61,361 bases of DNA, taken from contig CAUEUD010000001.1 of the NCBI GenBank assembly GCA_959020865.1, positions 1 through 61,361 on the forward strand. The letters are read 5' to 3'. Shown in pieces: positions 1 to 61,361 of the stretch. This DNA is from Eubacterium limosum (GTDB taxonomy: Bacteria > Bacillota > Clostridia > Eubacteriales > Eubacteriaceae). Numbering within the stretch: position 1 is the first letter of the stretch; each line of letters begins with the position of its first letter. The notes under the pieces were generated by a model that was given only the letters and a program-made list of their open reading frames with translations, was not told where the DNA came from and ran no database searches. The position numbers were made by a program, and so were the translations under genes.

Positions 1-100
1 AGTTTACATTACATTAATCAGGTCATTGATCGTATTAATCACTACCCCCGGAAAATCCTCAATTACTGCTGTTCTGCGGAGCTTTTCGAGTTTGAACTCT

Positions 101-820
101 CTAAGCTTTAAAACTTTTTTGGGAATTTTGTAATTTTATGTTGACATTCACATTCTGAGCCATAAAACGATCAATAACCTCCTGCCGCTCTTCCTTCAGG
201 CCCATATAAAAAATGGCAAAGGTGGCATTCAGGTAAGGCCCCACCACAATGATGGCAATGCCCAGGGTCACAATGACCAGGAGCCACCACCCGATAAAGG
301 TCAGGCACAGCAGAAAATATTCCAGCTTGTAATCCCGCATCATCAGCTTGCTCAGGGTGATGGCGTCCATAAAGGACAGCTCCTCATAATCGTTCAGCAG
401 GTAGTAGGTCTGGGAGTAGCTGATGGCCGCGATAATCCCCGGAATAATGAGCAGCAGCGCCCACAGAAAGGTAAAGACGCCCATGGCCAGATTGGCTAAA
501 AAGCATCGGCCAAACCGGTTAAAGCCTGTGAACAGATCTGCCACTCCTGCCTCTCGGCCGTGGTACAGGTTCATATAGAAGCGTATGGCCCCATAGGACA
601 GCGGGCCTGCCAATACAAGCGATACGATGTTTGAAACCCGGTCATAGATTTCCGCGTCCAGGTCCACGTTAAAAATCACCTTTTCCAGCAGGAGCATGAT
701 GGTCGGCACCCCCGCGATGGCCAGCCATGTGATGAACATGATCAAAATCGCCGGCCCCCAGTGTCCCCTGAGCTGTACCTTCGCAGACAGCTTCATGTCC
801 TGGCTTGTCCTGTTTTTCAT
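101..820 (-). CDS. DUF975 family integral membrane protein
   Basis: Hydrophobic 239 aa ORF with 'K..AK..L.G.W' N-terminus and 'LW.LLLIIPGII.AISYS' motif; GGAG RBS. Confidence 0.85.
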   Translation of the reverse strand: MKNRTSQDMKLSAKVQLRGHWGPAILIMFITWLAIAGVPTIMLLLEKVIFNVDLDAEIYDRVSNIVSLVLAGPLSYGAIRFYMNLYHGREAGVADLFTGFNRFGRCFLANLAMGVFTFLWALLLIIPGIIAAISYSQTYYLLNDYEELSFMDAITLSKLMMRDYKLEYFLLCLTFIGWWLLVIVTLGIAIIVVGPYLNATFAIFYMGLKEERQEVIDRFMAQNVNVNIKLQNSQKSFKA

Positions 821-843
821 TTATCTCTCCTCTTAAAATGCAC

Positions 844-1536
844 TCACAGATTTTTCCTGAAATGCGGACAGCTCACCATACACAGCCCGCAGACCGAGCC
901 TCGGCCAATGTGCTGGTAGGCTTCCTTCATATACTCGCTGCAGCTGTGGGCGTCTAACAGATGGCTGCGCTCCATGCCCGTCTCCCAGAGGGTTCCCTCG
1001 ATGGACATGGACGGGCAGGCTTTCACACAGGCCTGGCAGCTGCCGCATTCACTCTCCGCCAGGGCCGCCACAGTGTCAAGCGGCGCGTCGGTCAGTACGG
1101 TTCCCAGCCGCACCGCGGGGCCGTAATCCCTGTGGATAAACAGAGCGCTCTTCCCGATCCAGCCCATGCCGGCAATGACCGCTGCGGTTTTGTGCGCGAA
1201 GAGCCCGCGGTATGGGTTCTCGCCCTTTAAAGACGGCAGCGACTGCGAGGCCGGAACAGCTACCGCCATCGCGCCCCCTTCCTCGAGGGCCAGCGCCACC
1301 CTCAGGGTAATCTCGTCGATCAGGCGGTTGACAATGCGGTAATGGCTGAAATAGGTGGCAGTGGGCGCGTCCTCCATCTGGGCCAAAATCCCCTTTGACA
1401 GGCGCACCACCACCGACACAGCGGCGGGATAGCCCAGGTTTAACCCGTCCGGCAGGCTGCTTAAATCCGCAAAGCCAACCTGCGCCGCCCCGAGCCCCTT
1501 TCCCAGGCCCTCTATTTTTTCATTTAATGGATTCAT
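844..1536 (-). CDS. Epoxyqueuosine reductase (QueG)-like 4Fe-4S protein
   Basis: HKTAAVIAGMGWIGK motif, CGSCQACVKACP and CGLCMVSCP Fe-S motifs. Confidence 0.75.
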   Translation of the reverse strand: MNPLNEKIEGLGKGLGAAQVGFADLSSLPDGLNLGYPAAVSVVVRLSKGILAQMEDAPTATYFSHYRIVNRLIDEITLRVALALEEGGAMAVAVPASQSLPSLKGENPYRGLFAHKTAAVIAGMGWIGKSALFIHRDYGPAVRLGTVLTDAPLDTVAALAESECGSCQACVKACPSMSIEGTLWETGMERSHLLDAHSCSEYMKEAYQHIGRGSVCGLCMVSCPHFRKNL

Positions 1537-1623
1537 AAAAATCTTCTCCTTTTACCACATTTGTTTTTAAATCTGTGCTATAATGATAGGGTAACTTCAA
1601 TTTTTCCAAGGGAGGTTCATCGC

Positions 1624-2154
1624 GTGCTTAACACTCAACATCAGGCTGAAGATAAGCTTATTATACTATACGTACTCAATAAAATCAAAACCGGCATCAC
1701 CCGCGAGCAGGTGGCCTTTATCATTATTGAAAACCTGCAGATGAGCTATTTCGACATTCAGCTCTACATCGACAACCTCATCGAGGATGATTTTATCCGT
1801 TTATACCAGATGGATGATGATAAAACCGTGGTCGCCATCACCGCCAAAGGGCGGGAGACTCTGAATATCTTTGAGAAGGACATTCCCACCTATATCCGCG
1901 AAATGCTGGAGCTCTACATCTCACAGAACCGGGACCGCATTTTCAGAGAAGTCAAGGTCATCGGCAACTATACAAAGAATACCGACGGCGATTACCAGGT
2001 ACAGCTCAAGCTCCACGAAAACAACATTGTTCTGATGGAGCTGAACATCAACACACCGTCCCAGAAGCAGGCGCTGAATATCTGTGACAACTGGAAAAAT
2101 GACACTCAGAATCTTTACGCTTCCATAATCAAGCTGCTCACGCAGACTAGCTAG
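1624..2154 (+). CDS. DUF4364 family winged-helix protein
   Basis: KLIILYVL...YF..Q..I..L...ITAKGRETL pattern; GTG start at 1624 after GGAGG (1611-1615). Confidence 0.8.
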   Translation: MLNTQHQAEDKLIILYVLNKIKTGITREQVAFIIIENLQMSYFDIQLYIDNLIEDDFIRLYQMDDDKTVVAITAKGRETLNIFEKDIPTYIREMLELYISQNRDRIFREVKVIGNYTKNTDGDYQVQLKLHENNIVLMELNINTPSQKQALNICDNWKNDTQNLYASIIKLLTQTS

Positions 2155-2163
2155 CTCAAATAG

Positions 2164-2204
2164 AAAAGCCCGCAGACCTTTACTGTCTGCGGGCTTTATT
2201 TTTA
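2164..2204. terminator. Bidirectional intrinsic terminator
   Basis: AAAGCCCGCAGAC-cttta-CTGTCTGCGGGCTTT hairpin flanked by A/T runs between convergent genes. Confidence 0.85.
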
Positions 2205-4889
2205 TTTGTCCCGGCGTACAAGCCGGCCGATGAGCTTGGTGATTTCCACAACCAGCAGCGGCGCCAGTGACGCGGCCACAATGATCAGCCATTCCTGAGG
2301 GTTCAGGAAGGTCACGCTGAACAGCGGGTGGGCTGCCGGTATCAGAATGACGGACAGCTGCAGAACTGCTGAAATCAGAATCGCGCCCCACAGGTACCGG
2401 TTGGTGAAAAACTGCTTGCTGAACACAGATTTGCTTTCAGACCGGACATTGAGCACATGGGTCAGCTGGGATAAGCCCAGAACCGCGAAGACCATGGTGC
2501 GGCCCTCGTCCAGGCCAAAGTGCGAATTGCCGTAATTAAAGACAAACAGCGAGATGGCCGCCAGCACAACGCCCTGGAAAATAATGCGTCCGCCCAGTCC
2601 GTGGGCAAAAATGCTTTCTTTGGGATCTCTTGGCTTTTTGGTCATAATGTCATCGTCGTTCTTTTCAACCCCCAGCGCCAGCGCCGGCAGGCTGTCGGTA
2701 ATCAGGTTGATCCATAAGATATGCACAGGCAGCAAAGGCTGAATCCAGCCGATGAGCGTGGCGACAAACAGGATCAGTATTTCTGCAATGTTACAGGAGA
2801 GCAGGAAGTGGACAGCCTTCTTGATGTTCTCGTAGATTCCCCGGCCTTCTTTGACCGCGGAGACAATGGTGGAGAAATTATCGTCTGTCAGAATCATTTC
2901 AGCCGCCTCCTTGGAGACGTCGGTGCCTGTAATGCCCATGGCACAGCCAATATCGGCCTTCTTGAGCGCCGGAGCATCGTTGACCCCGTCGCCGGTCATG
3001 GCAACCACTGCGCCCTTTTTCTGCCAAGCGTCCACAATCCGCACCTTGTGCTCAGGCGACACCCGGGCGTACACGGCCACATGGTCGATCTTTTCCTCCA
3101 GCTCCGTATCTGACATGCTGTTGAGCTCCGTGCCGGACAGGGCAATGCTGTCCTCGCCGTAGATGTCCAGATCTTTTGCGATGGCCACCGCGGTATTCTT
3201 GTGGTCCCCGGTGATCATAACGGTTTTAATGCCTGCGGTGTGGCACTCATGGATGGAGTCCTTGACCTCCACACGCGGCGGGTCAATCATGCCCGTCAGC
3301 CCCACAAAGGTCATATCATTTTCGAGCTCTTCCATGGTTACTTCCGGCTCGCTGTCATAGCGTTTAAAGGCAAAGCCCAGCACACGGAAGGCGTCATCGG
3401 ACAAGGTTTCGTTGGCCTTTTCAACCTCGGCCCTGGCTTCTGCGCCAAAGGGAAGAGCCACACTTTCATAGGGAATACTTCCCGTCCCTTTGAGATAATT
3501 TCTGCATCGGCTCAGCAGCACATCCGGCGCACCCTTGGTAAAGCTGTAATAGTGCTCGCCGTCCTTATGCACTGTGGTCATGAGTTTACGGTCTGAATCG
3601 AAGGGGATTTCATTGACCCTTGGATATTTTTCAAGATACTCGTTTTTCTGATAGCCGAGGCTGGCCGCATAAGCGACCATCGCCACCTCTGTGGGATCGC
3701 CGATCTCCTTCACGCCGCTGTCGTCTGTCACGATGGACGCGTCATTGCAGAGCAGGCCGATCCGCACGACCAGGCGCTCACTGTCGGTAAAGCCATCATC
3801 CTTGATATCCTCGGCGCTTACGATCCCGTCATTGGCATAGACCTTCTTGATGGTCATTTTATTCTGAGTCAGCGTTCCGGTTTTATCGGAGCAGATCACA
3901 GACGCTGCGCCCAGTGTTTCGACCGCAGGCAGCTTCCTTATAATGGCGTGCTTGGCCACCAGCCGCTGGGTGCCCATGGCCAGCACCACGGTAACGATGG
4001 CGGGCAGGCCCTCTGGAATGGCGGCCACAGCCAGGCTCACAGCGGTCATAAACATTTCCAGCATATCGCCGCCCCGCACCAGGCCGATAAAGAAAATCAC
4101 AATACACGCGCCCAGACAGCCCACCGCCAGGATTTTTCCCAGCTCCGTCAGCCGTTTCTGCAGCGGCGTCTGCATGGATACTGTTCCCTGGATCATCCCG
4201 GCGATCTTGCCGATTTCTGTGTCCATGCCAGTCTTCGTCACAATAAATTTCCCGCGGCCATAGGTTACGGTGCTGCTCATATAAACCGAGTTCAGCCGGT
4301 CGCCCAGCGGCGTCTCGGGGTTGCTCAGATCAGAGAGGTTTTTCTCAACCGCCACCGATTCCCCTGTCAGGGCAGATTCCTGTATCTGCAGGGCTGCGGC
4401 CTCGATGAGCCGGCCGTCTGCGGGCACGTTATCCCCGGCGTCCAGGTAAACCACGTCCCCCGGCACCAGATCCTCGGCCTTAATGACCGTCTGCACGCCG
4501 TTCCGCAGCACCTTGGCTTCGGGTATGGTCAGCTTTTTAAGCGCCTCCATGGAGTTCTCAGCCTTATTTTCCTGCACCATCCCAATGACGGCGTTGAGGA
4601 TAACAATGATTAAAATTAAAATGGCATCGCTGATTTCTCCCAGAAAGCCGGATATGATCGCGGCAGCTACCAGTACCAGAATCAGAAAATCCTTAAACTG
4701 CTCCAGGAACATGCGCACTAGCGATTTTCGCTTGCCCTCGGCCATTTTGTTCTTGCCGCAGGTCTGCTGTCTGGCGGCAGCCTGGGCGTCACTGAGCCCA
4801 GTGCGCGCGTCGGTGTCATAGACCTTCTCAGTTTCCGATACGGATAGTAAGAAAGATTCCCTTGACTTGTTGCTTTCTTCGTTTGTCAT
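2202..4889 (-). CDS. Ca2+/Mn2+-transporting P-type ATPase (type IIA, YoaB/MgtA-like)
   Basis: TGES, PEGL, DKTGTLT, TGDGVNDAPALK motifs; 895 aa. Confidence 0.92.
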   Translation of the reverse strand: MTNEESNKSRESFLLSVSETEKVYDTDARTGLSDAQAAARQQTCGKNKMAEGKRKSLVRMFLEQFKDFLILVLVAAAIISGFLGEISDAILILIIVILNAVIGMVQENKAENSMEALKKLTIPEAKVLRNGVQTVIKAEDLVPGDVVYLDAGDNVPADGRLIEAAALQIQESALTGESVAVEKNLSDLSNPETPLGDRLNSVYMSSTVTYGRGKFIVTKTGMDTEIGKIAGMIQGTVSMQTPLQKRLTELGKILAVGCLGACIVIFFIGLVRGGDMLEMFMTAVSLAVAAIPEGLPAIVTVVLAMGTQRLVAKHAIIRKLPAVETLGAASVICSDKTGTLTQNKMTIKKVYANDGIVSAEDIKDDGFTDSERLVVRIGLLCNDASIVTDDSGVKEIGDPTEVAMVAYAASLGYQKNEYLEKYPRVNEIPFDSDRKLMTTVHKDGEHYYSFTKGAPDVLLSRCRNYLKGTGSIPYESVALPFGAEARAEVEKANETLSDDAFRVLGFAFKRYDSEPEVTMEELENDMTFVGLTGMIDPPRVEVKDSIHECHTAGIKTVMITGDHKNTAVAIAKDLDIYGEDSIALSGTELNSMSDTELEEKIDHVAVYARVSPEHKVRIVDAWQKKGAVVAMTGDGVNDAPALKKADIGCAMGITGTDVSKEAAEMILTDDNFSTIVSAVKEGRGIYENIKKAVHFLLSCNIAEILILFVATLIGWIQPLLPVHILWINLITDSLPALALGVEKNDDDIMTKKPRDPKESIFAHGLGGRIIFQGVVLAAISLFVFNYGNSHFGLDEGRTMVFAVLGLSQLTHVLNVRSESKSVFSKQFFTNRYLWGAILISAVLQLSVILIPAAHPLFSVTFLNPQEWLIIVAASLAPLLVVEITKLIGRLVRRDK

Positions 4890-4911
4890 TCTGTCCTCCT
4901 TGAATTATAAA

Positions 4912-4981
4912 TAAAAGACCCTTATCTCTAAATTACCCCGCCTGCCCAAAGACAAACGCGAAATTAGAAATAAAGGTCTTA
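4912..4981 (-). terminator. Riboswitch expression-platform terminator
   Basis: On minus strand AAGACCTTTATTTCTAA...TTAGAGATAAGGGTCTTTT; its 5' arm is the 3' strand of the aptamer P1. Confidence 0.7.
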
Positions 4982-5070
4982 CTCTCAAGTGTAACGCTTG
5001 ATGCTTAGCCGGAGCTTTCGCTCGAAATGACGACTAAGCAGCTCCTTAATGGTTGAGTTACTCCCCTTCA
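4971..5070 (-). ncRNA. yybP-ykoY manganese riboswitch
   Basis: Minus strand reads AAGGGGAGTAAC...GTCGTCATTTCG...CCGGC...GAGTAAGACCTTT, matching the family hallmarks, upstream of a P-type ATPase. Confidence 0.88.
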
Positions 5071-5099
5071 GGGTGTTTTTTATTTAGTTAATTTACTAT

Positions 5100-5128
5100 A
5101 TTTTAGCACTTTAACCACAGGAAGTAAA
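5100..5128 (-). promoter_or_regulatory. Sigma-A promoter for riboswitch/ATPase
   Basis: TTTACT-17 bp-TAAAAT with TG extended -10. Confidence 0.55.
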
Positions 5129-5151
5129 GATAAAATTTAGCCAATGGCATC

Positions 5152-5255
5152 AGGATCACATTTTACAGAAAAAGCTTTTTTCCAAGATCAGAATGCTTTC
5201 CCGGTAAAATGCGTTTGCTTCGTTGCCGGATGCCCGCTCACGCTCTTTGCATCCT
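5152..5255. repeat. Intergenic structured repeat, family 3 copy 1
   Basis: AGGATCACAT...ATGCGTTTGCTTCGTTGCCG similar to 24834-24918. Confidence 0.5.
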
Positions 5256-5282
5256 ACCGTTTTTTAAAAAACGGACTCAGCA

Positions 5283-6539
5283 TCATTCATACCTCAGGGC
5301 TTCGATGGGGTCAAGCTTGGCGGCTTTATTGGCCGGGTAGTACCCGAAGAACACGCCGATCGCCATTGAGAAGCCCACAGCCAGCACGATGGAACCAACG
5401 GACGGTACCACGGTTGTTTTCAGCAGCAAGCCGCCGAGGGCGCCAAAACCTGCCCCCAGCAGGATGCCAAGGATACCGCCGATGATACAGATGATCATGG
5501 ATTCAACCAGGAACTGTATCCGGATAGCGCTGTTGGGCGCTCCCAGAGCCTTGCGCACACCGATCTCCCGCGTACGCTCAGTGACAGATACCAGCATGAT
5601 GTTCATAACCCCGATACCGCCGACCAGCAGCGATATACCCGCGATCACCGCGATGGCCATGGATACCTGCGACATGGCAGTGTTCATTTCCTTCATGATG
5701 CTTTCCATGCTCTGCGCTTCTACCTTGCTGTTGCTGGTTTCAGGATAAAATTTATTGAAATAAGCTGCGGCCTTGGTGGCAAGCTCTGTCGAGCTGACAT
5801 CTGGGGAAGCCATGAGCATGATCATGCTGTAGCCCTTTGTCGTATCGTTTGTGATGTTCTTAGCGGTTGTATAGGGAATATAGGCGGTCGAGCGGCTGCT
5901 GCCGCCCATCGCAGCCATCATGGCGCTCTGGGTCGCATCCTCCATGGGGTCCTGATAAACCCCTACCACGTAAAAGCTCTCAGTTCCATAGGTGGTTTCC
6001 ACCTTTATTTCCTTACCGATCGGGTCGCTTCCCTCACCGTACAGATTCTTTTTCATGATACTGGAAATGACGATGACGTTCTTCTCACCCTCCACATCCC
6101 GGTCGCTGATGGCGCGTCCCTGGACGATCTTGACATTTTCAACGGTGAAATAATCATGGTTGGCCCCCGTGATTTTCATCTCCTGCTGCGGGATAATATC
6201 GACAGTTTTGGCCGCTCCCACGTTATTGCTGATCTCAAGGCCTTCAATCTCATCGCCGTAGCGTTCTCTGAAACGCTCGATCATCTCATCGGTAATGTTA
6301 TCCTCATCACTGTTGGAGTAGGTGCCGTCCACGTCCTTGGGCATGACGTACAGCTGAATGTTGCGCCCGCCCACGTTGGAGAGCGTCTCGTTCAGGGTGT
6401 TGGACATGGCGTCACCAAGAGAGGTGATGGCAATGACCGAGGCGATCCCGATAATAATACCCAGCATGGTCAGCAGCGCCCGCATTTTGTTGGCGCGCAG
6501 CCCTTCCAGTGCCAGTTTAATATTTTCAAGCAAGTTCAT
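5283..6539 (-). CDS. MacB/FtsX-family ABC transporter permease
   Basis: LLTMLGIIIGIASVI; VGGIGVMNIMLVSVTERTREIGVRKALGA; DPIEALRYE. Confidence 0.92.
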   Translation of the reverse strand: MNLLENIKLALEGLRANKMRALLTMLGIIIGIASVIAITSLGDAMSNTLNETLSNVGGRNIQLYVMPKDVDGTYSNSDEDNITDEMIERFRERYGDEIEGLEISNNVGAAKTVDIIPQQEMKITGANHDYFTVENVKIVQGRAISDRDVEGEKNVIVISSIMKKNLYGEGSDPIGKEIKVETTYGTESFYVVGVYQDPMEDATQSAMMAAMGGSSRSTAYIPYTTAKNITNDTTKGYSMIMLMASPDVSSTELATKAAAYFNKFYPETSNSKVEAQSMESIMKEMNTAMSQVSMAIAVIAGISLLVGGIGVMNIMLVSVTERTREIGVRKALGAPNSAIRIQFLVESMIICIIGGILGILLGAGFGALGGLLLKTTVVPSVGSIVLAVGFSMAIGVFFGYYPANKAAKLDPIEALRYE

Positions 6540-7254
6540 GGTGTCGCTCCAATCTCACCCCTGTGCCCGCCCGGGTGCCGACAATGCTGCCGTCGCTCAG
6601 GGTGATAATCCGCTCGGTTTCATCGGCCAGCTCTGGATTATGGGTGATCAAAATAATGGTTTTGCCCTGTTTCTCATGCAGCTCATGGAAAATATCCATG
6701 ACCATGCGGCCGGTTTTACTGTCCAGCGCGCCGGTGGGCTCATCGGCCAGGATAATGGACGGATCGTTGGCCATGGCCCGGGCGATGGCGATACGCTGCT
6801 TCTGTCCGCCGGAAAGCTCATTGGGACGGTGCTTTGCCCTGTCCGACATATCCACCAGCTCCAGCAGCTCCTCTGCCCGCTCCCGGCGTTCCGCCTTGGG
6901 CAAGCCCGCGTACAGCATGGGCAGCTCAACGTTGCTGAGCGCTGTGGAGCGCGGAATCAGGTTAAAGGTCTGGAACACAAAGCCGATTTTCTGGTTACGA
7001 ATCTTAGAGAGACCGCTGTCCTTAATGGTGCTGACCAGCAGCTGATCCAGATAATACTCGCCTTCTGTGGGCCGGTCAAGGGCGCCGATGATGTTCATCA
7101 GCGTGGACTTGCCTGAGCCTGATGCCCCGATAATGGATATAAACTCGCCCTCTAAGACTTCCAGATCAAGGCCATGAAGGATTTCAAGCTCATTGGGCGA
7201 ACCCACATAGAAGCGCTTCACAATGCCCTTCATCTCGATGATCTTATTGCGCAT
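6526..7254 (-). CDS. ABC transporter ATP-binding protein (LolD/MacB type)
   Basis: GASGSGKST, LSGGQKQR, ILADEPTGALD. Confidence 0.93.
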   Translation of the reverse strand: MRNKIIEMKGIVKRFYVGSPNELEILHGLDLEVLEGEFISIIGASGSGKSTLMNIIGALDRPTEGEYYLDQLLVSTIKDSGLSKIRNQKIGFVFQTFNLIPRSTALSNVELPMLYAGLPKAERRERAEELLELVDMSDRAKHRPNELSGGQKQRIAIARAMANDPSIILADEPTGALDSKTGRMVMDIFHELHEKQGKTIILITHNPELADETERIITLSDGSIVGTRAGTGVRLERHHELA

Positions 7255-8218
7255 TGGTGTCTCCTTGGGCGGTGCTGTTGTCGCTCGCCTGCTGCAGTGT
7301 GACAGAGTCCCCGGCCTTAACCTTGTCGATGTCGGTGATGATCTGCATGCCGTCTGTCAGCTGATCGCCTGAAATTTCAATGGCGAAGTCCGTTTCTGTA
7401 CCAGTGGTGACAGGCACTTCCTTCACGGCGTAAACACCATCCTTGGGGTCGGCGGCTACCAGCACACAGCTTTCATTGTTCGCACCTGTGGTCAGCACAT
7501 CAAACGGAACACTGTAAACGCCGTTTCTTTCCTCAACGATGATGTTGAGGCGCGCCTTCATCCCGATCAGCAGACCGCTGATGTCGGAGTCAATGCTGAC
7601 CCTGGTTTCAAATTCCGGGTTCTGGTTTCCTGAGGAAGCCGCGGCTGCCGCGCCCGTGCCGGACGCGCTGGACTGCTTGACAGCAGTGGGCGCAATGCTC
7701 TGCACGGTACCAGTGTATTCCTTGTCCCCGGTCGCGTCGGTTTTGATGGTTACCTTCATTCCCGGCTGTACGGTTCCCACATCTGCTTCCTTGATATTTG
7801 TGACCACACGCAGGCTGTTGGTATCCTCGATGGTAAAGAGCACACCGTTGGCCGGAGCGCCGTTCTGTGCGCTGATGGCTGTCACTGTACCGGAAGTCGT
7901 GGCTTCTACACGTTCCCAGGTATCGCTTTTTTCATCGTACAGGCGGCAGAGACGGTCGCCCTTTTCAACCCATTCGCCGACGGATACGTCGATATCCCAC
8001 ACCGGAATACCGGTCATATTGCTGACCTGCTCTACATAGGTGCTCTCAACCGTACCGTTGGTCGAAACCGTTCTCTGAAGATTGGTCTTCTCGAGTGCTG
8101 TGGTTTTGACAGCGGCTGCCTGCGGCTGGCTGGTGCGCGTACAGGCCCAGACGCCCAGCGCTACGACAACGACTGCCAGTATGACAAGCGTAATAATGAT
8201 ACTTTTTTTCTTATTCAT
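7244..8218 (-). CDS. Efflux membrane-fusion/adaptor protein (MacA-like)
   Basis: N-terminal TM anchor, lipoyl half-motifs (VSVGEWVEKGD; ATTSGTVT), beta-barrel; start at ATG 8218 after GGAGG. Confidence 0.82.
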   Translation of the reverse strand: MNKKKSIIITLVILAVVVVALGVWACTRTSQPQAAAVKTTALEKTNLQRTVSTNGTVESTYVEQVSNMTGIPVWDIDVSVGEWVEKGDRLCRLYDEKSDTWERVEATTSGTVTAISAQNGAPANGVLFTIEDTNSLRVVTNIKEADVGTVQPGMKVTIKTDATGDKEYTGTVQSIAPTAVKQSSASGTGAAAAASSGNQNPEFETRVSIDSDISGLLIGMKARLNIIVEERNGVYSVPFDVLTTGANNESCVLVAADPKDGVYAVKEVPVTTGTETDFAIEISGDQLTDGMQIITDIDKVKAGDSVTLQQASDNSTAQGDTNAQ

Positions 8219-8389
8219 GGTGCCTCCATTATTTGTTTTGTTGTGAATCATTTTAACATAAAAACATGAAGAAATTCGGGATGAAATCTAAAGATTTTAT
8301 TAATATTTGATCTGTAATCGTACATCATATGTTCTTTTTGCGGAACAAAATAAAAAACAGCGCGGGACCGCCTGACGGCAGGGTTACGG

Positions 8390-9409
8390 TTAGTACAGCG
8401 GCAGGGTCCAGATCGCCACAAACTCACCTTTTTCAATCCAGCTTTTAAAAGTCCCTTCATGGCGCTCCGCAATTTTCTCACAGGTTTTCAGTCCGATGCC
8501 AAAGCTCTCACCACCGCTGTTTTTGCGCACCTGGTTTGTCTGGATAATGCGCAGGGTGTCCGGCTCCAGCATGACGTCAAAGCTGATGGGCCGCCGGGGA
8601 TCGGCGTATTTCAGGGCATTGGAGCAGAGATTATCAAAAACGCGCCGGAACTGCTGAATATCCACATTGATGGCAAAGCCCTCCTCGATGCTGTCCTTTA
8701 CCTGAACGGTGAGTCCCTTTTCCTCCAGCAGAAAAACGCTCTCTGATAAAACCTGCGCCAGCAGCTCGTTGCCGTCGATCAGCTCGTAATGGAACATGAC
8801 CTCCTCATTCTCTGCCACCGAATGGCTGAAAAGGGCTGTGGTAAGGTTTTTGATCTGATAGGCCTTTTCCAGAGCGTTATTGATATAAACCGCTTCCTCC
8901 TCCGGGCTTTTGACTTTGCCGTCCCTGATCAGATCCAGATAGCAGATCACCGAAGTTAAGGGGGTCCGTATGTCGTGGGATATGGCGGTGACCATCTCGT
9001 GATTTTCACGGATTGCAGTCTCACGCTCGTTTATCTGTTTTTGCAGTGTGCGCCGCATATCGTTGAGCTGTATGGCCAGCGCAGTCAGCTCATCATCTCC
9101 TTCCACAGGAATGGGATACTCCAGCCCGCCGCCCTCAATGATCTCAATGCCATGCTCCAGGGTATGAATATAACGGATCTTTTTATGAAACAGCTTTAAA
9201 AACACGACGAAAAGCACCGCGATGGTCACCATGTAGGACAAAAGCTCCACCGTCTCGCCTGAGATACCATTCTCACGGATAAAGCAGGTCAGCAGCAGCG
9301 TGGTGGCCACCCCTGAGGCCAGCGCAATGATAAAGGAAATGCCAAAGTATTTCATGATTGTCAGCCCGAGCTTCGACCTGAAGATACTTTCCTCCTGCTT
9401 AGTCAACAT
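8390..9409 (-). CDS. Sensor histidine kinase (HAMP-HisKA-HATPase)
   Basis: Two TMs, HAMP (GDDEL..LA), ISHDIRTPLT H-box, NLCSNALKY N-box. Confidence 0.88.
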   Translation of the reverse strand: MLTKQEESIFRSKLGLTIMKYFGISFIIALASGVATTLLLTCFIRENGISGETVELLSYMVTIAVLFVVFLKLFHKKIRYIHTLEHGIEIIEGGGLEYPIPVEGDDELTALAIQLNDMRRTLQKQINERETAIRENHEMVTAISHDIRTPLTSVICYLDLIRDGKVKSPEEEAVYINNALEKAYQIKNLTTALFSHSVAENEEVMFHYELIDGNELLAQVLSESVFLLEEKGLTVQVKDSIEEGFAINVDIQQFRRVFDNLCSNALKYADPRRPISFDVMLEPDTLRIIQTNQVRKNSGGESFGIGLKTCEKIAERHEGTFKSWIEKGEFVAIWTLPLY

Positions 9410-10103
9410 AGTAGCCCTTTCCCCAGGCGGTTTTAATATACTGGGGCTCCTGAGAGTTATCTCCGAGTTTTTTGCGCAGGTTTCGGATATGCACCATGAC
9501 CGTGTTGTTGGCAGAGTAGAAATAGGGCTCGTTCCAGATGCTTTCGTAAATATTCTGGGCAGAAAATACCTTTTTCCGGTTGTCCATCATGAGCTCCAGT
9601 ATCCGGTACTCAATGTCGGTCAGGGTGACGATCTCCCCGCCTATCTCGACATTCTGCGCATCCTTGTCCAGCACCAGGTCGCGGATCACCAGCTTGTTGC
9701 TCTTTTCCGCCGGCGCGCTGCCCTGGTACACATAGTAGCGGCGCAGCAGGGATTTCACACGGGATACCAGCTCGGTATAGGAGAAGGGCTTGGACAGGTA
9801 ATCATCACCGCCCACAGAAAAACCCATCACCTTGTCGGAATCCTGGTCCTTGGCTGTTAAAAACAAAATGGGCACCCGTGTCTTTTCCCTTATCTCCGAA
9901 CAGGCCTTATAGCCAGATTTCTGGGGCATCATAACGTCCAGTATGATCAGATCAATGGAATCATCTGTCCTGTCCACTGCCTCCTGACCGTTTTTAGCCT
10001 GAACGACCTCAAAGCCTTCTGCTGTCAGCAGAATTTCTACCAGCTCACAAATATCCTGATTGTCGTCTGCAATCAAAATCCGTTTCTTTCCTTCTTCGTT
10101 CAT
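9399..10103 (-). CDS. OmpR-family response regulator
   Basis: ILIADD, LDVMMP, KPF, VHIRNLRKKL, TAWGKGY. Confidence 0.92.
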   Translation of the reverse strand: MNEEGKKRILIADDNQDICELVEILLTAEGFEVVQAKNGQEAVDRTDDSIDLIILDVMMPQKSGYKACSEIREKTRVPILFLTAKDQDSDKVMGFSVGGDDYLSKPFSYTELVSRVKSLLRRYYVYQGSAPAEKSNKLVIRDLVLDKDAQNVEIGGEIVTLTDIEYRILELMMDNRKKVFSAQNIYESIWNEPYFYSANNTVMVHIRNLRKKLGDNSQEPQYIKTAWGKGYYVD

Positions 10104-10149
10104 GGGAACTCCTTTCATTTAGTCGGCAATAAATACAACTTACTTTTAA

Positions 10150-10178
10150 AGAAAAGGCGGAAGTCTCCTTCCGCCCTG
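10150..10178 (-). terminator. Intrinsic terminator after valS
   Basis: GGGCGGAAG-gaga-CTTCCGCCTTTTCTTTT on minus strand. Confidence 0.8.
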
Positions 10179-10193
10179 TTCTGTTTTATTTTC

Positions 10194-12842
10194 TTACTGA
10201 TTGTAATAGGCCAGGCGTTCCAGCACCTTATCCAGCATTTCCTGGTATTTGCGCTGTTTTTCACGCTCGCCCTCCACGACCTTTTCAGGCGCCTTATCTG
10301 TAAAGCCCTTGTTGGACAGCTTTTTCTCCACACGGTCCAACTCCTTCTCAAGCTTGGCCTTCTCGCCATTCAGACGCTCGATTTCCTTTTCCTTGTCTAC
10401 CAGCTCGTCCATGGACAAAAACAGCTCTGCGTCTTCGACAACAGCGCTCACATAGTTTTCCTGGACATCCTCCTTGACAATGGCGGAGATTCCGGAGACA
10501 GAGGCCAGTTTTTCAAAGTAAACAGCCGACTTAAGCATCAGCTTTCCATGCGCCGCATTGTCTGTGATGACAAAAAGCTGCGTTTTCTTGGCGTTTGGCA
10601 CATCCATCTCGGAACGGATATTGCGGATGCTCTTGATACAGGCCATCAGGAAACGGACATCCTCCTCATCCTGCTTAAAATGCAGGGCTTCGTCGTATTC
10701 CGGCCACTCAGACACAATGATGGCCTCGCCGGCATCGGGCAGGTAGCCATAAATTTCTTCGGTGATAAAGGGAATGACCGGGTGCAGCAGCTTAAGGATG
10801 TTGGTCAGTACCAGGTTCAGAGTGTACTGCGCGGCCGCTTTGGTGGTTTCATCGTCACCGTACAGTCTTGGTTTTACCAGCTCGATATACCAGTCACAGT
10901 ATTCGTTCCAGGCAAAATCGTAAACCTTCTGAGCTGCGATTCCCAGCTCGTATTTATCCATGTTCTGGGTCACATCCCGTACAACGTCGTTCATGCGGCT
11001 CAGAATCCATTTATCAGTATTTTCCAAATTGGCAAGCGCAGCGTCCCGCTGATCCATGATATTTTCATCCAGATTCATCAGCACAAAGCGGGCGGCATTC
11101 CAGATTTTGTTTAAAAAGTTTCTGCTGGCTTCCAGCTTTTCGTCCTGCCAGCGGATATCATTCCCCGCAGAATTCCCTGTGATGATCGAGAAGCGCAGCG
11201 CGTCCGCGGAGAACTGCTCAATGATTTCCAGCGGATCAATGCCGTTGCCCAGAGATTTGCTCATCTTGCGGCCCTGGGAATCACGAATCAGGCCGTGGAT
11301 ATAGACATCGGCGAATGGAACCTCACCCATGTTGTACAGACCCATGAAGATCATGCGGGCAACCCAGAAGAAAATAATATCATAGCCGGTCACCAAGACA
11401 TCGTTGGGATAGAATTTTTCCAGATCCGAGGTTTTCTCCGGCCAGCCCAGGGTTGAGAAGGGCCACAGCGCAGAGCTGAACCAAGTGTCCAGAGCGTTTT
11501 CGTCCTGTGTAAAGTGGGTGCCGCCGCATTTTGGACAAACTGCCGGCATCTCCTTGGCGACAACCATCTCGCCGCAGTCATCACAGTAATAGGCGGGAAT
11601 CTGATGTCCCCACCACAGCTGACGGGAAATACACCAGTCGCGGATATTTTCCATCCAGTTAAAGTAAATCTTACTGAAGCGGTCTGGCACAAACTGGGTG
11701 TCACGATTTCTGACTGCCTCGATGGCGGGTTTTGCCAGAGGCTCCATCTTTACAAACCACTGCTCAGAAGTCATGGTTTCAACGGTAGTGCCACAGCGGT
11801 AGCACTCGCCGACATTGTGGACGTGATCCTCAATTTTTTCAAGCAGACCCAGCGCCTTAAGATCCTCCACAACCGCCTTGCGGCATTCATAGCGGTCCAT
11901 GCCAGCGTATTTTCCAGCCAGCTCGTTCATGGTGCCGTCCTCATTCATGACATTGATCTCTTCAAGGTTATGGCGTTTTCCAACTTCATAGTCATTGGGG
12001 TCATGGGCAGGGGTCATCTTGACCACACCGGTTCCAAATTCCACATCCACATAGTCATCGGCAACTACTGGAATCTCCTTGTTCACCAGCGGCAGGATAA
12101 CGGTTTTGCCCACCAGATCCTTATAGCGTTCATCATTTGGATTGACCGCTACGCCGGAATCGCCCAGCATGGTTTCCGGACGGGTGGTGGCAATGGTAAC
12201 GTAATCGTCGCTGCCCGCGATAGGATAACGGATATGCCACAAATGGCCTGCCTGCTCAGCGTACTCTACCTCCGCATCGGAAAGGGCGGTTTTACAGTCC
12301 GGGCACCAGTTTATAATACGGCTTCCCTTGTAGATCAGGCCCTCTTCGTACAAACGGACAAAGGTTTCCTTGACTGCCTCGCTGCAGCCTTCATCCATGG
12401 TGAAGCGCTCGCGGTCCCAGTCACAGGAGGCGCCCAGCTTTTTAACCTGCTCACGGATGCGGTCCTTATAGGTCAAAGCCCAGTCCCAGGCACGCTTGAG
12501 GAACTCCTCGCGTCCCAGTTCTTCCTTGGTTTTGCCTTCCTCATTACGAATTTTTTCAACGACCTTTACCTCGGTGGCAATGCTGGCGTGGTCCATCCCC
12601 GGCACCCACAGCGCTGCGTAGCCCTGCATTCTCTTGAACCGGGTGAGCACATCCTGAAGGGTGTCGTCAAAGGCGTGGCCCATGTGCAGCTGTCCGGTAA
12701 TATTCGGCGGCGGCATCACAATCGTAAAAGATTTTCCGCCTTGGTGTACCTCTGGCTTAAAATAGTCCTTTTCCTGCCACCAGGCATATATACGGCTTTC
12801 TACGTCCTTCGGATCATAGACTTTTGACATTTCTTTTTTCAA
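10194..12842 (-). CDS. valS: Valine--tRNA ligase
   Basis: PPPNITGQLHMGH, KMSKS, DWCISRQLWWGH, C-terminal coiled coil. Confidence 0.97.
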   Translation of the reverse strand: MKKEMSKVYDPKDVESRIYAWWQEKDYFKPEVHQGGKSFTIVMPPPNITGQLHMGHAFDDTLQDVLTRFKRMQGYAALWVPGMDHASIATEVKVVEKIRNEEGKTKEELGREEFLKRAWDWALTYKDRIREQVKKLGASCDWDRERFTMDEGCSEAVKETFVRLYEEGLIYKGSRIINWCPDCKTALSDAEVEYAEQAGHLWHIRYPIAGSDDYVTIATTRPETMLGDSGVAVNPNDERYKDLVGKTVILPLVNKEIPVVADDYVDVEFGTGVVKMTPAHDPNDYEVGKRHNLEEINVMNEDGTMNELAGKYAGMDRYECRKAVVEDLKALGLLEKIEDHVHNVGECYRCGTTVETMTSEQWFVKMEPLAKPAIEAVRNRDTQFVPDRFSKIYFNWMENIRDWCISRQLWWGHQIPAYYCDDCGEMVVAKEMPAVCPKCGGTHFTQDENALDTWFSSALWPFSTLGWPEKTSDLEKFYPNDVLVTGYDIIFFWVARMIFMGLYNMGEVPFADVYIHGLIRDSQGRKMSKSLGNGIDPLEIIEQFSADALRFSIITGNSAGNDIRWQDEKLEASRNFLNKIWNAARFVLMNLDENIMDQRDAALANLENTDKWILSRMNDVVRDVTQNMDKYELGIAAQKVYDFAWNEYCDWYIELVKPRLYGDDETTKAAAQYTLNLVLTNILKLLHPVIPFITEEIYGYLPDAGEAIIVSEWPEYDEALHFKQDEEDVRFLMACIKSIRNIRSEMDVPNAKKTQLFVITDNAAHGKLMLKSAVYFEKLASVSGISAIVKEDVQENYVSAVVEDAELFLSMDELVDKEKEIERLNGEKAKLEKELDRVEKKLSNKGFTDKAPEKVVEGEREKQRKYQEMLDKVLERLAYYNQ

Positions 12843-12961
12843 TCTGCTTACCTCTCTCTATGCTAAAGTTTTTAAACCACGATAAATTTTTTCGATATTT
12901 TATTATTATACCAAACCATCAGCTATTTTGAAAGGGTGGACTGAAAATTAGTTGTAAAATT

Positions 12962-12996
12962 AAAGACCGCTTCCAAAATGAAAGCGGCCTTTTTTT
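12962..12996. terminator. Intrinsic terminator after fab operon
   Basis: AAAGACCGCTT...AAGCGGCCTTTTTTT hairpin. Confidence 0.7.
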
Positions 12997-12997
12997 A

Positions 12998-13423
12998 TTA
13001 CTGCTGAACCGCGAACATCAGCTCACATTTCACAGCCTTTTCGCCGTCCACGGTTGCCAGCGCATCCGCAAAACCGATCCCCGCCCGAAATCCCTTGAAG
13101 GTGACGTCCAGGGTCAGCTTGTCCCCCGGTATGACCTGACGGTGGATGCGGGCTTTGTTGATGCCTGCAAACAGTGCAATCTTACCCTTGTTTTCCTCTT
13201 TAGACAGTAGCAGCACCGCGCCCGCCTGGGCCAGCGCTTCAATAACCAGAACGCCAGGCATGACATGCTGTTTTGGAAAATGCCCCATAAACTGCATTTC
13301 ATTGGCCGTGACACATTTGACGCCCACGACATGGTCGTCCTCCATCTCAATGATCTGGTCTACCAGTAAAAAAGGATAGCGATGCGGAATAATTTCCTGT
13401 ATCTGATTTGAGTTTAACAGCAT
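12998..13423 (-). CDS. fabZ: 3-hydroxyacyl-ACP dehydratase
   Basis: IPHRYPFLLVD, GHFP, MPGVLVIEALAQ. Confidence 0.95.
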   Translation of the reverse strand: MLLNSNQIQEIIPHRYPFLLVDQIIEMEDDHVVGVKCVTANEMQFMGHFPKQHVMPGVLVIEALAQAGAVLLLSKEENKGKIALFAGINKARIHRQVIPGDKLTLDVTFKGFRAGIGFADALATVDGEKAVKCELMFAVQQ

Positions 13424-13425
13424 TT

Positions 13426-14661
13426 TCAGTCCTCCCATTTCGCAAACGCCAGGGTTGCGTTGTGTCCGCCAAATCCGAAGGAATTGGAGATGGCACAGTG
13501 AATATCCTTTTTCACGCCCTCATTTGGCACCACATTCAGATCGCATTCGGGATCGGGCACCTGATAGTTCAGGGTTGCGGGCACAAAGCCATCCTGAAGG
13601 GCCTTAACAGTGATAACCGCCTCTACAGCCCCGCTGCCGCCCAGCAGATGCCCGGTCATGGACTTGGTAGAGGAAATCATCAGCTCTTTGGCGTGATCGC
13701 CGAAAAGCGCCTTTACTGCGGCTGTTTCACCTTTATCATTCAAGGCAGTGCTGGTGCCGTGGGCATTGATATAATCCACATCGCTAACCGCCAGTTCGCC
13801 GTCCTTCAGCGCATTTTTCATGGATTTTACTGCCCCGCTGCCGTCCTCAAGGGGAGCGGTAATGTGGTGCGCGTCACAGCTGGTGCCATAGCCCACGACT
13901 TCGGCGTAAATCTTCGCGCCTCTGGCCTTTGCGTGCTCCAGCTCCTCGAGCATCAGGATACCAGCCCCTTCGCCCATGACAAAGCCGCTGCGCTCCTTAT
14001 CGAACGGGATGGACGCGCGTCTGGGGTCATCACCGCTGTAAAGCGCGCGCATGGACTGGAAGCCCGCAATGCCGAGGGGCGTGATGGTGGATTCGCTGCC
14101 GCCGGCCGCAATAACGTCCTCGTAGCCAAAACGAATGCGGTGGAAGGCCTCCCCGATGGAATTCGTTCCTGAGGCACAGGCCGTCACACTGCTGGAACAG
14201 ATACCTCTTGCCTGTAAATCAATGGCAATGTTTCCCGGCGCCAGGTTGACAATGGCCATTGGGATAAAAAACGGCGATACCCGGCCCGGTCCCCGGCTGT
14301 TCAGTGTTTCGGTGGATTCCTCAATCTTGCGCAGTCCGCCGACACCAGAGCCCACAATAACGCCAAAGCGGTCACGGTCGAGCCCGGAATCCTCAAGGCC
14401 TGCATCTGCATAGGCCTGTTTGGCTGCAATACGGGCAAACTGCGTAAAGCGTTCGTTAAACTTCATCTCCCGTTTACTGAAATACTGCTCAGTGTCCAGA
14501 TCCTTAACCTCAGCGGCCAGCTTAACCTTGTAGTCACTGGTATCAAAGGCGGTGATCTCGCCCACACCGCAGCGGTTTGCCTTTACACTCTCCCATGTTT
14601 CGTCAAGGGTGTTTCCAATCGGGCAGACAATGCCCATGCCTGTTATCACAACACGTCTCAT
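13426..14661 (-). CDS. fabF: Beta-ketoacyl-ACP synthase II
   Basis: [28 protein letters not shown]. Confidence 0.96.
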
Positions 14662-15395
14662 ATGCTCATACCTCCATCAATACTGAAAACCTGCCCGGTC
14701 ATGTAGCTGCTCTTATCCCCTGCCAGAAAAACGGTCAGGTCGGCCACATCCTGAGTGGTGCCATAACGTTTAAGCGGGATCTGGCTCAGGATCTCTTCCT
14801 GCACCTTTTCGGACAAAGCGCTGCTCATATCGCTCTCGATAAAGCCCGGCGCAATGGCGTTGGCGGTAATATTTCTGGATGCGAGTTCCTTGGCGGTCGT
14901 CTTTGTCAGAGCGATGACCCCTGCCTTGCTGGCCGCATAGTTCGCCTGTCCGGCATTGCCGCCGATACCGACAACTGAAGCCATATTGATGATTTTTCCC
15001 TTCTTTTTCTTCAGCATGACCTTGGATACATGCTGTGTGCAGTTAAAACAGCCTTTGAGATTCGTGTCGATAACCCGGTCAAAGGCTTCTTCCTTCATGC
15101 GCAGGATCAGCGCGTCATCGGTAATACCGGCATTGTTGACCAGCACGTCGATGGTCCCAAACTCAGCGACCACCTGGTCCACCATCGCTTTGACCGCTGC
15201 GTTATCTGCCACGTTGCACTGGCAGATCATGGCACGTACGCCAAAGGCTTCGCATTCTTCTTTAACGGCAGCGGCCTTCTCAGCGTTTCCGTTGTAGTTG
15301 ATGGCTATGTTATAGCCTTCCTTTGCCAGATTCAGAGCAATGGCTCTGCCGATTCCCCGGCTGGCACCGGTGATCAATGCTGTTTTATTTTCCAT
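14658..15395 (-). CDS. fabG: 3-oxoacyl-ACP reductase
   Basis: [19 protein letters not shown] in fab operon. Confidence 0.95.
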
Positions 15396-15409
15396 TTCTA
15401 TCTCCTGAT

Positions 15410-16327
15410 TTAACGAAGCGCTTTACACACCGCTTCAAAAGTCTCCATATTTTCCACGTTCATCACTTTTACCGACCGGTCAATCTTCTTGACAAAACCG
15501 CTGCATGCCTTGCCCGGACCCACCTCGATAAAGGTATCCACGCCCATGTCAATCATGCGGCGGATGCCCTTTTCAAAATAAACCGAGGAATGAATCTGCT
15601 GTACCAGCACGTCTCTCACAGGCCTTATCTCAACATCGCCGCTCACGTTGGAAACCACCGGGATCGACGGCGTTTTGATCTCAACCGTATCCAGTAAATC
15701 GGAGAGCTCCTTTGAAGCCTCCAGAAGTAATGAGGAATGAAAAGCGCCGCTGACATTAAGCGGCATGACACGCCGCACGCCGCGTTCAAGGAGCAGTGCC
15801 CTGGCCTTTTCTACCGCCGGGGTTTCACCGCTGATCACGATCTGTCCCGGACAGTTATAGTTCGCCACCTCACAGACGCCTAAATCAGAGGCGTCTGTGC
15901 AGGCCTGCTGAATGGTTTCAGCGTCAGCTCCCAGCACTGCCGCCATCATGCCTGTGCCCTTTGGCAGCGCGTGGGCCATGAGCTGGCCTCTTTTGCGTAC
16001 GACCTTCAAAGCGTCCTTCAGCATAAACGCGCCGCCGTAGGTCAGGGCTGTGTACTCGCCAAGGCTCAGCCCTGCGGTAATATCCGGGATAACGCCCTCC
16101 TTTTTCAGGCAGTGCGCCATCACATAGGATGTGATCAGCAGACAGCTCTGAGCGTAGGCGGTATCATTGATCCTGTCCTCCGGCCCTTCAAAGCAGCACC
16201 TGGCCAAGTCAAAATCCAAATCGTTATTTGTATAAAAATCCCGGACCTCTGGAAAAGCATCGTAAAAATCCTTTCCCATGCCTGCTTTCTGGGCACCCTG
16301 TCCGGCAAATAAAAATGCAGTTTTCAT
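15410..16327 (-). CDS. fabD: ACP S-malonyltransferase
   Basis: FAGQGAQ, GLSLGEY, VSGAFHS. Confidence 0.95.
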
Positions 16328-17409
16328 ATTTCCTCCATTAATCCTCTGGCTTCATTCATACAGCTTTCCATGATCTCTCTGACACTGGTCAGCGCCTTCA
16401 TACGGTACGCGTTGGTTCCGCAGAAAAACAGGCCCTTGTCCGCATTCCCCTCAACAGCAGCTATCAGCGCGCTCTGAATACAGTAGGGCGCCTTGGCCGG
16501 ATCGCAGGGCTTCAGACAATCCACACATTTGTCCGGTTGAATACGGCCCTCGCGGGACAGCCGCTCAATCAAAGCTGTTTTCACTGCCCTTCCCGGAAAG
16601 CCGACCGGGCTTTTGACGATTTCGATGTCCTCTTTCTCTGCGTTCAGCAGTACAGCCTTGTAGGCATCCGCTCCGTCACATTCATAGGTTCCGATAAAAC
16701 GGGTAGCCATCTGTACACCGTCCGCGCCCAGCTTCAGAAAACGGGCAATATCCGCTCCGTCGTAGACACCGCCTGCTGCAAAGACAGGAATCTTCCGCCC
16801 AAACTTTTCTTCAAAGCCGGCGGTTTCCTTTTTAACATCCGCGAGAATCTCCTCAAGGGACGGACATTTGCCTTCAAGCAGATCGGCTTCCTTAAATCCA
16901 AGGTGTCCGCCTGCCAGGGGTCCTTCAATGACAATAAAATCTGCGGTACGCCCGTAGTGTTTGTCCCAGGCTCTTAAAATGAGCTTGGCGGCCCGGCCGC
17001 TGGACACAATGGGCGCAATGGCGATGCGGTCATCCTCCACATATTTAGGAAGCTCCAGAGGCAGCCCAGCCCCAACGATAATAGCGTCCACTGCGGCGTC
17101 TGCCGCGGCCCGCACATAGGTCTCAAAATTTTTGAGGGCCGCCATGATATTAACGCCCAAAAGTCCTCTGCCGCCTGCGATCTCACGCGCTTTTTTTACT
17201 TCTCCCGCAAAGCCGCGGATATTGGCAGCCAGGTTGTCCGTCAAGAAGTCGGACTCACGATAGCCTGGATGGGCCATGGATAAAACACCCATGCCGCCGT
17301 TTTTCATCACATTGCCCGCCAGATTCGCGAGGGACACGCCAACGCCCATACCGCCCTGAATAATGGGAATCTCCAGCAGCTTATCTTTAATCTTAACACT
17401 CTGTATCAT
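16324..17409 (-). CDS. Nitronate monooxygenase-family flavoprotein with C-terminal Fe-S motif (FabX-like)
   Basis: PIIQGGMGVGVS, EGPLAGGHLG, CVDCLKPC...YC motif; inside fab operon. Confidence 0.75.
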   Translation of the reverse strand: MIQSVKIKDKLLEIPIIQGGMGVGVSLANLAGNVMKNGGMGVLSMAHPGYRESDFLTDNLAANIRGFAGEVKKAREIAGGRGLLGVNIMAALKNFETYVRAAADAAVDAIIVGAGLPLELPKYVEDDRIAIAPIVSSGRAAKLILRAWDKHYGRTADFIVIEGPLAGGHLGFKEADLLEGKCPSLEEILADVKKETAGFEEKFGRKIPVFAAGGVYDGADIARFLKLGADGVQMATRFIGTYECDGADAYKAVLLNAEKEDIEIVKSPVGFPGRAVKTALIERLSREGRIQPDKCVDCLKPCDPAKAPYCIQSALIAAVEGNADKGLFFCGTNAYRMKALTSVREIMESCMNEARGLMEEI

Positions 17410-18349
17410 AGATCAGTTCCTGACTTTTTTTCTCAAAGGTTTTCTTATCTTCTGCCGCTTCTGACAAAAGTGTGTTGATAATCTGTGAGAAGGGCTTGAC
17501 TTCCTTACACATGGCCGCAACCTGGCCCATCATCAGAGAGCCGTTTTTCACATCGCCCTCCACAACCGCTTTTCTCAGGGAGCCCAGCGTCAGGCGCTCC
17601 ATTTCTTCCAGCTCAATCCCCTCGCGCTCGATTTTCAGATACTCTGTTGTCATGGCGTTTTTCAGAACGCGCACCGGCGCATTCAGGCTTCTGCCTGTCA
17701 CGACAGTATCACGGTCCTTTGCCTTGATCACTGCTTTTTTATAATTTTCGTGGATCGGGCATTCCTCCGCCAGAAGCAGGCAGGTCCCGATCTGAATCCC
17801 CTCTGCTCCCAGGCAAAGCGCAGCGTTCAGCTGTCTGCCGGAAGCGATGCCGCCGGCTGCGATCACAGGTACGTCCACTGCTGCGGCCACCTGCGGGACG
17901 AGGGACATCGTGGTAATATCGCCGATATGTCCGCCGGATTCGGTTCCTTCAGCAATGATGGCGTCCGCTCCGTTCTGTGCCAGCCGCTTGGCCAGTGCAA
18001 CGCTTGCCACCACTGGAAAAACTTTAACACCAGCCTCTTTCAGCGCGTCCAGATATTTGCCCGGATTTCCTGCGCCGGTAGTTACCGCCGCAACCTTTTC
18101 CTCGATTAAAACTGCCATGATATCATCGGAATAGGGGTTCATCAACATGACATTGACGCCAAAGGGCTTGTCGGTCAGCTCACGGCAGCGGCGGACTGCC
18201 GCGCGTGTTTCCTCACCCGTCATGGAACCGCTCGCGATGATGCCAAGACAGCCGGCGTTTGAGGCTACCGCCGCAAATTCCGGTGTGGCAATATTCGCCA
18301 TTGCCCCCTGGATGATGGGATATTTTATGTTCAGTAGTTGATTGATCAA
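17393..18349 (-). CDS. fabK: Enoyl-ACP reductase II
   Basis: PIIQGAMA, EGTESGGHIG, PVIAAGGI; TTG start after AAGGAG. Confidence 0.88.
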   Translation of the reverse strand: MINQLLNIKYPIIQGAMANIATPEFAAVASNAGCLGIIASGSMTGEETRAAVRRCRELTDKPFGVNVMLMNPYSDDIMAVLIEEKVAAVTTGAGNPGKYLDALKEAGVKVFPVVASVALAKRLAQNGADAIIAEGTESGGHIGDITTMSLVPQVAAAVDVPVIAAGGIASGRQLNAALCLGAEGIQIGTCLLLAEECPIHENYKKAVIKAKDRDTVVTGRSLNAPVRVLKNAMTTEYLKIEREGIELEEMERLTLGSLRKAVVEGDVKNGSLMMGQVAAMCKEVKPFSQIINTLLSEAAEDKKTFEKKSQELIYDTEC

Positions 18350-18388
18350 TTTTATACTCCTTGCTACTTTTTATGCATAACATTTATG

Positions 18389-18500
18389 AATGGAAAATTG
18401 AAAATGGAGAATGAAAGAACAAATCGGCAGAACCGATTTGATTATAATCAAATTTGCGGTGCAAATTTGTCCCATAATTTTTCATTTTCAATTTTAAATT
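18389..18500. repeat. Heptamer-armed hairpin element, copy A (symmetric variant)
   Basis: AATGGAA-type arms inverted at both ends; CAAATCGG/CCGATTTG and CAAATTTGC/GCAAATTTG hairpins. Confidence 0.8.
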
Positions 18501-19432
18501 TCGATTAAAGCTCCAGCCCAGGTAAAGCCTGCGCCAAAGCCAGCCATGATCACCTTCATGCCGGGCTTCAGCAGGCCTTTTTCCGCCATCTCCGCATAGG
18601 CGATGGGAATGCTGGCAGAGGAGGTATTGCCGTAACGGTCAATGTTGACATAAACCTTGCTCCGGTCAATCCTGGCCTTTTTAGCCACATAGTCGATGAT
18701 GCGGATGTTTGCCTGGTGCGGGATGATCCAGTCAATGTCGGCGATGGTGAGGCCGGATTTTTCCAGAGCCCTGTCCACTGCCTCTGACATGGCTTTTGTT
18801 GCAAAGCGAAAAACCGCGTTGCCATCCATGGTTACCGGCCGGTGCACTGGCAGCGATTTTGTCTCCAGCGCCCCTGAGGAATCCCCTCTGGCTGCCGCAT
18901 AAAAACAGGACTGCCTGGCCGGGTCTGCCTTTAACACCATAGCTCCGGCGCCATCTCCGAAAAGCACACAGGTACTCCGGTCCTCCCAGTCCAGCACATT
19001 GGAAATCACCTCAGCCCCCACCACACAGGCATGGTTTATCTGTCCTGTTTCCAGCAGGGCTGAAGCCACATTCATGGCGTAGAGATAACCCGAACAGGCT
19101 GCGTTGACATCAAACGCCATCACCGGCAGTTCTTTTATCCCGAGCTTTTCCTGGATCAGGCAGGCGCAGGAGGGCGTGAAATTTTCCGGCGTAAAGGTCG
19201 CGGTGACAATACAGTCAATGTCCTCTGGTTTCAGCCCGGCACGCTCAATGGCTTTGGCTGCCGCCGCATATCCCAGATCCGAGGTGGTCTCATGCGCTGC
19301 GATAAAACGCGCGCCGATTCCGGTACGGCTCCTGATCCACTCGTCGCTGGTATCAACCCTCTTGGCCAGATCATCGTTGGTCACGCAGTTTTCCGGTACG
19401 GAAAAAGCGCTTGATAATATTTGTATTCCCAT
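18494..19432 (-). CDS. fabH: Beta-ketoacyl-ACP synthase III
   Basis: NAACSGY, PHQANIRI, GNTSSAS, GFGAGFTW. Confidence 0.96.
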   Translation of the reverse strand: MGIQILSSAFSVPENCVTNDDLAKRVDTSDEWIRSRTGIGARFIAAHETTSDLGYAAAAKAIERAGLKPEDIDCIVTATFTPENFTPSCACLIQEKLGIKELPVMAFDVNAACSGYLYAMNVASALLETGQINHACVVGAEVISNVLDWEDRSTCVLFGDGAGAMVLKADPARQSCFYAAARGDSSGALETKSLPVHRPVTMDGNAVFRFATKAMSEAVDRALEKSGLTIADIDWIIPHQANIRIIDYVAKKARIDRSKVYVNIDRYGNTSSASIPIAYAEMAEKGLLKPGMKVIMAGFGAGFTWAGALIEI

Positions 19433-19434
19433 TG

Positions 19435-20241
19435 CTACGCTCCTATTTTTCGGAACTTTTCATAGCGTTCTGCTGTCAGCTCCATTGTCTTTTTCCGGCC
19501 CAACGCCTTGAGGTCACGCTCGATCAGAGCGTCCATCTGTGAGACGACGAAATCCACGCACTGCTCCACACCATCTGCCGGTTCACTGATGATTTCATCT
19601 ACAATGCCCTTGCGGTGCAGATCCTGGGCGGTAAGCTCCATGACTTCAGCTGCCTCCTGCACGCGTGAATCGTCCTTCCACAGGATACTCGCAAAGCCTT
19701 CGGGCGACAGCACCGAGTATACCGCATGCTCCATCATATAAATCCGGTCTGCCACACTCAGGGCCAAAGCGCCGCCGCTGCCGCCCTCACCGATAACCAG
19801 GCACAGCACCGGCACTCTGAGGTCTGAAAAAACTTTGAGACATTCGGCAATGGCCGAGGCCTGTCCTCGCTCCTCTGCTCCCCTGCCCGGGTAAGCGCCG
19901 GAGGTGTCCACAAAGGTGATGACTGGCCGTTTAAATTTTTCCGCCTGCTGTGCGAGCCGCAGTGCCTTTCGGTAGCCCTCCGGGTTCATCATTCCAAAGT
20001 TGCGGTCAAGGTTTTCCTGGAGGTTGGTTCCTTTATTCTGTGCCAGAATGGTAACCGGCTGGCCGTGAAAAAAGCCAACGCCCGCCAGAAGCGCCTGATC
20101 ATCACCATACAGACGATCGCCGTGCAGCTCCATAAAGCCGTCAAAGAGCGCGTCTATATAGGCCTGAGCGCGGGTGCGTTCCGGCCGTCTGGCCATCATC
20201 ACCTTGTCCCAGGCCGTCCATTCTTTGTTTTCTTCTGTCAT
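19435..20241 (-). CDS. accA: Acetyl-CoA carboxylase carboxyltransferase alpha
   Basis: LHGDRLYGDD, PEGYRKALR, GEGGSGGALA. Confidence 0.95.
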   Translation of the reverse strand: MTEENKEWTAWDKVMMARRPERTRAQAYIDALFDGFMELHGDRLYGDDQALLAGVGFFHGQPVTILAQNKGTNLQENLDRNFGMMNPEGYRKALRLAQQAEKFKRPVITFVDTSGAYPGRGAEERGQASAIAECLKVFSDLRVPVLCLVIGEGGSGGALALSVADRIYMMEHAVYSVLSPEGFASILWKDDSRVQEAAEVMELTAQDLHRKGIVDEIISEPADGVEQCVDFVVSQMDALIERDLKALGRKKTMELTAERYEKFRKIGA

Positions 20242-21110
20242 CAGCCTCTCCTCTCATGAAGAACCAGCAGCTTTTCGATGGTTGATTTCATCTGGCTGCG
20301 GTGCACAATGGCGTCAATGGCGCCCTTTTCCAGCAAAAACTCTGCCTTCTGGAAATTCTCCGGAAGCTTTTCCTTGATGGTATTCTCAATCACACGCTTG
20401 CCCGCAAAGCCGATAAGGCTGTCCGGCTCAGCGATGAGAATATCCCCGAGCGTCGCAAAGCTGGCGCTGACGCCTCCGGTGGTCGGATTGGTCAGAACAC
20501 TCAGGTAAAAACCGCCGGCTTCTGAAAAACGTTCAAGGGCCGCGCTGGTTTTAACCATCTGCATAAGGGAGACAATTCCTTCCTGCATCCGCGCGCCGCC
20601 GGAGGCGCAGAAGATCACAAGGGGGAGTCTCTTTTTAGTGGCAAGCTCGATCAGGCGTGTAATCCGTTCGCCAACGGCACTGCCCATGCTGGCCATCATA
20701 AAACGGCTGTCCATGACAGCCACAGCTGTCTTTTTGCCTCCAATTTTTCCAATGCCGGTCAGCACTGCCTCAGACATGCCTGTCTGGCGCTGGCAGGAAT
20801 CAATTTTCTCTGTATAGCCTGGAAAAGCGTCGGTATCCGGGTTGACCAGATTTTTATCAATGGCTGAAAAGCTCCCTCTGTCACAGATCTGGCGCACTCT
20901 CTCTCTGGCGCTGAGCTTGTAGTGATAGCCGCATTCAGGGCAGACATACAGGTCATGCATCAGCGATTCGGAGGGGGTACTTGCCTTGCACTTCGGGCAG
21001 GTAATAAACACGTTGTCCGGTATGTCGCGGCCCTGCTTGTCCTTGATGGCGTGGCGCAGTGTCTTGAACAGCGTCAGCTTGTTTTTTCTTTCCTTAAACG
21101 ATTGTTCCAT
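20241..21110 (-). CDS. accD: Acetyl-CoA carboxylase carboxyltransferase beta
   Basis: Zn ribbon CPKC/CPEC, SGGARMQEG, PTTGGVSAS. Confidence 0.95.
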   Translation of the reverse strand: MEQSFKERKNKLTLFKTLRHAIKDKQGRDIPDNVFITCPKCKASTPSESLMHDLYVCPECGYHYKLSARERVRQICDRGSFSAIDKNLVNPDTDAFPGYTEKIDSCQRQTGMSEAVLTGIGKIGGKKTAVAVMDSRFMMASMGSAVGERITRLIELATKKRLPLVIFCASGGARMQEGIVSLMQMVKTSAALERFSEAGGFYLSVLTNPTTGGVSASFATLGDILIAEPDSLIGFAGKRVIENTIKEKLPENFQKAEFLLEKGAIDAIVHRSQMKSTIEKLLVLHERRG

Positions 21111-22458
21111 TATCCTTCAGCTCCTGTACAAAGGTATCGACATAGCCGGTGTCAAAGCGGCCCTTGATAAATTCCGGCTCGTGCATCAGCACATACAAAA
21201 ATTCCACATTGTTGGGAACACCCTCAACGATCAGCTCTTCCAAAGCGATCCGCATTTTCTTAATGGCCTCCAAACGGGATTCACCGTTTGTGATGCATTT
21301 TAAAATCATGGAATCGTAATAGGGCGGAATGTCATAGCCGTTGTAGATGGCTGTGTCCACACGCACACCTCTGCCTCCCGGAAGATTCAAAAAGCTGATA
21401 TGTCCCGGTCTTGGGGCAAAATCCGCGCTCACATCCTCGGCGTTGATCCGGCATTCGATGGCGTGGCCCAGACAGCGGATATCCTCCTGCTTCAGGTTAC
21501 ACTTCTTCTTATCCGCAATGCGGATCTGCTGCTTGATCAGGTCGATGCCTGTGATCATTTCGCTGATGGTGTGCTCAACCTGTATGCGGGTGTTCATTTC
21601 CATAAAGTAATAACGCTCTGCGCCGTCCCACAGAAATTCAATGGTTCCAACGCTGTTGTAGCCCACGTGGCGGCTGGCCTTGACCGCATCGGCGGTCATG
21701 GCCTCCCGTATCTTTTCCGGAAGACAGCAGCAGGGTGCTTCCTCAACAATTTTCTGGTTACGGCGCTGAAGCGAGCAGTCCCGCTCAAAAAGATGCAGGA
21801 CATTGCCGTAATGGTCTGCCAGAAGCTGTACCTCGATATGCTTGGCGCTCTGCACGACCTTTTCGACATAGACGCCGTCGTCGCCAAAGGCTGTCCTCGC
21901 CTCTGCCCGGGCTGTGGTATAGGCGTCAATAAAATCCTCCTCGGATTCTGCGACGCGCATACCGCGTCCCCCGCCGCCGCTTCTGGCTTTAATGAGCACT
22001 GGAAACCCAATGTCCCTGGCGACCTGAAAGGCCTCGTCCAGCTCTGCCACACCTCTGGAACCGGGAATAACAGGCACTCCTGCCTCAATCATGGTCTCCT
22101 TGGCTCTTGCCTTGTTGCCCATCATCTCGATGACATCGGCGTCCGGGCCAATAAAAATAAGCCCGCATTGTTCAACCAGACGCGCAAAGGCTGGATTTTC
22201 AGAGAGAAACCCAAAGCCCGGATGGATCGCATCGCAGCCGGTGAGACAGGCGGCGCTTAAAATACGCTGCATATTCAGATAACTTTCATCAGATCTCGGA
22301 CCGCCGATGCACACCGCCTTGGTGGCGTACTGTACATGCAGCGCGTCCTTGTCTGCTGTCGAATAAATCGCCACCGTTTCGATGCCCATTTCCTTGCAGG
22401 TCCGAATAATCCGGACGGCGATCTCTCCGCGATTGGCGATTAAAATACGTTCAATCAT
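21094..22458 (-). CDS. accC: Biotin carboxylase
   Basis: ILIANRGEIA, HPGFGFLSEN, ERDCSLQRRNQK, EMNTRIQVEH. Confidence 0.96.
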   Translation of the reverse strand: MIERILIANRGEIAVRIIRTCKEMGIETVAIYSTADKDALHVQYATKAVCIGGPRSDESYLNMQRILSAACLTGCDAIHPGFGFLSENPAFARLVEQCGLIFIGPDADVIEMMGNKARAKETMIEAGVPVIPGSRGVAELDEAFQVARDIGFPVLIKARSGGGGRGMRVAESEEDFIDAYTTARAEARTAFGDDGVYVEKVVQSAKHIEVQLLADHYGNVLHLFERDCSLQRRNQKIVEEAPCCCLPEKIREAMTADAVKASRHVGYNSVGTIEFLWDGAERYYFMEMNTRIQVEHTISEMITGIDLIKQQIRIADKKKCNLKQEDIRCLGHAIECRINAEDVSADFAPRPGHISFLNLPGGRGVRVDTAIYNGYDIPPYYDSMILKCITNGESRLEAIKKMRIALEELIVEGVPNNVEFLYVLMHEPEFIKGRFDTGYVDTFVQELKDNGTIV

Positions 22459-22904
22459 TGGGCCTCTCCAATACAAATGATTTTTTCATCATATTCCACC
22501 ATGGTTTCATTTTCGACATTGATGGCTGTAATGACGCCGTCGCGGTCGCTGCGGATTTCATTCATCATCTTCATGGCCTCAATAATGCACAGAAGGTCTC
22601 CCTTCCTGACGGTATCCCCTGCCTTTACCAGCGGTTCGCCGTCTTTGATGTTGGAACGGTAAAAGGTACCCACCAGAGGCGATTTCACCCAATGGCCCTT
22701 GGCTTCCTCGCAGACTTCAGCCGCACTGGCATCCGGCACTGCCTCTGGAACCATTGTCTGTTTAACAGCCGGCACAGCGGCCACGACGGCGCTCTCTGTT
22801 CCTTTTTCTAATTTTATGGTAACGTCCCCGCTCTGCAGCTCCATTTTTGAAAGGGCGGAACTGTCAAAGATCTGGACTATTTTTTCAAGTTCGTTAATGT
22901 TCAT
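22455..22904 (-). CDS. accB: Biotin carboxyl carrier protein
   Basis: SPLVGTFY, EAMKMMNEI biotinylation site. Confidence 0.95.
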   Translation of the reverse strand: MNINELEKIVQIFDSSALSKMELQSGDVTIKLEKGTESAVVAAVPAVKQTMVPEAVPDASAAEVCEEAKGHWVKSPLVGTFYRSNIKDGEPLVKAGDTVRKGDLLCIIEAMKMMNEIRSDRDGVITAINVENETMVEYDEKIICIGEAQ

Positions 22905-22949
22905 CCGTTTACCTGCCTGTGAGTGCCGGGGAGCTTGCTCCCCAGCCCC

Positions 22950-23171
22950 TTATTTATTTTCAACGATATTCAGAATATCCTGAACCGTTTTTAAATTTGC
23001 CAATGCGTCGTCTTCGATACGGATATCAAATGCGTTTTCAAGTTCCATGGCCAGTTCAACGGCAGATAAAGAGTCAATGCCGAGGTCTTCCTGCAATTTT
23101 GCTTCAGGTACAATTAAGTCCTCATCTACATTGATCGCTTCTACAATAATTTCTTTAACCTGTTCTAACAC
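22950..23171 (-). CDS. acpP: Acyl carrier protein
   Basis: LGIDSL phosphopantetheine motif, acidic 73 aa; TTG start after AAGGAGG. Confidence 0.95.
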   Translation of the reverse strand: MLEQVKEIIVEAINVDEDLIVPEAKLQEDLGIDSLSAVELAMELENAFDIRIEDDALANLKTVQDILNIVENK

Positions 23172-23323
23172 AATTACGTCCTCCTTAAAATTACTTACAG
23201 GTTAAAAGTATATCCGAAATGTTTTCAATTGTAAATAGTTTTATATTAAAATATTTTGAGGTTACGATTTCATTCTTGTTTCTTAAATACTTTTAAGATA
23301 AAACAATACCGCGCCCCCCTTTT

Positions 23324-24814
23324 TCAGCTCAGCGACACCACCTTTGTCGCCACATTTTCCATAAACATCCGGTCATGCTCCACAAAGAGCATGGTCGGCT
23401 CATACTGACAGATCAAATGCTCGATCTGAATTCGGGACAGCACATCAATAAAGTTCAGCGGCTCGTCCCAGATATAGAGATGAGCCGGTTTGCACAGGCT
23501 TGCTGCCAGCAGCACCTTCTTTTTCTGACCGCTGCTGTAATCCTCAAGGCGTTTGTCAAACTGCTCTCTTGAAAAACCCAGCTTTCTGAGGACCGCCTTG
23601 AGCAGGCTCTCGTCAAGGCTGTTTTCACGAATATAATTTCTCAGGCTCCCGGCCAGAAAGGAGGTGTCCTGGGAAACGTAAGAGTATTCAAGATTTGTTC
23701 CAATGATGAGATCTCCGCTGTGGCAGATTTTCTCACCCAAAACCGCTTTCAGGATACTGGATTTTCCACATCCGTTTTTACCGCTGAGGGCCACCCGGTC
23801 GCCACGGTTCACCTCAAAGCTGACATCCTCAAAAACCGCTGTGCCATCGTAGGTGATGGACAGCCCTCTGGCTTCGATCAGCCTGTTTTTAGGATAGCTC
23901 AGATTTTTGATGGCAAGTTCATCGGCCTGGTCAATGTTTTTCAGCAGCTTTGACTTTTCCTCAATGGCTTTTTCCTTTCTCGCCTCTGTAACCTTTGAGC
24001 GCTTCATCATTTTTGCGGCCTTATGCCCCACGTAGCCACGGTCTGGCTTCAGACCTGCCACGAGCTTTCGGCTCGCGCCTTTCTTTGTTTTCTCCACAGC
24101 GTCCGTCCATCCGGCGGTCCGTCTGGCTGCTGTGGTCATTTTCGCAATTTCTTTTTTCAGCTTTTCATTTTCTCCCAGCTCGTACTGGTCCTGTCGCTCT
24201 TTATTCTGCACCCATGATGTGTAATTTCCCCGCTGCACCTCAATATCTGTATTGTTAATGGACAGAATATGGTCCACGCACTGGTCCAGAAAATAGCGGT
24301 CATGGGAGACCAGAATAAACCCACGCTTGGTGTTCAGGTACTGTCCCACCAGCTCTCTTGACGCCATATCCAGATGATTGGTGGGCTCATCAATGAGCAG
24401 GAACTGGTTTTCTCTCAGAAAGAGAACCGCCAGCAGCACCTTGGTCTGTTCTCCATCGCTTAAAGTGTCAAAGGGCCGGTACAGGACATCGTAGTCAACC
24501 TCCAGCATGGAGAGCTCTCTCTGGAGCTCCCAGAACGCGTAATTTCCGCTCAGTGAATCCACCACATCGATGGTATTCCACTCTCTCTGCTCAACCTTAA
24601 AGGGAAAATAAGAAAAATCAACCGACGCGGCAATGGTACCGCTGTATTCATACTGGCCCATCAAAAGCTTTAAAAAAGTAGTCTTCCCTTTACCGTTGCG
24701 CCCGGTAAAGCCCAGCTTCCAGTTGGTGTCAAGCTGAAAGGACACTTTTTCAAAAATCGTATCGTAGCTTCCGTCGTAGCCAAAAGTCAGATTTGATACA
24801 TTTATTAAAGACAT
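23324..24814 (-). CDS. lsa: Lsa-family ABC-F ribosomal protection protein (lincosamide/streptogramin A/pleuromutilin)
   Basis: MSLINVSNLTF.YDGSYD.IFE.VSFQ.DT.WKLG start; two NBDs without TMs; linker D.GYVGHKAAKMMKRSK typical of Lsa; AGGAGG RBS at 24821-24826. Confidence 0.88.
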   Translation of the reverse strand: MSLINVSNLTFGYDGSYDTIFEKVSFQLDTNWKLGFTGRNGKGKTTFLKLLMGQYEYSGTIAASVDFSYFPFKVEQREWNTIDVVDSLSGNYAFWELQRELSMLEVDYDVLYRPFDTLSDGEQTKVLLAVLFLRENQFLLIDEPTNHLDMASRELVGQYLNTKRGFILVSHDRYFLDQCVDHILSINNTDIEVQRGNYTSWVQNKERQDQYELGENEKLKKEIAKMTTAARRTAGWTDAVEKTKKGASRKLVAGLKPDRGYVGHKAAKMMKRSKVTEARKEKAIEEKSKLLKNIDQADELAIKNLSYPKNRLIEARGLSITYDGTAVFEDVSFEVNRGDRVALSGKNGCGKSSILKAVLGEKICHSGDLIIGTNLEYSYVSQDTSFLAGSLRNYIRENSLDESLLKAVLRKLGFSREQFDKRLEDYSSGQKKKVLLAASLCKPAHLYIWDEPLNFIDVLSRIQIEHLICQYEPTMLFVEHDRMFMENVATKVVSLS

Positions 24815-24833
24815 ACTTAACCTCCTGATAAAA

Positions 24834-24918
24834 AGGATCACATGCTGCCGTGAAAGCCTTTCTCTGCAGCATGCGTTCGTTTCGTTACCGCTCATCCGCC
24901 AACGCTTCTTACTCGCCG
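24834..24918. repeat. Intergenic structured repeat, family 3 copy 2
   Basis: AGGATCACATGCTGC...GCAGCATGCGTTCGTTTCGTTACCG similar to 5152-5255. Confidence 0.5.
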
Positions 24919-24938
24919 GCAAATTTGGACGAAACGTC

Positions 24939-24973
24939 AAAAAACCGCAAGAAAGCATAACCTTCTTGCGGTT
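24939..24973 (-). terminator. Attenuator terminator in lsa leader
   Basis: AACCGCAAGAA-ggttatgct-TTCTTGCGGTTTTTT on minus strand. Confidence 0.85.
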
Positions 24974-25142
24974 CAAAAAATGCGCAGATGTCGTCAGGAA
25001 AGTATCCTGACATACCGAGACGGGCAGAATTTGTCTGTCTCCTCTGTCTATATTTTATGAGCGATCAGATCGTTATCTTTCTTGCTGAAGCACACCAAAA
25101 AGACCCGGCAAAGCGGACTGGTACACTTCCATATTAAAATAC

Positions 25143-25163
25143 TCAGCAAGAAAAATTGCGCAT
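25143..25163 (-). CDS. Putative lsa leader peptide (MRNFSC)
   Basis: AGGAG RBS 8 nt upstream of ATG CGC AAT TTT TCT TGC TGA; overlaps a sequence complementary to the antiterminator. Confidence 0.6.
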   Translation of the reverse strand: MRNFSC

Positions 25164-25199
25164 CTTCACATCTCCTGTTCTCTTTTAGATTTCGAAGTC

Positions 25200-25228
25200 A
25201 TTATAACAGCATTTCGGGCTGCTGTCAA
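25200..25228 (-). promoter_or_regulatory. Consensus sigma-A promoter of lsa leader
   Basis: TTGACA-17 bp-TATAAT with TG extended -10. Confidence 0.85.
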
Positions 25229-25237
25229 CACGGTCTG

Positions 25238-26044
25238 TCAAATGCCAATAAGCCTTTCGGCGTTTTCGTGAAAAATCTGCTCCCTTTCATCCCGGGTCAG
25301 ACCCACTGCCTCAAAAAATGCCAGATCTTTGGCCGCGTCTCCCCAGGGGTTATCAGTGGCAAAGATAAACCGTTCGGCGCCGTAGATGTCGATCAGACGT
25401 CTGTAGGCTTCAGGGGCAAAGGTATAGGAGGCAATGGCCGTATCAAAGGTTACGTTGGGGGTATCCAGATAAATATCCTGCGGCGGATTGCCAAAGTACA
25501 GACCGCCGGTGTGGGCAGCGATAATGGTCAGCTCTGGAAATTCCCGGGCCATTTCCACCACGGCCTCTGGCGTGGCATGGATGCAGCCGGGTGAGATGGG
25601 GTCATATCCGGTATGAAAGACAACCGGCAGCTTTCGGTCACTGATGGCCTGGTACATCGGGTACAGCCGCTTTTCATTGATGAAAAATCCCTGGTAATCG
25701 GGGTGGAGCTTTATGCCGTGAAATCCCATTTCCACAATGCGGCTAAGCTCTTCAATATAGTCCGGCGCGTCGGGATGGATGGTGCCAAAGCTGATAAACG
25801 CATCGCTGTGATTCTGGACATAGGCCGCAAAATCGTTGACGCTTTTCTGCTGGTGCGGGTTGGTAGCGATGGGCAGCATGACGCCCAGATCAACGCCCCA
25901 TTCCTTCATATTTTTTTCTGCACAGCCCAGGCTCCCGTCGCCATAATAGGTCAGATGGTGGTTGGGGTCGGTCTTTGCCAGCTTTTCAATGGTTTTCGGG
26001 CAAAGTTTGTCCGGAAACAGATGGACATGTGTATCTATTAACAT
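25238..26044 (-). CDS. Amidohydrolase_2 family metal-dependent hydrolase
   Basis: IDTHVH, GIKLHPDYQ, FHTG, AAHTGG, FATDNPW. Confidence 0.88.
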   Translation of the reverse strand: MLIDTHVHLFPDKLCPKTIEKLAKTDPNHHLTYYGDGSLGCAEKNMKEWGVDLGVMLPIATNPHQQKSVNDFAAYVQNHSDAFISFGTIHPDAPDYIEELSRIVEMGFHGIKLHPDYQGFFINEKRLYPMYQAISDRKLPVVFHTGYDPISPGCIHATPEAVVEMAREFPELTIIAAHTGGLYFGNPPQDIYLDTPNVTFDTAIASYTFAPEAYRRLIDIYGAERFIFATDNPWGDAAKDLAFFEAVGLTRDEREQIFHENAERLIGI

Positions 26045-26195
26045 AACTTTCACCTCTGCTAATCTTTTCTACCTATTATAACCTTGATTTTTCCTTGCTG
26101 CAATCCCAATATTTTTAACAGTTTTTCAATTCTCCTTGACCCGCACACTTTTAGCGTTTAAAATGAGACTATAACAAAGTGAAGGAGTGAATCTT

Positions 26196-27416
26196 ATGAA
26201 CCTGATGACGATTCCGTACCGGACATCGCATATTATGATGAAAGGTGTATTAAATGTACTCAAGCTCCCCATTCCGCCAAGCCTGGTAGGCCCTGGAATG
26301 GTCAAACGTTTCCCGGAAATTATTTCGCTCTGTGATGTACACAAAGCGCTCGTTATTACTGATAAACCTTTAATGGAGATGGGACTGCTCGACGGATTCC
26401 TTGAGGCCCTGAAAAAAGCAGGCATCGACTACTCTGTCTTTGACGGCGTTCAGCCCAACCCGACCTTCGAAAATATTTATGACGGGCTAGAAGCCTACTA
26501 CACCGAGGGCTGTGACGGTGTCATTGCCTTTGGCGGCGGCTCCTCCATGGACTGCGCTAAAATCGTGGCTGCCAAGGTCACCAACGACAAGCCGATTCCA
26601 AAAATGAAAGGCCTGTTCAAGCTGACACACCGCCTCCCGCCGTTCTTTGCCATTCCTACCACGGCAGGCACCGGCTCTGAGGCCACTGTCTGTGCGGTTA
26701 TTACCGATACCTCAAATCACGAAAAATTTGCCATCAATGATCCCAAGCTCGTGCCGCTGGCAACCGTGCTGGACCCTGAGCTCATGGTCGGCCTGCCGCC
26801 GGCTCTCACTGCCAGCACCGGCATGGATGCGCTTACCCATGCGGTCGAAGCTTATATCGGCCACTATGACGCGCCTTTTGTCAAGGAAAAAGCGCTCGCC
26901 GCTACCGAGGTCATTATGCGTGATCTGGAAGCCGTTTACAAAGACGGCTCTAACCTGAAGCTTCGCCAGAATATGTCTGTCGCCTCCTTTGACGCAGGCC
27001 TTGCCTTTACCCGGGCCTATGTGGGCTATGTCCACGCCATCGCCCACAATTTAGGCGGCTTTTACGGTGTGGCCCACGGCTTTGCCAACGCGGTTATCCT
27101 GCCGCACATTCTGGAGTTTTCCAGAGAGGCCGCCCAGAAAAAGCTTTCTGAGCTCGCCCTGTGCGCCGGCCTTGGCGAACCCTGGGACAGCGAGGAAATT
27201 CTGTCCTATCGCTTTATCGACCGGATTAAGGAAATGAACGCCAATATGGGGATTCCGGAAACCATTGATGCGCTGCGCATCGAGGATATTCCTGAGCTGG
27301 CCAGGCGTGTGCTCAAGGAAGCCAACCCAACCTACCCAGTCCCCAAAATCATGGATTATGACGAATGTGTCGCCATGCTTGAAGAGCTGGTGACGCCGGA
27401 GAAGGTTGAGGATTGA
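26196..27416 (+). CDS. Iron-containing alcohol dehydrogenase
   Basis: GGGSSMDCAK, PTTAGTGSE, GMDALTHAVEAY, HAIAH..GG.YGVAHG. Confidence 0.92.
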   Translation: MNLMTIPYRTSHIMMKGVLNVLKLPIPPSLVGPGMVKRFPEIISLCDVHKALVITDKPLMEMGLLDGFLEALKKAGIDYSVFDGVQPNPTFENIYDGLEAYYTEGCDGVIAFGGGSSMDCAKIVAAKVTNDKPIPKMKGLFKLTHRLPPFFAIPTTAGTGSEATVCAVITDTSNHEKFAINDPKLVPLATVLDPELMVGLPPALTASTGMDALTHAVEAYIGHYDAPFVKEKALAATEVIMRDLEAVYKDGSNLKLRQNMSVASFDAGLAFTRAYVGYVHAIAHNLGGFYGVAHGFANAVILPHILEFSREAAQKKLSELALCAGLGEPWDSEEILSYRFIDRIKEMNANMGIPETIDALRIEDIPELARRVLKEANPTYPVPKIMDYDECVAMLEELVTPEKVED

Positions 27417-27461
27417 GGCGGTTATTGATGATGAAGTGGTAAGGCGGACAAAAAACGGCTT

Positions 27462-27603
27462 ATTGAAATGGAAAATGGAAAATGATGGTTCAAATCTGCC
27501 AAAGGCGGATTTGATTGGACGCGGCCTATGGCCGCCTTTCAATCGCTTTTGCCGGGGTAAAAGGGTTCCTGAATTTTCCATTTTACATTTTCAATTTTCC
27601 ATT
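27462..27603 (+). repeat. Heptamer-armed cloverleaf element, copy B
   Basis: AATGGAA arms; CAAATCTGCC/GGCGGATTTG; GCGGCC-tat-GGCCGC; AATCGCTTTTGCC...AAAAGGGTTCC; TTCCATT arms. Confidence 0.88.
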
Positions 27604-27674
27604 ATTTACGAGTCTCTTTTTACCCCTTTGCCTCTTTTTAACAAATTTAATCCACCCCCAAAAGGAGGCGCGGC

Positions 27675-28829
27675 ATGGCTAAGATCAAAGCGTTTTTCAG
27701 AGACACCGATGGTTTTTATCTTCTGTTGATAGCAGCCTGTTCACTGCTGTCGGCCACGCTGCTCCTTTCGTGGTGCAACAGCGTCTCCCCTGCCCCTGCT
27801 CCCGGCTTCTGGGAATTTCTTGTAAAATATCGTGTAGCCCTGATCCAGCTGCTGGCTGTGTCGGCCGGCCTTGCCTGCGCCCTGATCATAAGCCGTATGG
27901 ACTACCACCGGATGACGCCGCTCTGGATTACCTACACAGCGGTGATCTGGCTGCTGGTGCTTCTGACTTTTCTGCGTGCCGGCCCTTTTGGTATAAGCCC
28001 CGGCGATACCGGCGCTTACTGCTGGATACGCCTGCCCTTTGGCCTGGCCCTCCAGCCCACCGAGCTGGCAAAATCAAGCTTTATCCTGACTTTTTCTCTC
28101 CATCTGTACGCAGTGCGCCATACCGATGCTCCCCTGGCAGTCGCTGGCCTGATCGCCCATCTGCTGACACCGGTTTTCCTGATCCATCTTCAGGGTGACG
28201 ACGGCACCGCGCTGGTCTTCTTTGTCACGGGGCTGGCCATGTTTTTGTCAGTTAAGCACAAGCTGCGCTATTTTATTGGCACTGCGGCTGCGGCACTGAC
28301 AGCTGCGCCGATCGTCTGGCACCTGATGGCCGGCTACCAGAGGGCACGTATACTGGCAGTTTTTGCTCCCGGAAGGCTGGACAGCCTGACTCTGGAGTCC
28401 ATTCTATACCAGCAAAACCAGGGACTGGCCGCCATTAAGGCAGGCGGCCTCTTTGGTCTGGGCCTTTTTAAATCCGATACGACCTACATTCCCGCCGCTA
28501 ATAATGATTTTATCTTTTCCCATCTGGCTGAGGTCATGGGCCTTGCGGGCTGTGGGATTCTGATTTTACTGCTGACCGCCATTCTGTACAAAACCCTGTC
28601 CATCGGCATAAGAAGCCATGACTTCAGGGGACGTACCATCGCCATTGGCGTTTTTACCCTTTTTCTTGCCGAAGCGGTGATCAATATCGGCATGAACCTC
28701 GAGCTGATGCCGGTTATCGGGCTGCCTCTCCCATTCTTCAGCAGCGGCGGCTCCTCACTGATGGGCGCTTTTCTCTGTGCCGGCTTTATTCTGAGCGTAA
28801 AAAGAAACAGCTTCTCTGAAAAACTCTGA
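27675..28829 (+). CDS. FtsW/RodA/SpoVE family SEDS protein
   Basis: LQPTELAK, QGDDGTAL, YQ..RI, DFIFS..AE..G, GLPLPFFSSGGSS. Confidence 0.88.
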   Translation: MAKIKAFFRDTDGFYLLLIAACSLLSATLLLSWCNSVSPAPAPGFWEFLVKYRVALIQLLAVSAGLACALIISRMDYHRMTPLWITYTAVIWLLVLLTFLRAGPFGISPGDTGAYCWIRLPFGLALQPTELAKSSFILTFSLHLYAVRHTDAPLAVAGLIAHLLTPVFLIHLQGDDGTALVFFVTGLAMFLSVKHKLRYFIGTAAAALTAAPIVWHLMAGYQRARILAVFAPGRLDSLTLESILYQQNQGLAAIKAGGLFGLGLFKSDTTYIPAANNDFIFSHLAEVMGLAGCGILILLLTAILYKTLSIGIRSHDFRGRTIAIGVFTLFLAEAVINIGMNLELMPVIGLPLPFFSSGGSSLMGAFLCAGFILSVKRNSFSEKL

Positions 28830-28844
28830 GAAGCTGCTTCTTTT

Positions 28845-29972
28845 TTATTGTAAACATTCAAGGTAGTAAAGGACTGTCTTGTCGGGCATCGCTGTCTTTA
28901 ACGCTGCATAGGCATAGGGCTCAAAGACGACAATCTGCTCTGCGCCGGCTTTTTCAATATCTGTGAGGGCATCTTTCTGAATAAGCTCTGCCATCTCCGC
29001 GTCAAAACCGATCAGGTGATATTCTGCGCCGAGGGGTTTCTGCCAGATGTTTAAAACATTGACGCGCTTATCGGCCTTCAGCAATGGTAAAAATTCCATA
29101 CTGGTGGCGATCGGTGTCTCGTCGCTGTTGATGGCAAGCGCATTGAGGGTCTGGCCGTTTCTCAGGAAACGGCAGTTAAAGCTGCCGCCGTAAAAGTAAG
29201 AGGGCGCCTCGATTTTAAGCAGCTTCAGCTCATCGGGAAGGTAAACCACCTCAAAGGGTATGCTGATCCCCAGCTTTTCTGCAAACTGTGTCAGCAGATA
29301 GGTGGTCTGGCCCGAAAGGGTATACACGACTTCTATCCCCTTTTCCTGGAGCCCGCCGATCAGGCTTTCCAGATATTTAATCCCCTCGTCCACCATACCG
29401 TAGGCAAAGTATTCCCAGCCTGCAAAAACCGGTGCGGTCTCTGGCTCAAAGGCAATGCCGCGCGCCTTAAACCACTGGCCAAGCGCGGACGCACTGTCAG
29501 CGGCGAGGGCGGCTGTGGCGTCGTCCAGAAAGAGAAAATTATCGCTGCCCTCTAGCACCGGGACAGCCGCCTGCCACTGTCTGAGTGCCTCTGCGTCGGT
29601 TTTCAGGATATGTCCGCCGCCTGCCTTCAGGGTATCTTTAAGCGACTCAGCGATTTGGGTGCCAAAACCTTTTTTTAACATCAGCTCACGGCAGAGGATC
29701 ATGACGTCTGTCAAATCCTCAGGGTTTTCGCCAAAGTTCTGCCAGCGCTCGCCCTGGCGCGACAGAATACTCTGGAATACCAGCTCTGCAATGTAGTCAT
29801 TGGGGGGCATTTCGTCTTTGAAAACCGCCCGTGCCAGCTGAAGCCTGCGGGAGGGATAGTCATGAAGCATATGGCTCGCCCGGAATTCCGGACAATAGCA
29901 CACAGCCTGGTCCATATGGATCACCTGGTGGTTCAGCTTGTCTTCGTAATGTTCTAATGTAAATTCTCTCAT
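28845..29972 (-). CDS. Hypothetical protein, possibly a degenerate GlcF/GlpC-like Fe-S partner subunit
   Basis: 375 aa ORF coupled (ATGA overlap) to the FAD oxidoreductase; residual CYCP...PSRR motif; family assignment weak. Confidence 0.55.
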   Translation of the reverse strand: MREFTLEHYEDKLNHQVIHMDQAVCYCPEFRASHMLHDYPSRRLQLARAVFKDEMPPNDYIAELVFQSILSRQGERWQNFGENPEDLTDVMILCRELMLKKGFGTQIAESLKDTLKAGGGHILKTDAEALRQWQAAVPVLEGSDNFLFLDDATAALAADSASALGQWFKARGIAFEPETAPVFAGWEYFAYGMVDEGIKYLESLIGGLQEKGIEVVYTLSGQTTYLLTQFAEKLGISIPFEVVYLPDELKLLKIEAPSYFYGGSFNCRFLRNGQTLNALAINSDETPIATSMEFLPLLKADKRVNVLNIWQKPLGAEYHLIGFDAEMAELIQKDALTDIEKAGAEQIVVFEPYAYAALKTAMPDKTVLYYLECLQ

Positions 29973-31378
29973 AATCCCAGCACTCCTTTGTTCACTAATC
30001 CCTTGGGGTCAAGGGCGTCCTTGATTTTCTGCATGACCTCGATACCTGCTTCGCCGTGTTCCAGCGGTAAATATTCAGCCTTGGCTTTGCCGCTGCCGTG
30101 GTGGTGTGAGACGTTGCCGCCGTATTTAAGGCTGGTACGGATAGCGGTGTCCAGACATTCCATATAGCGCTTTTCACCGTCGTAATCGTCACCGCCGGTC
30201 TGGGCGTGGAAGATCACATAGACACTGGCGCCGGTATGGTACACGTGTGAAAAATGGCAGTCAACACTGGTGCACATGGGCTCAAGGGCTTTGCGCATTT
30301 CACGCCACACATTGGCAATGCAGTCCCAGGGTGCCGCCACCTCGATGGCATCGGCTGTACCGCCCTTCATCGCGTCGTGATCCAACATTTTTTTCGTGGA
30401 AAAACGTGAGTGGAACCAGTCGTAACCCGGCTTCGGCCCCTTGGGCACACCGCCGTTTAAGGCACAGTAATGATGAACGTATTCCCGCTCCAGATCCACC
30501 TGCTTTTCCAGACCTTCGTAGCCAATGACCAGGAAAACATGGCCTTTTTCAAAGCCGTATTTTTCCATTTTAGGAACACTTTCCTCTTCGTCGTAAAGGC
30601 GCACCACTGCCGGGTGGACATTGTTCTGGACAAACTGGCGGATGGCTTCCAGGCCGTCCTCGGTGCGGTTAAAGGTAAAGGCTTCAAAATAGCGTTTTTC
30701 GGCCACTGGATAAATTTTCATTTCCACTTTGGTGACAATCCCATATACGCCCTCGCTGCCCAAAAACAGCTGGTCCAGCTCTGGTCCCGTTGATGCCTTG
30801 GGCGTTTTGTGTGTGTTCAGCACATGTCCGTTTGGCAGCACCACCTCAAGGGAGTTGACCATATCGTCCATCTTACCGTATTTGGTCGAGAAGGTTCCTA
30901 TGGCGCGCGTGGCGACCATACCGCCCAGCACAGCGCTCTGGAAAGACTGCGGGTACTGGCCGCAGGTATAGCCTGCTTCGTTCAGCCTGTTTTCAAAATC
31001 TGCCCCGGTCAGGCCCGCGCCGCCCACGGCAGTGCAGTTGACAGGGTTAATTTCAAATTCCCTGAGATTTTTAATATCCAGCATGACCTCATGGTTTTCA
31101 GCAATGCTGCCGCCCACAATGCCAGAACCGCCGCCGAAAGGAATGACGCCGACACTGTATTCCTGAGAGAGTGCCATGATCCGGCTGACCTCATCGGTGT
31201 TTCCAGGCATGAGAATGGCTTCTGGCAGAACCTTGTAAGGCCCCTGAAGCAGCCATTTATACTCTCTGGGGTAACAGCCGTGGGCATAGATAAGGCGTTC
31301 CTCCTCACGCCGGAGCACGGTAACCTCTGGCAGCTCTTCCTGAACCGCTTTCAAAAAATCGTGGGTATTTTCTTTCAT
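29969..31378 (-). CDS. FAD-binding oxidoreductase (GlcD/alkyl-DHAP-synthase-like, VAO/PCMH family)
   Basis: IPFGGGSGIVGG, PQSFQSAVLGG.VATR..G..STKYG, GSEG..GIVT, HFSHVY..GAS.Y, SHHHG.GK. Confidence 0.85.
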   Translation of the reverse strand: MKENTHDFLKAVQEELPEVTVLRREEERLIYAHGCYPREYKWLLQGPYKVLPEAILMPGNTDEVSRIMALSQEYSVGVIPFGGGSGIVGGSIAENHEVMLDIKNLREFEINPVNCTAVGGAGLTGADFENRLNEAGYTCGQYPQSFQSAVLGGMVATRAIGTFSTKYGKMDDMVNSLEVVLPNGHVLNTHKTPKASTGPELDQLFLGSEGVYGIVTKVEMKIYPVAEKRYFEAFTFNRTEDGLEAIRQFVQNNVHPAVVRLYDEEESVPKMEKYGFEKGHVFLVIGYEGLEKQVDLEREYVHHYCALNGGVPKGPKPGYDWFHSRFSTKKMLDHDAMKGGTADAIEVAAPWDCIANVWREMRKALEPMCTSVDCHFSHVYHTGASVYVIFHAQTGGDDYDGEKRYMECLDTAIRTSLKYGGNVSHHHGSGKAKAEYLPLEHGEAGIEVMQKIKDALDPKGLVNKGVLGL

Positions 31379-31388
31379 TGTATTCTCC

Positions 31389-31754
31389 TTACTTTGCTTT
31401 AATGTCACGTGCCGCTATAATGTCAACACCTGTGTCCAAAATATTCGAAACCACCACATCGCCCGCCCGGACCGGTGCTTTTACTGCAATGCCGTAAAGG
31501 GCATGGATACAGTCTCTGAGCTTCGTTTTGCTGACCTCTTCATTGCTGACCACAGGCAGCAGGTTAAAGATACCGCCCTCGATTGCAACCGTTGTGGTCA
31601 GCATCCGTTTGGGGTCGGTATACTCATTGACCGCGTATTTTTTCCCGTTATTGCAGTCAAAGCCAGTGGTTTCAAAGGTTCCGTCATCCTTGATGGTCAG
31701 CTCACCCTTGCAGCTTTTGGGGCAGACAATACAGGTATAATTTCTTTTTTCCAT
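31389..31754 (-). CDS. DUF1667 CxxC protein (G3P dehydrogenase-associated)
   Basis: TCIVCPKSC, C..GKKYA..E, PKRMLTTTV. Confidence 0.88.
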   Translation of the reverse strand: MEKRNYTCIVCPKSCKGELTIKDDGTFETTGFDCNNGKKYAVNEYTDPKRMLTTTVAIEGGIFNLLPVVSNEEVSKTKLRDCIHALYGIAVKAPVRAGDVVVSNILDTGVDIIAARDIKAK

Positions 31755-31760
31755 TTTCCA

Positions 31761-33005
31761 TCACTCCTTTGCCACGCTGATACAGATGGGACCGTCTGTT
31801 GTCTTGCCGAGGTCAATGACCTCACAGACCATTTCCGGCGGCTTGACCACCGCGTGTTTTTTCAGCTTTTGGGACTGCCCATTCTGGCTGAATACCAGTC
31901 TTACCTTTTCGTCAGGCTTTCTGACCCGCATAAAGACTGGAACTTCTCCAACTGTCCCGCTTATTTTCTGGGGAACCACAAAGCTGATGTTATCGCCGGC
32001 TTCCACAGCACGGTACTCATTACCTCCGGTCTCACCCTTTATGTAGCGGACTGCGCCGCGGGCCGCCATCTCTCCGGTTTGAGAGACATAGTCCACCAGA
32101 TCAAATACCGTGACCACATTGCCTGCCGCAAAGACACCGGGCACAGAGGTCATCATCTGCTCGTCCACCACCGGGCCGCGTGTCCTCGGGTCCATTTCAA
32201 TATTCAGATGTTCACTGAGCTCATTTTCAGGGATAAGGCCGACTGAAAGCACCAGAAGATCGCAGTCAATGTATTCTTCGGTTCCTGCGATGGGCTTGAG
32301 GTGTTCGTCTACCTTTGCGACAGTAACGCCCTCGATCCGGTCTTTGCCGTGGATCTTGGTCACGGTGGTGCCCAGGTGCAGCGGTATGTCGTAATCCTCA
32401 AGGCACTGGACGATGTTTCGGGTCAGTCCGCCCTCGGTATGCATGATCTCATAGACGCCCTTCACCTCGATATCCTCAAGCGTCATACGCCTTGCCATGA
32501 TGAGGCCAATGTCGCCAGAGCCTAAAATCACAGCCTTCTTACCCGGCAGGTAGCCCTCCATATTAATGTAGCGCTGAACCGCTCCGGCAGTCAGTACCCC
32601 GGCGGGACGCGTGCCGTAAATCATGACCTGTGAGCGCGTGCGTTCACGGCAGCCCATGGCCAGAATAACAGATTTGGCCTTGATCTCAAGAAGGCCGTCC
32701 TCTTCGTTGACCGCATAAATGGTCTTATCCGGCCGGATTTCCAGCACCATGGTGTCCAGCTTGACTTCAATCCCCTCGTCCTCTACCTCGTCGATAAAAG
32801 CCTGGGCATACTGGCCGCCCGTCATACGGCGTTTAAACCGCAGCAGGCCAAAGCCGTCGTGGATACACTGCTGCAGAATACCGCCGAGGGAAAGGTCCCG
32901 TTCAATAATCAAAGTGTCAAGTCCTGCCCTGTGCGCTTCTACGGCTGCTGCCAGCCCTGCCGGGCCGCCGCCGATAATGGCGCAGTCTGTCTGTATCCGG
33001 TTCAT
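31761..33005 (-). CDS. NAD(P)/FAD-dependent oxidoreductase (G3P dehydrogenase partner)
   Basis: GGGPAGLAAA, GGILQQCIH.GFG, LAMGCRER, GSGDIGLIMARR. Confidence 0.88.
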   Translation of the reverse strand: MNRIQTDCAIIGGGPAGLAAAVEAHRAGLDTLIIERDLSLGGILQQCIHDGFGLLRFKRRMTGGQYAQAFIDEVEDEGIEVKLDTMVLEIRPDKTIYAVNEEDGLLEIKAKSVILAMGCRERTRSQVMIYGTRPAGVLTAGAVQRYINMEGYLPGKKAVILGSGDIGLIMARRMTLEDIEVKGVYEIMHTEGGLTRNIVQCLEDYDIPLHLGTTVTKIHGKDRIEGVTVAKVDEHLKPIAGTEEYIDCDLLVLSVGLIPENELSEHLNIEMDPRTRGPVVDEQMMTSVPGVFAAGNVVTVFDLVDYVSQTGEMAARGAVRYIKGETGGNEYRAVEAGDNISFVVPQKISGTVGEVPVFMRVRKPDEKVRLVFSQNGQSQKLKKHAVVKPPEMVCEVIDLGKTTDGPICISVAKE

Positions 33006-34723
33006 TCTTCCTCCCCCTTTCTGGATGCTGTGGTCAGCATTTCTGAGCCCGCGCCACGCTTGGTAACTTCCTCGGGCGCGATCCCCAGTTCCCTGGCAAT
33101 GATTTCCACAACCCTCGGGCCGCAGAAGCCGCCCTGACAGCGCCCCATGCCTGCCCGGGTACGTCGCTTCACCGCGTCCACGGTTGTGGCTGGTATTTTA
33201 CCGTGTATGGCGTCCACAATCTCGGCCTCGGTAATGGTTTCACAGCGGCAGATCACATGCCCGTACAGCGGATTTTTGGCGATAAGCGCTTCTTTTTCTT
33301 CCAAGGTACAATCTCTGAAAGCCTTGTGCTCAGGACGGATAGGGTCATAATCCTCACGCACAGCGGCTTCGGGGTGAAGCGTTGTGTAAATCCCCTCGAC
33401 CCGTTCGGCGATGGCCGGTGAGGACGCCAGCCCGGGAGACTGGATGCCCGCCACATGGATAAAGTTGTCCAGCACTTCAGACGCTTCGATGATAAAATCC
33501 TCAATATAATTGGATGCCCGGCATCCGCTGAAATAGGTGATAATGTCTTTTTCGGAGGCGCCCTCGGTCAGGTGCTTGCCCTTTTCCATAACAAAGCGTA
33601 CATCCTCTTCGTCCACTGCCAAATCATCTTTTTCCGGCACCTCGATGGCTGAAGGGCCCCACAGCGGGTTGCCCTCGGGTGTCTGGGTCGGGCCGCCGCC
33701 CTTGGTAAAGTTTTTAGGCGGTGTGCCGATAAAACATTTGTTGGTGGTTTTGCCGATCTTTTTATCCAGAATGACCAGTGTGCCCCGGCGCGGATGAATG
33801 GTGTAAAACCGGTCGCCTGCCAGCTCTGCGATTTCGTCGGCATACAGGCCTGCGGCGTTGATGACACAGTCGGCTTCGATGATTCCCTTGTCGGTGACCA
33901 CGCCGTTTAAATGGGCGCCTTGTCTGGTAAAGCCCAATACCTCTGTATTCAGCATAAGCTCTGCCCCATTGTCAATGGCGTTTTCAATAAGGGCTTCAAC
34001 GACCTCGTAAGGCTCAACATAGGCTGCCGATGGGGTCCACAGTGCTTTTACCACATCATGGTTGACTGCCGGGTCAATGGCTCTGGCCTCGTCGCCGCTT
34101 AAAATGGCAATGCCAGGCACACCGTTCTTTTTTCCCAGCTCATAGTACTGCTCCAGATAGGCGTCGTCTGATGCGTCAAAACCCACGACAAAGGAGCCGC
34201 AGCGGTTCATTTTAAAATGAAGTTCTTCCTGCCACTGTGTGTACATGGCATTGCCCTTTACATTGAGCAGGGCCTTCAGAGAGCCTGCCTTTGAGTCGTA
34301 GCCTGAGTGGATCATCCCATTGTTTGACTTGGAGGTCCCCTCAGACACATCCGAGGCTTTTTCGACCACGATAATGCGTTTATTGTATTTCGACAGGGTT
34401 CTCGCAATACCGCTGCCGGTTACCCCCGCACCGATGACCACAATATCGGCCTTGCCGATCACACCGGCGTCCTCTGCCTTTTTCACTTCTTCTGCCCGGT
34501 CTCTCCGGGCCGTCTCTGCCCCCTTGACGGTCAGCCTGTTGATGACCCCTTTTACGCCGCTTTTTCCAGCTGCATGGCCAATGTCAACCACATGCTGCCA
34601 GACATCCACTTCGCCAGTCAGGGTGATCACCCCGCGCGCGTCGGCGCTGGCTTCAATTTTGTAATGTTTTAAGGACGGATCGTCCTTTAGTTTCTGATAA
34701 AATTGTGCAACACAATCGGACAC
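33002..34723 (-). CDS. Anaerobic glycerol-3-phosphate dehydrogenase-like FAD/[2Fe-2S] protein with N-terminal BON-like domain
   Basis: IGAGVTG, TSKSNNGMIHSG, C-terminal BFD-like CRCE...CQGGFC; extra N-terminal GVITLTGEV...GVKGVINRL; GTG start after AAAGGAGA. Confidence 0.82.
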   Translation of the reverse strand: MSDCVAQFYQKLKDDPSLKHYKIEASADARGVITLTGEVDVWQHVVDIGHAAGKSGVKGVINRLTVKGAETARRDRAEEVKKAEDAGVIGKADIVVIGAGVTGSGIARTLSKYNKRIIVVEKASDVSEGTSKSNNGMIHSGYDSKAGSLKALLNVKGNAMYTQWQEELHFKMNRCGSFVVGFDASDDAYLEQYYELGKKNGVPGIAILSGDEARAIDPAVNHDVVKALWTPSAAYVEPYEVVEALIENAIDNGAELMLNTEVLGFTRQGAHLNGVVTDKGIIEADCVINAAGLYADEIAELAGDRFYTIHPRRGTLVILDKKIGKTTNKCFIGTPPKNFTKGGGPTQTPEGNPLWGPSAIEVPEKDDLAVDEEDVRFVMEKGKHLTEGASEKDIITYFSGCRASNYIEDFIIEASEVLDNFIHVAGIQSPGLASSPAIAERVEGIYTTLHPEAAVREDYDPIRPEHKAFRDCTLEEKEALIAKNPLYGHVICRCETITEAEIVDAIHGKIPATTVDAVKRRTRAGMGRCQGGFCGPRVVEIIARELGIAPEEVTKRGAGSEMLTTASRKGEEE

Positions 34724-34792
34724 GATTGTCTCTCCTTTCATCTCTTAAAATCATTATTCCAAGGGATCGGCAAAATTGACTGGATGGTGAAC

Positions 34793-34951
34793 TTTTGAGT
34801 TGACAGTTGATAATGGATCGTGGATAGTTTCGGTACAAATGCCCCTGCGCATTTGATGAGAGCACGGCTTTCAGCCGCGGTTTTAATCGCTTGAGCCCGG
34901 GTGAAAGCGTTCCGTAACTATCCACTGTCAACTATCCATTATCCACTAAAA
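34793..34951 (+). repeat. Heptamer-armed cloverleaf element, copy C
   Basis: AGTTGAY/TGGAT arms; CAAATGC/GCATTTG; CGGCT..AGCCG; AATCGC; GTTCC; ATCCACT arms. Confidence 0.85.
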
Positions 34952-35012
34952 CTTAACAGTCCTCCATTTTCCGCTTTGCCTCTGCCTCTTTTTCTTACTC
35001 CTTTACTCGTCC

Positions 35013-36506
35013 CTATGCCTGCTTACGCCAGCCGACGGAGCGCTCGATGGCTTCACGCCAGCCTGCGTACAGCGCTTCGCGTTTTTCCGGTGTGATGGCC
35101 GGTTCAAAGGATTTGTCGATTTCAAGGGATTTGTCAAAATCGGCTTCGGTCCAGAGGCCTGCTGCCAGGCCGGCCATTTCGGCTGCGCCCAGACTGGTGG
35201 CTTCGACGGATAACGGCCGGTCGACACGGGCGTCAAGCATATCTGCCATGAGCTGTGCCAGCAAATCGTTCATCGATGCCCCGCCGTCAATACGGATACC
35301 AGTCATTTTTACGCCGGATTCCTTTTCGACCACATCCAGAATGTCCTTTAAGCGGTAGGCGATCCCTTCCAGCGTTGCCCGCACAATGTGGGCCTTGGTG
35401 GTACCGCGGCTGATGCCAAAAATGGTGCCTCTGGCATAGGGATCGTGATAGGGTGCGCTGAGCCCTGCCAGCGCAGGTACAAAGTAAACCCCGTTAGAGT
35501 CCTCAACTGAACGCGCCAGCGGTTCCGATTCACTGGATTTGTCAATGACCTGAAGCCCGTCGCGCAGCCACTGAACCGCTGAGCCGGTAACGGCTTCAAA
35601 GCCTTCCAGCGCATAATTGATTTCATCCCCGATCTTCCAGGCGATAACCGTATTTAAGCCCTGATCGGACACGACACATTCGTCACCGATGTTGATATCT
35701 AAGAATGAGCCTGTCCCGTTGGTGATTTTACAGGTGCCCTTGGAACGGCAGCCCTGGGCATAAAGCGCGGCGTGCTGGTCGGCAATGGCGCCGCAGATGG
35801 GAATCTCTGCCCCGAAAATATCCGGCTCTGTGGTGCCGTAGTTGCCGGAGTCGTTGACGATTTCGGGATAAATATCGGTTGAAATCCCCAGATAGTCTAA
35901 GAATTCGGTGTACCATTCCCCTGTGCTTAAATCCAGGCTGCCCATGACAGAGGCGTTCGAATAGCTGACCACATGGCTCTTTCCGCCGGTCAGCTTCCAG
36001 ATCAGCCAAGTGTCAATGGTGCCGAAAAGCGCGTCGCCGGATTCGATCTTTTCTTTGATTTCCGGCACATTTTCAAGATACCAGTGCAGCATCAGGGAGG
36101 AATAAACCGGCGCTACCGTCCATCCGGTGGCCTTGCGCGCTTTTTCTCCCCATTCACTGTCATTGATTTCCTGACACAATGCCGCGGTGCGGTTATCCTG
36201 CCAGACAATGGCGTTGTACAGCGGCACGCCGGTGTTCTTATCCCAGACCAGGCAGGTTGCCCGCTGGTTGGTAATGCCGATGGCGGCGATGTCGCTGCTG
36301 GCGATTTTCGCTTTTTCAATGGCTTCACGGCACACGCCCACGCTCTTGGCGTAGATTTCCATGGCGTCGTGTTCAACCTTGTCCTCACTCGGTGTGTACT
36401 GTGTGAATTCTTCATAGCACTGAGATACAATATTAAATTCTTTGTCAAAAATCAGCGCTCTTGTACCAGTTGTTCCTTCGTCAATGACTAAAACATAGTT
36501 TTTCAT
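35013..36506 (-). CDS. glpK: Glycerol kinase (FGGY family)
   Basis: DEGTTGTRA, GITNQR, WQDNRT, GTIDTWLIWKLTGG, VPALAGL.APY; DEGTT and ADQHA variants suggest the substrate may differ from glycerol. Confidence 0.75.
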   Translation of the reverse strand: MKNYVLVIDEGTTGTRALIFDKEFNIVSQCYEEFTQYTPSEDKVEHDAMEIYAKSVGVCREAIEKAKIASSDIAAIGITNQRATCLVWDKNTGVPLYNAIVWQDNRTAALCQEINDSEWGEKARKATGWTVAPVYSSLMLHWYLENVPEIKEKIESGDALFGTIDTWLIWKLTGGKSHVVSYSNASVMGSLDLSTGEWYTEFLDYLGISTDIYPEIVNDSGNYGTTEPDIFGAEIPICGAIADQHAALYAQGCRSKGTCKITNGTGSFLDINIGDECVVSDQGLNTVIAWKIGDEINYALEGFEAVTGSAVQWLRDGLQVIDKSSESEPLARSVEDSNGVYFVPALAGLSAPYHDPYARGTIFGISRGTTKAHIVRATLEGIAYRLKDILDVVEKESGVKMTGIRIDGGASMNDLLAQLMADMLDARVDRPLSVEATSLGAAEMAGLAAGLWTEADFDKSLEIDKSFEPAITPEKREALYAGWREAIERSVGWRKQA

Positions 36507-36650
36507 TTTTTTACTCCTTTACTCCTCAAAAAATGATTATTCAGTTGTCTTCTTTATGCTCAGCTTTGCTGTCAGAAACCTCCTTTCCTCCTTCGCCTGT
36601 AAATGCTTTACATATTCACTTTTTATGTATTTTGTATTGACTTTATGTTA

Positions 36651-36679
36651 ATATTATATGCTTTTTGATGGTTTGTCAA
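36651..36679 (-). promoter_or_regulatory. Putative sigma-A promoter of kinase/G3PDH operon
   Basis: TTGACA with TAATAT at 17 bp (TATAAT overlapping). Confidence 0.55.
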
Positions 36680-36714
36680 CTAATTTTTAAATTTTGCAAA
36701 ATTTACAATAAAAA

Positions 36715-37287
36715 AAGCACACTGGTCTCCACAGTGTGCTTAGCATGTCAAAAACTTTATCATGAAGCGATAAAGCGTTAAAAAGAGGATGGTTCAGTTG
36801 AAAGTTGAAAGTGGAAAATGGAAAGTTCAGGTGCAAATTCGCCATGCGAATTTGATTCGATGCAGCCATAGGCTGCACTTTTAATCGCTTTTGCACCCGC
36901 AAAAGCTCTCTTTAACCTTCCACTTTCAAGCTTCCACCTTCCACCTGAAATTTCCTCTTACTTTTACTTTGAATCACGCTGTCAGCTTTTGGGACAGTCT
37001 AAGCACACTGGTCTCCACAGTGTGCTTAAAATGTCAAAACTCTGAGAGACGAAGCCTTTTACCTAAGGAAGAAAAAAGGGTTCCGCGGGCATTACCCTCT
37101 CCCAGGTATCTTCTTCACTAAAGTTAATGCTTTATCTCGCCAGTGTCCGGCTGTTGCAGTAAAGCGGCACCATTTCCGGCCGTTATTCACAGCGCCAGGA
37201 CCTTTTTTCTTATCTGGATAAAAGGCGCAGTCTCAAACCACGCCACTTCTTTGACGGGATAAACACACTGGTCTCCACAGTGTGCTT
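36715..37287. repeat. Three copies of a 27-bp palindromic repeat (36715-36741, 37001-37027, 37261-37287)
   Basis: AAGCACACTG-GTCTCCA-CAGTGTGCTT, copy 3 with one mismatch; separated by 259 and 233 bp; copy 1 is followed by a T-run on the minus strand (terminator-like). Confidence 0.92.
36793..36949 (+). repeat. Heptamer-armed cloverleaf element, copy D
   Basis: AGTTGAA/AGTGGAA arms; CAAATTCGC/GCGAATTTG; GCAGCC-ata-GGCTGC; AATCGCTTTTGC...GCAAAAGC; TTCCACY arms. Confidence 0.88.
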
Positions 37288-37295
37288 AAATCCTG

Positions 37296-37928
37296 TTAAT
37301 TCCGGCAGATCTGTACGGCAGCCTCGGCGGCGCTTCCTGCGTCCTTGGCAAAGGCGTCACAGCCCGTTTTATCACAGAAATCCTGCGTAATGGGCGCTCC
37401 GCCAATCATAATCTTAAACTGTTCCCGGACACCCGCATCCTCAAAAGCCTTAACAATTTTGGGGATTTCAGGCATGGTGGTGGTCAACAGCGCAGAACAG
37501 GCCACAATATCGGCCTTCTCTTTGACAGCGGCCTCCACAAAACGCTCCTCGGGCACATCAATGCCGATATCCACGACTTTAAAGCCCCGGCCCTCAAACA
37601 TCATTTTTACCAGGTTTTTACCAATATCGTGCATGTCTCCCTTTACGCTTCCCAGCACAATGGTTCCGGCGGCGGTCTGCTGGTTTTCTAAAAGCAGAGG
37701 CTTCAGCACCTCTGACCCGTTCTGCATGGCGTAGCATGAGCACAGCACCTCCGGTATATAGATCTCTTCGTTTTTAAACTCCTCTCCCACCATCTCCATC
37801 GCTTCCATCATGGTGTCCAGAATGGCCTGCGGACTGGTCCCCTTGTCCACTGCCGCCTGCACCATGGAGGGTGTCTCATCCTCTAATCCTTCATAAACCG
37901 CATTTTTTATCTGATCTAATAGATTCAT
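37296..37928 (-). CDS. Corrinoid (cobalamin-binding) methyltransferase protein
   Basis: Cap domain (F...EIYIPEV) plus GDMHDIGKNLV, SALLTTTM, IGGAP B12-binding motifs. Confidence 0.93.
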   Translation of the reverse strand: MNLLDQIKNAVYEGLEDETPSMVQAAVDKGTSPQAILDTMMEAMEMVGEEFKNEEIYIPEVLCSCYAMQNGSEVLKPLLLENQQTAAGTIVLGSVKGDMHDIGKNLVKMMFEGRGFKVVDIGIDVPEERFVEAAVKEKADIVACSALLTTTMPEIPKIVKAFEDAGVREQFKIMIGGAPITQDFCDKTGCDAFAKDAGSAAEAAVQICRN

Positions 37929-37947
37929 TCCTGTCTCCTCTGTTTTC

Positions 37948-39492
37948 TCATTTTAATGCCAGCTTCACCAGGCGCTCGTAGACGTCTGCCTTTCTCAGTG
38001 CCTGGTAGGCATCCTTGTATATTTCAAAATATTCATTATACAGCGCGTGCCGCTGCATATCCGGCTCACAGACGGCAACGATCTTCACCATGTGGGCAAC
38101 GGCTTCACTCACGTTTGCGTAGAGCTCTGCTCCCAGAGCCGCCAGAATCGCCGCACCCAGTGCTGTGGCCTCCTCTACAGCCAGAATACTGCAGGTCTTG
38201 CCATAAATATCTGCCTGGATATGATTCCAGACGTCGGATTTTGCGGCGCCGCCGCTCAGTACAATCGCGTTGACCTCAACGCCGTTTGTGATCATCTGGT
38301 CGATGATTTCGCGGGTTTCGTAGGTAACGCCCTCCATAATGGCCCGTGCCATGGCCTGCCGGCTGTGGCCCAGGGTCAGGCCGATAAAGGTTCCCCGAGC
38401 AAAGGGGTCCCAGTTCGGCGCGGCTGAACTGGCAAAATACGGGATACAGATGAGCCCGTCGCTGCCGGGACGTATGCCCTCGACCTGTTCATTGATCAGG
38501 TCGTAGGGGTCGATTCCCAGGGCCTTTGCCTTTTCAATCTCTGGCACGGCAAATTCATTCCGGTACCATTTCAGGGAGCTTCCAGCCGCGTTCTGCAGGC
38601 CTTCTGTCTCCCACTTGCCCGCTACGGTATGGGCCGAGCATGGCAGGCGCATGCTGCCGTCGTAGATCGGCTCGTCCATATAGGCCAGAGTGACGCCTGC
38701 GGTGCCGATGGTCACCTCAATGGTGCCTTTTTTCACAGCGCCTGCACCAATGCCGGCGCACTGCTGGTCGCCGCCGCCCGAAACCAAAAGGGTTCCCTCG
38801 GCAAAGCCTGTGAGCGCACTGCTCTCTCTGGATATTTTCCCAACCACCTTGCCCGAAGGCACCAGGTCGGGCAGCTTGGATTTGTCAAGTTCCAGAGCGT
38901 CTACGAGCTCATCGCTCCACTCAAAAGCCTTGATGTCCATCAGCCCCTGGAGGGAGCCGTTGGACCAGTCCTCAAAGTAGCCCTCTGCGCCGAGCTTGTT
39001 TAAAATACGCTCCTGATCCATGGCAAATTTATAGGTTTTTTCGTAAATTTCCGGCTGGTGTTTCTTGATCCACATGATCTTGCTGACTGACCAGGTCGTG
39101 CCCACTGGCAGGCCGGTGATCTCATAATAGCGCTCTGCGCCCACCAGGCGGCCGATCTCCTCACATTCCTCAAAGGAACGGCTGTCCTGCCAGGAGATGG
39201 CAGACCGCAGCGGCATACCGGCTTCATCCACCGGGGTAAAGGTACAGCGCTGGGTGGAAAGGCCGATGGCGCGGATTTCCGCAGGATCGACGCCTGCTTT
39301 TGCGATGGCTTCACGGGTGGCCTCACAGGTCTGCTGCCAGGTCATCTCTCCGTCCTGTTCTACCCATCCCGACTGCGGAAAGGTACAGGGATACTCACGG
39401 TAGGCACTGCTGACAGTGGCGCCCTCCATGTCAAAAATAATCACTTTTACGCCAGTTGTTCCGATATCGATTCCACTAATATAATTTTTCAT
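37948..39492 (-). CDS. FGGY-family carbohydrate kinase (xylulokinase-like)
   Basis: GIDIGTTGVK, WQDSRS, GGGDQQCAGIGAG, SGGAAKS..W..IQADI. Confidence 0.9.
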   Translation of the reverse strand: MKNYISGIDIGTTGVKVIIFDMEGATVSSAYREYPCTFPQSGWVEQDGEMTWQQTCEATREAIAKAGVDPAEIRAIGLSTQRCTFTPVDEAGMPLRSAISWQDSRSFEECEEIGRLVGAERYYEITGLPVGTTWSVSKIMWIKKHQPEIYEKTYKFAMDQERILNKLGAEGYFEDWSNGSLQGLMDIKAFEWSDELVDALELDKSKLPDLVPSGKVVGKISRESSALTGFAEGTLLVSGGGDQQCAGIGAGAVKKGTIEVTIGTAGVTLAYMDEPIYDGSMRLPCSAHTVAGKWETEGLQNAAGSSLKWYRNEFAVPEIEKAKALGIDPYDLINEQVEGIRPGSDGLICIPYFASSAAPNWDPFARGTFIGLTLGHSRQAMARAIMEGVTYETREIIDQMITNGVEVNAIVLSGGAAKSDVWNHIQADIYGKTCSILAVEEATALGAAILAALGAELYANVSEAVAHMVKIVAVCEPDMQRHALYNEYFEIYKDAYQALRKADVYERLVKLALK

Positions 39493-39525
39493 CTCTACTC
39501 TCTCCAAAAATTATTTTTTATTCGC

Positions 39526-40674
39526 TTACAATTGAATGGGATAGACGCCGAATTCGTGGGCACATTCGATCATGTGCACCAGATTTTCCGCGCTCACATC
39601 GCTCTGAACATTGTGGGCCGGTGACAGCAGAAAGCCGCCGCCCGGGGCCAGCGCCTTAATGGCGTCGCGCACTTCCCCGGTGATTTCGTCCTTTGTGCCA
39701 AAGGGCAACACTTTCTGAATATCAATATTGCCGTGAAAGGCGATTTTATCACCGAATTCCTGTTTTAGCTCGTAACGGTTCATATGGTTGGCGCCTGGCT
39801 GTACCGGGTCCAGAATGTCGATGCCGCAGTCGATGAGGTCCGGGATAAAGGGGCGGATGGAGCCGCAGCTGTGCAGCATAACCTTCCCCTTGGGGTTCTT
39901 CTTAAGCAGCTCTGTCTTCGCGCTTACCCAGAGCTCCTCAAGATGGGGTTTTACTACCTTCCGGAAGGTTCTCGGTGAAATGAGCGGGCTGTCCTGTGTG
40001 CCCAGATCCTCGCCGCTCAGGCGCAAAATATCCACGTATTCGCCGACAGCGTCGATGCAGACACGGTCGATTTCCTTCTGTATTTTACAGACCTTGTCCA
40101 GCAGCGCGTGGGCAAATTCCTGATTGTTGACCAGGTCGCGGTACCAGCGCTCATGGCCGCGCATATAGGTGGCCACCTCAAAGACCGCGCCGGCAAATTT
40201 TGCCAGAATAGCCAGATCGCTTTTGTCCCGGACCATCTGCATTTCCTCACGCAGGCCCTCAAACCGTTTGGGGTCGCTGGGGTCCGGCCATTCATAATCT
40301 TCCAGATCCTCGATGGTGGCGTCTGCCAGCGGCGGGTTCTGCAGTTCAAAGTAAAAATGCCCGCCGTCGATCATGGTCTTTTTCCAGTAGCAGCCCCATT
40401 CGTCGGTAAAGCTGCCGTCCTCAAACTGTCTGGAATGGGCTGATTTTGCCGATCTCGGCGAAATGTAGTACATGTCCAGATCCAGGCACTGGATCATCTC
40501 CAGCGGCATCTGTACATCGGTCCAGTGGCCCATCCGGGGGGTGTCTGGAAGATGGTCCATCTTCAGCAGCCTTTTCATATCTCTGTATACATCAATGGTC
40601 AGGACCATGTCCACAGGCACCCGGTCGGGCTCCTGGTGGCTGGCCGCTGCCATCACACGTTCTCTCGAATTCAT
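39526..40674 (-). CDS. Uroporphyrinogen decarboxylase / MtaA-CmuA-family methyltransferase-like protein
   Basis: MNSRERV.AA..H.EPDRVP, EDLGTQ..PLISP, LHSCG, NIDIQ..LP.GT, L.PAHNVQ. Confidence 0.85.
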   Translation of the reverse strand: MNSRERVMAAASHQEPDRVPVDMVLTIDVYRDMKRLLKMDHLPDTPRMGHWTDVQMPLEMIQCLDLDMYYISPRSAKSAHSRQFEDGSFTDEWGCYWKKTMIDGGHFYFELQNPPLADATIEDLEDYEWPDPSDPKRFEGLREEMQMVRDKSDLAILAKFAGAVFEVATYMRGHERWYRDLVNNQEFAHALLDKVCKIQKEIDRVCIDAVGEYVDILRLSGEDLGTQDSPLISPRTFRKVVKPHLEELWVSAKTELLKKNPKGKVMLHSCGSIRPFIPDLIDCGIDILDPVQPGANHMNRYELKQEFGDKIAFHGNIDIQKVLPFGTKDEITGEVRDAIKALAPGGGFLLSPAHNVQSDVSAENLVHMIECAHEFGVYPIQL

Positions 40675-40689
40675 TCTTGTCTCTCCTTT

Positions 40690-41259
40690 TTACAAACTCC
40701 AAAGCGCCTCGCAGCTGCACACAATGTTCATGGCGCCTGCCTGGATCATTGTTTTGACATCGCTCGGCTTTGAAACCAGCCCGCTTGTGATCACAGGCTG
40801 TTCAAATTCACTGCTCACCTTGCGCACGATCCGCGGGATCAGCCCTGGCGTCAGCTCGATAATATCTGGCTTCGACGCTTTAAACAGGTTGATACCGCTT
40901 TCCAGCGCCTGATTGTCCATGAGGAATATCCGGTGCACGGTGATCAGATTTTCCTTAGCCGCCAGCTTCAGAATATGGCTTTTGGTCGAGATGACGCCAT
41001 CGATCCCGGTGCGCTCTACCGCGTGCCGGATGCCGCCAATATCTCGTCCAATGCCCTCAATCAGGTCCATGTGCAGGAATACCAGTCCATTGCGCTCTTT
41101 AAATTCCTTAATCAAATTTTCTGCCTTAAAGTAATCGCCTCCTACCATAAACAGCACCCGAACCTTAGAGTCGAGAGCCTGTCTGAAATTCTCCGGGGTC
41201 CGCACAGCAGCGATAACCGGGTATGCCTTAAAAGTCTTCATTTGTTCCTTAGTGATCAT
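40690..41259 (-). CDS. glpP: Glycerol-3-phosphate-responsive antiterminator
   Basis: PVIAAVR, HMDLIEG, DGVISTK, IHRIF-like VHRIFLMD, ELTPGLIP, PVITSGLV. Confidence 0.88.
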   Translation of the reverse strand: MITKEQMKTFKAYPVIAAVRTPENFRQALDSKVRVLFMVGGDYFKAENLIKEFKERNGLVFLHMDLIEGIGRDIGGIRHAVERTGIDGVISTKSHILKLAAKENLITVHRIFLMDNQALESGINLFKASKPDIIELTPGLIPRIVRKVSSEFEQPVITSGLVSKPSDVKTMIQAGAMNIVCSCEALWSL

Positions 41260-41290
41260 TGGAGTGGCCTCTTTCCAATGATTCAAGATA

Positions 41291-41345
41291 GAAAAAAACC
41301 GCCATAAACAAACGGGATAACTCTCCCATTTATTTATTGCGGTTT
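41291..41345 (-). terminator. Leader terminator upstream of glpP (candidate GlpP target)
   Basis: AACCGCAATAAATAAATGGGA...TCCCGTTTGTTTATGGCGGTTTTTTT lies between promoter and glpP start. Confidence 0.75.
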
Positions 41346-41380
41346 CTACAATCTCAAACCAATACGTATTAATTTATTTC

Positions 41381-41409
41381 ATAATAGCATGTCTGTAAAT
41401 CGATGTCAA
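41381..41409 (-). promoter_or_regulatory. Sigma-A promoter of glpP operon
   Basis: TTGACA-17 bp-TATTAT with TG extension. Confidence 0.7.
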
Positions 41410-41444
41410 CGGTTTTTTCTGTTATTAAGGAATCTTTTACGATT

Positions 41445-42212
41445 TTACAGGATCTCTATCCCGTTATTCCGGGCGTATTCTCTGTAAATCTCCGGCTCTT
41501 TACCGTCGACAATAAAGGCCTCAAAAATATTCAGGTCAAACATCTTTGCCAGAGATATCTTGTCGAACTTGGTATAGTCGGCCATGAGATAGCACTTCTG
41601 GCTGATCTCGGCCAGCGTCTGGTTGACCTCGATCTCCTCCAGCGAGCTGTGGGTCACGCCCTTGGGAATGGAAACAGCCAAAACCCCCATAAAGGCTTTG
41701 TCAATGTTAAACTTCCTGAGGAAATCGTCCGCGTCCTTTCCGTAAAAAGCGCCGGAAATGCTGCGCAGCCGCCCGCCGGGCATAAAGACATTCACACCCT
41801 TTACAGTGGATGCCTTGAGGGCCACATTCAGCGACAGCGTTATGACGTTCAGGCTTTTCATATCCTCCAGATAATCGAGAACCAGCTCGACGGTGCTGCC
41901 GGAGTTCAGCGCGATGGTGTCCCCATCCTTGATCAGCCTTGCCGCCTTTTGCGCAATGATCCGTTTTTCATCCAGGTTTTGCAGCTTCTTCTGGGCAATG
42001 TTCATCTCCACAGTGGTCTGGCTTGCCAGGCTTTCCTTGGCATAGGCGCCGCCGTAGGTCAGCTCAATGCCGTACTCCTCTGCCAGGTATTTTAAATCCC
42101 TCCGGATGGTTGGCACGCCCACCTCATATTTTTTTGCCAGCGCGTCGGCCTTTACAGAGCCCTCCTTCAGGATTTTATTGAGTATTTCTTTTCTGCGTTC
42201 TACATGCAGCAT
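41445..42212 (-). CDS. DeoR/GlpR-family transcriptional regulator
   Basis: ERRKEIL...TIRRDL HTH; EKRIIAQKAA.LI.DGDTI.L.SGST. Confidence 0.93.
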   Translation of the reverse strand: MLHVERRKEILNKILKEGSVKADALAKKYEVGVPTIRRDLKYLAEEYGIELTYGGAYAKESLASQTTVEMNIAQKKLQNLDEKRIIAQKAARLIKDGDTIALNSGSTVELVLDYLEDMKSLNVITLSLNVALKASTVKGVNVFMPGGRLRSISGAFYGKDADDFLRKFNIDKAFMGVLAVSIPKGVTHSSLEEIEVNQTLAEISQKCYLMADYTKFDKISLAKMFDLNIFEAFIVDGKEPEIYREYARNNGIEIL

Positions 42213-42272
42213 TTAATTCACCGCCCTTTTCTACCAACACTATACCATTTCTTTCATACCTGTGCAAGGGGT

Positions 42273-42836
42273 TCAGCCGGCTGTTCCCTGCCATTCACGG
42301 CGCAGAATGCTGTAAACGGCCGCGTCGCAGCGCCCATAGTTGCTCACATTGTATTCCCGGAGCACCCCTTCTTTTGTCATACCGCACTTCTGCATGACTC
42401 TCCCGGACGCCGGGTTTTCCACCGCGTGCAGAGACTCAATGCGGTTAACACCCACGCGCTCAAAGAAAAAACGGATCACCGCTGACAACGCCTCAGATGT
42501 GAGCCCCTGATTCCAGTATTTCCGGCCAATGCAGTAGCCCACATGCACATACTCAGCCGCCTCGTCGACACGGACCGCGCCAATGCTTCCAATGGGCTCG
42601 CCGGTTTCCTTCAGCGTGATGCACCAGTTGTAATCACTCAGTAAAATGGCGTCGTTCTGCCACTTTTCGATGATGGCCCGGGAGTCCTCAGGGCTCTCGT
42701 GGGTGGGCCAGCTCATAAATCGGGTAACCTCCGGGTCTCCTGCCCAGCCCAGGTACATGGCCTCTGCGTCGTCAATGGAAAACTGACGCAGCACCAGCCG
42801 CTCGGTTTCAATTCTACGCGTTCCCTGATGGTTCAT
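42273..42836 (-). CDS. RimJ/RimL-type GNAT N-acetyltransferase
   Basis: ETERLVLR, GYCIGRKYWNQG, NPASGRVMQKCGM. Confidence 0.9.
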   Translation of the reverse strand: MNHQGTRRIETERLVLRQFSIDDAEAMYLGWAGDPEVTRFMSWPTHESPEDSRAIIEKWQNDAILLSDYNWCITLKETGEPIGSIGAVRVDEAAEYVHVGYCIGRKYWNQGLTSEALSAVIRFFFERVGVNRIESLHAVENPASGRVMQKCGMTKEGVLREYNVSNYGRCDAAVYSILRREWQGTAG

Positions 42837-42934
42837 GGTTATCACTCACTTTCTTTTATAGAGTATTATATCAAGAATTTTTTCAACTGTCGATAAAGAT
42901 TTCGGCATAAAAGTCTTTTAGGTGGAAGGAGAAC

Positions 42935-43071
42935 AGTTGAAAGTTGATAATTTTGGTGCAAATTCACTAAAGCGAATTTGATGAGATGCGACCTGCGGCC
43001 ACAGTATTAATCGCTTTTGTGTCAAGCAAAAGGGTTCAATAACTATCCACTATCAACTCTCACTCTCAACT
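42935..43071 (+). repeat. Heptamer-armed cloverleaf element, copy E
   Basis: AGTTGAW arms; GGTGCAAATTC/GAATTTG; AATCGCTTTTG...CAAAAGGGTTC; ATCCACT/ATCAACT arms. Confidence 0.85.
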
Positions 43072-43141
43072 AACCACTCCTTTTCCTGATTTTTTATGAT
43101 ATAATACTTCCAGAAAAATGCGAATCAGGAGGTTTTTACAC

Positions 43142-44257
43142 ATGCTTACATCAACCACGCGCGCATTTGGCTCCCCCAGCCGCTACATTCAGGGCTACGG
43201 CGAGCTTGAGCGCCTTCAGGACTATACAGCCGACTACGGGAAAAAGGTGCTTGCCATCATCGACCCGTTTTTTTACGACACCCTTTCCCCATCCCTAAAG
43301 GAAGCCTTTGAGGCTGCTGGCTCTGCCATCGAATCCGTTAAATTCGGCGGCGAAACCACCATCACCGAGCTTGAGCGTCTGGCGGCTATCGCCTCGCAAA
43401 ACGGCAGTGATGTCGTTGTGGGGATCGGAGGCGGTAAAACCATCGACGCGGCCAAATACACCGGCATCGCGGTATCCGCAGCCATTGTCATTGCCCCGAC
43501 CTCTGCCGCCACCGACGCGCCGACCTCTGCGCTCTCGGTCACTTACACCGAGGAAGGCGTCCACGCTGAAACCATCTATTTCAAACGCAACCCCGACCTC
43601 ATTCTGGTCGACAGCAAAATCGTCTCCAAAGCGCCGATCCGTTTGCTGGTATCTGGGATGGGCGACGCGCTGTCCACCTATTTTGAAGCCCGGGCGCATC
43701 TGGAGTCCAACACCGCCAACCGCATTGGAAAAGGCTACCGCACGACCCTGGCAGGGATGGCGGTGTCTGAGCTGTGCTACCGGGTGCTGCTTGAGGACGG
43801 CCTGAAGGCCAGGCAGGCTGCCGAAGCCGGCGCCTGTACCGAGGCGCTTGAAAACATTATCGAGGCCAACACCCTGCTCAGCGGGCTGGGCGTAGAATGT
43901 GTGGGCTGCGCAGGAGCGCACGCGCTGAACAGCGGCTTTTCCGCTGTGGAGGCCTGCCGGAATTACACCCACGGTGAGATCGTCGCCTTTGGCACCCTGT
44001 GCCAGCTGGTGCTCGAAAACCGCCCAAAAGCGGAAATCGAGGAGGTTTTGGACTTTTCCACCAGCGTGGGCCTGCCTGTCACCCTCGCCGAAATCGGTCT
44101 GGATGCCCGTATGGAGGCCGATCTTCGCCTGGTAGCCGAGCGCGCCGCAAAGGCCAAGCACATCGCCGCCGAGCCTGTCACCGTTAACCCTGAAATCATC
44201 TACCATGCCATCCTGGCCGCTGACGCAATGGGCCGGGGGTGGAAGACGGAAGGTTGA
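43142..44257 (+). CDS. gldA: Glycerol dehydrogenase
   Basis: SPSRYIQG, GIGGGKTIDAAK, PTSAATDAPTSALSV, GMGDALSTYFEA, HGEIVAFG. Confidence 0.88.
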   Translation: MLTSTTRAFGSPSRYIQGYGELERLQDYTADYGKKVLAIIDPFFYDTLSPSLKEAFEAAGSAIESVKFGGETTITELERLAAIASQNGSDVVVGIGGGKTIDAAKYTGIAVSAAIVIAPTSAATDAPTSALSVTYTEEGVHAETIYFKRNPDLILVDSKIVSKAPIRLLVSGMGDALSTYFEARAHLESNTANRIGKGYRTTLAGMAVSELCYRVLLEDGLKARQAAEAGACTEALENIIEANTLLSGLGVECVGCAGAHALNSGFSAVEACRNYTHGEIVAFGTLCQLVLENRPKAEIEEVLDFSTSVGLPVTLAEIGLDARMEADLRLVAERAAKAKHIAAEPVTVNPEIIYHAILAADAMGRGWKTEG

Positions 44258-44284
44258 TTCAAGGTTAAATCCAGAGGCTGTTTT

Positions 44285-44473
44285 AATGGAAAATTGAGAA
44301 TGGAGAATGGAGAATGACGATGAGTCCAAAGTTAGAATAACTTTGGGGAACGAACCTAATGCATAGCTACAGGAACAAAATGCTGCGCATTTTGAATGAA
44401 ATAGCGGCCATAGGCCGCTGTCTTAATCGCTTTTGCGGCAGCAAAAGAGGTTTTTCATTTTCCATTCTCAATT
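44285..44473 (+). repeat. Heptamer-armed cloverleaf element, copy F (with extra hairpin)
   Basis: AATGGAG arms; extra CCAAAGTTA/TAACTTTGG hairpin; CAAAATGC/GCATTTTG; AGCGGCC-ata-GGCCGCT; AATCGCTTTTGC..GCAAAAG. Confidence 0.88.
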
Positions 44474-44527
44474 AACAGTCCTCTCATTCACGTTCTGCCT
44501 GTTTATGATAGCATTTGTCTACACGCT
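44474..44527 (-). mobile_element. MITE-like shell end (AGCGTGTAGACAAA...GAGGACTGTT)
   Basis: Reverse complement aligns with 36742-36794 and 53441-53485. Confidence 0.6.
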
Positions 44528-44529
44528 GC

Positions 44530-44554
44530 GACCGTTTTTATACGGTCTTTTTTT
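44530..44554 (+). terminator. Intrinsic terminator after gldA
   Basis: GACCGT-ttttat-ACGGTC followed by T7. Confidence 0.7.
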
Positions 44555-44776
44555 AATATCACAATTTTTTACCCTTTCTGGACAAAAAAAACGGGAACTT
44601 TTTCTCTTTTTTTTCGATTGTATAGATAGAGGCCTTTACACGTGAATAAGGGCAAAGACAAACAAAAGTTGCTCATTTGGCACTAAAACGCAAAAGCATT
44701 TTTTAAAAGCATTATATATTTCATTTTATAATATATTCACTTAAACCAGATGGTTGCTATTTCTGCCAAAAAAGGA

Positions 44777-44863
44777 ATGTATGTAGTAGAAGCATTTTTT
44801 TACAATGATCAATGAAACACCCTGCCATTTTCAAAAAACTCGGTATGTATGTAGTAGAAGCAT
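44777..44863 (+). repeat. 19-bp perfect direct repeat (44777-44795, 44845-44863)
   Basis: ATGTATGTAGTAGAAGCAT twice, just upstream of the replication initiator RBS. Confidence 0.85.
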
Positions 44864-44882
44864 CTCAAGAGGAGGAAAAAAT

Positions 44883-45599
44883 ATGGATTATCTCAAACAG
44901 CTCAACGCCTACCGGAGAAAGCGCCTGGCAGCGCCCATCTCATCCAACGCCATTGCCCTTTACGCCATTCTGCTGGAGTACGCCAACGACCTGTATTTCC
45001 CAGACCGCTTTACCGCGGCTAATTCAGTGATCTGCGGCCTCAGCGGCCTCAGCCTGACGCGGATGCAGGCCGCCCGGAAGGAGCTCTGTGAAGGCGGTTT
45101 CCTGGCTTATACGAATGGGCACAGGGACCAATGCGGTACCTATCAGCTTACCGATCTGGTTCAAGCCTCCAGCATGCCCCAACAAGACGCAAAACCGGAC
45201 AACAAACCAGTTAGTAAACCGGATACTAAACTGGTTAGTAAACCGGACAGCAAACCGGTTAGTAAACCGGATAACAAACTGGTTAGCAAACCGGACACAT
45301 TAAATAAACCAAACCAAAGCAAACCAGACCAACTAAAAGAGCGCTACGGCGACTTCGTGACCCTCACTCCCGATGAACGGATAAAGCTGAGGGAACGCCT
45401 GGGCGAACCGGACACCGTGCGCTACATCGAAAGACTAAACGAGTACATTGGCCAAATCGGCCAGAAAGCCGCCAATAAGCGCTACAGAAGCCATTACCAT
45501 ACCATTCTCAGCTTTTACCGCAGAGACTCGGAAAAGCGGCATGAACAGCCAAACAGCTCCATTCCAGATTACACCGCAAACAAAGGAGAAAGCCTGTGA
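44883..45599 (+). CDS. Phage-type replication initiator / replisome organizer (N-terminal wHTH)
   Basis: MDYLKQLNAY...SSNAIALY..LL..AN...F.A.NS.....SGLS...AR..L...G pattern; internal low-complexity repeat; GAGGAGG RBS; followed by DnaC-like gene. Confidence 0.75.
   Translation: MDYLKQLNAYRRKRLAAPISSNAIALYAILLEYANDLYFPDRFTAANSVICGLSGLSLTRMQAARKELCEGGFLAYTNGHRDQCGTYQLTDLVQASSMPQQDAKPDNKPVSKPDTKLVSKPDSKPVSKPDNKLVSKPDTLNKPNQSKPDQLKERYGDFVTLTPDERIKLRERLGEPDTVRYIERLNEYIGQIGQKAANKRYRSHYHTILSFYRRDSEKRHEQPNSSIPDYTANKGESL
45192..45299 (+). repeat. Nine tandem 12-bp units (24-bp period); candidate iterons
   Basis: AAACCGGAYANY alternating with AAACYRGTTAGY, followed by an A/C-rich strand-asymmetric tract. 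Confidence 0.9.
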
Positions 45600-46420
45600 A
45601 TTTTGAAGTCAGAATCCCCGATCCCAACGCCGACAGCCCGGAATTTTATATGGAGAACGGACTCAAACACTGTCCGCTTTGCCACACCCCCATGGAGACA
45701 TGGGTGACCCTGGGCGCCACCCGGAAAACAGTATCCTGCCTGTGCCAGTGCAGAACCGAAGCCCGCGACCAGCGTGACCAGGCGTTTAAGGCCCGTCAGG
45801 AAGCAGAGCGTCAGAAAATCCGAAAAGCCTCCCATATTCACGACCCCGCCCTGCGCAGAATGACCTTTGAGGCCGACAATGGCGCCTGCCCCGGGGCCAT
45901 CGAAAAGGCAAAGCGGTACGTGGCGCAGTTTGAGGAAAACCTCAGAGAGAACATCGGCCTGTTGTTTTACGGCGACGTGGGCACTGGAAAGACCTTTACC
46001 GCCGGCTGTATCATCAACGCTCTGGATGACAAGGGCTATAACGTCCTGGGCACCAGTCTCACCCGGCTGAGAGACGACATGCCCGGCGAGTTCGATAAAG
46101 ACCGGAGCCGTAATGCCTACTATGACCGCCTGGCCGGCTATGACCTGGTGCTCATCGACGATTTCGGCATTGAGAGACAGAGCGAATACACCCTGGAACA
46201 GATCTACAGCCTCATCGACGCCCGGTACAAAAGCGGAAAGCCCACCATCATCACCACCAACCTGACGCCCGAGCAGCTCAATCATCCTCAGAGCATGGCC
46301 ACACGCCGCATCTATGACCGCATCACAGGAATGTGCTGCCCCATGCTTTTCGAGGGCCAAAGCCAGAGACAGGCGCAGCACCGGGAAAAGCTGGAAAAAG
46401 CGCGGAAAATGCTGTCTTAA
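45596..46420 (+). CDS. DnaC/IstB-like AAA+ helicase loader
   Basis: CPLC...CLCQC Zn motif, Walker A GDVGTGKT, Walker B LVLIDDFG, IITTNL, RIYDRI; GTGA overlap. Confidence 0.9.
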   Translation: MNFEVRIPDPNADSPEFYMENGLKHCPLCHTPMETWVTLGATRKTVSCLCQCRTEARDQRDQAFKARQEAERQKIRKASHIHDPALRRMTFEADNGACPGAIEKAKRYVAQFEENLRENIGLLFYGDVGTGKTFTAGCIINALDDKGYNVLGTSLTRLRDDMPGEFDKDRSRNAYYDRLAGYDLVLIDDFGIERQSEYTLEQIYSLIDARYKSGKPTIITTNLTPEQLNHPQSMATRRIYDRITGMCCPMLFEGQSQRQAQHREKLEKARKMLS

Positions 46421-46430
46421 AAACTTTCCC

Positions 46431-46484
46431 TTGACAAACCTTTCAAGCGAGTATATACTGTGTATATCGTATATATACAGTATA
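46431..46484 (+). promoter_or_regulatory. Promoter with YtrA-type palindromic operator
   Basis: TTGACA-17-TATACT overlapped by TATACTGTGTATAT-cgt-ATATATACAGTATA inverted repeat. Confidence 0.8.
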
Positions 46485-46503
46485 ACTTTCGAAAGGATCA
46501 TCC

Positions 46504-46881
46504 ATGGATATTATTATCAGCAACAGCAGTGGGAAGCCCATCTATGAGCAGATCACCACGCAGATAAAAAATAAGATCATTACAGGCGAGCTAAGGCCCG
46601 GCGACGCGCTGCCCTCCATGCGCGTTCTGGCAAAGGAGCTGCGCATCAGCGTCATCACCACCAAGCGGGCCTACGCCGATCTGGAACAGGACGGCTTTAT
46701 CGAGACCGCTCCGGGCAAAGGCAGCTTTGTCGCCCAGAAGAATACCGAGTTCATCCGTGAAGAAAATTACCGGCAGATACAGGACCTGCTGGAACAGGCC
46801 ATTGACCTCTCAAAGAGCTGCGGCCTCACCCTTTCTGAGCTCACCGAACTCATCACATTACTCTACAAAGGAGACAGCTAA
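46504..46881 (+). CDS. GntR (YtrA subfamily) transcriptional regulator
   Basis: PIYEQI..QIK, LPSMRVLAKEL.ISVITTKRAY, 125 aa. Confidence 0.93.
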   Translation: MDIIISNSSGKPIYEQITTQIKNKIITGELRPGDALPSMRVLAKELRISVITTKRAYADLEQDGFIETAPGKGSFVAQKNTEFIREENYRQIQDLLEQAIDLSKSCGLTLSELTELITLLYKGDS

Positions 46882-47747
46882 TGGACACTCAAAACGCCAT
46901 TGAAATTAAAAACCTCAGCAAACACTACCCCGGCTTTTCCCTGAAGGACGTCAACTTCAGCCTGCCTTCCGGCAGCATCATGGGCTTTATCGGAGAAAAC
47001 GGCGCGGGTAAAACCACCACCATCAAGGCACTGCTGGGCCTGATCCATCCCGACAGCGGCACCATGCAGATTCTGGGGCTGGACACTGCGCAGAATGAAA
47101 AAGACATCAAAAAAGAACTGGGCGTTGTTTTTGCCGACCAGAACTTTCCCGATGACCTCCGCCCCCCTGAAATCACAAAGATTATGGGGAACATCTATAA
47201 AACCTGGGATAAGGCTCTGTTCGAGGATTACCTCTCACGCTTCAGCCTTCCCGCAGACAAACGGCTCAAGGACCTTTCCAAAGGGATGAAGATGAAGCTT
47301 TCCATCGCCGCCGCCCTGTCCCACAGGCCCAGGCTCCTGATTCTGGACGAGGCCACCAGCGGGCTGGACCCGGTCGTGCGCAACGAAATACTGGACATCT
47401 TTCAGGAATTCATCGAGGATGAGGATCACTCGATCCTTATGTCCTCCCACATTACCAGCGATCTGGAGCGTGTGGCCGACTACATCACCTTTATCCACGA
47501 CGGACAGATTCTGTTCAGCGAGCCCAAGGACGCGCTCATCGAAAACCACGGCATCCTCAAATGCAGCCCGAATCAGTTTGAGACCCTTACCCTCACAGAC
47601 GTTGTGGGTATCCAGCGCTCCAGCTTTGACGTCCAGGTCCTAGTCAAAAATCCAGCGGCCGTGAGAAACCGCTACCGGGACATGATCATCGATCCCCCCA
47701 GCCTGGAGGAGATCATGCTGTTTTATACCAAAGGAGACCAAAAATGA
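46881..47747 (+). CDS. ABC transporter ATP-binding protein
   Basis: GENGAGKTT, LSKGMKMK, LILDEATSGLD. Confidence 0.93.
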   Translation: MDTQNAIEIKNLSKHYPGFSLKDVNFSLPSGSIMGFIGENGAGKTTTIKALLGLIHPDSGTMQILGLDTAQNEKDIKKELGVVFADQNFPDDLRPPEITKIMGNIYKTWDKALFEDYLSRFSLPADKRLKDLSKGMKMKLSIAAALSHRPRLLILDEATSGLDPVVRNEILDIFQEFIEDEDHSILMSSHITSDLERVADYITFIHDGQILFSEPKDALIENHGILKCSPNQFETLTLTDVVGIQRSSFDVQVLVKNPAAVRNRYRDMIIDPPSLEEIMLFYTKGDQK

Positions 47748-48370
47748 AAGGCTTAATCATCAAAGAATTTCTCGGCCTGCGCCGGTATTTCAGAATACTG
47801 GCTGTGCTCATGGTGCTGTATATTTTTATGGCCTTTGGCATGACCTCGGTCAGCATTTTCGCTGCTATCAACGCCATTCTGGTCATGATCTGTTCGCTCA
47901 GCAGCTTCAGCTATGACAGCTACAACCACTGGAACGAATTCGCCATGTCCCTGCCCCTGAGCCGGGCCGACCTCGTGAAAAGCAAGTACCTTTTCATTCT
48001 TCTGCTGTGCGCCTTCGGCACAGCGGTCACCCTCATCCTCAGTCTCATTGTGGGCCTGATCATCCACCTGCCCATGCAGGAGATTTTTATCGCTACCCTG
48101 TGCTCTGCGCTGACCGCACTGTTTCTCGGCGCTCTCACCACACCCTTCATCTACAAATTCGGGGTTGAAAAGGCACGCTACATTCTGATCATTATCGTGA
48201 TGATCCCAACCCTTGTCTTTGTGAGCTTTGGCAGCTATCTGCCTGCGCTCCATCTGCCCTCAGCCCAGACCCTCACCCTGCTGGCCTGGTGCTCCCCGGT
48301 ATTCGTGCTGGCGTTTGTGTTCCTGTCTTATTTGATTTCAAGGCATATCTTTATGAATAAGGATTTGTAG
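47744..48370 (+). CDS. ABC-2 transporter permease (paralog 1)
   Basis: MKGLIIKEF...SLPLSR.DLVKSKY, six TMs. Confidence 0.88.
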   Translation: MKGLIIKEFLGLRRYFRILAVLMVLYIFMAFGMTSVSIFAAINAILVMICSLSSFSYDSYNHWNEFAMSLPLSRADLVKSKYLFILLLCAFGTAVTLILSLIVGLIIHLPMQEIFIATLCSALTALFLGALTTPFIYKFGVEKARYILIIIVMIPTLVFVSFGSYLPALHLPSAQTLTLLAWCSPVFVLAFVFLSYLISRHIFMNKDL

Positions 48371-48399
48371 AATGCCTGCTGCACAAAAAAGGAGTAAAA

Positions 48400-49026
48400 A
48401 TGAAAGGCTTAATCATCAAAGAATTCCTTGGACTGCGCCAGTATTTGAGAGTGCTCGGCTTTCTGCTGCTTGCGTATGGAGCCATGGCTTATATTATGAG
48501 AACCACTGTCTTTATTCCAGTGGTCAACGCTTTTCTGATCATGATCTGTGTACTCAACAGCTCTAATTATGATGACAATAACCGCTGGGAGCAATTTGTT
48601 CTTACTCTACCAGTGTCAAAAAGTGATCTAGTCACCAGCAAATACCTTTTTATCCTTCTGCTATGCATTGCCAGCACTGGTATTACCCTGGTACTGAGCC
48701 TGATTCTCAGTCTGCTGTTTCCTGCTTCTTTAACTACCATCTTTATCGCTTCAGTGGCGTCAGCTTTTGCGGGACTCTTTCTAGCTTCTCTGAGTATGCC
48801 AATCATCTACAGATGCGGTACTGAGAAGGCACGCTACATACTCGTCATCATCATCATGGTGCCCACACTCCTTCTGAGGGCCTTCAGCGATAGTCTAAAT
48901 AAACTGTGCCTTCCCAGCGCACCAGTTCTTGTCCGGATAGGTTTAAGCGCTGCGGCCTTTGTCGTTGTCTTTGCCCTTCTCTCCTATGGTCTGTCACAAA
49001 AACTTTTTGCGGCACGGGAGTTCTGA
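48400..49026 (+). CDS. ABC-2 transporter permease (paralog 2)
   Basis: Same length (208 aa) and motifs as the preceding gene. Confidence 0.85.
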   Translation: MKGLIIKEFLGLRQYLRVLGFLLLAYGAMAYIMRTTVFIPVVNAFLIMICVLNSSNYDDNNRWEQFVLTLPVSKSDLVTSKYLFILLLCIASTGITLVLSLILSLLFPASLTTIFIASVASAFAGLFLASLSMPIIYRCGTEKARYILVIIIMVPTLLLRAFSDSLNKLCLPSAPVLVRIGLSAAAFVVVFALLSYGLSQKLFAAREF

Positions 49027-49041
49027 TTCTTAAATAAACAT

Positions 49042-49099
49042 TTGATCATTATTTGCCGGTAGGTTATAATAAGGTACAAACAGGATGTCCAAACATCCT
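49042..49099 (+). promoter_or_regulatory. Promoter and candidate FadR autoregulatory operator
   Basis: TTGATC-17-TATAAT then AGGATGT-ccaa-ACATCCT inverted repeat. Confidence 0.6.
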
Positions 49100-49127
49100 A
49101 CTAAATGACCTTAGGAGATTTAAAATT

Positions 49128-49844
49128 ATGCCAAGCGACAGAAAAAAACCGGCAAATGCCCTTTCACCCATTGATAACTCCTCCATTGTTGACAAGATTA
49201 TCGACCGGATTGTCAAAGCCATTTCTACCGGACAGTTTAAGGTAGGGGAAAAACTCCCCAGTGAATTTGAGCTCATGGAAGAGCTGAACGTAGGGCGGAA
49301 CTCCCTGCGGGAGGCCATGAAAATTTTATCCGCACTGGGCGTAGTCGATATACGGCGCGGTGACGGCACCTATGTGTGCGATCACATTGCCCCTACAGTC
49401 TTCAACCCCATTATCTACAGCATCATCTTCCAGGCCGAAAGTGACCCGGACATGGTGGAATTCAGAGAGTGTATGGAGGAGATGGTCCTGCGCACAGCCA
49501 TGAAAAAGGCCACCGACGGCGACATCGTCCACCTGAGCCAGATCATCAAGGATATCCGCAAGTCTTATGAGAGCGGCGACAAGGAAAAAGCCGCCTACCT
49601 GGATTACAAGTTTCACGTTGCCATTGCAGATATCTGCGGCAACCCCTATATTTCCAAGCTGGTCAACGGCATCTATGAGATCTTTTCCCTGTCCATTGAG
49701 GATACCATCAATACCCAGGAGCTTTTCGACAAGGCTGAGGGCTATCACAAGGAAATCCTCCGCTGTATTCAGGAAAAGGATGTGAAAAGCATCGACGCCG
49801 CAGTGGAAAAGAGCATGACCTTCTGGCACAGTAAAGAGAGTTGA
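49128..49844 (+). CDS. FadR/GntR-family regulator (FCD domain)
   Basis: KLPSEFEL...VGRNSLREA..L, D.KFH.AIA..GN. Confidence 0.92.
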   Translation: MPSDRKKPANALSPIDNSSIVDKIIDRIVKAISTGQFKVGEKLPSEFELMEELNVGRNSLREAMKILSALGVVDIRRGDGTYVCDHIAPTVFNPIIYSIIFQAESDPDMVEFRECMEEMVLRTAMKKATDGDIVHLSQIIKDIRKSYESGDKEKAAYLDYKFHVAIADICGNPYISKLVNGIYEIFSLSIEDTINTQELFDKAEGYHKEILRCIQEKDVKSIDAAVEKSMTFWHSKES

Positions 49845-49989
49845 TAATTGATAGTGGATAGTTGATAGTTTTGGAACACTTTTGCCTAAGGCAAAAGCGA
49901 TTAGAAGGCGGCCTCTGCCGCGTCCAATCAAATCTGCCGCAGGCAGATTTGCACCTGAACTATCCACTATCAACTATCCACTATTCACC
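49839..49989 (-). repeat. Heptamer-armed cloverleaf element, copy G (inverted)
   Basis: Minus strand: AGTGGAT arms, GGTGCAAATCTGCC/GGCAGATTTG, GCGGC..GCCGC, AATCGCTTTTGCC/GGCAAAAG, GTTCC. Confidence 0.9.
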
Positions 49990-50017
49990 AAAAAAAAGAG
50001 CCCAAAGGCTCTTTTTT
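49990..50017. terminator. Bidirectional terminator
   Basis: AAAAAAGAGCC-caaa-GGCTCTTTTTT between convergent genes. Confidence 0.8.
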
Positions 50018-50681
50018 AATCTAAGTCTGCAATCACACTGACCTGGCTGCTGTCTACGCCTACGATACGCAGCGGAGCGGCAACGACAAAATTGATTTTG
50101 CCCTTTAATTCGGACAGGTTCATGTCTTCGATTGCAGTGATGAATTTTTCAGTGTTCAGGCCTAACAGATTCTGGTGAGCCGGAGCTGCCAGGTCATTAC
50201 AAGGCGAGCCGATTGCCAGGAAGTCAAAGCCCACGCATCTCAGGTTTTTGTAGGTGTTAACCATGTACAGGCAGGTTTCCGGTGTCAGGAATGGGCCTTC
50301 CATCTGATATTTCTTAGGATCTGTTTTTCTTACTTCGCCAAAGCCAGTGCGGATCAGCAGCAGGTCGGCCTGCTGGATTTCGTCTTCATGCTTCTTTAAA
50401 TCCTCGATGGTTACGCCTTCGCAGGCATTTTTCGGAATATCTAAAAGCAGTACTTTTTTGAACACAAAGTAGTCAATGGGCAGCTCATTGATTCTCAGTC
50501 CGTCTGGGTTGAAATGCTTCGGCGCATCATAGTGGGTGCCGCAGTGGTTTGGCAGCTCGGACATAAAGCTGTTGAACGGGGTTTCATCACCGATTTCAGT
50601 ACACTGTCTTACTTTGATGACCGGTTCGCCTGGCCATGCTAAATCGTTCGGGTCCAATGGATAGGATAAGAAAATGTTCAT
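50016..50681 (-). CDS. Cyclase / kynurenine-formamidase-like metal-dependent hydrolase
   Basis: HCGTHYDAPKH (HxGTHxDxPxH), LLIRTG, VGFD. Confidence 0.85.
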   Translation of the reverse strand: MNIFLSYPLDPNDLAWPGEPVIKVRQCTEIGDETPFNSFMSELPNHCGTHYDAPKHFNPDGLRINELPIDYFVFKKVLLLDIPKNACEGVTIEDLKKHEDEIQQADLLLIRTGFGEVRKTDPKKYQMEGPFLTPETCLYMVNTYKNLRCVGFDFLAIGSPCNDLAAPAHQNLLGLNTEKFITAIEDMNLSELKGKINFVVAAPLRIVGVDSSQVSVIADLD

Positions 50682-50744
50682 AAAGTTCACCTCATATAAA
50701 TTTTATTTTATCAAACGGCAGCGTTGGCCGTTAATAATCCCAAA

Positions 50745-50895
50745 ATAGTTGATAGTTGATGGTTGATAGTGGATAGTTTAGGTGCAAATCTGCCCTGCAG
50801 ATTTGATTGGATGCGGCCGCAGGCCGCTTTCTTACTCGCTTAAGCAGGGCGAAAGCGTTCCTCAACTATCCACTATCCATTATCCACTATTCACT
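50745..50895 (+). repeat. Heptamer-armed cloverleaf element, copy H
   Basis: AGTTGAT/AGTGGAT arms; GGTGCAAATCTG/CAGATTTG; GCGGCC-gca-GGCCGC; GTTCC; ATCCACT arms. Confidence 0.88.
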
Positions 50896-50901
50896 GCTCT
50901 T

Positions 50902-52335
50902 TTATTCTCCCATCAACGTCTCAACCGCTTCTCTCAGTGTGGTGTTGGTGCCAACGTTGCCCGGGAAGATCACATAGGGCAGTCCTGGGAATTTGCTTTC
51001 TTCCCCGGTCATCCATACAGGAATCCCCGGTTTAATCTGGCCCATGACATTGGCCTTCTGCACCCGCAGTGCCTTCGTGCCGATGTCGCTGGAGGTAATC
51101 CCGCCCTTGGCCACAATAAAGTTGGGGCGCACCGACAGGTTGGTGATGATGCTGGTGACCGCGTCGGATATTTTGACAGACACCTTAAGCTGTTCATCCT
51201 TATCGTCAGTATCCAGGTCAAAGCGGTCCCGGCGGGTATAGACAGCGACGGTTTTACCAGCCTTAATATCTGCGTCCACAATGGACACTACCCGTTCTAC
51301 TTCCTGTTCCAGTCCGTTTTCTTCCAGGACACGGTGCTGGTTAAACTCGATAAACTCAATGGGCTTGTCCGAGTTTTTCAGCTCCTCAAGCTGTGCGGTC
51401 GTCTTGTTGACATGGGAGCCGACAACAATGATGCCGCCATTCCTGTTTTCTGTTAAAATCAGCTCGTCATGGCTGAGAATCGGCTTATCCGTCACGCCGC
51501 CGAGCACCTTTGTGATAGCTGCGGCTGAGCGGAATATAAAGTTTTTACCCTGATTCATGGCTTTTACCAGCGCGATGGCAAAAACCTTGACATCTGCGTA
51601 GTCGATGGAATTGACCACGATTTTATTGAAATCCTTCACCTGCATGAGCTGATCTGCGATCTTATCGATTTCCAGATTTCTCAGGTCCTCCAGTGAAATA
51701 AAGGTCACATCCCCGGCCTTGTATTTGCCGCCGGATTTTTCTTCGCACCACTCACCCAGATGGGACGCCTTGTACCCAAAGGATTTATCCTTCGCAAACT
51801 CGGTTTCGCCCGCTGGTACCAGCACATCGCCCTCCTGCACATAATGAACGTTGCCGATGGTAAAGCGGCCGCCCTCTTTAAAGAAGGGATAGATAATTTC
51901 GCCGTCAATTTTCTGGTCTGATCCGGACTCAATGACATCCTTTAAAATCTCTGGCTCCAGCGGATAATGACCGCGGAGGGTAGAGTCGCTCCGGCTGATC
52001 ACGACAAATTTTTTACCGGTTTCCTTTGCCACCTGTAAAATGTTCTCAGCCATTTCCCGGTGAGCCTTTGTGGTCTCGGGAGCCGTCAGCCCTCTGGAGT
52101 TGGTCAGGATGAAGAACATGCTGTTTTCCTCGTCAAAGCCCTTGCGCATGCTGTCGACCGACCAGTCGGTATAGACGGAAATATCGTGGACGGTCTGTAC
52201 CCCGGTGGGGTCGTCGTCCAGAACCACAATTTTGCGGTCAAAGCCTTTTAAGGCTTCATCGAGCTGTGCGTTAACGGCTTTCTCGTCAATAGGCTTAAAG
52301 GTTGTTAAAATGGATGCCTCTAATCTTTCTGCCAT
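50902..52335 (-). CDS. Four-carbon acid sugar kinase family protein (DUF1537)
   Basis: VVLDDDPTG.QTV, SRSDSTLRGH, VVGSHV..TT.QL, AKGGITSSD, FPGNVG. Confidence 0.9.
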   Translation of the reverse strand: MAERLEASILTTFKPIDEKAVNAQLDEALKGFDRKIVVLDDDPTGVQTVHDISVYTDWSVDSMRKGFDEENSMFFILTNSRGLTAPETTKAHREMAENILQVAKETGKKFVVISRSDSTLRGHYPLEPEILKDVIESGSDQKIDGEIIYPFFKEGGRFTIGNVHYVQEGDVLVPAGETEFAKDKSFGYKASHLGEWCEEKSGGKYKAGDVTFISLEDLRNLEIDKIADQLMQVKDFNKIVVNSIDYADVKVFAIALVKAMNQGKNFIFRSAAAITKVLGGVTDKPILSHDELILTENRNGGIIVVGSHVNKTTAQLEELKNSDKPIEFIEFNQHRVLEENGLEQEVERVVSIVDADIKAGKTVAVYTRRDRFDLDTDDKDEQLKVSVKISDAVTSIITNLSVRPNFIVAKGGITSSDIGTKALRVQKANVMGQIKPGIPVWMTGEESKFPGLPYVIFPGNVGTNTTLREAVETLMGE

Positions 52336-52344
52336 ATCACTCAC

Positions 52345-53241
52345 CTACTGTTCCTTACGTTTTACTTCGACACCGGCCAGCTTTTCAAAATACTGTACAA
52401 TGCCGCCGTGGTCATCTTCCAGATGGCCGTCTACCTTCAGAGCCTGCATGATTTCCAGCAGTTGGCTGCTCATGGGCAGCGGAACATCAATGTCATGAGC
52501 GGTTGCCATGACGTTTTTAATATCTTTCAGGTTAATGGAAATTTTACCGCCGGGTACAAAATTGCGGTCGATCATCAGCGGCGCCTTGGCGTCGAGGACG
52601 GTGCTTCCCGCAAGGCCGCCCCGGATCGCCTTGTAAACCAGCTCCGGATCAGCCCCGGCCTTTGTGGCCAGTACCAGCGCCTCCGATACGGCTGCGATGT
52701 TCAGGTTAACAATGACCTGATTGGCCAGCTTGGTGACAGAACCGCTGCCGGTTTCACCGACCAGCAATGCCGATGCGCCCATGATGTCAAAGTAAGGAGC
52801 CATTTTGTCAAAGGCTTCCTGTTTGCCGCCGACCATAAAAGCCAGCGTTCCATCGATCGCCTTGGGTTCTCCGCCGCTTACCGGCGCATCCAGGAAATCC
52901 ACCCCCAGGGGCGCCAGTTTTTCCGCGCAAACCTTGGATTCTGTGGGTGTCACAGAGCTCATATCCACCACAACGCTGCCTTCTTTGACGCCCTCAGCCA
53001 CGCCGTCAGCGCCAAATAATACCGACTGGACAATGGCGCCATTGGGAAGAATGGTGAAGATAACCGGGCATTTTTCGCCAATCTCTTTCAGTGTTGCCGC
53101 CTGAGCGCCCATATCTGTCAGTTCCTTTACTGCATCTTCGTTTAAATCGTTTACCAGCAGGCTGCAGCCTCCTTTCACCAGGTTCTTAGCCATTGGTTTT
53201 CCCATAATACCGAGTCCGATAAAACCAACCATACGATCCAT
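52345..53241 (-). CDS. garR: 2-hydroxy-3-oxopropionate reductase / beta-hydroxyacid dehydrogenase
   Basis: GFIGLGIMGKPMAKNL, DAPVSGG, KLANQ, IRGGLAGSTVLDAKAP. Confidence 0.82.
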   Translation of the reverse strand: MDRMVGFIGLGIMGKPMAKNLVKGGCSLLVNDLNEDAVKELTDMGAQAATLKEIGEKCPVIFTILPNGAIVQSVLFGADGVAEGVKEGSVVVDMSSVTPTESKVCAEKLAPLGVDFLDAPVSGGEPKAIDGTLAFMVGGKQEAFDKMAPYFDIMGASALLVGETGSGSVTKLANQVIVNLNIAAVSEALVLATKAGADPELVYKAIRGGLAGSTVLDAKAPLMIDRNFVPGGKISINLKDIKNVMATAHDIDVPLPMSSQLLEIMQALKVDGHLEDDHGGIVQYFEKLAGVEVKRKEQ

Positions 53242-53267
53242 TTCAGTACCTCTTTTCTGTTTTCTCA

Positions 53268-53392
53268 GTAGGTCATCCTACCTTTATAGCTAAAATTTTT
53301 AATAGAACGTCATTTGTTAAATGTGTAACGAAGAACGTCCTATGTATTGCTTTTCATGACCTAATAATAAAACCTCTCGCACACTTTGTCAA
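53268..53392 (-). promoter_or_regulatory. Promoter with candidate FadR-type boxes
   Basis: TTGACA(53387-92)-17-TATTAT; GTAGGTCATCCTAC palindrome (53268-53281) and TAGGTCAT half-site near +1. Confidence 0.55.
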
Positions 53393-53413
53393 GCTTTTTT
53401 TTAAATCTTAAAT

Positions 53414-53439
53414 AAAAAAAACACGGCGTAAACCGTGTT
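53414..53439 (-). terminator. Intrinsic terminator after polC
   Basis: AACACGG-tttacg-CCGTGTTTTTTTT. Confidence 0.78.
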
Positions 53440-53440
53440 C

Positions 53441-53485
53441 AGCGTGTCGAGAAATTTTATCATGAAGAAGTAAAGCATTAAAAAG
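53441..53485 (+). mobile_element. MITE-like shell end without cloverleaf core
   Basis: AGCGTGTCGAGAAATTTTATCATGAAGAAGTAAAGCATTAAAAAG aligns with 36742-36785. Confidence 0.6.
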
Positions 53486-53497
53486 CCGCCAGCTTTT

Positions 53498-56400
53498 CTA
53501 AAACATACTCATAAAGCTCATCTGGTTGGAGTCTGGCAGGCTGCTCAGACAGCCAAACTGCTCGAGCTTTTCGATATTGGATTTATTGACCTTGGCCCTG
53601 GTCTGCAGATCCTCCTTGGAGATGAAGGGCCGCTTCTGGGCTTCCTCATAAATCTGCATGGCCGCCTTATCACCCAGGCCGTCAATGGCGTTGAGCGGTG
53701 GCAGCAGATCATTGCCGACGATTTTAAACTCGCTGTAGTGGGACTCGTACACATCCACATTTTTAAAGCCAAAACCACGGCAGTACATTTCCAGCGCCAG
53801 CTCCAGCGAAGTCAGGAGCTGCTGATCCTTGTTGCTGGCCTTGTTCCCCTGAGATCGGATTTCTGCCAGTGTTTTCTTGACTGTCTCCTTGCCGTTGGTC
53901 ATCTTTTCCAGATTAAATTCCTTGGCGCGGATACTGAAATAGGTGGCGTAATAGGCCAGCGGATAGTAAACCTTGTAGTAGGCGATGCGGAAGGCCATCA
54001 TAACATAGGCTGCCGCATGGGCCTTAGGGAACATGTACTTGATTTTCTTACAGGAATCAATGTACCAGGCCGGTACATTATTTTCCTTCATATACGCTTC
54101 CTCATCCTCTGTCAGGCCCTTCCCTTTACGGACATGCTCCATAATGCTGAAGGATTCCTTGGGCGCCAGTCCCATTGAGATCAGGCCGAGCATAATATCG
54201 TCACGGGTACAGATAACGTCCTTGATGGTCGCAGTCCCGGAACGCACAAGGTCCTGCGCATTGTTGGTCCAGACATCTGTGCCGTGGGATAAGCCGGAAA
54301 TACGGATCAGGTCTGAAAAGGCGGTGGGCTTGGTGTCCAGCACCATCTGGCGGACAAAGTTGGTCCCGAACTCGGGGATACCACAGGTACCGAGGGGGAT
54401 GTCAAAATCATCGTCCTTCAGATCCAGGGCGCTGGTGCCTGTGAACAGGCTGATGACCTTTTCGTCGTCCAGCGGAATCTCCTGAGGGTCAAGTCCTGTG
54501 ATGTCCTTGAGCATGCGGAGCATGGTCGGGTCATCATGACCCAGGATGTCGAGCTTCAGGAGGCGCCCGGAAATGGAATGGTAATCGAAATGGGTGGTCA
54601 TGGTGCCGCAGTCCCGGTCATCGGCCGGGTACTGGATCGGTGTAAAGTCATAGATATCCTTATCCTTTGGCACAACCATTACCCCGCCGGGATGCTGGCC
54701 TGTGGTGCGCTTAACGCCCGCACAGCCCTCAATCACACGCTCCATCTCTGCTCTGGGCGCGTTAACGCCATTTTCATCAAAGAAATTTTTCACATAGCCA
54801 AAGGCAGTCTTATCTGCCAGTGTCGCAATGGTTCCCGCGCGGTAGACCTTTCCCTCGCCAAAGAGCACCTCGGTGTAATGGTGGGCCTCCGGCTGGTTTT
54901 CGCCCGAGAAGTTAAGGTCAATATCGGGCTCCTTATCCCCCTCAAAACCGAGGAAAGTCTCAAAAGGAATATCAAAGCCGTCCTTATTCATGGGATGGCC
55001 GCATTCCGGACAGTCAGCGTTGGGAAGGTCAGGCCCTACCCCCACCTTTGTGCTGTCAAAGAACTCATAATGCTTGCAGTTCGGGCAGACATAGTGGGGC
55101 GCCAGAGAGTTAACCTCTGTGATCCCGCAGAGCATGGCAACCAGTGACGAGCCGACCGATCCTCTGGAGCCTACCAGGTAACCATCCTCCAGGGAATGGT
55201 GTACCAGCTTCTGGGCGATCAGGTACAGAACCGAATAGCCGTTGCCGATAATGGAGTCCAGCTCACGCTTCACGCGCTGTTCCACAATGTCTGGCAACGG
55301 GTCACCGTACATCTCATGGGCCTTTTTATAAACCATATCCCGAATCTCGTCATCCGAGCCCTCAATGATGGGCGGGAAGGTGCCATCGGGTATGGGCTTC
55401 ACGTCGTCAAACAGTTCTGCCACCTTGCGCGGATTGGTGACGACCAGCTCATAGGCGGTCTGCGGGTCCACATAGGTAAACTCGTCCAGCATTTCCTGGG
55501 TCGAGCGGTAGTAAAGCGGCGGCTGCTCATGGGAATCCTTGTAGCCCTGGCCGGCCTGCAGAATCTCTCTGAAATAGGCGTCACTGGGGTCCACAAAATG
55601 GACGTCCCCGGTGGCAACCACCAGCTTGCCCTTTTCCCGGCCAAGCTCGACAATCCGCCGGTTGACATCTGCCAGCTCTTCCATGGAGTGGACGGTCTCA
55701 TTCCGAAGTAAGTATTCATTGTTTCCCAGAGGCTGTACCTCAAAGTAGTCATAAAAATCAGCGATTTCATCCAATCGGTTTTTGGGCACATTCTTAAGCA
55801 CTGCCTTGTACAGCTCTCCAGCCTCGCAGGCGCTGCCAATAATCAGATTTTCCCGGTGAGCCGCCAACAGGGATTTTGGTATCCTCGGGCGTCTGTAAAA
55901 ATAATGGATATGTGCCTCAGAAACCAGCTTGTACAGATCCTTCAGCCCCGCCTGGTTTTTGGCGTAGATGATAATATGATAGGTATCGCCGGATTTTATG
56001 ATCTGCTCCACGTCCATCAGGCCATTAAGCCCAGCGACCTCTTCCACATCCCGTTTCTGGGCCAGCTCCATCAGCTTGACAAAAATCTTCGCCGAGCACA
56101 CCGAGTCGTCCAGCGCCCGGTGATGGTGCCCCATGTCCACCTTAAAATAGCTCGCCAGCTTTTTGAGGTTATGCTTGTTGATGGTGGGGATCAGGGTCCG
56201 GGACATTGCCAGCGTGTCAATATAGGTAATGTTGTTTTCCAGATGATGTGCATTCAGCGCGATCTCCATAAAGCCCATATCAAATTTTGCGTTGTGGGCC
56301 ACCAGAATCAGGTCGCCGCAAAATTCACAGAAGGCTTTAACCGCAGCTTCTTCCTCTTCGCCGGCCTCAACCATCTGATTGGTAATCCCGGTGAGATTGG

Positions 56401-57607
56401 TGATAAATGGCGGAATGGGCCGGTGTGGATTGACAATCTTGGAGAAGGTATCCACAATATGCTTGTTTTTAATTTTGACGGCTGCAATCTCAATGATATT
56501 GTCCTTGCCGGGAATCAGGCCAGTGGTCTCAAGGTCAAAGAAAACAAATTCGCCCTCAAAGCTTTCATTCTGTTCCCCCGTTACAATATACTGGTCGTCA
56601 TCCACCAGATAGCCCTCGACACCATACAGCACCTTGATGCCGTATTTTTTGCTCAGGGACATCATTTCAGGGTAAGCCTGAAGCACACCGTGGTCGGTGA
56701 TACCGATGGCGTCATGGCCAAAGTCATTGGCCTGCTTCATGATTTTAGCCACCTTGCTCACTGCATCCATGGAGCTGTACTGGCTGTGAAGGTGAAGCTC
56801 GACGCGCTTTTCCTCTGCGTTGTCACGGCGCACCGGCGCTGCGGCCACCTCCATATTTTTAGGTGTCAGCACCTTTTCGTGGGAGTACTCGTCATAATTG
56901 ACATTGCCCTCAACCTTAAACCAGCGGTCCTTTTTCAGATTTTCCTTGATCATGCCCACATTCTTCTTCCGGGCAAAAATCTTACAGGAGACACTGCCGT
57001 GTTCATCGGTAATGTTAAAGGTAAAGAGGGTTGTTTTGTCGGTAATTTCCCTGGAATCAATGCCAAAGACACGGCCGCTGACCACAATGTTCGTGCTGTC
57101 CAGCACCGCGCCTGTACTGAAGTCAATTTCTCCCATGGACTGGGCGGGACGCTTGATCTTGTCCCCCATGACAACTTCGCCAACGTCCAGCACACGGGCT
57201 TCCTCCTCTTTGCCATCCTTTTTCCCCGTCGAGCCGCTGCCAGACTTAGCCGGCGGCGTATCCTTTATGACCTTTAACCGCTTGTTCAGCGCGTCCTCTT
57301 TTTTCTTAGCCAGAGCGTCGTAATCCACGTTTTCCATGAGCCTGTGAACTGATTTCTCAGCTCCAGCCCCAGGTTTCCCCCCGGCCATCGGAGAAATAAA
57401 GACACTCAGGCTTTTGGTATAGTCAAATATCCCCATCAGTTCCCGCTGCACCAAAGATTTATCGCACTCCGGGATACGGGTCTTAAAGGTAAAAACCAGC
57501 TCCTGGCTCGCAGAGTTCACCTCGACACGCTGGGGCTCCAGTCCGTATTTTTTTATGAGTTCTTCCAAATCATTCTGTTTATGTATAATCGGATTCAAGG
57601 TGTCCAC
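53498..57607 (-). CDS. polC: DNA polymerase III alpha subunit, Gram-positive type
   Basis: OB domain, PHP ELHLHS, DEDDh exonuclease (DLETTG), GSRGSVGSS, PDIDLNF, FPKAHAAAY. Confidence 0.97.
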   Translation of the reverse strand: MDTLNPIIHKQNDLEELIKKYGLEPQRVEVNSASQELVFTFKTRIPECDKSLVQRELMGIFDYTKSLSVFISPMAGGKPGAGAEKSVHRLMENVDYDALAKKKEDALNKRLKVIKDTPPAKSGSGSTGKKDGKEEEARVLDVGEVVMGDKIKRPAQSMGEIDFSTGAVLDSTNIVVSGRVFGIDSREITDKTTLFTFNITDEHGSVSCKIFARKKNVGMIKENLKKDRWFKVEGNVNYDEYSHEKVLTPKNMEVAAAPVRRDNAEEKRVELHLHSQYSSMDAVSKVAKIMKQANDFGHDAIGITDHGVLQAYPEMMSLSKKYGIKVLYGVEGYLVDDDQYIVTGEQNESFEGEFVFFDLETTGLIPGKDNIIEIAAVKIKNKHIVDTFSKIVNPHRPIPPFITNLTGITNQMVEAGEEEEAAVKAFCEFCGDLILVAHNAKFDMGFMEIALNAHHLENNITYIDTLAMSRTLIPTINKHNLKKLASYFKVDMGHHHRALDDSVCSAKIFVKLMELAQKRDVEEVAGLNGLMDVEQIIKSGDTYHIIIYAKNQAGLKDLYKLVSEAHIHYFYRRPRIPKSLLAAHRENLIIGSACEAGELYKAVLKNVPKNRLDEIADFYDYFEVQPLGNNEYLLRNETVHSMEELADVNRRIVELGREKGKLVVATGDVHFVDPSDAYFREILQAGQGYKDSHEQPPLYYRSTQEMLDEFTYVDPQTAYELVVTNPRKVAELFDDVKPIPDGTFPPIIEGSDDEIRDMVYKKAHEMYGDPLPDIVEQRVKRELDSIIGNGYSVLYLIAQKLVHHSLEDGYLVGSRGSVGSSLVAMLCGITEVNSLAPHYVCPNCKHYEFFDSTKVGVGPDLPNADCPECGHPMNKDGFDIPFETFLGFEGDKEPDIDLNFSGENQPEAHHYTEVLFGEGKVYRAGTIATLADKTAFGYVKNFFDENGVNAPRAEMERVIEGCAGVKRTTGQHPGGVMVVPKDKDIYDFTPIQYPADDRDCGTMTTHFDYHSISGRLLKLDILGHDDPTMLRMLKDITGLDPQEIPLDDEKVISLFTGTSALDLKDDDFDIPLGTCGIPEFGTNFVRQMVLDTKPTAFSDLIRISGLSHGTDVWTNNAQDLVRSGTATIKDVICTRDDIMLGLISMGLAPKESFSIMEHVRKGKGLTEDEEAYMKENNVPAWYIDSCKKIKYMFPKAHAAAYVMMAFRIAYYKVYYPLAYYATYFSIRAKEFNLEKMTNGKETVKKTLAEIRSQGNKASNKDQQLLTSLELALEMYCRGFGFKNVDVYESHYSEFKIVGNDLLPPLNAIDGLGDKAAMQIYEEAQKRPFISKEDLQTRAKVNKSNIEKLEQFGCLSSLPDSNQMSFMSMF

Positions 57608-58672
57608 CTACATTCTTTCGATTTCTTCCATCAGGGCGTCAATGATCTCATCCTCTGCCACTGTTTTAAAGATTTCCCCTTTTTTAAAAAGAACCCCTTT
57701 TCCTTTTCCACCGGCAATGCCGATGTCTGCTTCCTTCCCCTCGCCCGGACCATTGACCACACAGCCCATCACCGCGACCTTCAAGTCCTTTTTGACATGC
57801 ACGAGCCGGCGGTTCATTTCCTCTGCAATGCCGATCAGGTCAATTTCTGTGCGGCCACAGGTCGGGCAGGACACGACCTCGACCATGCCCTCTCCGCTCT
57901 GGTACAGGCCAATGGATTTTAAAATATCTCTAGCCACATAGATTTCATCCACCGGATTGCCTGTGATGGAGACCCGAATGGTATCCCCGATGCCGCTCAA
58001 CAGCATATAGCCGATACCAATGCCCGACTTAACGGCCGAAGTCCGCAGCACCCCGGCTTCTGTGATGCCCAAGTGCACCGGATAATCATATTTCTGGGAA
58101 AACAGCGTGTAGGCGTCAATGGTAAAGCGCACATCCGACGCCTTCATGGAGACCACAATGTTGTTAAAATCAAGCGCTTCAAGATAGGCGATATGTTTTT
58201 CAGCGCTCTCCACCATCGCTTCTGGTGTGGGGTGCCCGTATTTTTCAAGCAGTTCTTTTTCCAGAGAGCCTGCGTTTACCCCAATTCGGATGGAAATATC
58301 CGCTTCTCTGGCCGCTTCCACCACCAGGCGCACCTTCTCCTTATCCCCAATGTTTCCGGGGTTGATCCGGAGCTTGTCCACTCCGCCTTTAATGGCCTCC
58401 AGGGCCAGCTCGTAATTAAAATGGATATCTGCCACCAGTGGAATAGAGATCTGTTTTTTTATGTCCGCGATGGCTCTCGCTGCCTCCATGTCGGGCACCG
58501 CCACCCGCACAATGTCGCAGCCGGCGGCCTCCAGATCCTTTATCTGTCGCACAGTCGCCTGAACGTCCCTCGTGTCTGTATTGGTCATGGACTGGATCAG
58601 GATTGGATTATCTCCCCCGATCTTCCGGTTTCCGATGGGTACCTCTCTGGTTTTATGACGTCGTATTTCCAT
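57608..58672 (-). CDS. ispG: (E)-4-hydroxy-3-methylbut-2-enyl-diphosphate synthase
   Basis: IQSMTNT, ADIHF, RINPGNIG, SCPTCGR, MGCVVNGPGE. Confidence 0.97.
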   Translation of the reverse strand: MEIRRHKTREVPIGNRKIGGDNPILIQSMTNTDTRDVQATVRQIKDLEAAGCDIVRVAVPDMEAARAIADIKKQISIPLVADIHFNYELALEAIKGGVDKLRINPGNIGDKEKVRLVVEAAREADISIRIGVNAGSLEKELLEKYGHPTPEAMVESAEKHIAYLEALDFNNIVVSMKASDVRFTIDAYTLFSQKYDYPVHLGITEAGVLRTSAVKSGIGIGYMLLSGIGDTIRVSITGNPVDEIYVARDILKSIGLYQSGEGMVEVVSCPTCGRTEIDLIGIAEEMNRRLVHVKKDLKVAVMGCVVNGPGEGKEADIGIAGGKGKGVLFKKGEIFKTVAEDEIIDALMEEIERM

Positions 58673-58826
58673 ATTTTTCACCTTACTCATTAATATTTTC
58701 AAAATTAAAAGCCCCAATTCACTGCTGCTTCATTGGGGCAAAACGTAATTATACTTTACTTTTAAACGGGCCTGAAATAGAAACTGAATCACGGCAAGGC
58801 CGCGGCTCTTCTTTCTCAACCCTTTC

Positions 58827-59645
58827 TCAGCCCATTATCCGCATTACATCATTCACCGCTATGACCACCGCCAAAAGCATCAGGGCCATAAAGCCGATGT
58901 AATTGATCATGTTTGCCTTTTTGGGATCAAGGTCCCGTCCGACCAGCTTTTCAATAATGATGATCATGATCTGTCCGCCATCAAGAGCTGGAAGCGGCAG
59001 TAAATTGATCACCCCTAAATTGACTGAAATTAAGGCCGTAAAGGACATCAGCGCAATGATTCCATACTGGAAAAAATCGTGAACCATGCTGACCATGCCG
59101 ATCGGGCCTGCCACATCGTTCATTCCCACCTGCCCGGTCACCAGCATGTAAAGGCTCTGGTAAATGGTAATCCCAAACTTTCCGGTTGTCGTAAGGCCAA
59201 GGCCCAACGCCTGCAGAATGTTGGCTCCCCTAAACAGGTAGATCAGCACCAGCAGCACAAAGGCGAACACAATGTTCATTGCCGCCCCGGCCACCAGAAT
59301 GATAAACCGCTGCCCCTTTGTTTTATTGGAAAAGCTTCTCGGATCATCCGGGTCCACCGGCTCACGCACTGCCGCATCCTCAGTGGCTGTCTCTTCATCC
59401 TCTTCGCCGGCGTCTCCCTCTCCGCGCATTTTGCAAAAACCGCCCAGGGGCAGCGCGCGAATCGAGAACTGGGTTTCCTTACCCTGTTTAGCGTAAACCA
59501 GCGGCCCCATCCCAATGGAGAACTCCTCAACGAAGACACCAGTTTTTCTGGCTGCAATAAAATGGCCCCACTCATGAACAACCACCAGAACAGATAAAAT
59601 AAGCAGTGTCAAGAGAACCATCAATACATTTGTTAATATACTCAT
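58827..59645 (-). CDS. rseP: Site-2 protease RseP/RasP family (M50), apparently PDZ-less
   Basis: HEWGH, EFSIGMGP, NLLPLPALDGG; conserved gene position. Confidence 0.88.
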   Translation of the reverse strand: MSILTNVLMVLLTLLILSVLVVVHEWGHFIAARKTGVFVEEFSIGMGPLVYAKQGKETQFSIRALPLGGFCKMRGEGDAGEEDEETATEDAAVREPVDPDDPRSFSNKTKGQRFIILVAGAAMNIVFAFVLLVLIYLFRGANILQALGLGLTTTGKFGITIYQSLYMLVTGQVGMNDVAGPIGMVSMVHDFFQYGIIALMSFTALISVNLGVINLLPLPALDGGQIMIIIIEKLVGRDLDPKKANMINYIGFMALMLLAVVIAVNDVMRIMG

Positions 59646-59656
59646 CTTTTAATACC

Positions 59657-60460
59657 TCACGCAAGTCCAGCGGTGTAGGTCGCGAAAATATAAACAAGAG
59701 GGATGATAAAAAGAATGCTGTCAAAGCGGTCTAAAATGCCGCCGTGTCCGGGCAATACCTTTCCAAAATCCTTAATTCCCATCTTGCGTTTAATCATGGA
59801 GGCTGTCAAATCCCCGCACTGGCCCGCAATGGAGCCCACAAAACCAGCCGCCGCAGACAAATAAACCGGCAGATCCATCTGAAAGCCAAATTTCATGATG
59901 ATGCCGTAAAGCACCATAAACACAGCCGAGGCGATTAAACCGCCAACTGCTCCGGCAATGGTCTTTTTAGGGCTTATCTCCGGCGCCAGCTTGGTTTTAC
60001 CGATGGCGCGCCCGACAAAATAGGCCGCCGTATCGGTTGAAAACGCAATGACAAAAACCATCCACATATAGTAGATGCCCATTTTAATATTTTCAAACAT
60101 CATCAGATACCCAAACAGCACTGGAATGTAAATCAATCCAAAAAACGTTATAATCCCGCGGTAAATGTCGGTTTTTCCATTTAGTATTTCAAAACAGAAT
60201 ACAATGATCAGAACGACCATCAGAGTCGGCATCAGTGAATAATAATCCAGCTTCATGGATATCAGAATGATCACACTCAAAATCTCAACAAAGGGCAGGC
60301 TGATTTTATTCTCAAGCTTCCGGTTAAAGGCGTTTGAGAATTCGATCAGAGCAACGCCAGAAAGCACGAGACAGGCCACAAAGAGAAAGTAACCACCCAG
60401 ATAGAGCAAACCGAAAAGAACCGGCAATCCAACAACCGCCGTCAATACTCTCTTTTGCAT
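59657..60460 (-). CDS. cdsA: Phosphatidate cytidylyltransferase
   Basis: DTAAYFVG, SPKKT, KDFG..LPGHGGILDRFDS. Confidence 0.96.
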   Translation of the reverse strand: MQKRVLTAVVGLPVLFGLLYLGGYFLFVACLVLSGVALIEFSNAFNRKLENKISLPFVEILSVIILISMKLDYYSLMPTLMVVLIIVFCFEILNGKTDIYRGIITFFGLIYIPVLFGYLMMFENIKMGIYYMWMVFVIAFSTDTAAYFVGRAIGKTKLAPEISPKKTIAGAVGGLIASAVFMVLYGIIMKFGFQMDLPVYLSAAAGFVGSIAGQCGDLTASMIKRKMGIKDFGKVLPGHGGILDRFDSILFIIPLVYIFATYTAGLA

Positions 60461-60473
60461 CTCAACCTCCTGC

Positions 60474-61190
60474 CTAAGCCGTGCCGAAGCGTCTGTTTCT
60501 CTGCTGATAAGCCTCTATCAGCTTATAAAAGGCGTCGTCGTCAAAATCAGGCCACCAGATATCATCAAAGAAAAACTCCGTGTAAGCGTTCTGCCAGAGC
60601 AAAAAATTGCTGAGACGGCTTTCACCACCTGTCCGGATCATAATATCCGGATCCGGCAGATCTCTTGTATACAGATGGGCTGAGATCATCTCCTCAGTCA
60701 CATCCTCCGGCGCTGTCCCTTCTTTCATGATTTCCCTGACCGCATGCACAATTTCATCCCGTCCGCCATAATTCAATGCGACGTTTAAAATCAAACCGTC
60801 ATTGTCCTTTGTCAGCGACTCCGCGTTATCCGCTGATTTCCGGACATCCTTTGGCAGACGGCTTTTTTCACCAATGATCCGAACCTGCACATGGTTGCGG
60901 TGCAACTCTGCGATTTCCTTCATAAAATATTCGACAGCGATCCGCATTAAGCCATCGACCTCTTCCTGGCTGCGCTTCCAGTTTTCTGTAGAAAAAGCGT
61001 ATACTGTCAGTATCTTAATTCCCATATCAGAGGCCAGGTGTACCGTGTTGTGTAATGCCTTCATCCCGGCATTATGGCCAAACAGCCTTGGTTTTCTGCG
61101 CTGCTTTGCCCAACGGCCATTGCCATCCATAATAATGGCAACGTGCACCGGCATATTTTCTTCTGATATATTATAGTCTTCTATTCCCAT
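60474..61190 (-). CDS. uppS: Undecaprenyl diphosphate synthase
   Basis: HVAIIMDGNGRWA, YAFSTENW.R, RTGGE.RLSNFLLWQ. Confidence 0.97.
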   Translation of the reverse strand: MGIEDYNISEENMPVHVAIIMDGNGRWAKQRRKPRLFGHNAGMKALHNTVHLASDMGIKILTVYAFSTENWKRSQEEVDGLMRIAVEYFMKEIAELHRNHVQVRIIGEKSRLPKDVRKSADNAESLTKDNDGLILNVALNYGGRDEIVHAVREIMKEGTAPEDVTEEMISAHLYTRDLPDPDIMIRTGGESRLSNFLLWQNAYTEFFFDDIWWPDFDDDAFYKLIEAYQQRNRRFGTA

Positions 61191-61361
61191 GTCACACCTC
61201 ATTCATTGTATCTTGTAACATTATAATCTATTTGAGCCCTTTTGTAAATTAACAGTTCAGACAGATTGATAATTTATCTTTTGTTTAAGCTTCAAAATAA
61301 AGTTAACATTCAAAAATCATTGTCTATATAGAATAAACCTTATTATATTAATGTTATACTT

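Follow-up and report, generated by a model that had tools for sequence, protein, structure and literature searches.

What are the hairpin-rich repeats that recur between genes of Eubacterium limosum: mobile DNA, substrates for recombination, or structured RNA? The question was raised by a sequence-only reading of a 61,361-nt stretch of the genome (hereafter, the window), which described eight intergenic copies of an element with heptamer arms, a junction and three covarying hairpins. All eight copies were found where that reading had put them. Tandem Repeats Finder detected period-7 arrays at one end at least in every copy and at both ends in five of them, and a repeat search of the window sorted the copies into direct (D2-D7, D12) and inverted (I1-I13) repeat families. 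Arms, junction and three hairpins are present in seven of the eight; the exception, at 18389, is a two-hairpin variant. The copies at 49839 and 18389 reach the stop codon of the ORF upstream, and the description of the copies as intergenic needs correcting for these two. No ORF lies within the element, and the genes alongside the window copies are ordinary ones. The RNA fold calculated for one copy has an energy of −71 kcal/mol (z = −7.8 versus shuffles). The features are as follows, with positions counted in the window.

18389..18501, plus strand: two-hairpin (short) copy, between two minus-strand genes and adjoining the stop codon of a fabH-like ORF
27462..27604, plus strand: three-hairpin copy
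34793..34951, plus strand: three-hairpin copy
36716..36744, unstranded: terminator-like hairpin, locus-specific, first copy (the duplicated target; repeat family D8)
36745..37001, plus strand: complete cassette, with three hairpins between two period-7 arms and an outer module at either end
37002..37030, unstranded: second copy of the 36716 terminator-like hairpin
37031..37261, minus strand: unit of a second repeat family (family-2), inserted at the same hairpin
37262..37290, unstranded: third copy of the 36716 terminator-like hairpin
42916..43080, plus strand: three-hairpin copy, missing from all four congeners
44284..44532, plus strand: three-hairpin copy in which ∼50 additional nt follow the left arm and an outer module is present on the right
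49839..49990, minus strand: three-hairpin copy in inverted orientation, with the upstream stop codon in its first heptamer and a terminator after the copy
50745..50895, plus strand: three-hairpin copy, the best match to the model
53436..53492, plus strand: lone outer module with neither arms nor core, beside a terminator hairpin

The family is far larger than these eight copies, with 146 loci found by nhmmer in the 3.6-Mb draft genome. A protein query showed Eubacterium callanderi to be the nearest named relative of this genome. Units range from 130 to 277 nt across the family, and only spurious ORFs overlap them. The element had also been drawn too short, its outer modules and its link to terminator hairpins having been missed. 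What was described is the inner part of a palindromic cassette that spans 250–277 nt when full; the copy drawn at 36793-36950, for instance, is the inner part of cassette 36745..37001. From outside to inside, the cassette comprises short inverted termini, a module of ∼55 nt, three to five heptamers per side and, at the centre, one to three small hairpins that form the core, with the left and right heptamer arrays in inverted orientation. Of 186 flanks, 61 carry a conserved outer module (31 on the left, 30 on the right), left and right modules being mutually inverted, and a heptamer array directly follows 67 of 74 module matches. The core or the outer modules are gone from many copies, arms-only and core-less derivatives occur, and five of the eight window copies, like most copies of the family, are without outer modules. 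Contig ends coincide with, or lie close to, several of the copies. The outer module of the 36793 copy contains the start of a small ORF, which was dropped from consideration because other copies lack the start codon.

We assessed covariation in 50 three-hairpin copies, using a fixed structure and 500 shuffles. The proportion of paired cells was 84.7%, compared to 78.5% in the shuffles, and the covariation score was 0.243, compared to 0.134, with none of the 500 shuffles reaching the observed value in either case. When the partners were slid, the score was 0.101 or lower. In hairpin 1, pairing reaches 97.2%, and six of the eight pairs have changed on both sides. These data bear out the covariation reported earlier and show that structure is conserved over sequence for hairpins 1 and 3. 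The arms, which had been taken to form a long, strictly paired period-7 stem, do not conform to this pattern. They are 81% Watson-Crick, and the best partner for the arm of a given copy is rarely its own. Left and right arm types agree in 60 of 83 copies and disagree in 23, meaning that the concerted switch of arm type holds as a tendency rather than as a rule, and heptamer position four shows no covariation between arms. The arms are kept as a heptamer consensus, not as a strictly pairing stem.

The family has spread recently within one genus. Strong matches were found in five of six other species of the genus and in one of 34 other relatives searched, and a congener with ∼96% nucleotide identity (G004) has only 24 loci versus 146 here, a roughly sixfold difference. 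Occupancy of the window sites varies among congeners. The 18389 copy is found in G004 and G001 and is missing from G003, and the 44284 copy is found in G004 and G005, each time one heptamer shorter. At 27462, all four congeners have a conventional terminator hairpin instead of a copy. At 34793, there are arms without a core in G001 and unrelated sequence in G003, G004 and G005. The 49839 site has no copy in G003 or G004, arms only in G001, and a different copy in the opposite orientation in G005. At 50745, a copy with shorter arms stands in G001 and a different hairpin in G003, G004 and G005.

For four cassettes, we found empty sites in congeners, with identities of 87–97%. The empty site is a single terminator-like hairpin of 24–29 nt, and the filled site reads hairpin-cassette-hairpin. 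Cassette 36745..37001 is present in G001 and missing from G003, G004 and G005, and the region around it (36700-37300) offers a graded series: one hairpin in G003 and G005; hairpin, family-2 unit, hairpin in G004; hairpin, cassette, hairpin in G001; and hairpin, cassette, hairpin, family-2 unit, hairpin in this genome. For the three further cassettes, all compared with G004 and two also with G001, the empty sites hold one flanking hairpin, of 28, ∼24 and 29 nt. Insertion targets are palindromes resembling intrinsic terminators. This presence/absence polymorphism, with clean empty sites, upholds the earlier suggestion of a non-autonomous mobile unit. One caveat is that the clean empty sites number four, and that, of the 22 cassettes with an end module on each side, 7 have the flanking hairpin duplicated, the duplication not being clear in the other 15; both points weigh against mobility. 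The same goes for the lack of outer modules in most copies: at several module-less copy sites, the whole spacer differs from that of relatives, and the difference is not a simple insertion.

Taken together, we think it probable that the family is one of mobile foldback-type DNA cassettes, non-autonomous and with a target duplication of an unusual kind. An enzyme encoded elsewhere is predicted to cut or attack the target on both flanks of the palindrome, and subsequent repair would duplicate the hairpin, much as spacer addition duplicates the CRISPR repeat. Only copies able to fold as a single strand or as a cruciform would be propagated, which could explain why the stems covary. The period-7 arrays would grow by slippage, and descent together with arm-to-arm exchange may keep them similar. 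A target duplication of 24–29 nt is far longer than the values usual for transposons, and other routes are therefore possible, such as cruciform cutting or template switching.

A more specific version of this mechanism is conceivable, and we offer it tentatively. A novel structure-specific integrase, possibly host-encoded, might recognise extruded or symmetric terminator palindromes, attack both flanks and duplicate the whole hairpin in the manner of Cas1-Cas2. It would serve at least two unrelated cargoes, namely the foldback cassette and the family-2 unit, which in a relative corresponds to a highly expressed RNA of ∼200 nt. Hairpin-cassette-hairpin arrays would then grow stepwise, and in other Clostridia the relatives with period-7 arms would be signs of this machinery.

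How do these cassettes compare with known systems? Drosophila foldback (FB) elements have long inverted arms, tandem sub-repeats of variable number and a variable middle. Inverted arms built of variable-number tandem sub-repeats are present here as well; the likeness is one of arm form, with no descent implied, and FB elements differ in being eukaryotic and much longer. REP/BIME sequences, with their RAYT enzyme acting in trans, are dispersed extragenic palindromes near gene 3′ ends in which structure matters. The present family shares the dispersed palindromes near gene 3′ ends, the importance of structure and a presumed trans enzyme; it differs in having units of 130–277 nt with target duplications, rather than palindromes of 20–40 nt with none. 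Pneumococcal BOX and enterobacterial ERIC elements are modular, with variable inner modules, and are co-transcribed and stably folded. All of this applies here, but the period-7 arms and the hairpin duplication are not features we associate with either. We know of no mobilising enzyme for BOX or ERIC. In spacer uptake by Cas1-Cas2, insertion occurs beside a palindromic repeat of ∼30 nt, and the repeat ends up on both sides of the insert. By analogy, repeated events may have built the array at 36716-37290. However, the inserts here are of 230–275 nt and fold on themselves, and the repeat is whichever terminator stands at the site, a locus-specific hairpin, as opposed to one repeat common to arrays of short spacers. 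One arm type recalls what we take to be replication-initiator boxes; we claim no relation.

A further comparison is with bacterial MITEs, among which we count Correia, RUP and QMITE, and which are reviewed in PMC10969869. According to the sections of that review that describe them, MITEs, like the present elements, are small, ORF-less, intergenic and present in high copy number; they have inverted ends flanked by target duplications, give rise to transcripts with stable stem-loop folds, and cluster or nest with other repeats (PMC10969869). Here, too, we find a small, non-coding unit in many copies, terminal inverted repeats in the form of inverted termini plus ∼55-nt modules, and a target duplication that is single at empty sites. 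The length of that duplication is atypical, with a whole palindrome of 24–29 nt duplicated rather than a few bases, and a further difference is that the arms here are arrays of heptamers. BOX and SPRITE are mentioned in the same review (PMC10969869). Dispersed tandem heptanucleotide arrays, drawn as paired sites, have been described in Geobacter metallireducens (PMC2700814), and heptamer direct repeats in Beggiatoaceae and cyanobacteria (PMC4679880). In the relevant passages of these two papers, the arrays resemble ours in comprising two to six heptamers and in being dispersed, intergenic and sometimes in inverted pairs, and slippage is proposed for the period of 7. The heptamers themselves differ from those found here, and hairpin cores, outer modules and target duplication do not figure in those passages. 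In other Clostridia, period-7 arms are again found, around different cores, with matches in 14 of 150 sampled genomes. A literature search found no description of this repeat in Eubacterium. Rfam gave no match at gathering score in the window or in two loci of a relative, and a permissive scan of 36650-37350 produced nothing better than an E-value of 0.7. The family thus remains without a name, as first surmised.

If the cassettes are mobile, an enzyme or a parent element might be expected. We found no partner transposase or candidate enzyme among the window neighbours, the module pairs or proteins matching PF01797. The ORF between the inverted copies 49839 and 50745 was considered for this role and is a putative cyclase; the remaining neighbours of window copies are metabolic or housekeeping genes, in keeping with the earlier placement of the enzyme outside the window. 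Ten ORFs scanned near window copies show no common function. Larger copies enclosing an ORF had been anticipated. In this genome, no gene is enclosed by end modules spaced more than 500 nt from each other, although the draft assembly can hide such an element, and no long module-bounded composite was apparent among the module matches in four congeners. A difference from MITEs is that these searches turned up no parent insertion sequence sharing the ends of the element. The Y1 (HUH) transposase was considered as partner, but its distribution does not track the element. PF01797 is present in all six congeners but does not discriminate, because it is also found in 25 of 34 other relatives searched; overall, this transposase family occurs in 32 of 41 relatives, whether or not the element is present.

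An alternative is that the element is chiefly a structured cis RNA module of mRNAs (a stabiliser, an attenuator or an intercistronic insulator), its spread being secondary. The stem covariation fits such a role, and so does the fact that some copies stand in place of a terminator. Moreover, folding is better by 2.8 kcal/mol on the strand that reads from hairpin 1 to hairpin 3 (70 of 106 copies), which is also favoured by G-U pairs (422 versus 288) and has several core pairs that are mostly G-U. This asymmetry is not predicted by a purely double-strand mechanism, and in that respect it speaks against mobility. No such asymmetry exists in the arms, where G:T plus T:G mismatches number 116 and A:C plus C:A mismatches 108. 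Orientation relative to flanking ORFs, tallied with a crude ORF caller, is even (30 copies in the same and 29 in the opposite orientation, 22 between convergent and 9 between divergent ORFs, and 16 at contig edges). Among 46 listed G001 copies, we saw no replication-strand bias, in a comparison of low power that assumes an origin near base 1 (plus-strand copies number 10 in the first half and 13 in the second, minus-strand copies 13 and 10).

RNA-seq data from a relative bear on the same issue. The three copies examined all lie between same-strand genes and are read through inside operons, as a cis-acting RNA would be. Depth is alike on both sides of each, at the coarse resolution of 634-nt bins, with no bump in the bins holding the copies, and none of 36 displayed read starts or ends falls within them. 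At these three loci, the element itself does not stop transcription, in which it departs from what is expected of a SPRITE-like unit; copies are transcribed passively with their host operons. Long RNA contigs also contain copies, data that speak to presence and not to starts, ends or levels. With the even orientation, the symmetrical arm mismatches, the featureless read profile at three loci, the lack of an Rfam match and the large difference in copy number between close relatives, a dedicated RNA role, one of the original suggestions, appears unlikely.

It is also possible to imagine spread with no enzyme, in which replication would stall at long palindromes and at terminator hairpins, and cassettes would be copied from one hairpin-containing spacer to another by template switching or gene conversion. 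Several features recall such a process: copy-bearing spacers are hypervariable and often replaced whole between congeners, core deletions between arms are common in these comparisons, heptamer counts vary between orthologous copies as arrays gain and lose units, and a 495-nt tandem duplication holds two identical copies. However, the target hairpins of different loci have no common sequence able to guide a template switch, and the junction position relative to the stem is identical in the three cleanest cases. Furthermore, two unrelated cargo families at the 36716 hairpin show the same hairpin duplication, and the cassette and family-2 ends adjoining the hairpin look alike over about a dozen bases. 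These observations make an enzyme-free origin quite improbable. Least plausible of all, and in our view very improbable, is that the heptamer arrays are sites for a host regulator, nucleoid protein or cold-shock-type binder, with the copies forming a regulon or titration sink: the heptamer consensus is better kept than arm-to-arm pairing, period-7 arms accompany different cores in other families of the class, and parts of two papers describe the G. metallireducens arrays as putative global regulator sites (PMC2700814) and report one cold-shock protein per heptamer for Bacillus CspB (PMC4679880), but the genes scanned near window copies show no shared function and copy presence varies between close species.

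If mobile foldback cassettes are indeed what we have found, then a small element would be choosing terminators and leaving an intact terminator on each side of itself, which would explain how more than 100 copies can be carried with little harm. The insertion chemistry would involve a palindromic duplication of 24–29 nt, which is not known to have been described in bacterial transposons. In gut-living acetogens used for gas fermentation, the spacers of operons are reshaped by this family, which likely contributes to short-read assembly breaks as well. Its strong strain-to-strain difference makes it a possible typing marker. Finally, the period-7 arms seen elsewhere in Clostridia hint at a wider class of unnamed elements.

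All eight copies in the window were found where the sequence-only reading had placed them, and all eight sites could be read with one plan: a heptamer run, a short junction, three small hairpins, a second junction and an inverted heptamer run. Tandem Repeats Finder detected a period-7 array on at least one end in 8/8 copies (both ends in 5/8), and a repeat search of the window connects the copies in direct and inverted orientation. Three hairpins are present in 7/8 copies and two in the remaining one, at 18389; the copy at 44284 is longer by ∼50 bases. A profile of the eight copies identified 146 non-overlapping loci in the draft genome holding the window (G000; 3.6 Mb, 327 contigs), 106 of them near full length. 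Among these 106, 68 are 140–165 nt long with three hairpins and 36 are 110–139 nt with two; one-hairpin and arms-only forms also occur. Two copies on contig C4 (14137-14292 and 14632-14787) score identically with the model, start 495 nt apart and share similar flanks, which points to recent tandem duplication of a 495-nt unit.

We compared the window with four congeners (G001, G003, G004 and G005). The copies at 27462 and 42916 are missing from all four and the copy at 36793 from three. The copy at 34793 is likewise missing in three, with G001 retaining the arms alone. At 49839 (inverted), two congeners lack the copy, G001 has only arms, and G005 has another copy, oppositely oriented. Of the four, only G001 has the copy at 50745, where its arms are shorter; G003 lacks the copy at 18389, and that at 44284 is common to three congeners. 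Heptamer count varies between orthologous shared copies. G004 holds 24 loci in total and is ∼96% identical over the compared regions. Just upstream of the 27462 copy (27330-27460), the last ∼seven codons of the preceding gene and the spacer differ from all four congeners; the event there replaced the gene end, which is more than insertion alone. One protein encoded in the window, fabH-like, shares 99% identity with a named Eubacterium callanderi record.

In many three-hairpin copies, conservation continues ∼55 nt into the flank on each side, in inverted orientation (61/186 flanks). A profile of this outer module gave 74 matches, 67 of which run directly into a heptamer array, and paired outer modules delimit cassettes of 250–277 nt. 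In 7/22 cassettes, the same GC-rich terminator-like hairpin lies on both sides as a direct repeat. One such site is seen in four different states.

Contents of window 36700-37300 and the corresponding site in congeners (cassette with its inner copy at 36793; unit of a second repeat family at 37031-37261, minus strand)
G003 and G005: one hairpin
G004: hairpin, second-family unit, hairpin
G001: hairpin, cassette, hairpin
This genome: hairpin, cassette, hairpin, second-family unit, hairpin

For three further cassettes on other contigs, the empty sites in relatives hold one hairpin copy (28, about 24 and 29 nt), and in this genome two flank the cassette. Single-hairpin empty sites at four loci, together with the copies absent from congeners, bear out the proposed mobility. 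On this comparison of orthologous loci, insertion evidently occurs at terminator-like palindromes, with duplication of the whole hairpin. A second, unrelated cargo, the second-family unit, uses this hairpin too, and the bases at its hairpin-side end are similar. Copies without outer modules are found more often at relatives' terminators or in different spacers, with no clean duplication; these are probably older or trimmed copies.

BLAST of the second-family repeat (∼200 nt) against this genome gave 69 rows spread over ∼50 contigs; the repeat is often tandem between copies of one hairpin (locus L142, 13623-13825 and 13930-14115), and its ends pair as a ∼34 bp stem. Its RNA-seq depth in a relative reaches thousands, versus a few hundred for neighbouring genes. 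It has no Rfam match, and both tandem copies carry, in antisense, an ORF of 47 codons that includes a hydrophobic stretch. A third repeat (∼290 nt; L106 4318-4610, on G000 contig C3) occupies a site here that is unoccupied in G004 and G005; at other sites, G003 and G004 have copies that share 79–86% identity with it. Within the window, ORF 44805-45599, whose weak helix-turn-helix match falls short of the Pfam cut-off, contains a tandem repeat of period 12/24/48 (45180-45311), and the adjacent 208-codon ORFs 47744-48370 and 48400-49026 are paralogues, 73–82% identical over matched stretches (47727-47940, 48383-48596).

The stems were said to covary. Using 50 three-hairpin copies out of 83 loci, the better-scoring strand of each and a structure fixed beforehand, we found 84.7% of cells paired versus 78.5% in shuffles (0/500 reach it). 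The covariation score was 0.243 versus 0.134 in shuffles (0/500), and at most 0.101 with partners slid by 1–3 columns, in a set of paralogues where inherited changes are counted many times. Hairpin 1 (97.2% paired) has double-sided changes at 6/8 pairs and hairpin 3 at 4/8; hairpin 2, also claimed to covary, is mainly invariant. The heptamer arms are 81% Watson-Crick, and a copy's own partner arm is rarely the best one, a median of 14/82 foreign arms pairing better. Arm type, said to switch in concert, is the same in both arms in 60/83 copies and differs in 23. Covariation between arms is seen at heptamer positions 2 and 7 and is lacking at position 4 (innermost unit T:C 11 times, G:A 16 times, T:A once).

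Such stems could belong to a structured RNA. The 50745 copy folds as RNA at -71 kcal/mol on one strand (z -7.8) and -63 on the other (z -6.9), and as DNA at -36 (z -6.3); the core folds better on one strand in 70/106 copies, with a mean advantage of 2.8 kcal/mol. With a crude ORF caller, the copies show no preferred orientation towards the ORFs beside them (30 same, 29 opposite, 22 convergent, 9 divergent, 16 contig edges), and wobble-compatible arm mismatches number 116 on one strand versus 108 on the other. In raw RNA-seq reads of a cultured relative (run X21), 113,765/129,972 matched a G004 locus at ≥99%. This locus carries three copies, each between same-strand genes, and their depths in 634-nt bins were 218 (neighbours 197 and 200), 342 (394 and 243) and 149 (preceding 84). 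RNA contigs of great length span all three copies, and none of the 36 read starts and ends listed (234 further ones exist) falls inside a copy. Because of this neighbour-like depth, the spanning contigs and the lack of a listed read end inside, we conclude that the copies are transcribed passively; at this resolution, the three show no sign of a discrete RNA or transcription block. The orientation, arm-mismatch and RNA-seq data thus lend no support to a dedicated RNA role.

For the mobile cassette, we propose attack by a trans-acting enzyme on each side of the palindrome, after which gap repair would copy the hairpin. Propagation may require the cassette to fold, and the covariation of the stems would then be accounted for. 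Heptamer arrays may lengthen by slippage; PMC4679880 cites the suggestion that polymerases slip more readily on repeats of period 7. Neighbouring genes are ordinary, in line with an enzyme encoded outside the window, and no candidate emerged: no long element with the same ends, and hence no larger copy enclosing an ORF, was found in this genome or the four congeners. The Y1 transposase family does not track the element, being present in 32/41 relatives whether they carry it or not.

A covariance model derived from six of the copies gave strong matches in 5/6 other species of the genus, weak matches in 1/34 other genomes of the family and order, and weaker matches in 14/150 other genomes across the class. 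Of three class-level matches examined, two show clear period-7 arms that enclose other cores. In two other families of the class, L157 1501-1646 and L158 1501-1633 have period-7 inverted arms of the same or similar heptamer type with different cores, and a terminator-like hairpin adjoins one of them. The family was not recognised as a named one, and indeed Rfam holds nothing resembling it and no description was found in the literature, in a search that did not extend to repeat lists in supplementary files. Dispersed arrays of heptanucleotides, with no assigned role, were described earlier in Geobacter and in Beggiatoaceae and cyanobacteria (PMC4679880).

In formal terms the element qualifies as a MITE, save that the search for a parent element found none; its target duplication is unusual both in length and in kind. 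In form it may be likened to foldback elements, and in outcome to the repeat duplication of CRISPR spacer uptake. We conclude that the element is real and abundant, a non-autonomous cassette of the foldback type that has moved recently and whose insertion signature merits a bench test.

Follow-up and report, generated by a model that had tools for sequence, protein, structure and literature searches.

A predicted four-gene corrinoid methyltransferase cassette with a dedicated FGGY-family kinase in Eubacterium limosum and its possible role in demethylating a phosphorylated polyol or sugar

The window analyzed here, a stretch of 61,361 nucleotides from the acetogenic gut bacterium Eubacterium limosum, contains four minus-strand genes encoding a GlpP-type antiterminator, a UroD-like protein, an FGGY-family kinase, and a corrinoid protein (Table 1). 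As the first-pass annotation had observed, these genes are co-oriented and tightly spaced, with spacers of 15, 18, and 19 nt. They form a self-contained cassette, flanked by its own promoter and terminator leader on one side and its own intrinsic terminator on the other. No transporter is encoded in the cluster or the window.

Table 1. Features of the cassette and of the genes around it
Feature	Position	Strand	Remarks
375-aa protein, no family	28845-29972	-	Atlas lead CCG / Fe-S-binding-like, score 0.92-0.94
GlcD-like FAD oxidase	29969-31408	-	
DUF1667 protein	31389-31754	-	
Pyr_redox_2 protein	31761-33005	-	
GlpA-like FAD dehydrogenase	33002-34741	-	
GlpK-like kinase, divergent paralog	35013..36506	-	NF000756
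Promoter-like site, separate, for GlpK-like operon	36650..36679	-	
Operon terminator hairpin, copy 3	36715-36741		then T-run
Operon terminator hairpin, copy 2	37001-37027		
Operon terminator hairpin, copy 1	37261..37287	-	10-bp stem, 7-nt loop
Corrinoid protein, cap domain and Rossmann B12-binding domain	37296..37928	-	B12-binding, B12-binding_2
FGGY-family kinase, XylB-like, unnamed subfamily	37948..39507	-	both FGGY domains
UroD-fold TIM-barrel protein, predicted substrate:corrinoid methyltransferase (MT1)	39526..40674	-	PF01208
glpP paralog, G3P_antiterm family antiterminator	40690..41259	-	PF04309, 2.3e-51
Leader RNA	41292..41360	-	putative target of GlpP antitermination
Sigma-70-like promoter of cassette	41381..41409	-	TTGACA, 17 nt, TATTAT; TG precedes second hexamer
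DeoR-family regulator	41445..42212	-	Pfam HTH_DeoR and DeoRC; synteny
gldA	43118-44257		glycerol dehydrogenase model, 446 bits vs cut-off 336

The cassette promoter and leader recur in sister genomes. At the other end, the terminator hairpin occurs in three exact copies and nowhere else in the genome; copies 2 and 3 arose with repeat insertions, and E. callanderi FD has one hairpin and a T-run at the operon end. The genes are covered by RNA-library contigs in 4/4 runs, and a single contig of 5,594 nt spans 37275-41450, although neither expression level nor a single transcript is provable from such contigs. Position 37275, where an RNA-library contig ends, falls inside hairpin copy 1. The more likely start of glpP is the ATG at 41259, behind GGAAAGAGG; a TTG at 41286 lies right against the leader terminator and is the less likely start.

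GlpP scores 174 bits against PF04309 (cut-off 27) and is one of four paralogs in the genome, at least three of which lie beside FGGY-family kinases. In its leader, AAACC (41345-41341) can pair with GGUUU either at 41360-41356 or at 41300-41296, and a long hairpin followed by a U-run makes an intrinsic terminator (-35.7 kcal/mol, z -7.8). The leader is conserved in E. barkeri/aggregans with matching changes (GGCU / AGCC / GGCU), the terminator leader is kept in type A loci, and in one Acetobacterium it directly precedes the UroD gene. Judged by eye, the three-part design recurs in 7/8 leaders, including those of two other GlpP paralogs of this genome. From these sequences, control of UroD-like clusters apparently lies with GlpP and a conserved terminator leader in some and with a DeoR regulator in others. 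Both regulators are of polyol-phosphate-sensing types, and the GlpP-type terminator leader agrees with the earlier view of a GlpP-controlled operon.

The cassette's neighbors are as previously described: a DeoR regulator, a GlpK-family kinase, a GlpA-like, Pyr_redox_2, and DUF1667 trio (31389-34741), and gldA. The DeoR regulator, whose best NCBIfam model is AgaR (192 bits, below cut-off), is 67-69% identical to that of Acetobacterium UroD-corrinoid clusters and heads a conserved DeoR/GlpK-like operon in relatives. What had been called a glycerol kinase does belong to the GlpK family, but it is a divergent paralog and not a typical GlpK: it scores 604 bits against NF000756, where the best GlpK in sister genomes reaches ~860, and it carries Ala and Val in place of the glycerol-binding residues Glu84 and Tyr135 of E. 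coli GlpK. The 5' leader of its operon has no notable fold (z -0.59). This operon (DeoR, GlpK-like, and five genes spanning 28845..34741) is conserved in five genomes (G020, G035, G037, G038, and G044); UroD and corrinoid genes are missing from two of these (G020 and G044) and unlinked to it in two (G037 and G038). In this genus, the four-gene cassette sits within it. Since the GlpK-like operon exists without UroD and corrinoid genes, it is a separate unit hosting an inserted cassette rather than part of one ancestral operon, and, for the same reason, its altered kinase pocket is not in itself a methoxy adaptation.

The UroD-like protein matches PF01208 with 113 bits, over profile positions 101-346 only, and the MtaA/CmuA model with 74 bits (cut-off 235). 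It forms a distinct clade in the tree and is one of 21 UroD-family hits in the genome. Its AF2 model (pLDDT 94) has MtaA as the top structural match (4ay7; Foldseek E 1.3e-15, TM 0.65/0.72). H268-x-C270 and H354 are invariant among 21 homologs. The third zinc ligand of MtaA, a Cys, is replaced by Gly in the UroD-like protein. The His-x-Cys...His set may hold a metal activating a poor alkoxide leaving group, a weak idea because CdmB, a UroD-type MT1, needs no zinc as described in PMC13222342. The corrinoid protein has the DxHxxG, SxL, and GG motifs (D98-x-H100-x-x-G, S145-x-L, and G176-G177). Modeling of the UroD-corrinoid complex gave an ipSAE of 0.63 vs 0.00 for the best control, the ipSAE mark being reached by 116/157 solved complexes and 2/215 mismatched pairs; at least 90% of contacts agree between runs, with partner pLDDT of at least 84. 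The model supports contact between the two proteins. It also agrees with the proposed membership of this pair in a methyl-transfer system, for which the presence of MT2 directly behind the corrinoid gene in 8/20 relatives' loci argues. A domain scan bore out that the window has no MT2 (Pterin_bind) and no RACE activator (RACo_C_ter). Genome-wide scans gave 8 hits for Pterin_bind and 4 for RACo, none of them on this contig. MT2 is encoded in cis in relatives, and the closest of the stand-alone copies here are 59-63% identical.

The best NCBIfam model for the FGGY kinase is XylB (370.7 bits, slightly below the cut-off of 380.25), and its nearest relatives are pentulose kinases. When orthologs were defined by at least 75% identity, the next homologs being at most 45% identical, 10/10 lay inside UroD/corrinoid clusters and none elsewhere, which makes the kinase an integral, dedicated part of the system; two of the ten (G034 and G017) have an in-frame stop.

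We surveyed 53 Eubacteriaceae genomes, 18 of which have a full-length ortholog of the UroD-like gene, and fetched 20 loci. Of these loci, 18 have a corrinoid gene next to the UroD-like gene, 19 an FGGY-family kinase gene, and 8 a gene for a pterin-binding MT2. There are four architectures: GlpP-UroD-FGGY-Corr, the same plus MT2, DeoR-GlpKlike-UroD-Corr, and DeoR-UroD-Corr-MT2-GlpKlike. In loci without this FGGY kinase, another member of the family substitutes in 11/12. Whether the genes stay together in other genomes had been set beforehand as a check, and the arrangement proved conserved across three genera, not by chance. In one Acetobacterium, a HAD phosphatase gene separates the UroD gene from the FGGY gene; on a metagenome contig, one lies beside a 43% identical UroD homolog with an FGGY kinase. 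Distant homologs (37-50% identity; L068, L074, L093, L095, L101, and L136) have FGGY kinases and corrinoid proteins nearby, together with sugar ABC transporters, GFO/IDH/MocA, and xylose-isomerase-like genes. In a census of 45 metagenome loci with flanks of at least 4 kb, a corrinoid gene was found within 5 kb in 2/8 (at least 40% identity), 3/17 (35-39%), and 1/20 (below 35%) loci, and an FGGY kinase in 2/8, 3/17, and 0/20, respectively. These counts suggest that, outside Eubacteriaceae, UroD homologs are tied to a corrinoid gene or kinase only in part.

In our best reading of these sequences, the cassette supplies the substrate-specific half of a corrinoid-dependent methyltransferase system. 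By analogy with known systems, we give a probability of about 0.5 to a system in which MT1 demethylates an O-methyl polyol or sugar phosphorylated by the kinase. In the pathway we propose, whose parts list and synteny are observed and whose chemistry we infer, a small O-methylated polyol or sugar, probably without charge, would enter the cell and be phosphorylated by the dedicated FGGY kinase. The UroD-like MT1 would then move the methyl group from the phosphorylated ether onto the Co(I) corrinoid protein, kept reduced by RACE-type activators encoded elsewhere, and a pterin-binding MT2 (encoded in cis in relatives, here presumably a stand-alone copy on another contig) would hand it to tetrahydrofolate and the Wood-Ljungdahl pathway. 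The demethylated polyol phosphate would be the signal by which the GlpP paralog overrides the leader terminator and would also go to the adjacent DeoR/GlpK-like/G3P-dehydrogenase-like operon. We know of no enzyme that demethylates a phosphorylated small sugar alcohol. Of the first interpretation, the methyl-transfer pair, the part played by the kinase, and the regulator types are supported, while the O-methylated donor, the glycerol-phosphate-like product, and glycerol-3-phosphate as the ligand of this GlpP paralog are putative. Weighing against our reading are the lack of MT2, activator, and transporter genes in the window, the partial link outside Eubacteriaceae, and the in-frame stops in two FGGY orthologs. 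According to PMC4791908, moreover, E. limosum SA11 does not grow on glycerol, ethylene glycol, or 2-methoxyethanol, the weight of which hinges on SA11 carrying the cassette.

The two steps might occur in the opposite order, with MT1 demethylating a free methyl ether and a kinase (FGGY here, GlpK-like in Acetobacterium) then trapping the released polyol as a phosphate that is also the inducer. Such an order would fit the insertion of the cassette exactly beside the GlpK-like operon in this genus. It would also fit the DeoR-type clusters, whose kinase is of the GlpK family and stands at the head of a catabolic operon without UroD genes as well, as expected of a kinase for the demethylated backbone. 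We nevertheless consider it unlikely, since a kinase that traps the product would have no need to be dedicated, yet the FGGY orthologs are confined to these clusters and the gene is placed between those for MT1 and the corrinoid protein. Moreover, the HAD phosphatase found in two clusters hints that phosphorylation is transient, and in the one worked-out case, as far as PMC12155760 describes it, the phosphorylated compound is the MT1 substrate. It is improbable that the donor is instead a sugar or polyol with a methylthio (or other heteroatom) substituent, such as a methylthio-pentose or -pentulose from methylthioadenosine salvage, which the XylB-like kinase would phosphorylate before S-demethylation. 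No sulfur-metabolism, methionine-salvage, or thiol-handling genes occur in the 20 family loci, the conserved neighbors are all of glycerol/polyol type (GlpP, DeoR, GlpK-like, Dak1, GldA, and G3PDH-like), and a thiol-sugar product would have no obvious sink among them. This is despite the kinship of the kinase with pentulose kinases, the His-x-Cys motif kept from the zinc thiol methyltransferase MtaA, the closest structural relative, and the link to methyl-sulfur and methyl-selenide metabolism that PMC10418091 describes for MtaA-like proteins with corrinoid partners.

That the UroD-like protein works in the direction of MtaA, methylating a kinase-made acceptor from a methyl-corrinoid loaded by MT2 from methyl-THF, in biosynthesis or detoxification rather than catabolism, is in our view very improbable. 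MtaA is its top structural match, no enzyme of the cluster must be an MT1, and corrinoid methyl transfers are reversible in principle. However, the settings are catabolic and substrate-inducible (antiterminator or DeoR control, dehydrogenases, and sugar uptake in distant homologs), the host organisms, methylotrophic acetogens, have many catabolic systems of this kind (note the 21 UroD-family hits), and product-export or downstream biosynthetic genes are absent. The least probable alternative is that insertion merely juxtaposed a UroD/corrinoid pair for a conventional donor (aryl methyl ether, methanol-like, or halomethane) with a kinase and GlpP for an unrelated sugar. The cassette is visibly mobile relative to the DeoR/GlpK-like operon, the genome has ~20 other UroD-family genes, and most wider-family UroD homologs lack a nearby kinase; but the kinase gene, set off by 18-19-nt spacers, keeps its place between the MT1 and corrinoid genes in an order constant across three genera, its orthologs or substitutes accompany the pair as described above, and the UroD-like protein resembles CdmB and aryl O-demethylase relatives only marginally (E 5e-4, C terminus only).

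There is published precedent for demethylation of a kinase product within this species group, which strengthens the earlier proposal that phosphorylation comes ahead of B12-dependent demethylation. In the choline:THF system of E. limosum (MthK/MthB/MthC/MthA), as described in PMC12155760, MthK phosphorylates choline and MthB demethylates phosphocholine only, so that the phosphorylated compound is the true methyl donor. There, too, the kinase gene accompanies those for MT1, the corrinoid protein, and MT2; the corrinoid family is the same, as is the pterin-binding MT2 type of the cassette's relatives. In contrast, MthB belongs to the MttB superfamily and acts on a quaternary amine, whereas the cassette MT1 has a UroD fold and its donor is presumably no amine, MthK is related to serine kinases and not to FGGY sugar/polyol kinases, and the cassette is under a GlpP-type antiterminator. 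Established MT1s of the UroD superfamily act on aryl methyl ethers and haloalkanes, and many clades still lack an assigned substrate (PMC13222342). The MtvB, OdmB, VdmB, MtoB, and CdmB systems, in the same genera Acetobacterium and Eubacterium, likewise pair a UroD-type TIM barrel with a small corrinoid protein and also use a pterin-binding MT2 and an ATP-dependent activator, but their substrates have good leaving groups and, as far as they are described there, they include no kinase or sugar-type regulator (PMC13222342). The match between CdmB (9rui) and the UroD-like protein profile covers the C-terminal 78 residues only.

MtaA, the methylcobamide:coenzyme M methyltransferase, shares the fold and the aligned zinc-site His-x-Cys with the UroD-like protein, but the two are 18% identical and differ in the third ligand. 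To our knowledge, the host has no coenzyme M metabolism. In the Bacillus subtilis glp regulon, a GlpP-family protein and an intrinsic-terminator leader ahead of catabolic genes are found; the cassette GlpP differs in being the first gene behind its own putative target, in being one of several paralogs, and in having a methyl-transfer module as predicted target. Carbohydrate demethylation by cytochrome P450 is oxidative and oxygen-dependent and releases formaldehyde. In marine bacteria, P450 carbohydrate demethylases are described as removing O-methyl groups so that catabolism proceeds (PMC6292453). If our proposal is true, the cassette would in contrast allow carbohydrate or polyol demethylation under anoxic conditions, with the methyl group conserved as methyl-THF.

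The first-pass annotation had read glpP, a UroD-family gene, an FGGY kinase gene and a corrinoid protein gene as one co-oriented unit, and this observation proved correct: gene order, domain calls, motifs and coordinates all bear it out. The spacers between the four genes, hereafter the cassette, measure 15, 18 and 19 nt, and a 789-nt spacer separates the corrinoid gene from the following GlpK-family gene. The query protein is 98% identical to its counterpart in Eubacterium callanderi strain FD. The annotation was equally right that the window holds neither a pterin-binding methyl-corrinoid:THF methyltransferase (MT2) nor a reductive activator of the corrinoid protein: genome-wide scans gave 0 Pterin_bind matches in the window and 8 elsewhere in the genome, and 0 RACo_C_ter matches in the window and 4 on other contigs.

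Features of the cassette and its surroundings (positions in the window)
Feature	Position	Strand	Remarks
375-aa protein	28845-29972	minus	no Pfam family
GlcD-like FAD oxidase	29969-31408	minus	
GlpA-like FAD dehydrogenase, Pyr_redox_2 protein and DUF1667 protein	31389-34741	minus	
GlpK-family kinase	35013-36506	minus	
Corrinoid protein	37296-37928	minus	PF02607 and PF02310
FGGY kinase	37948-39507	minus	nearest model XylB
UroD-family protein	39526-40674	minus	Pfam URO-D, profile positions 101-346 only
glpP	40690-41286 (ORF)	minus	likely start ATG 41259
Sigma-70-like promoter	41409-41381	minus	upstream of leader
DeoR regulator	41445-42212	minus	
gldA	43118-44257		divergent from minus-strand genes

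The corrinoid protein has the motifs D98-M-H-D-I-G, S145-A-L and G176-G177 and the cap and Rossmann B12 domains, which place it in its family. By score the UroD-like protein falls outside both HemE (TIGR01464, 22.5 bits versus a cut-off of 302.95) and the MtaA/CmuA family (TIGR01463, 74.1 bits versus 235.4), far under either cut-off. Its H268-x-C270 lines up with the MtaA zinc motif and H354 is likewise invariant, but the His-Cys-Cys site is incomplete, the third Cys aligning with Gly (APGGG versus APGCG). The AF2 model of this protein is confident (pLDDT 94), and among known structures it most resembles MtaA, the methylcobamide:CoM methyltransferase (4ay7; Foldseek E 1.3e-15; TM 0.65/0.72), with uroporphyrinogen decarboxylases next. 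A profile of 21 homologues gave a marginal match (E 5e-4) to CdmB, the UroD-type chloromethane MT1 of Acetobacterium. When the UroD-like and corrinoid proteins were predicted as a complex, the ipSAE was 0.63 versus 0.00 for the best control, a mark attained by 116 of 157 solved complexes and by 2 of 215 mismatched pairs. The runs share at least 90% of contacts, with a partner pLDDT of at least 84, and the predicted interface takes in the cap helix (residues 54-66) together with residues 102 and 105, which adjoin the DxHxxG loop. This model supports, but does not show, binding between the two proteins. The putative MT1 is encoded beside a corrinoid protein onto which it is predicted to dock, two genes upstream with the FGGY gene in between; in the DeoR-type clusters of relatives the two genes are adjacent. 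That the cassette belongs to a methyl-transfer system, as originally annotated, is well supported by the structural match, the complex model and the MT2 that relatives encode in cis. Here MT2 would come in trans from a stand-alone copy elsewhere in the genome, the closest of which (contig C223) shares 59-63% identity with the MT2 that relatives encode in the cluster.

Matches to the UroD-like protein at E <= 1e-60 occur in 20 of the 53 Eubacteriaceae genomes. Eighteen of these have full-length copies (21 copies with 74-100% identity, own genome counted), and the remaining two have a broken fragment and only a 36% paralogue, respectively. Among 401 sampled genomes from the phylum there were only four others at E <= 1e-80, with 39-42% identity. 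We fetched 20 loci around the family copies for neighbourhood comparison and found an FGGY-family kinase in 19, an adjacent corrinoid gene in 18 and a pterin-binding MT2 in 8; one of the two loci without an adjacent corrinoid gene lies at a contig edge and the other has the broken UroD copy. The loci fall into four architectures, two with GlpP (type A) and two with DeoR and no GlpP (type B): A1, DeoR-GlpP-UroD-FGGY-Corr followed by the GlpK-like operon, in the window and all four sister genomes of the genus; A2, GlpP-UroD-(HAD)-FGGY-Corr-MT2, in E. barkeri, E. aggregans and two Acetobacterium contigs; B1, DeoR-GlpKlike-UroD-Corr; and B2, DeoR-UroD-Corr-MT2-GlpKlike, in Acetobacterium, often flanked by Dak1 genes. 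The four genes are therefore kept together in other genomes (A1 and A2), a point on which the first-pass annotation had made its proposal depend. In a maximum-likelihood tree, the 21 UroD copies of the family form one clade (support 97/95), within which the DeoR-type copies are a subclade (100/99) beside an Acetobacterium A2 copy.

The FGGY kinase falls short of the XylB equivalog (TIGR01312, 370.7 versus a cut-off of 380.25), its E. aggregans orthologue scores 357.7 on the same model, and the closest solved structures are glycerol kinases (229 bits). There are 10 orthologues in the family at 75% identity or more, the next homologues being at 45% or less. Nine of them adjoin a UroD gene, and the tenth is on a 2.6-kb contig with the order FGGY-Corr-MT2 that ends inside the kinase. 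Two of the ten have an in-frame TAA (G034:C11:398005-399552 and G017:C97:24191-25735, the latter at 8934-10622 of fetched locus L007), which may be decay or sequencing error.

Downstream, the GlpK-like gene misses TIGR01311 (582.1 versus 590.35) and passes the subfamily model NF000756. We compared 26 GlpK-family genes from five genomes, aligned to E. coli K-12 GlpK. On NF000756 the top scores are about 850-860 bits in the four sister/Acetobacterium genomes and 697 in this incomplete genome, and the cluster-linked copies reach 580-604. Judged from its sequence, the GlpK-like gene is a paralogue other than the housekeeping glycerol kinase. At Arg83, Glu84, Trp103, Tyr135, Asp245 and Phe270 of E. 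coli GlpK, which we take to be the glycerol-binding residues and whose identities were confirmed on the K-12 sequence, all five cluster-linked paralogues read R-A-W-V-D-F and none of the 21 others does; Glu84 is retained in 15 of those 21. The gene in the window thus lacks the full glycerol-binding set. Each of these Eubacteriaceae genomes has between 4 and 7 GlpK-family kinases, and the kinases show at least five residue patterns at these positions.

The operon to which this gene belongs has a conserved order: DeoR, GlpK-like, GlpA-like, Pyr_redox_2, DUF1667, GlcD-like and the 375-aa protein. It stands alone in two genomes without a UroD orthologue (G020 and G044) and is unlinked from the UroD cluster in two more (G037 and G038), so in the genus of the window the cassette is lodged in a host operon, with the operon's regulator on one side and its kinase on the other. 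For the same reason, the altered GlpK-like pocket does not hold up as an adaptation to the methyl group as such. Two of the products have features of their own. The GlpA-like ORF (33002-34741) is extended at its N-terminus by about 90 residues, which include a match to the BON domain (1.9e-8); the extension is also present in E. callanderi FD. The gene for the 375-aa protein, which has 5 cysteines, is always 3' of the GlcD-like oxidase gene, and a protein-language-model (Atlas) search puts the protein near CCG/Fe-S-binding proteins (score 0.92-0.94). A cysteine-poor CCG/Fe-S relative is only a lead, and it may be a degenerate GlcF-like partner.

The glpP product is a G3P_antiterm protein (PF04309, 174 bits versus a cut-off of 27), and a terminator-bearing leader lies upstream of the genes it would regulate, as is characteristic of GlpP, and is kept in relatives. 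This leader, a long hairpin with a U-run just 5' of glpP, has a folding energy of -35.7 kcal/mol (z -7.8; 0 of 200 shuffles as stable). It is conserved in the type A loci open to inspection, and its location in one Acetobacterium directly 5' of the UroD gene, not of glpP, ties it to the methyl-transfer genes. The 3'-foot of the terminator, 4-5 nt long, is repeated upstream of its own pairing partner (GGUUU...AAACC...GGUUU), and in the E. barkeri/aggregans leader all three segments have changed (GGCU...AGCC...GGCU), a three-way matching change that is consistent with a choice between terminator and antiterminator. Judged by eye, 7 of 8 leaders inspected have the three-part design, including those before the GlpP paralogues on contigs C130 and C135, the leader on C67 being ambiguous. 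The consensus fold of 10 leaders is weak (-3.45 kcal/mol), with two paralogue leaders misplaced and the hairpin arms put out of register by MAFFT. The genome encodes four GlpP paralogues in all. Besides the one in the cassette, two belong to operons of the order GlpK-GlpP-FGGY-SDR-GlpA... and GlpP-amidohydrolase-GlpK, and the last stands where a contig ends. The second of these layouts, with an Amidohydro_3 amidohydrolase, parallels GlpP-UroD-FGGY. Control of the cassette by GlpP, as initially put forward, may reasonably be inferred from the conserved leader, its antiterminator-type segments and the paralogue leaders.

A 10-bp hairpin lies 3' of the corrinoid gene. In E. callanderi FD it is single and is followed by a T-run and then the promoter of the GlpK-like gene, and in the window there are three exact copies (36715-36741, 37001-37027 and 37261-37287), found nowhere else in the genome, with insertions of dispersed repeats between them that total about 540 nt. 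The idea that three identical hairpins are GlpP targets was rejected, since the single hairpin and T-run of E. callanderi FD are an ordinary terminator and the extra 540 nt of the window are repeat insertions. A promoter-like site of its own serves the GlpK-like operon, whose leader has no significant structure (z -0.59). With transcription signals at both ends, the cassette has its own promoter, leader and terminator. An Rfam search of 28000-45000 at E <= 1 found no cobalamin or other known riboswitch and only a chance miRNA-family match on the leader hairpin. RNA-library contigs of all four runs, from four studies, cover the cassette genes, and one of the runs, from a pure culture, has a 5,594-nt contig that starts upstream, covers all four and terminates at 37275, within the first terminator hairpin; being assembled contigs, these data give no expression level, transcript ends, induction or proof of a single transcript, and uncovered bins in runs X8 and X11 carry no meaning.

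The hairpin copies flank both repeat insertions, a pattern suggestive of target duplication. One repeat (37028-37262, minus strand), about 220 nt long, has 45 matches in the genome (44 besides its own copy) at 71-87% identity, a few of them short fragments. It has no Rfam match at E <= 1, and 12 copies share an RNAalifold consensus of -44 kcal/mol with the outer stem GAGAC...GUCUC. The summed word depth of RNA-library contigs from the four runs is 5,000-24,000 on this repeat versus 5-56 on flanking genes, many of these contigs being partial with differing flanks. It could be a MITE or a novel abundant structured RNA. A second intergenic repeat type (about 36790-36960), also in the corrinoid-to-GlpK-like spacer, has ends of inverted GGAAAGT/GGATAGT-like units around two short hairpins and adjoins two other glpP paralogues of this genome (contigs C67 and C135; loci L168 and L170).

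At E <= 1e-10 the UroD-like protein has 3,578 homologues in the database, none of which bears a more specific name than "uroporphyrinogen decarboxylase (family)". The cassette theme recurs on six metagenome contigs with homologues at 37-50% identity: GlpK-like-Corr-UroD (L068), FGGY-UroD-Corr (L095), Corr-UroD with a sugar ABC transporter (L074), ABC permeases-FGGY-UroD-HAD (L093), sugar-binding protein and permeases-UroD-GFO/IDH/MocA-FGGY-GlcD-CCG-GldA (L101), and sugar-binding protein and permeases-UroD-Corr-xylose-isomerase-like-cupin-FGGY (L136). Among 45 wider loci with at least 4 kb of flank, 6 have a corrinoid gene within 5 kb and 5 an FGGY kinase, so the link of UroD to such genes outside the family is far from universal. 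A locus from another Bacillota family (L058, G134:C66:18000-35000) has two UroD-Corr pairs, MT2 and an aquaglyceroporin-like fragment; the pairs stand before Fer4, NrfD, molybdopterin oxidoreductase and CobW genes, with an AraC regulator and an ArsP-type permease upstream. It looks like a different methyl system, possibly respiratory-linked.

The evidence best supports reading the cassette as a corrinoid methyltransferase system that would act on a small methylated polyol or sugar, its dedicated kinase working ahead of MT1. The kinase might instead act after demethylation, but it is exclusive to the cluster and interleaved in it, and an occasional HAD phosphatase gene accompanies it, all of which favours phosphorylation first. 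So does a published precedent from E. limosum itself, where choline is demethylated only after MthK forms phosphocholine (PMC12155760). S-methyl donors and reverse methylation are rivals on the nature of the substrate and the direction of transfer; regulators of a sugar-phosphate-sensing type and the carbohydrate contexts of distant homologues point to a methylated polyol or sugar. UroD-superfamily MT1s are known for aryl methyl ethers and haloalkanes, many clades having no assigned substrate (PMC13222342). Functionally unrelated neighbours, a further rival, have to be weighed with the low counts outside the family on one side and, on the other, the joining of UroD/Corr with the DeoR/GlpK-like pair in three arrangements (A1, B1 and B2), which argues for a functional link.

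As to the donor, the glycerol-type neighbours and the lack of a transporter gene lead us to guess at O-methyl glycerol or a related C3-C5 polyol ether. E. limosum SA11, which may or may not carry the cassette, reportedly did not grow on glycerol, ethylene glycol or 2-methoxyethanol (PMC4791908), making 2-methoxyethanol an unlikely substrate in this genus. In the kinase-first scheme, the dedicated FGGY kinase would phosphorylate the methylated compound, and the UroD-clade MT1 would then shift the methyl group to cobalamin and on to tetrahydrofolate, its carbon entering acetogenesis and the phosphorylated backbone entering glycolysis at no extra ATP cost. The GlpP paralogue would read the phosphorylated product through the terminator/antiterminator leader and turn the operon on, this leader being one of an RNA-switch family that would have diversified along with FGGY/GlpK kinases in Eubacteriaceae. 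We tentatively give a probability of about 0.4 to the joint reading, namely a first anaerobic, non-oxidative demethylase of aliphatic (carbohydrate/polyol) methyl ethers, with an FGGY kinase acting first, an MT1 of a new UroD clade and a GlpP-paralogue leader switch.

The known corrinoid methyltransferase systems of acetogens and methanogens use methanol, methylamines, quaternary amines, methyl sulfides, aryl methyl ethers and halomethanes. Plant and algal matter is rich in methylated sugars and polyols, but we are aware of no anoxic pathway that demethylates them. The only carbohydrate demethylase found in our literature search is an oxygen-dependent P450 (PMC6292453). In that search no paper connected FGGY or glycerol kinases, GlpP, or methylated sugars or polyols with either a UroD-type MT1 or a corrinoid protein, and the accessible sections of the E. 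maltosivorans proteome paper had no relevant passage. Since the host genus is reported to be genetically tractable (PMC10223405), the idea is directly testable. If true, a B12 system coupled to a kinase would extend methylotrophic acetogenesis in gut and sediment to a further class of substrates and give a defined function to the large "uroporphyrinogen decarboxylase family" set (the 3,578 database proteins), and phosphorylation-gated demethylation would be seen as a principle that recurs, no longer as something peculiar to choline.
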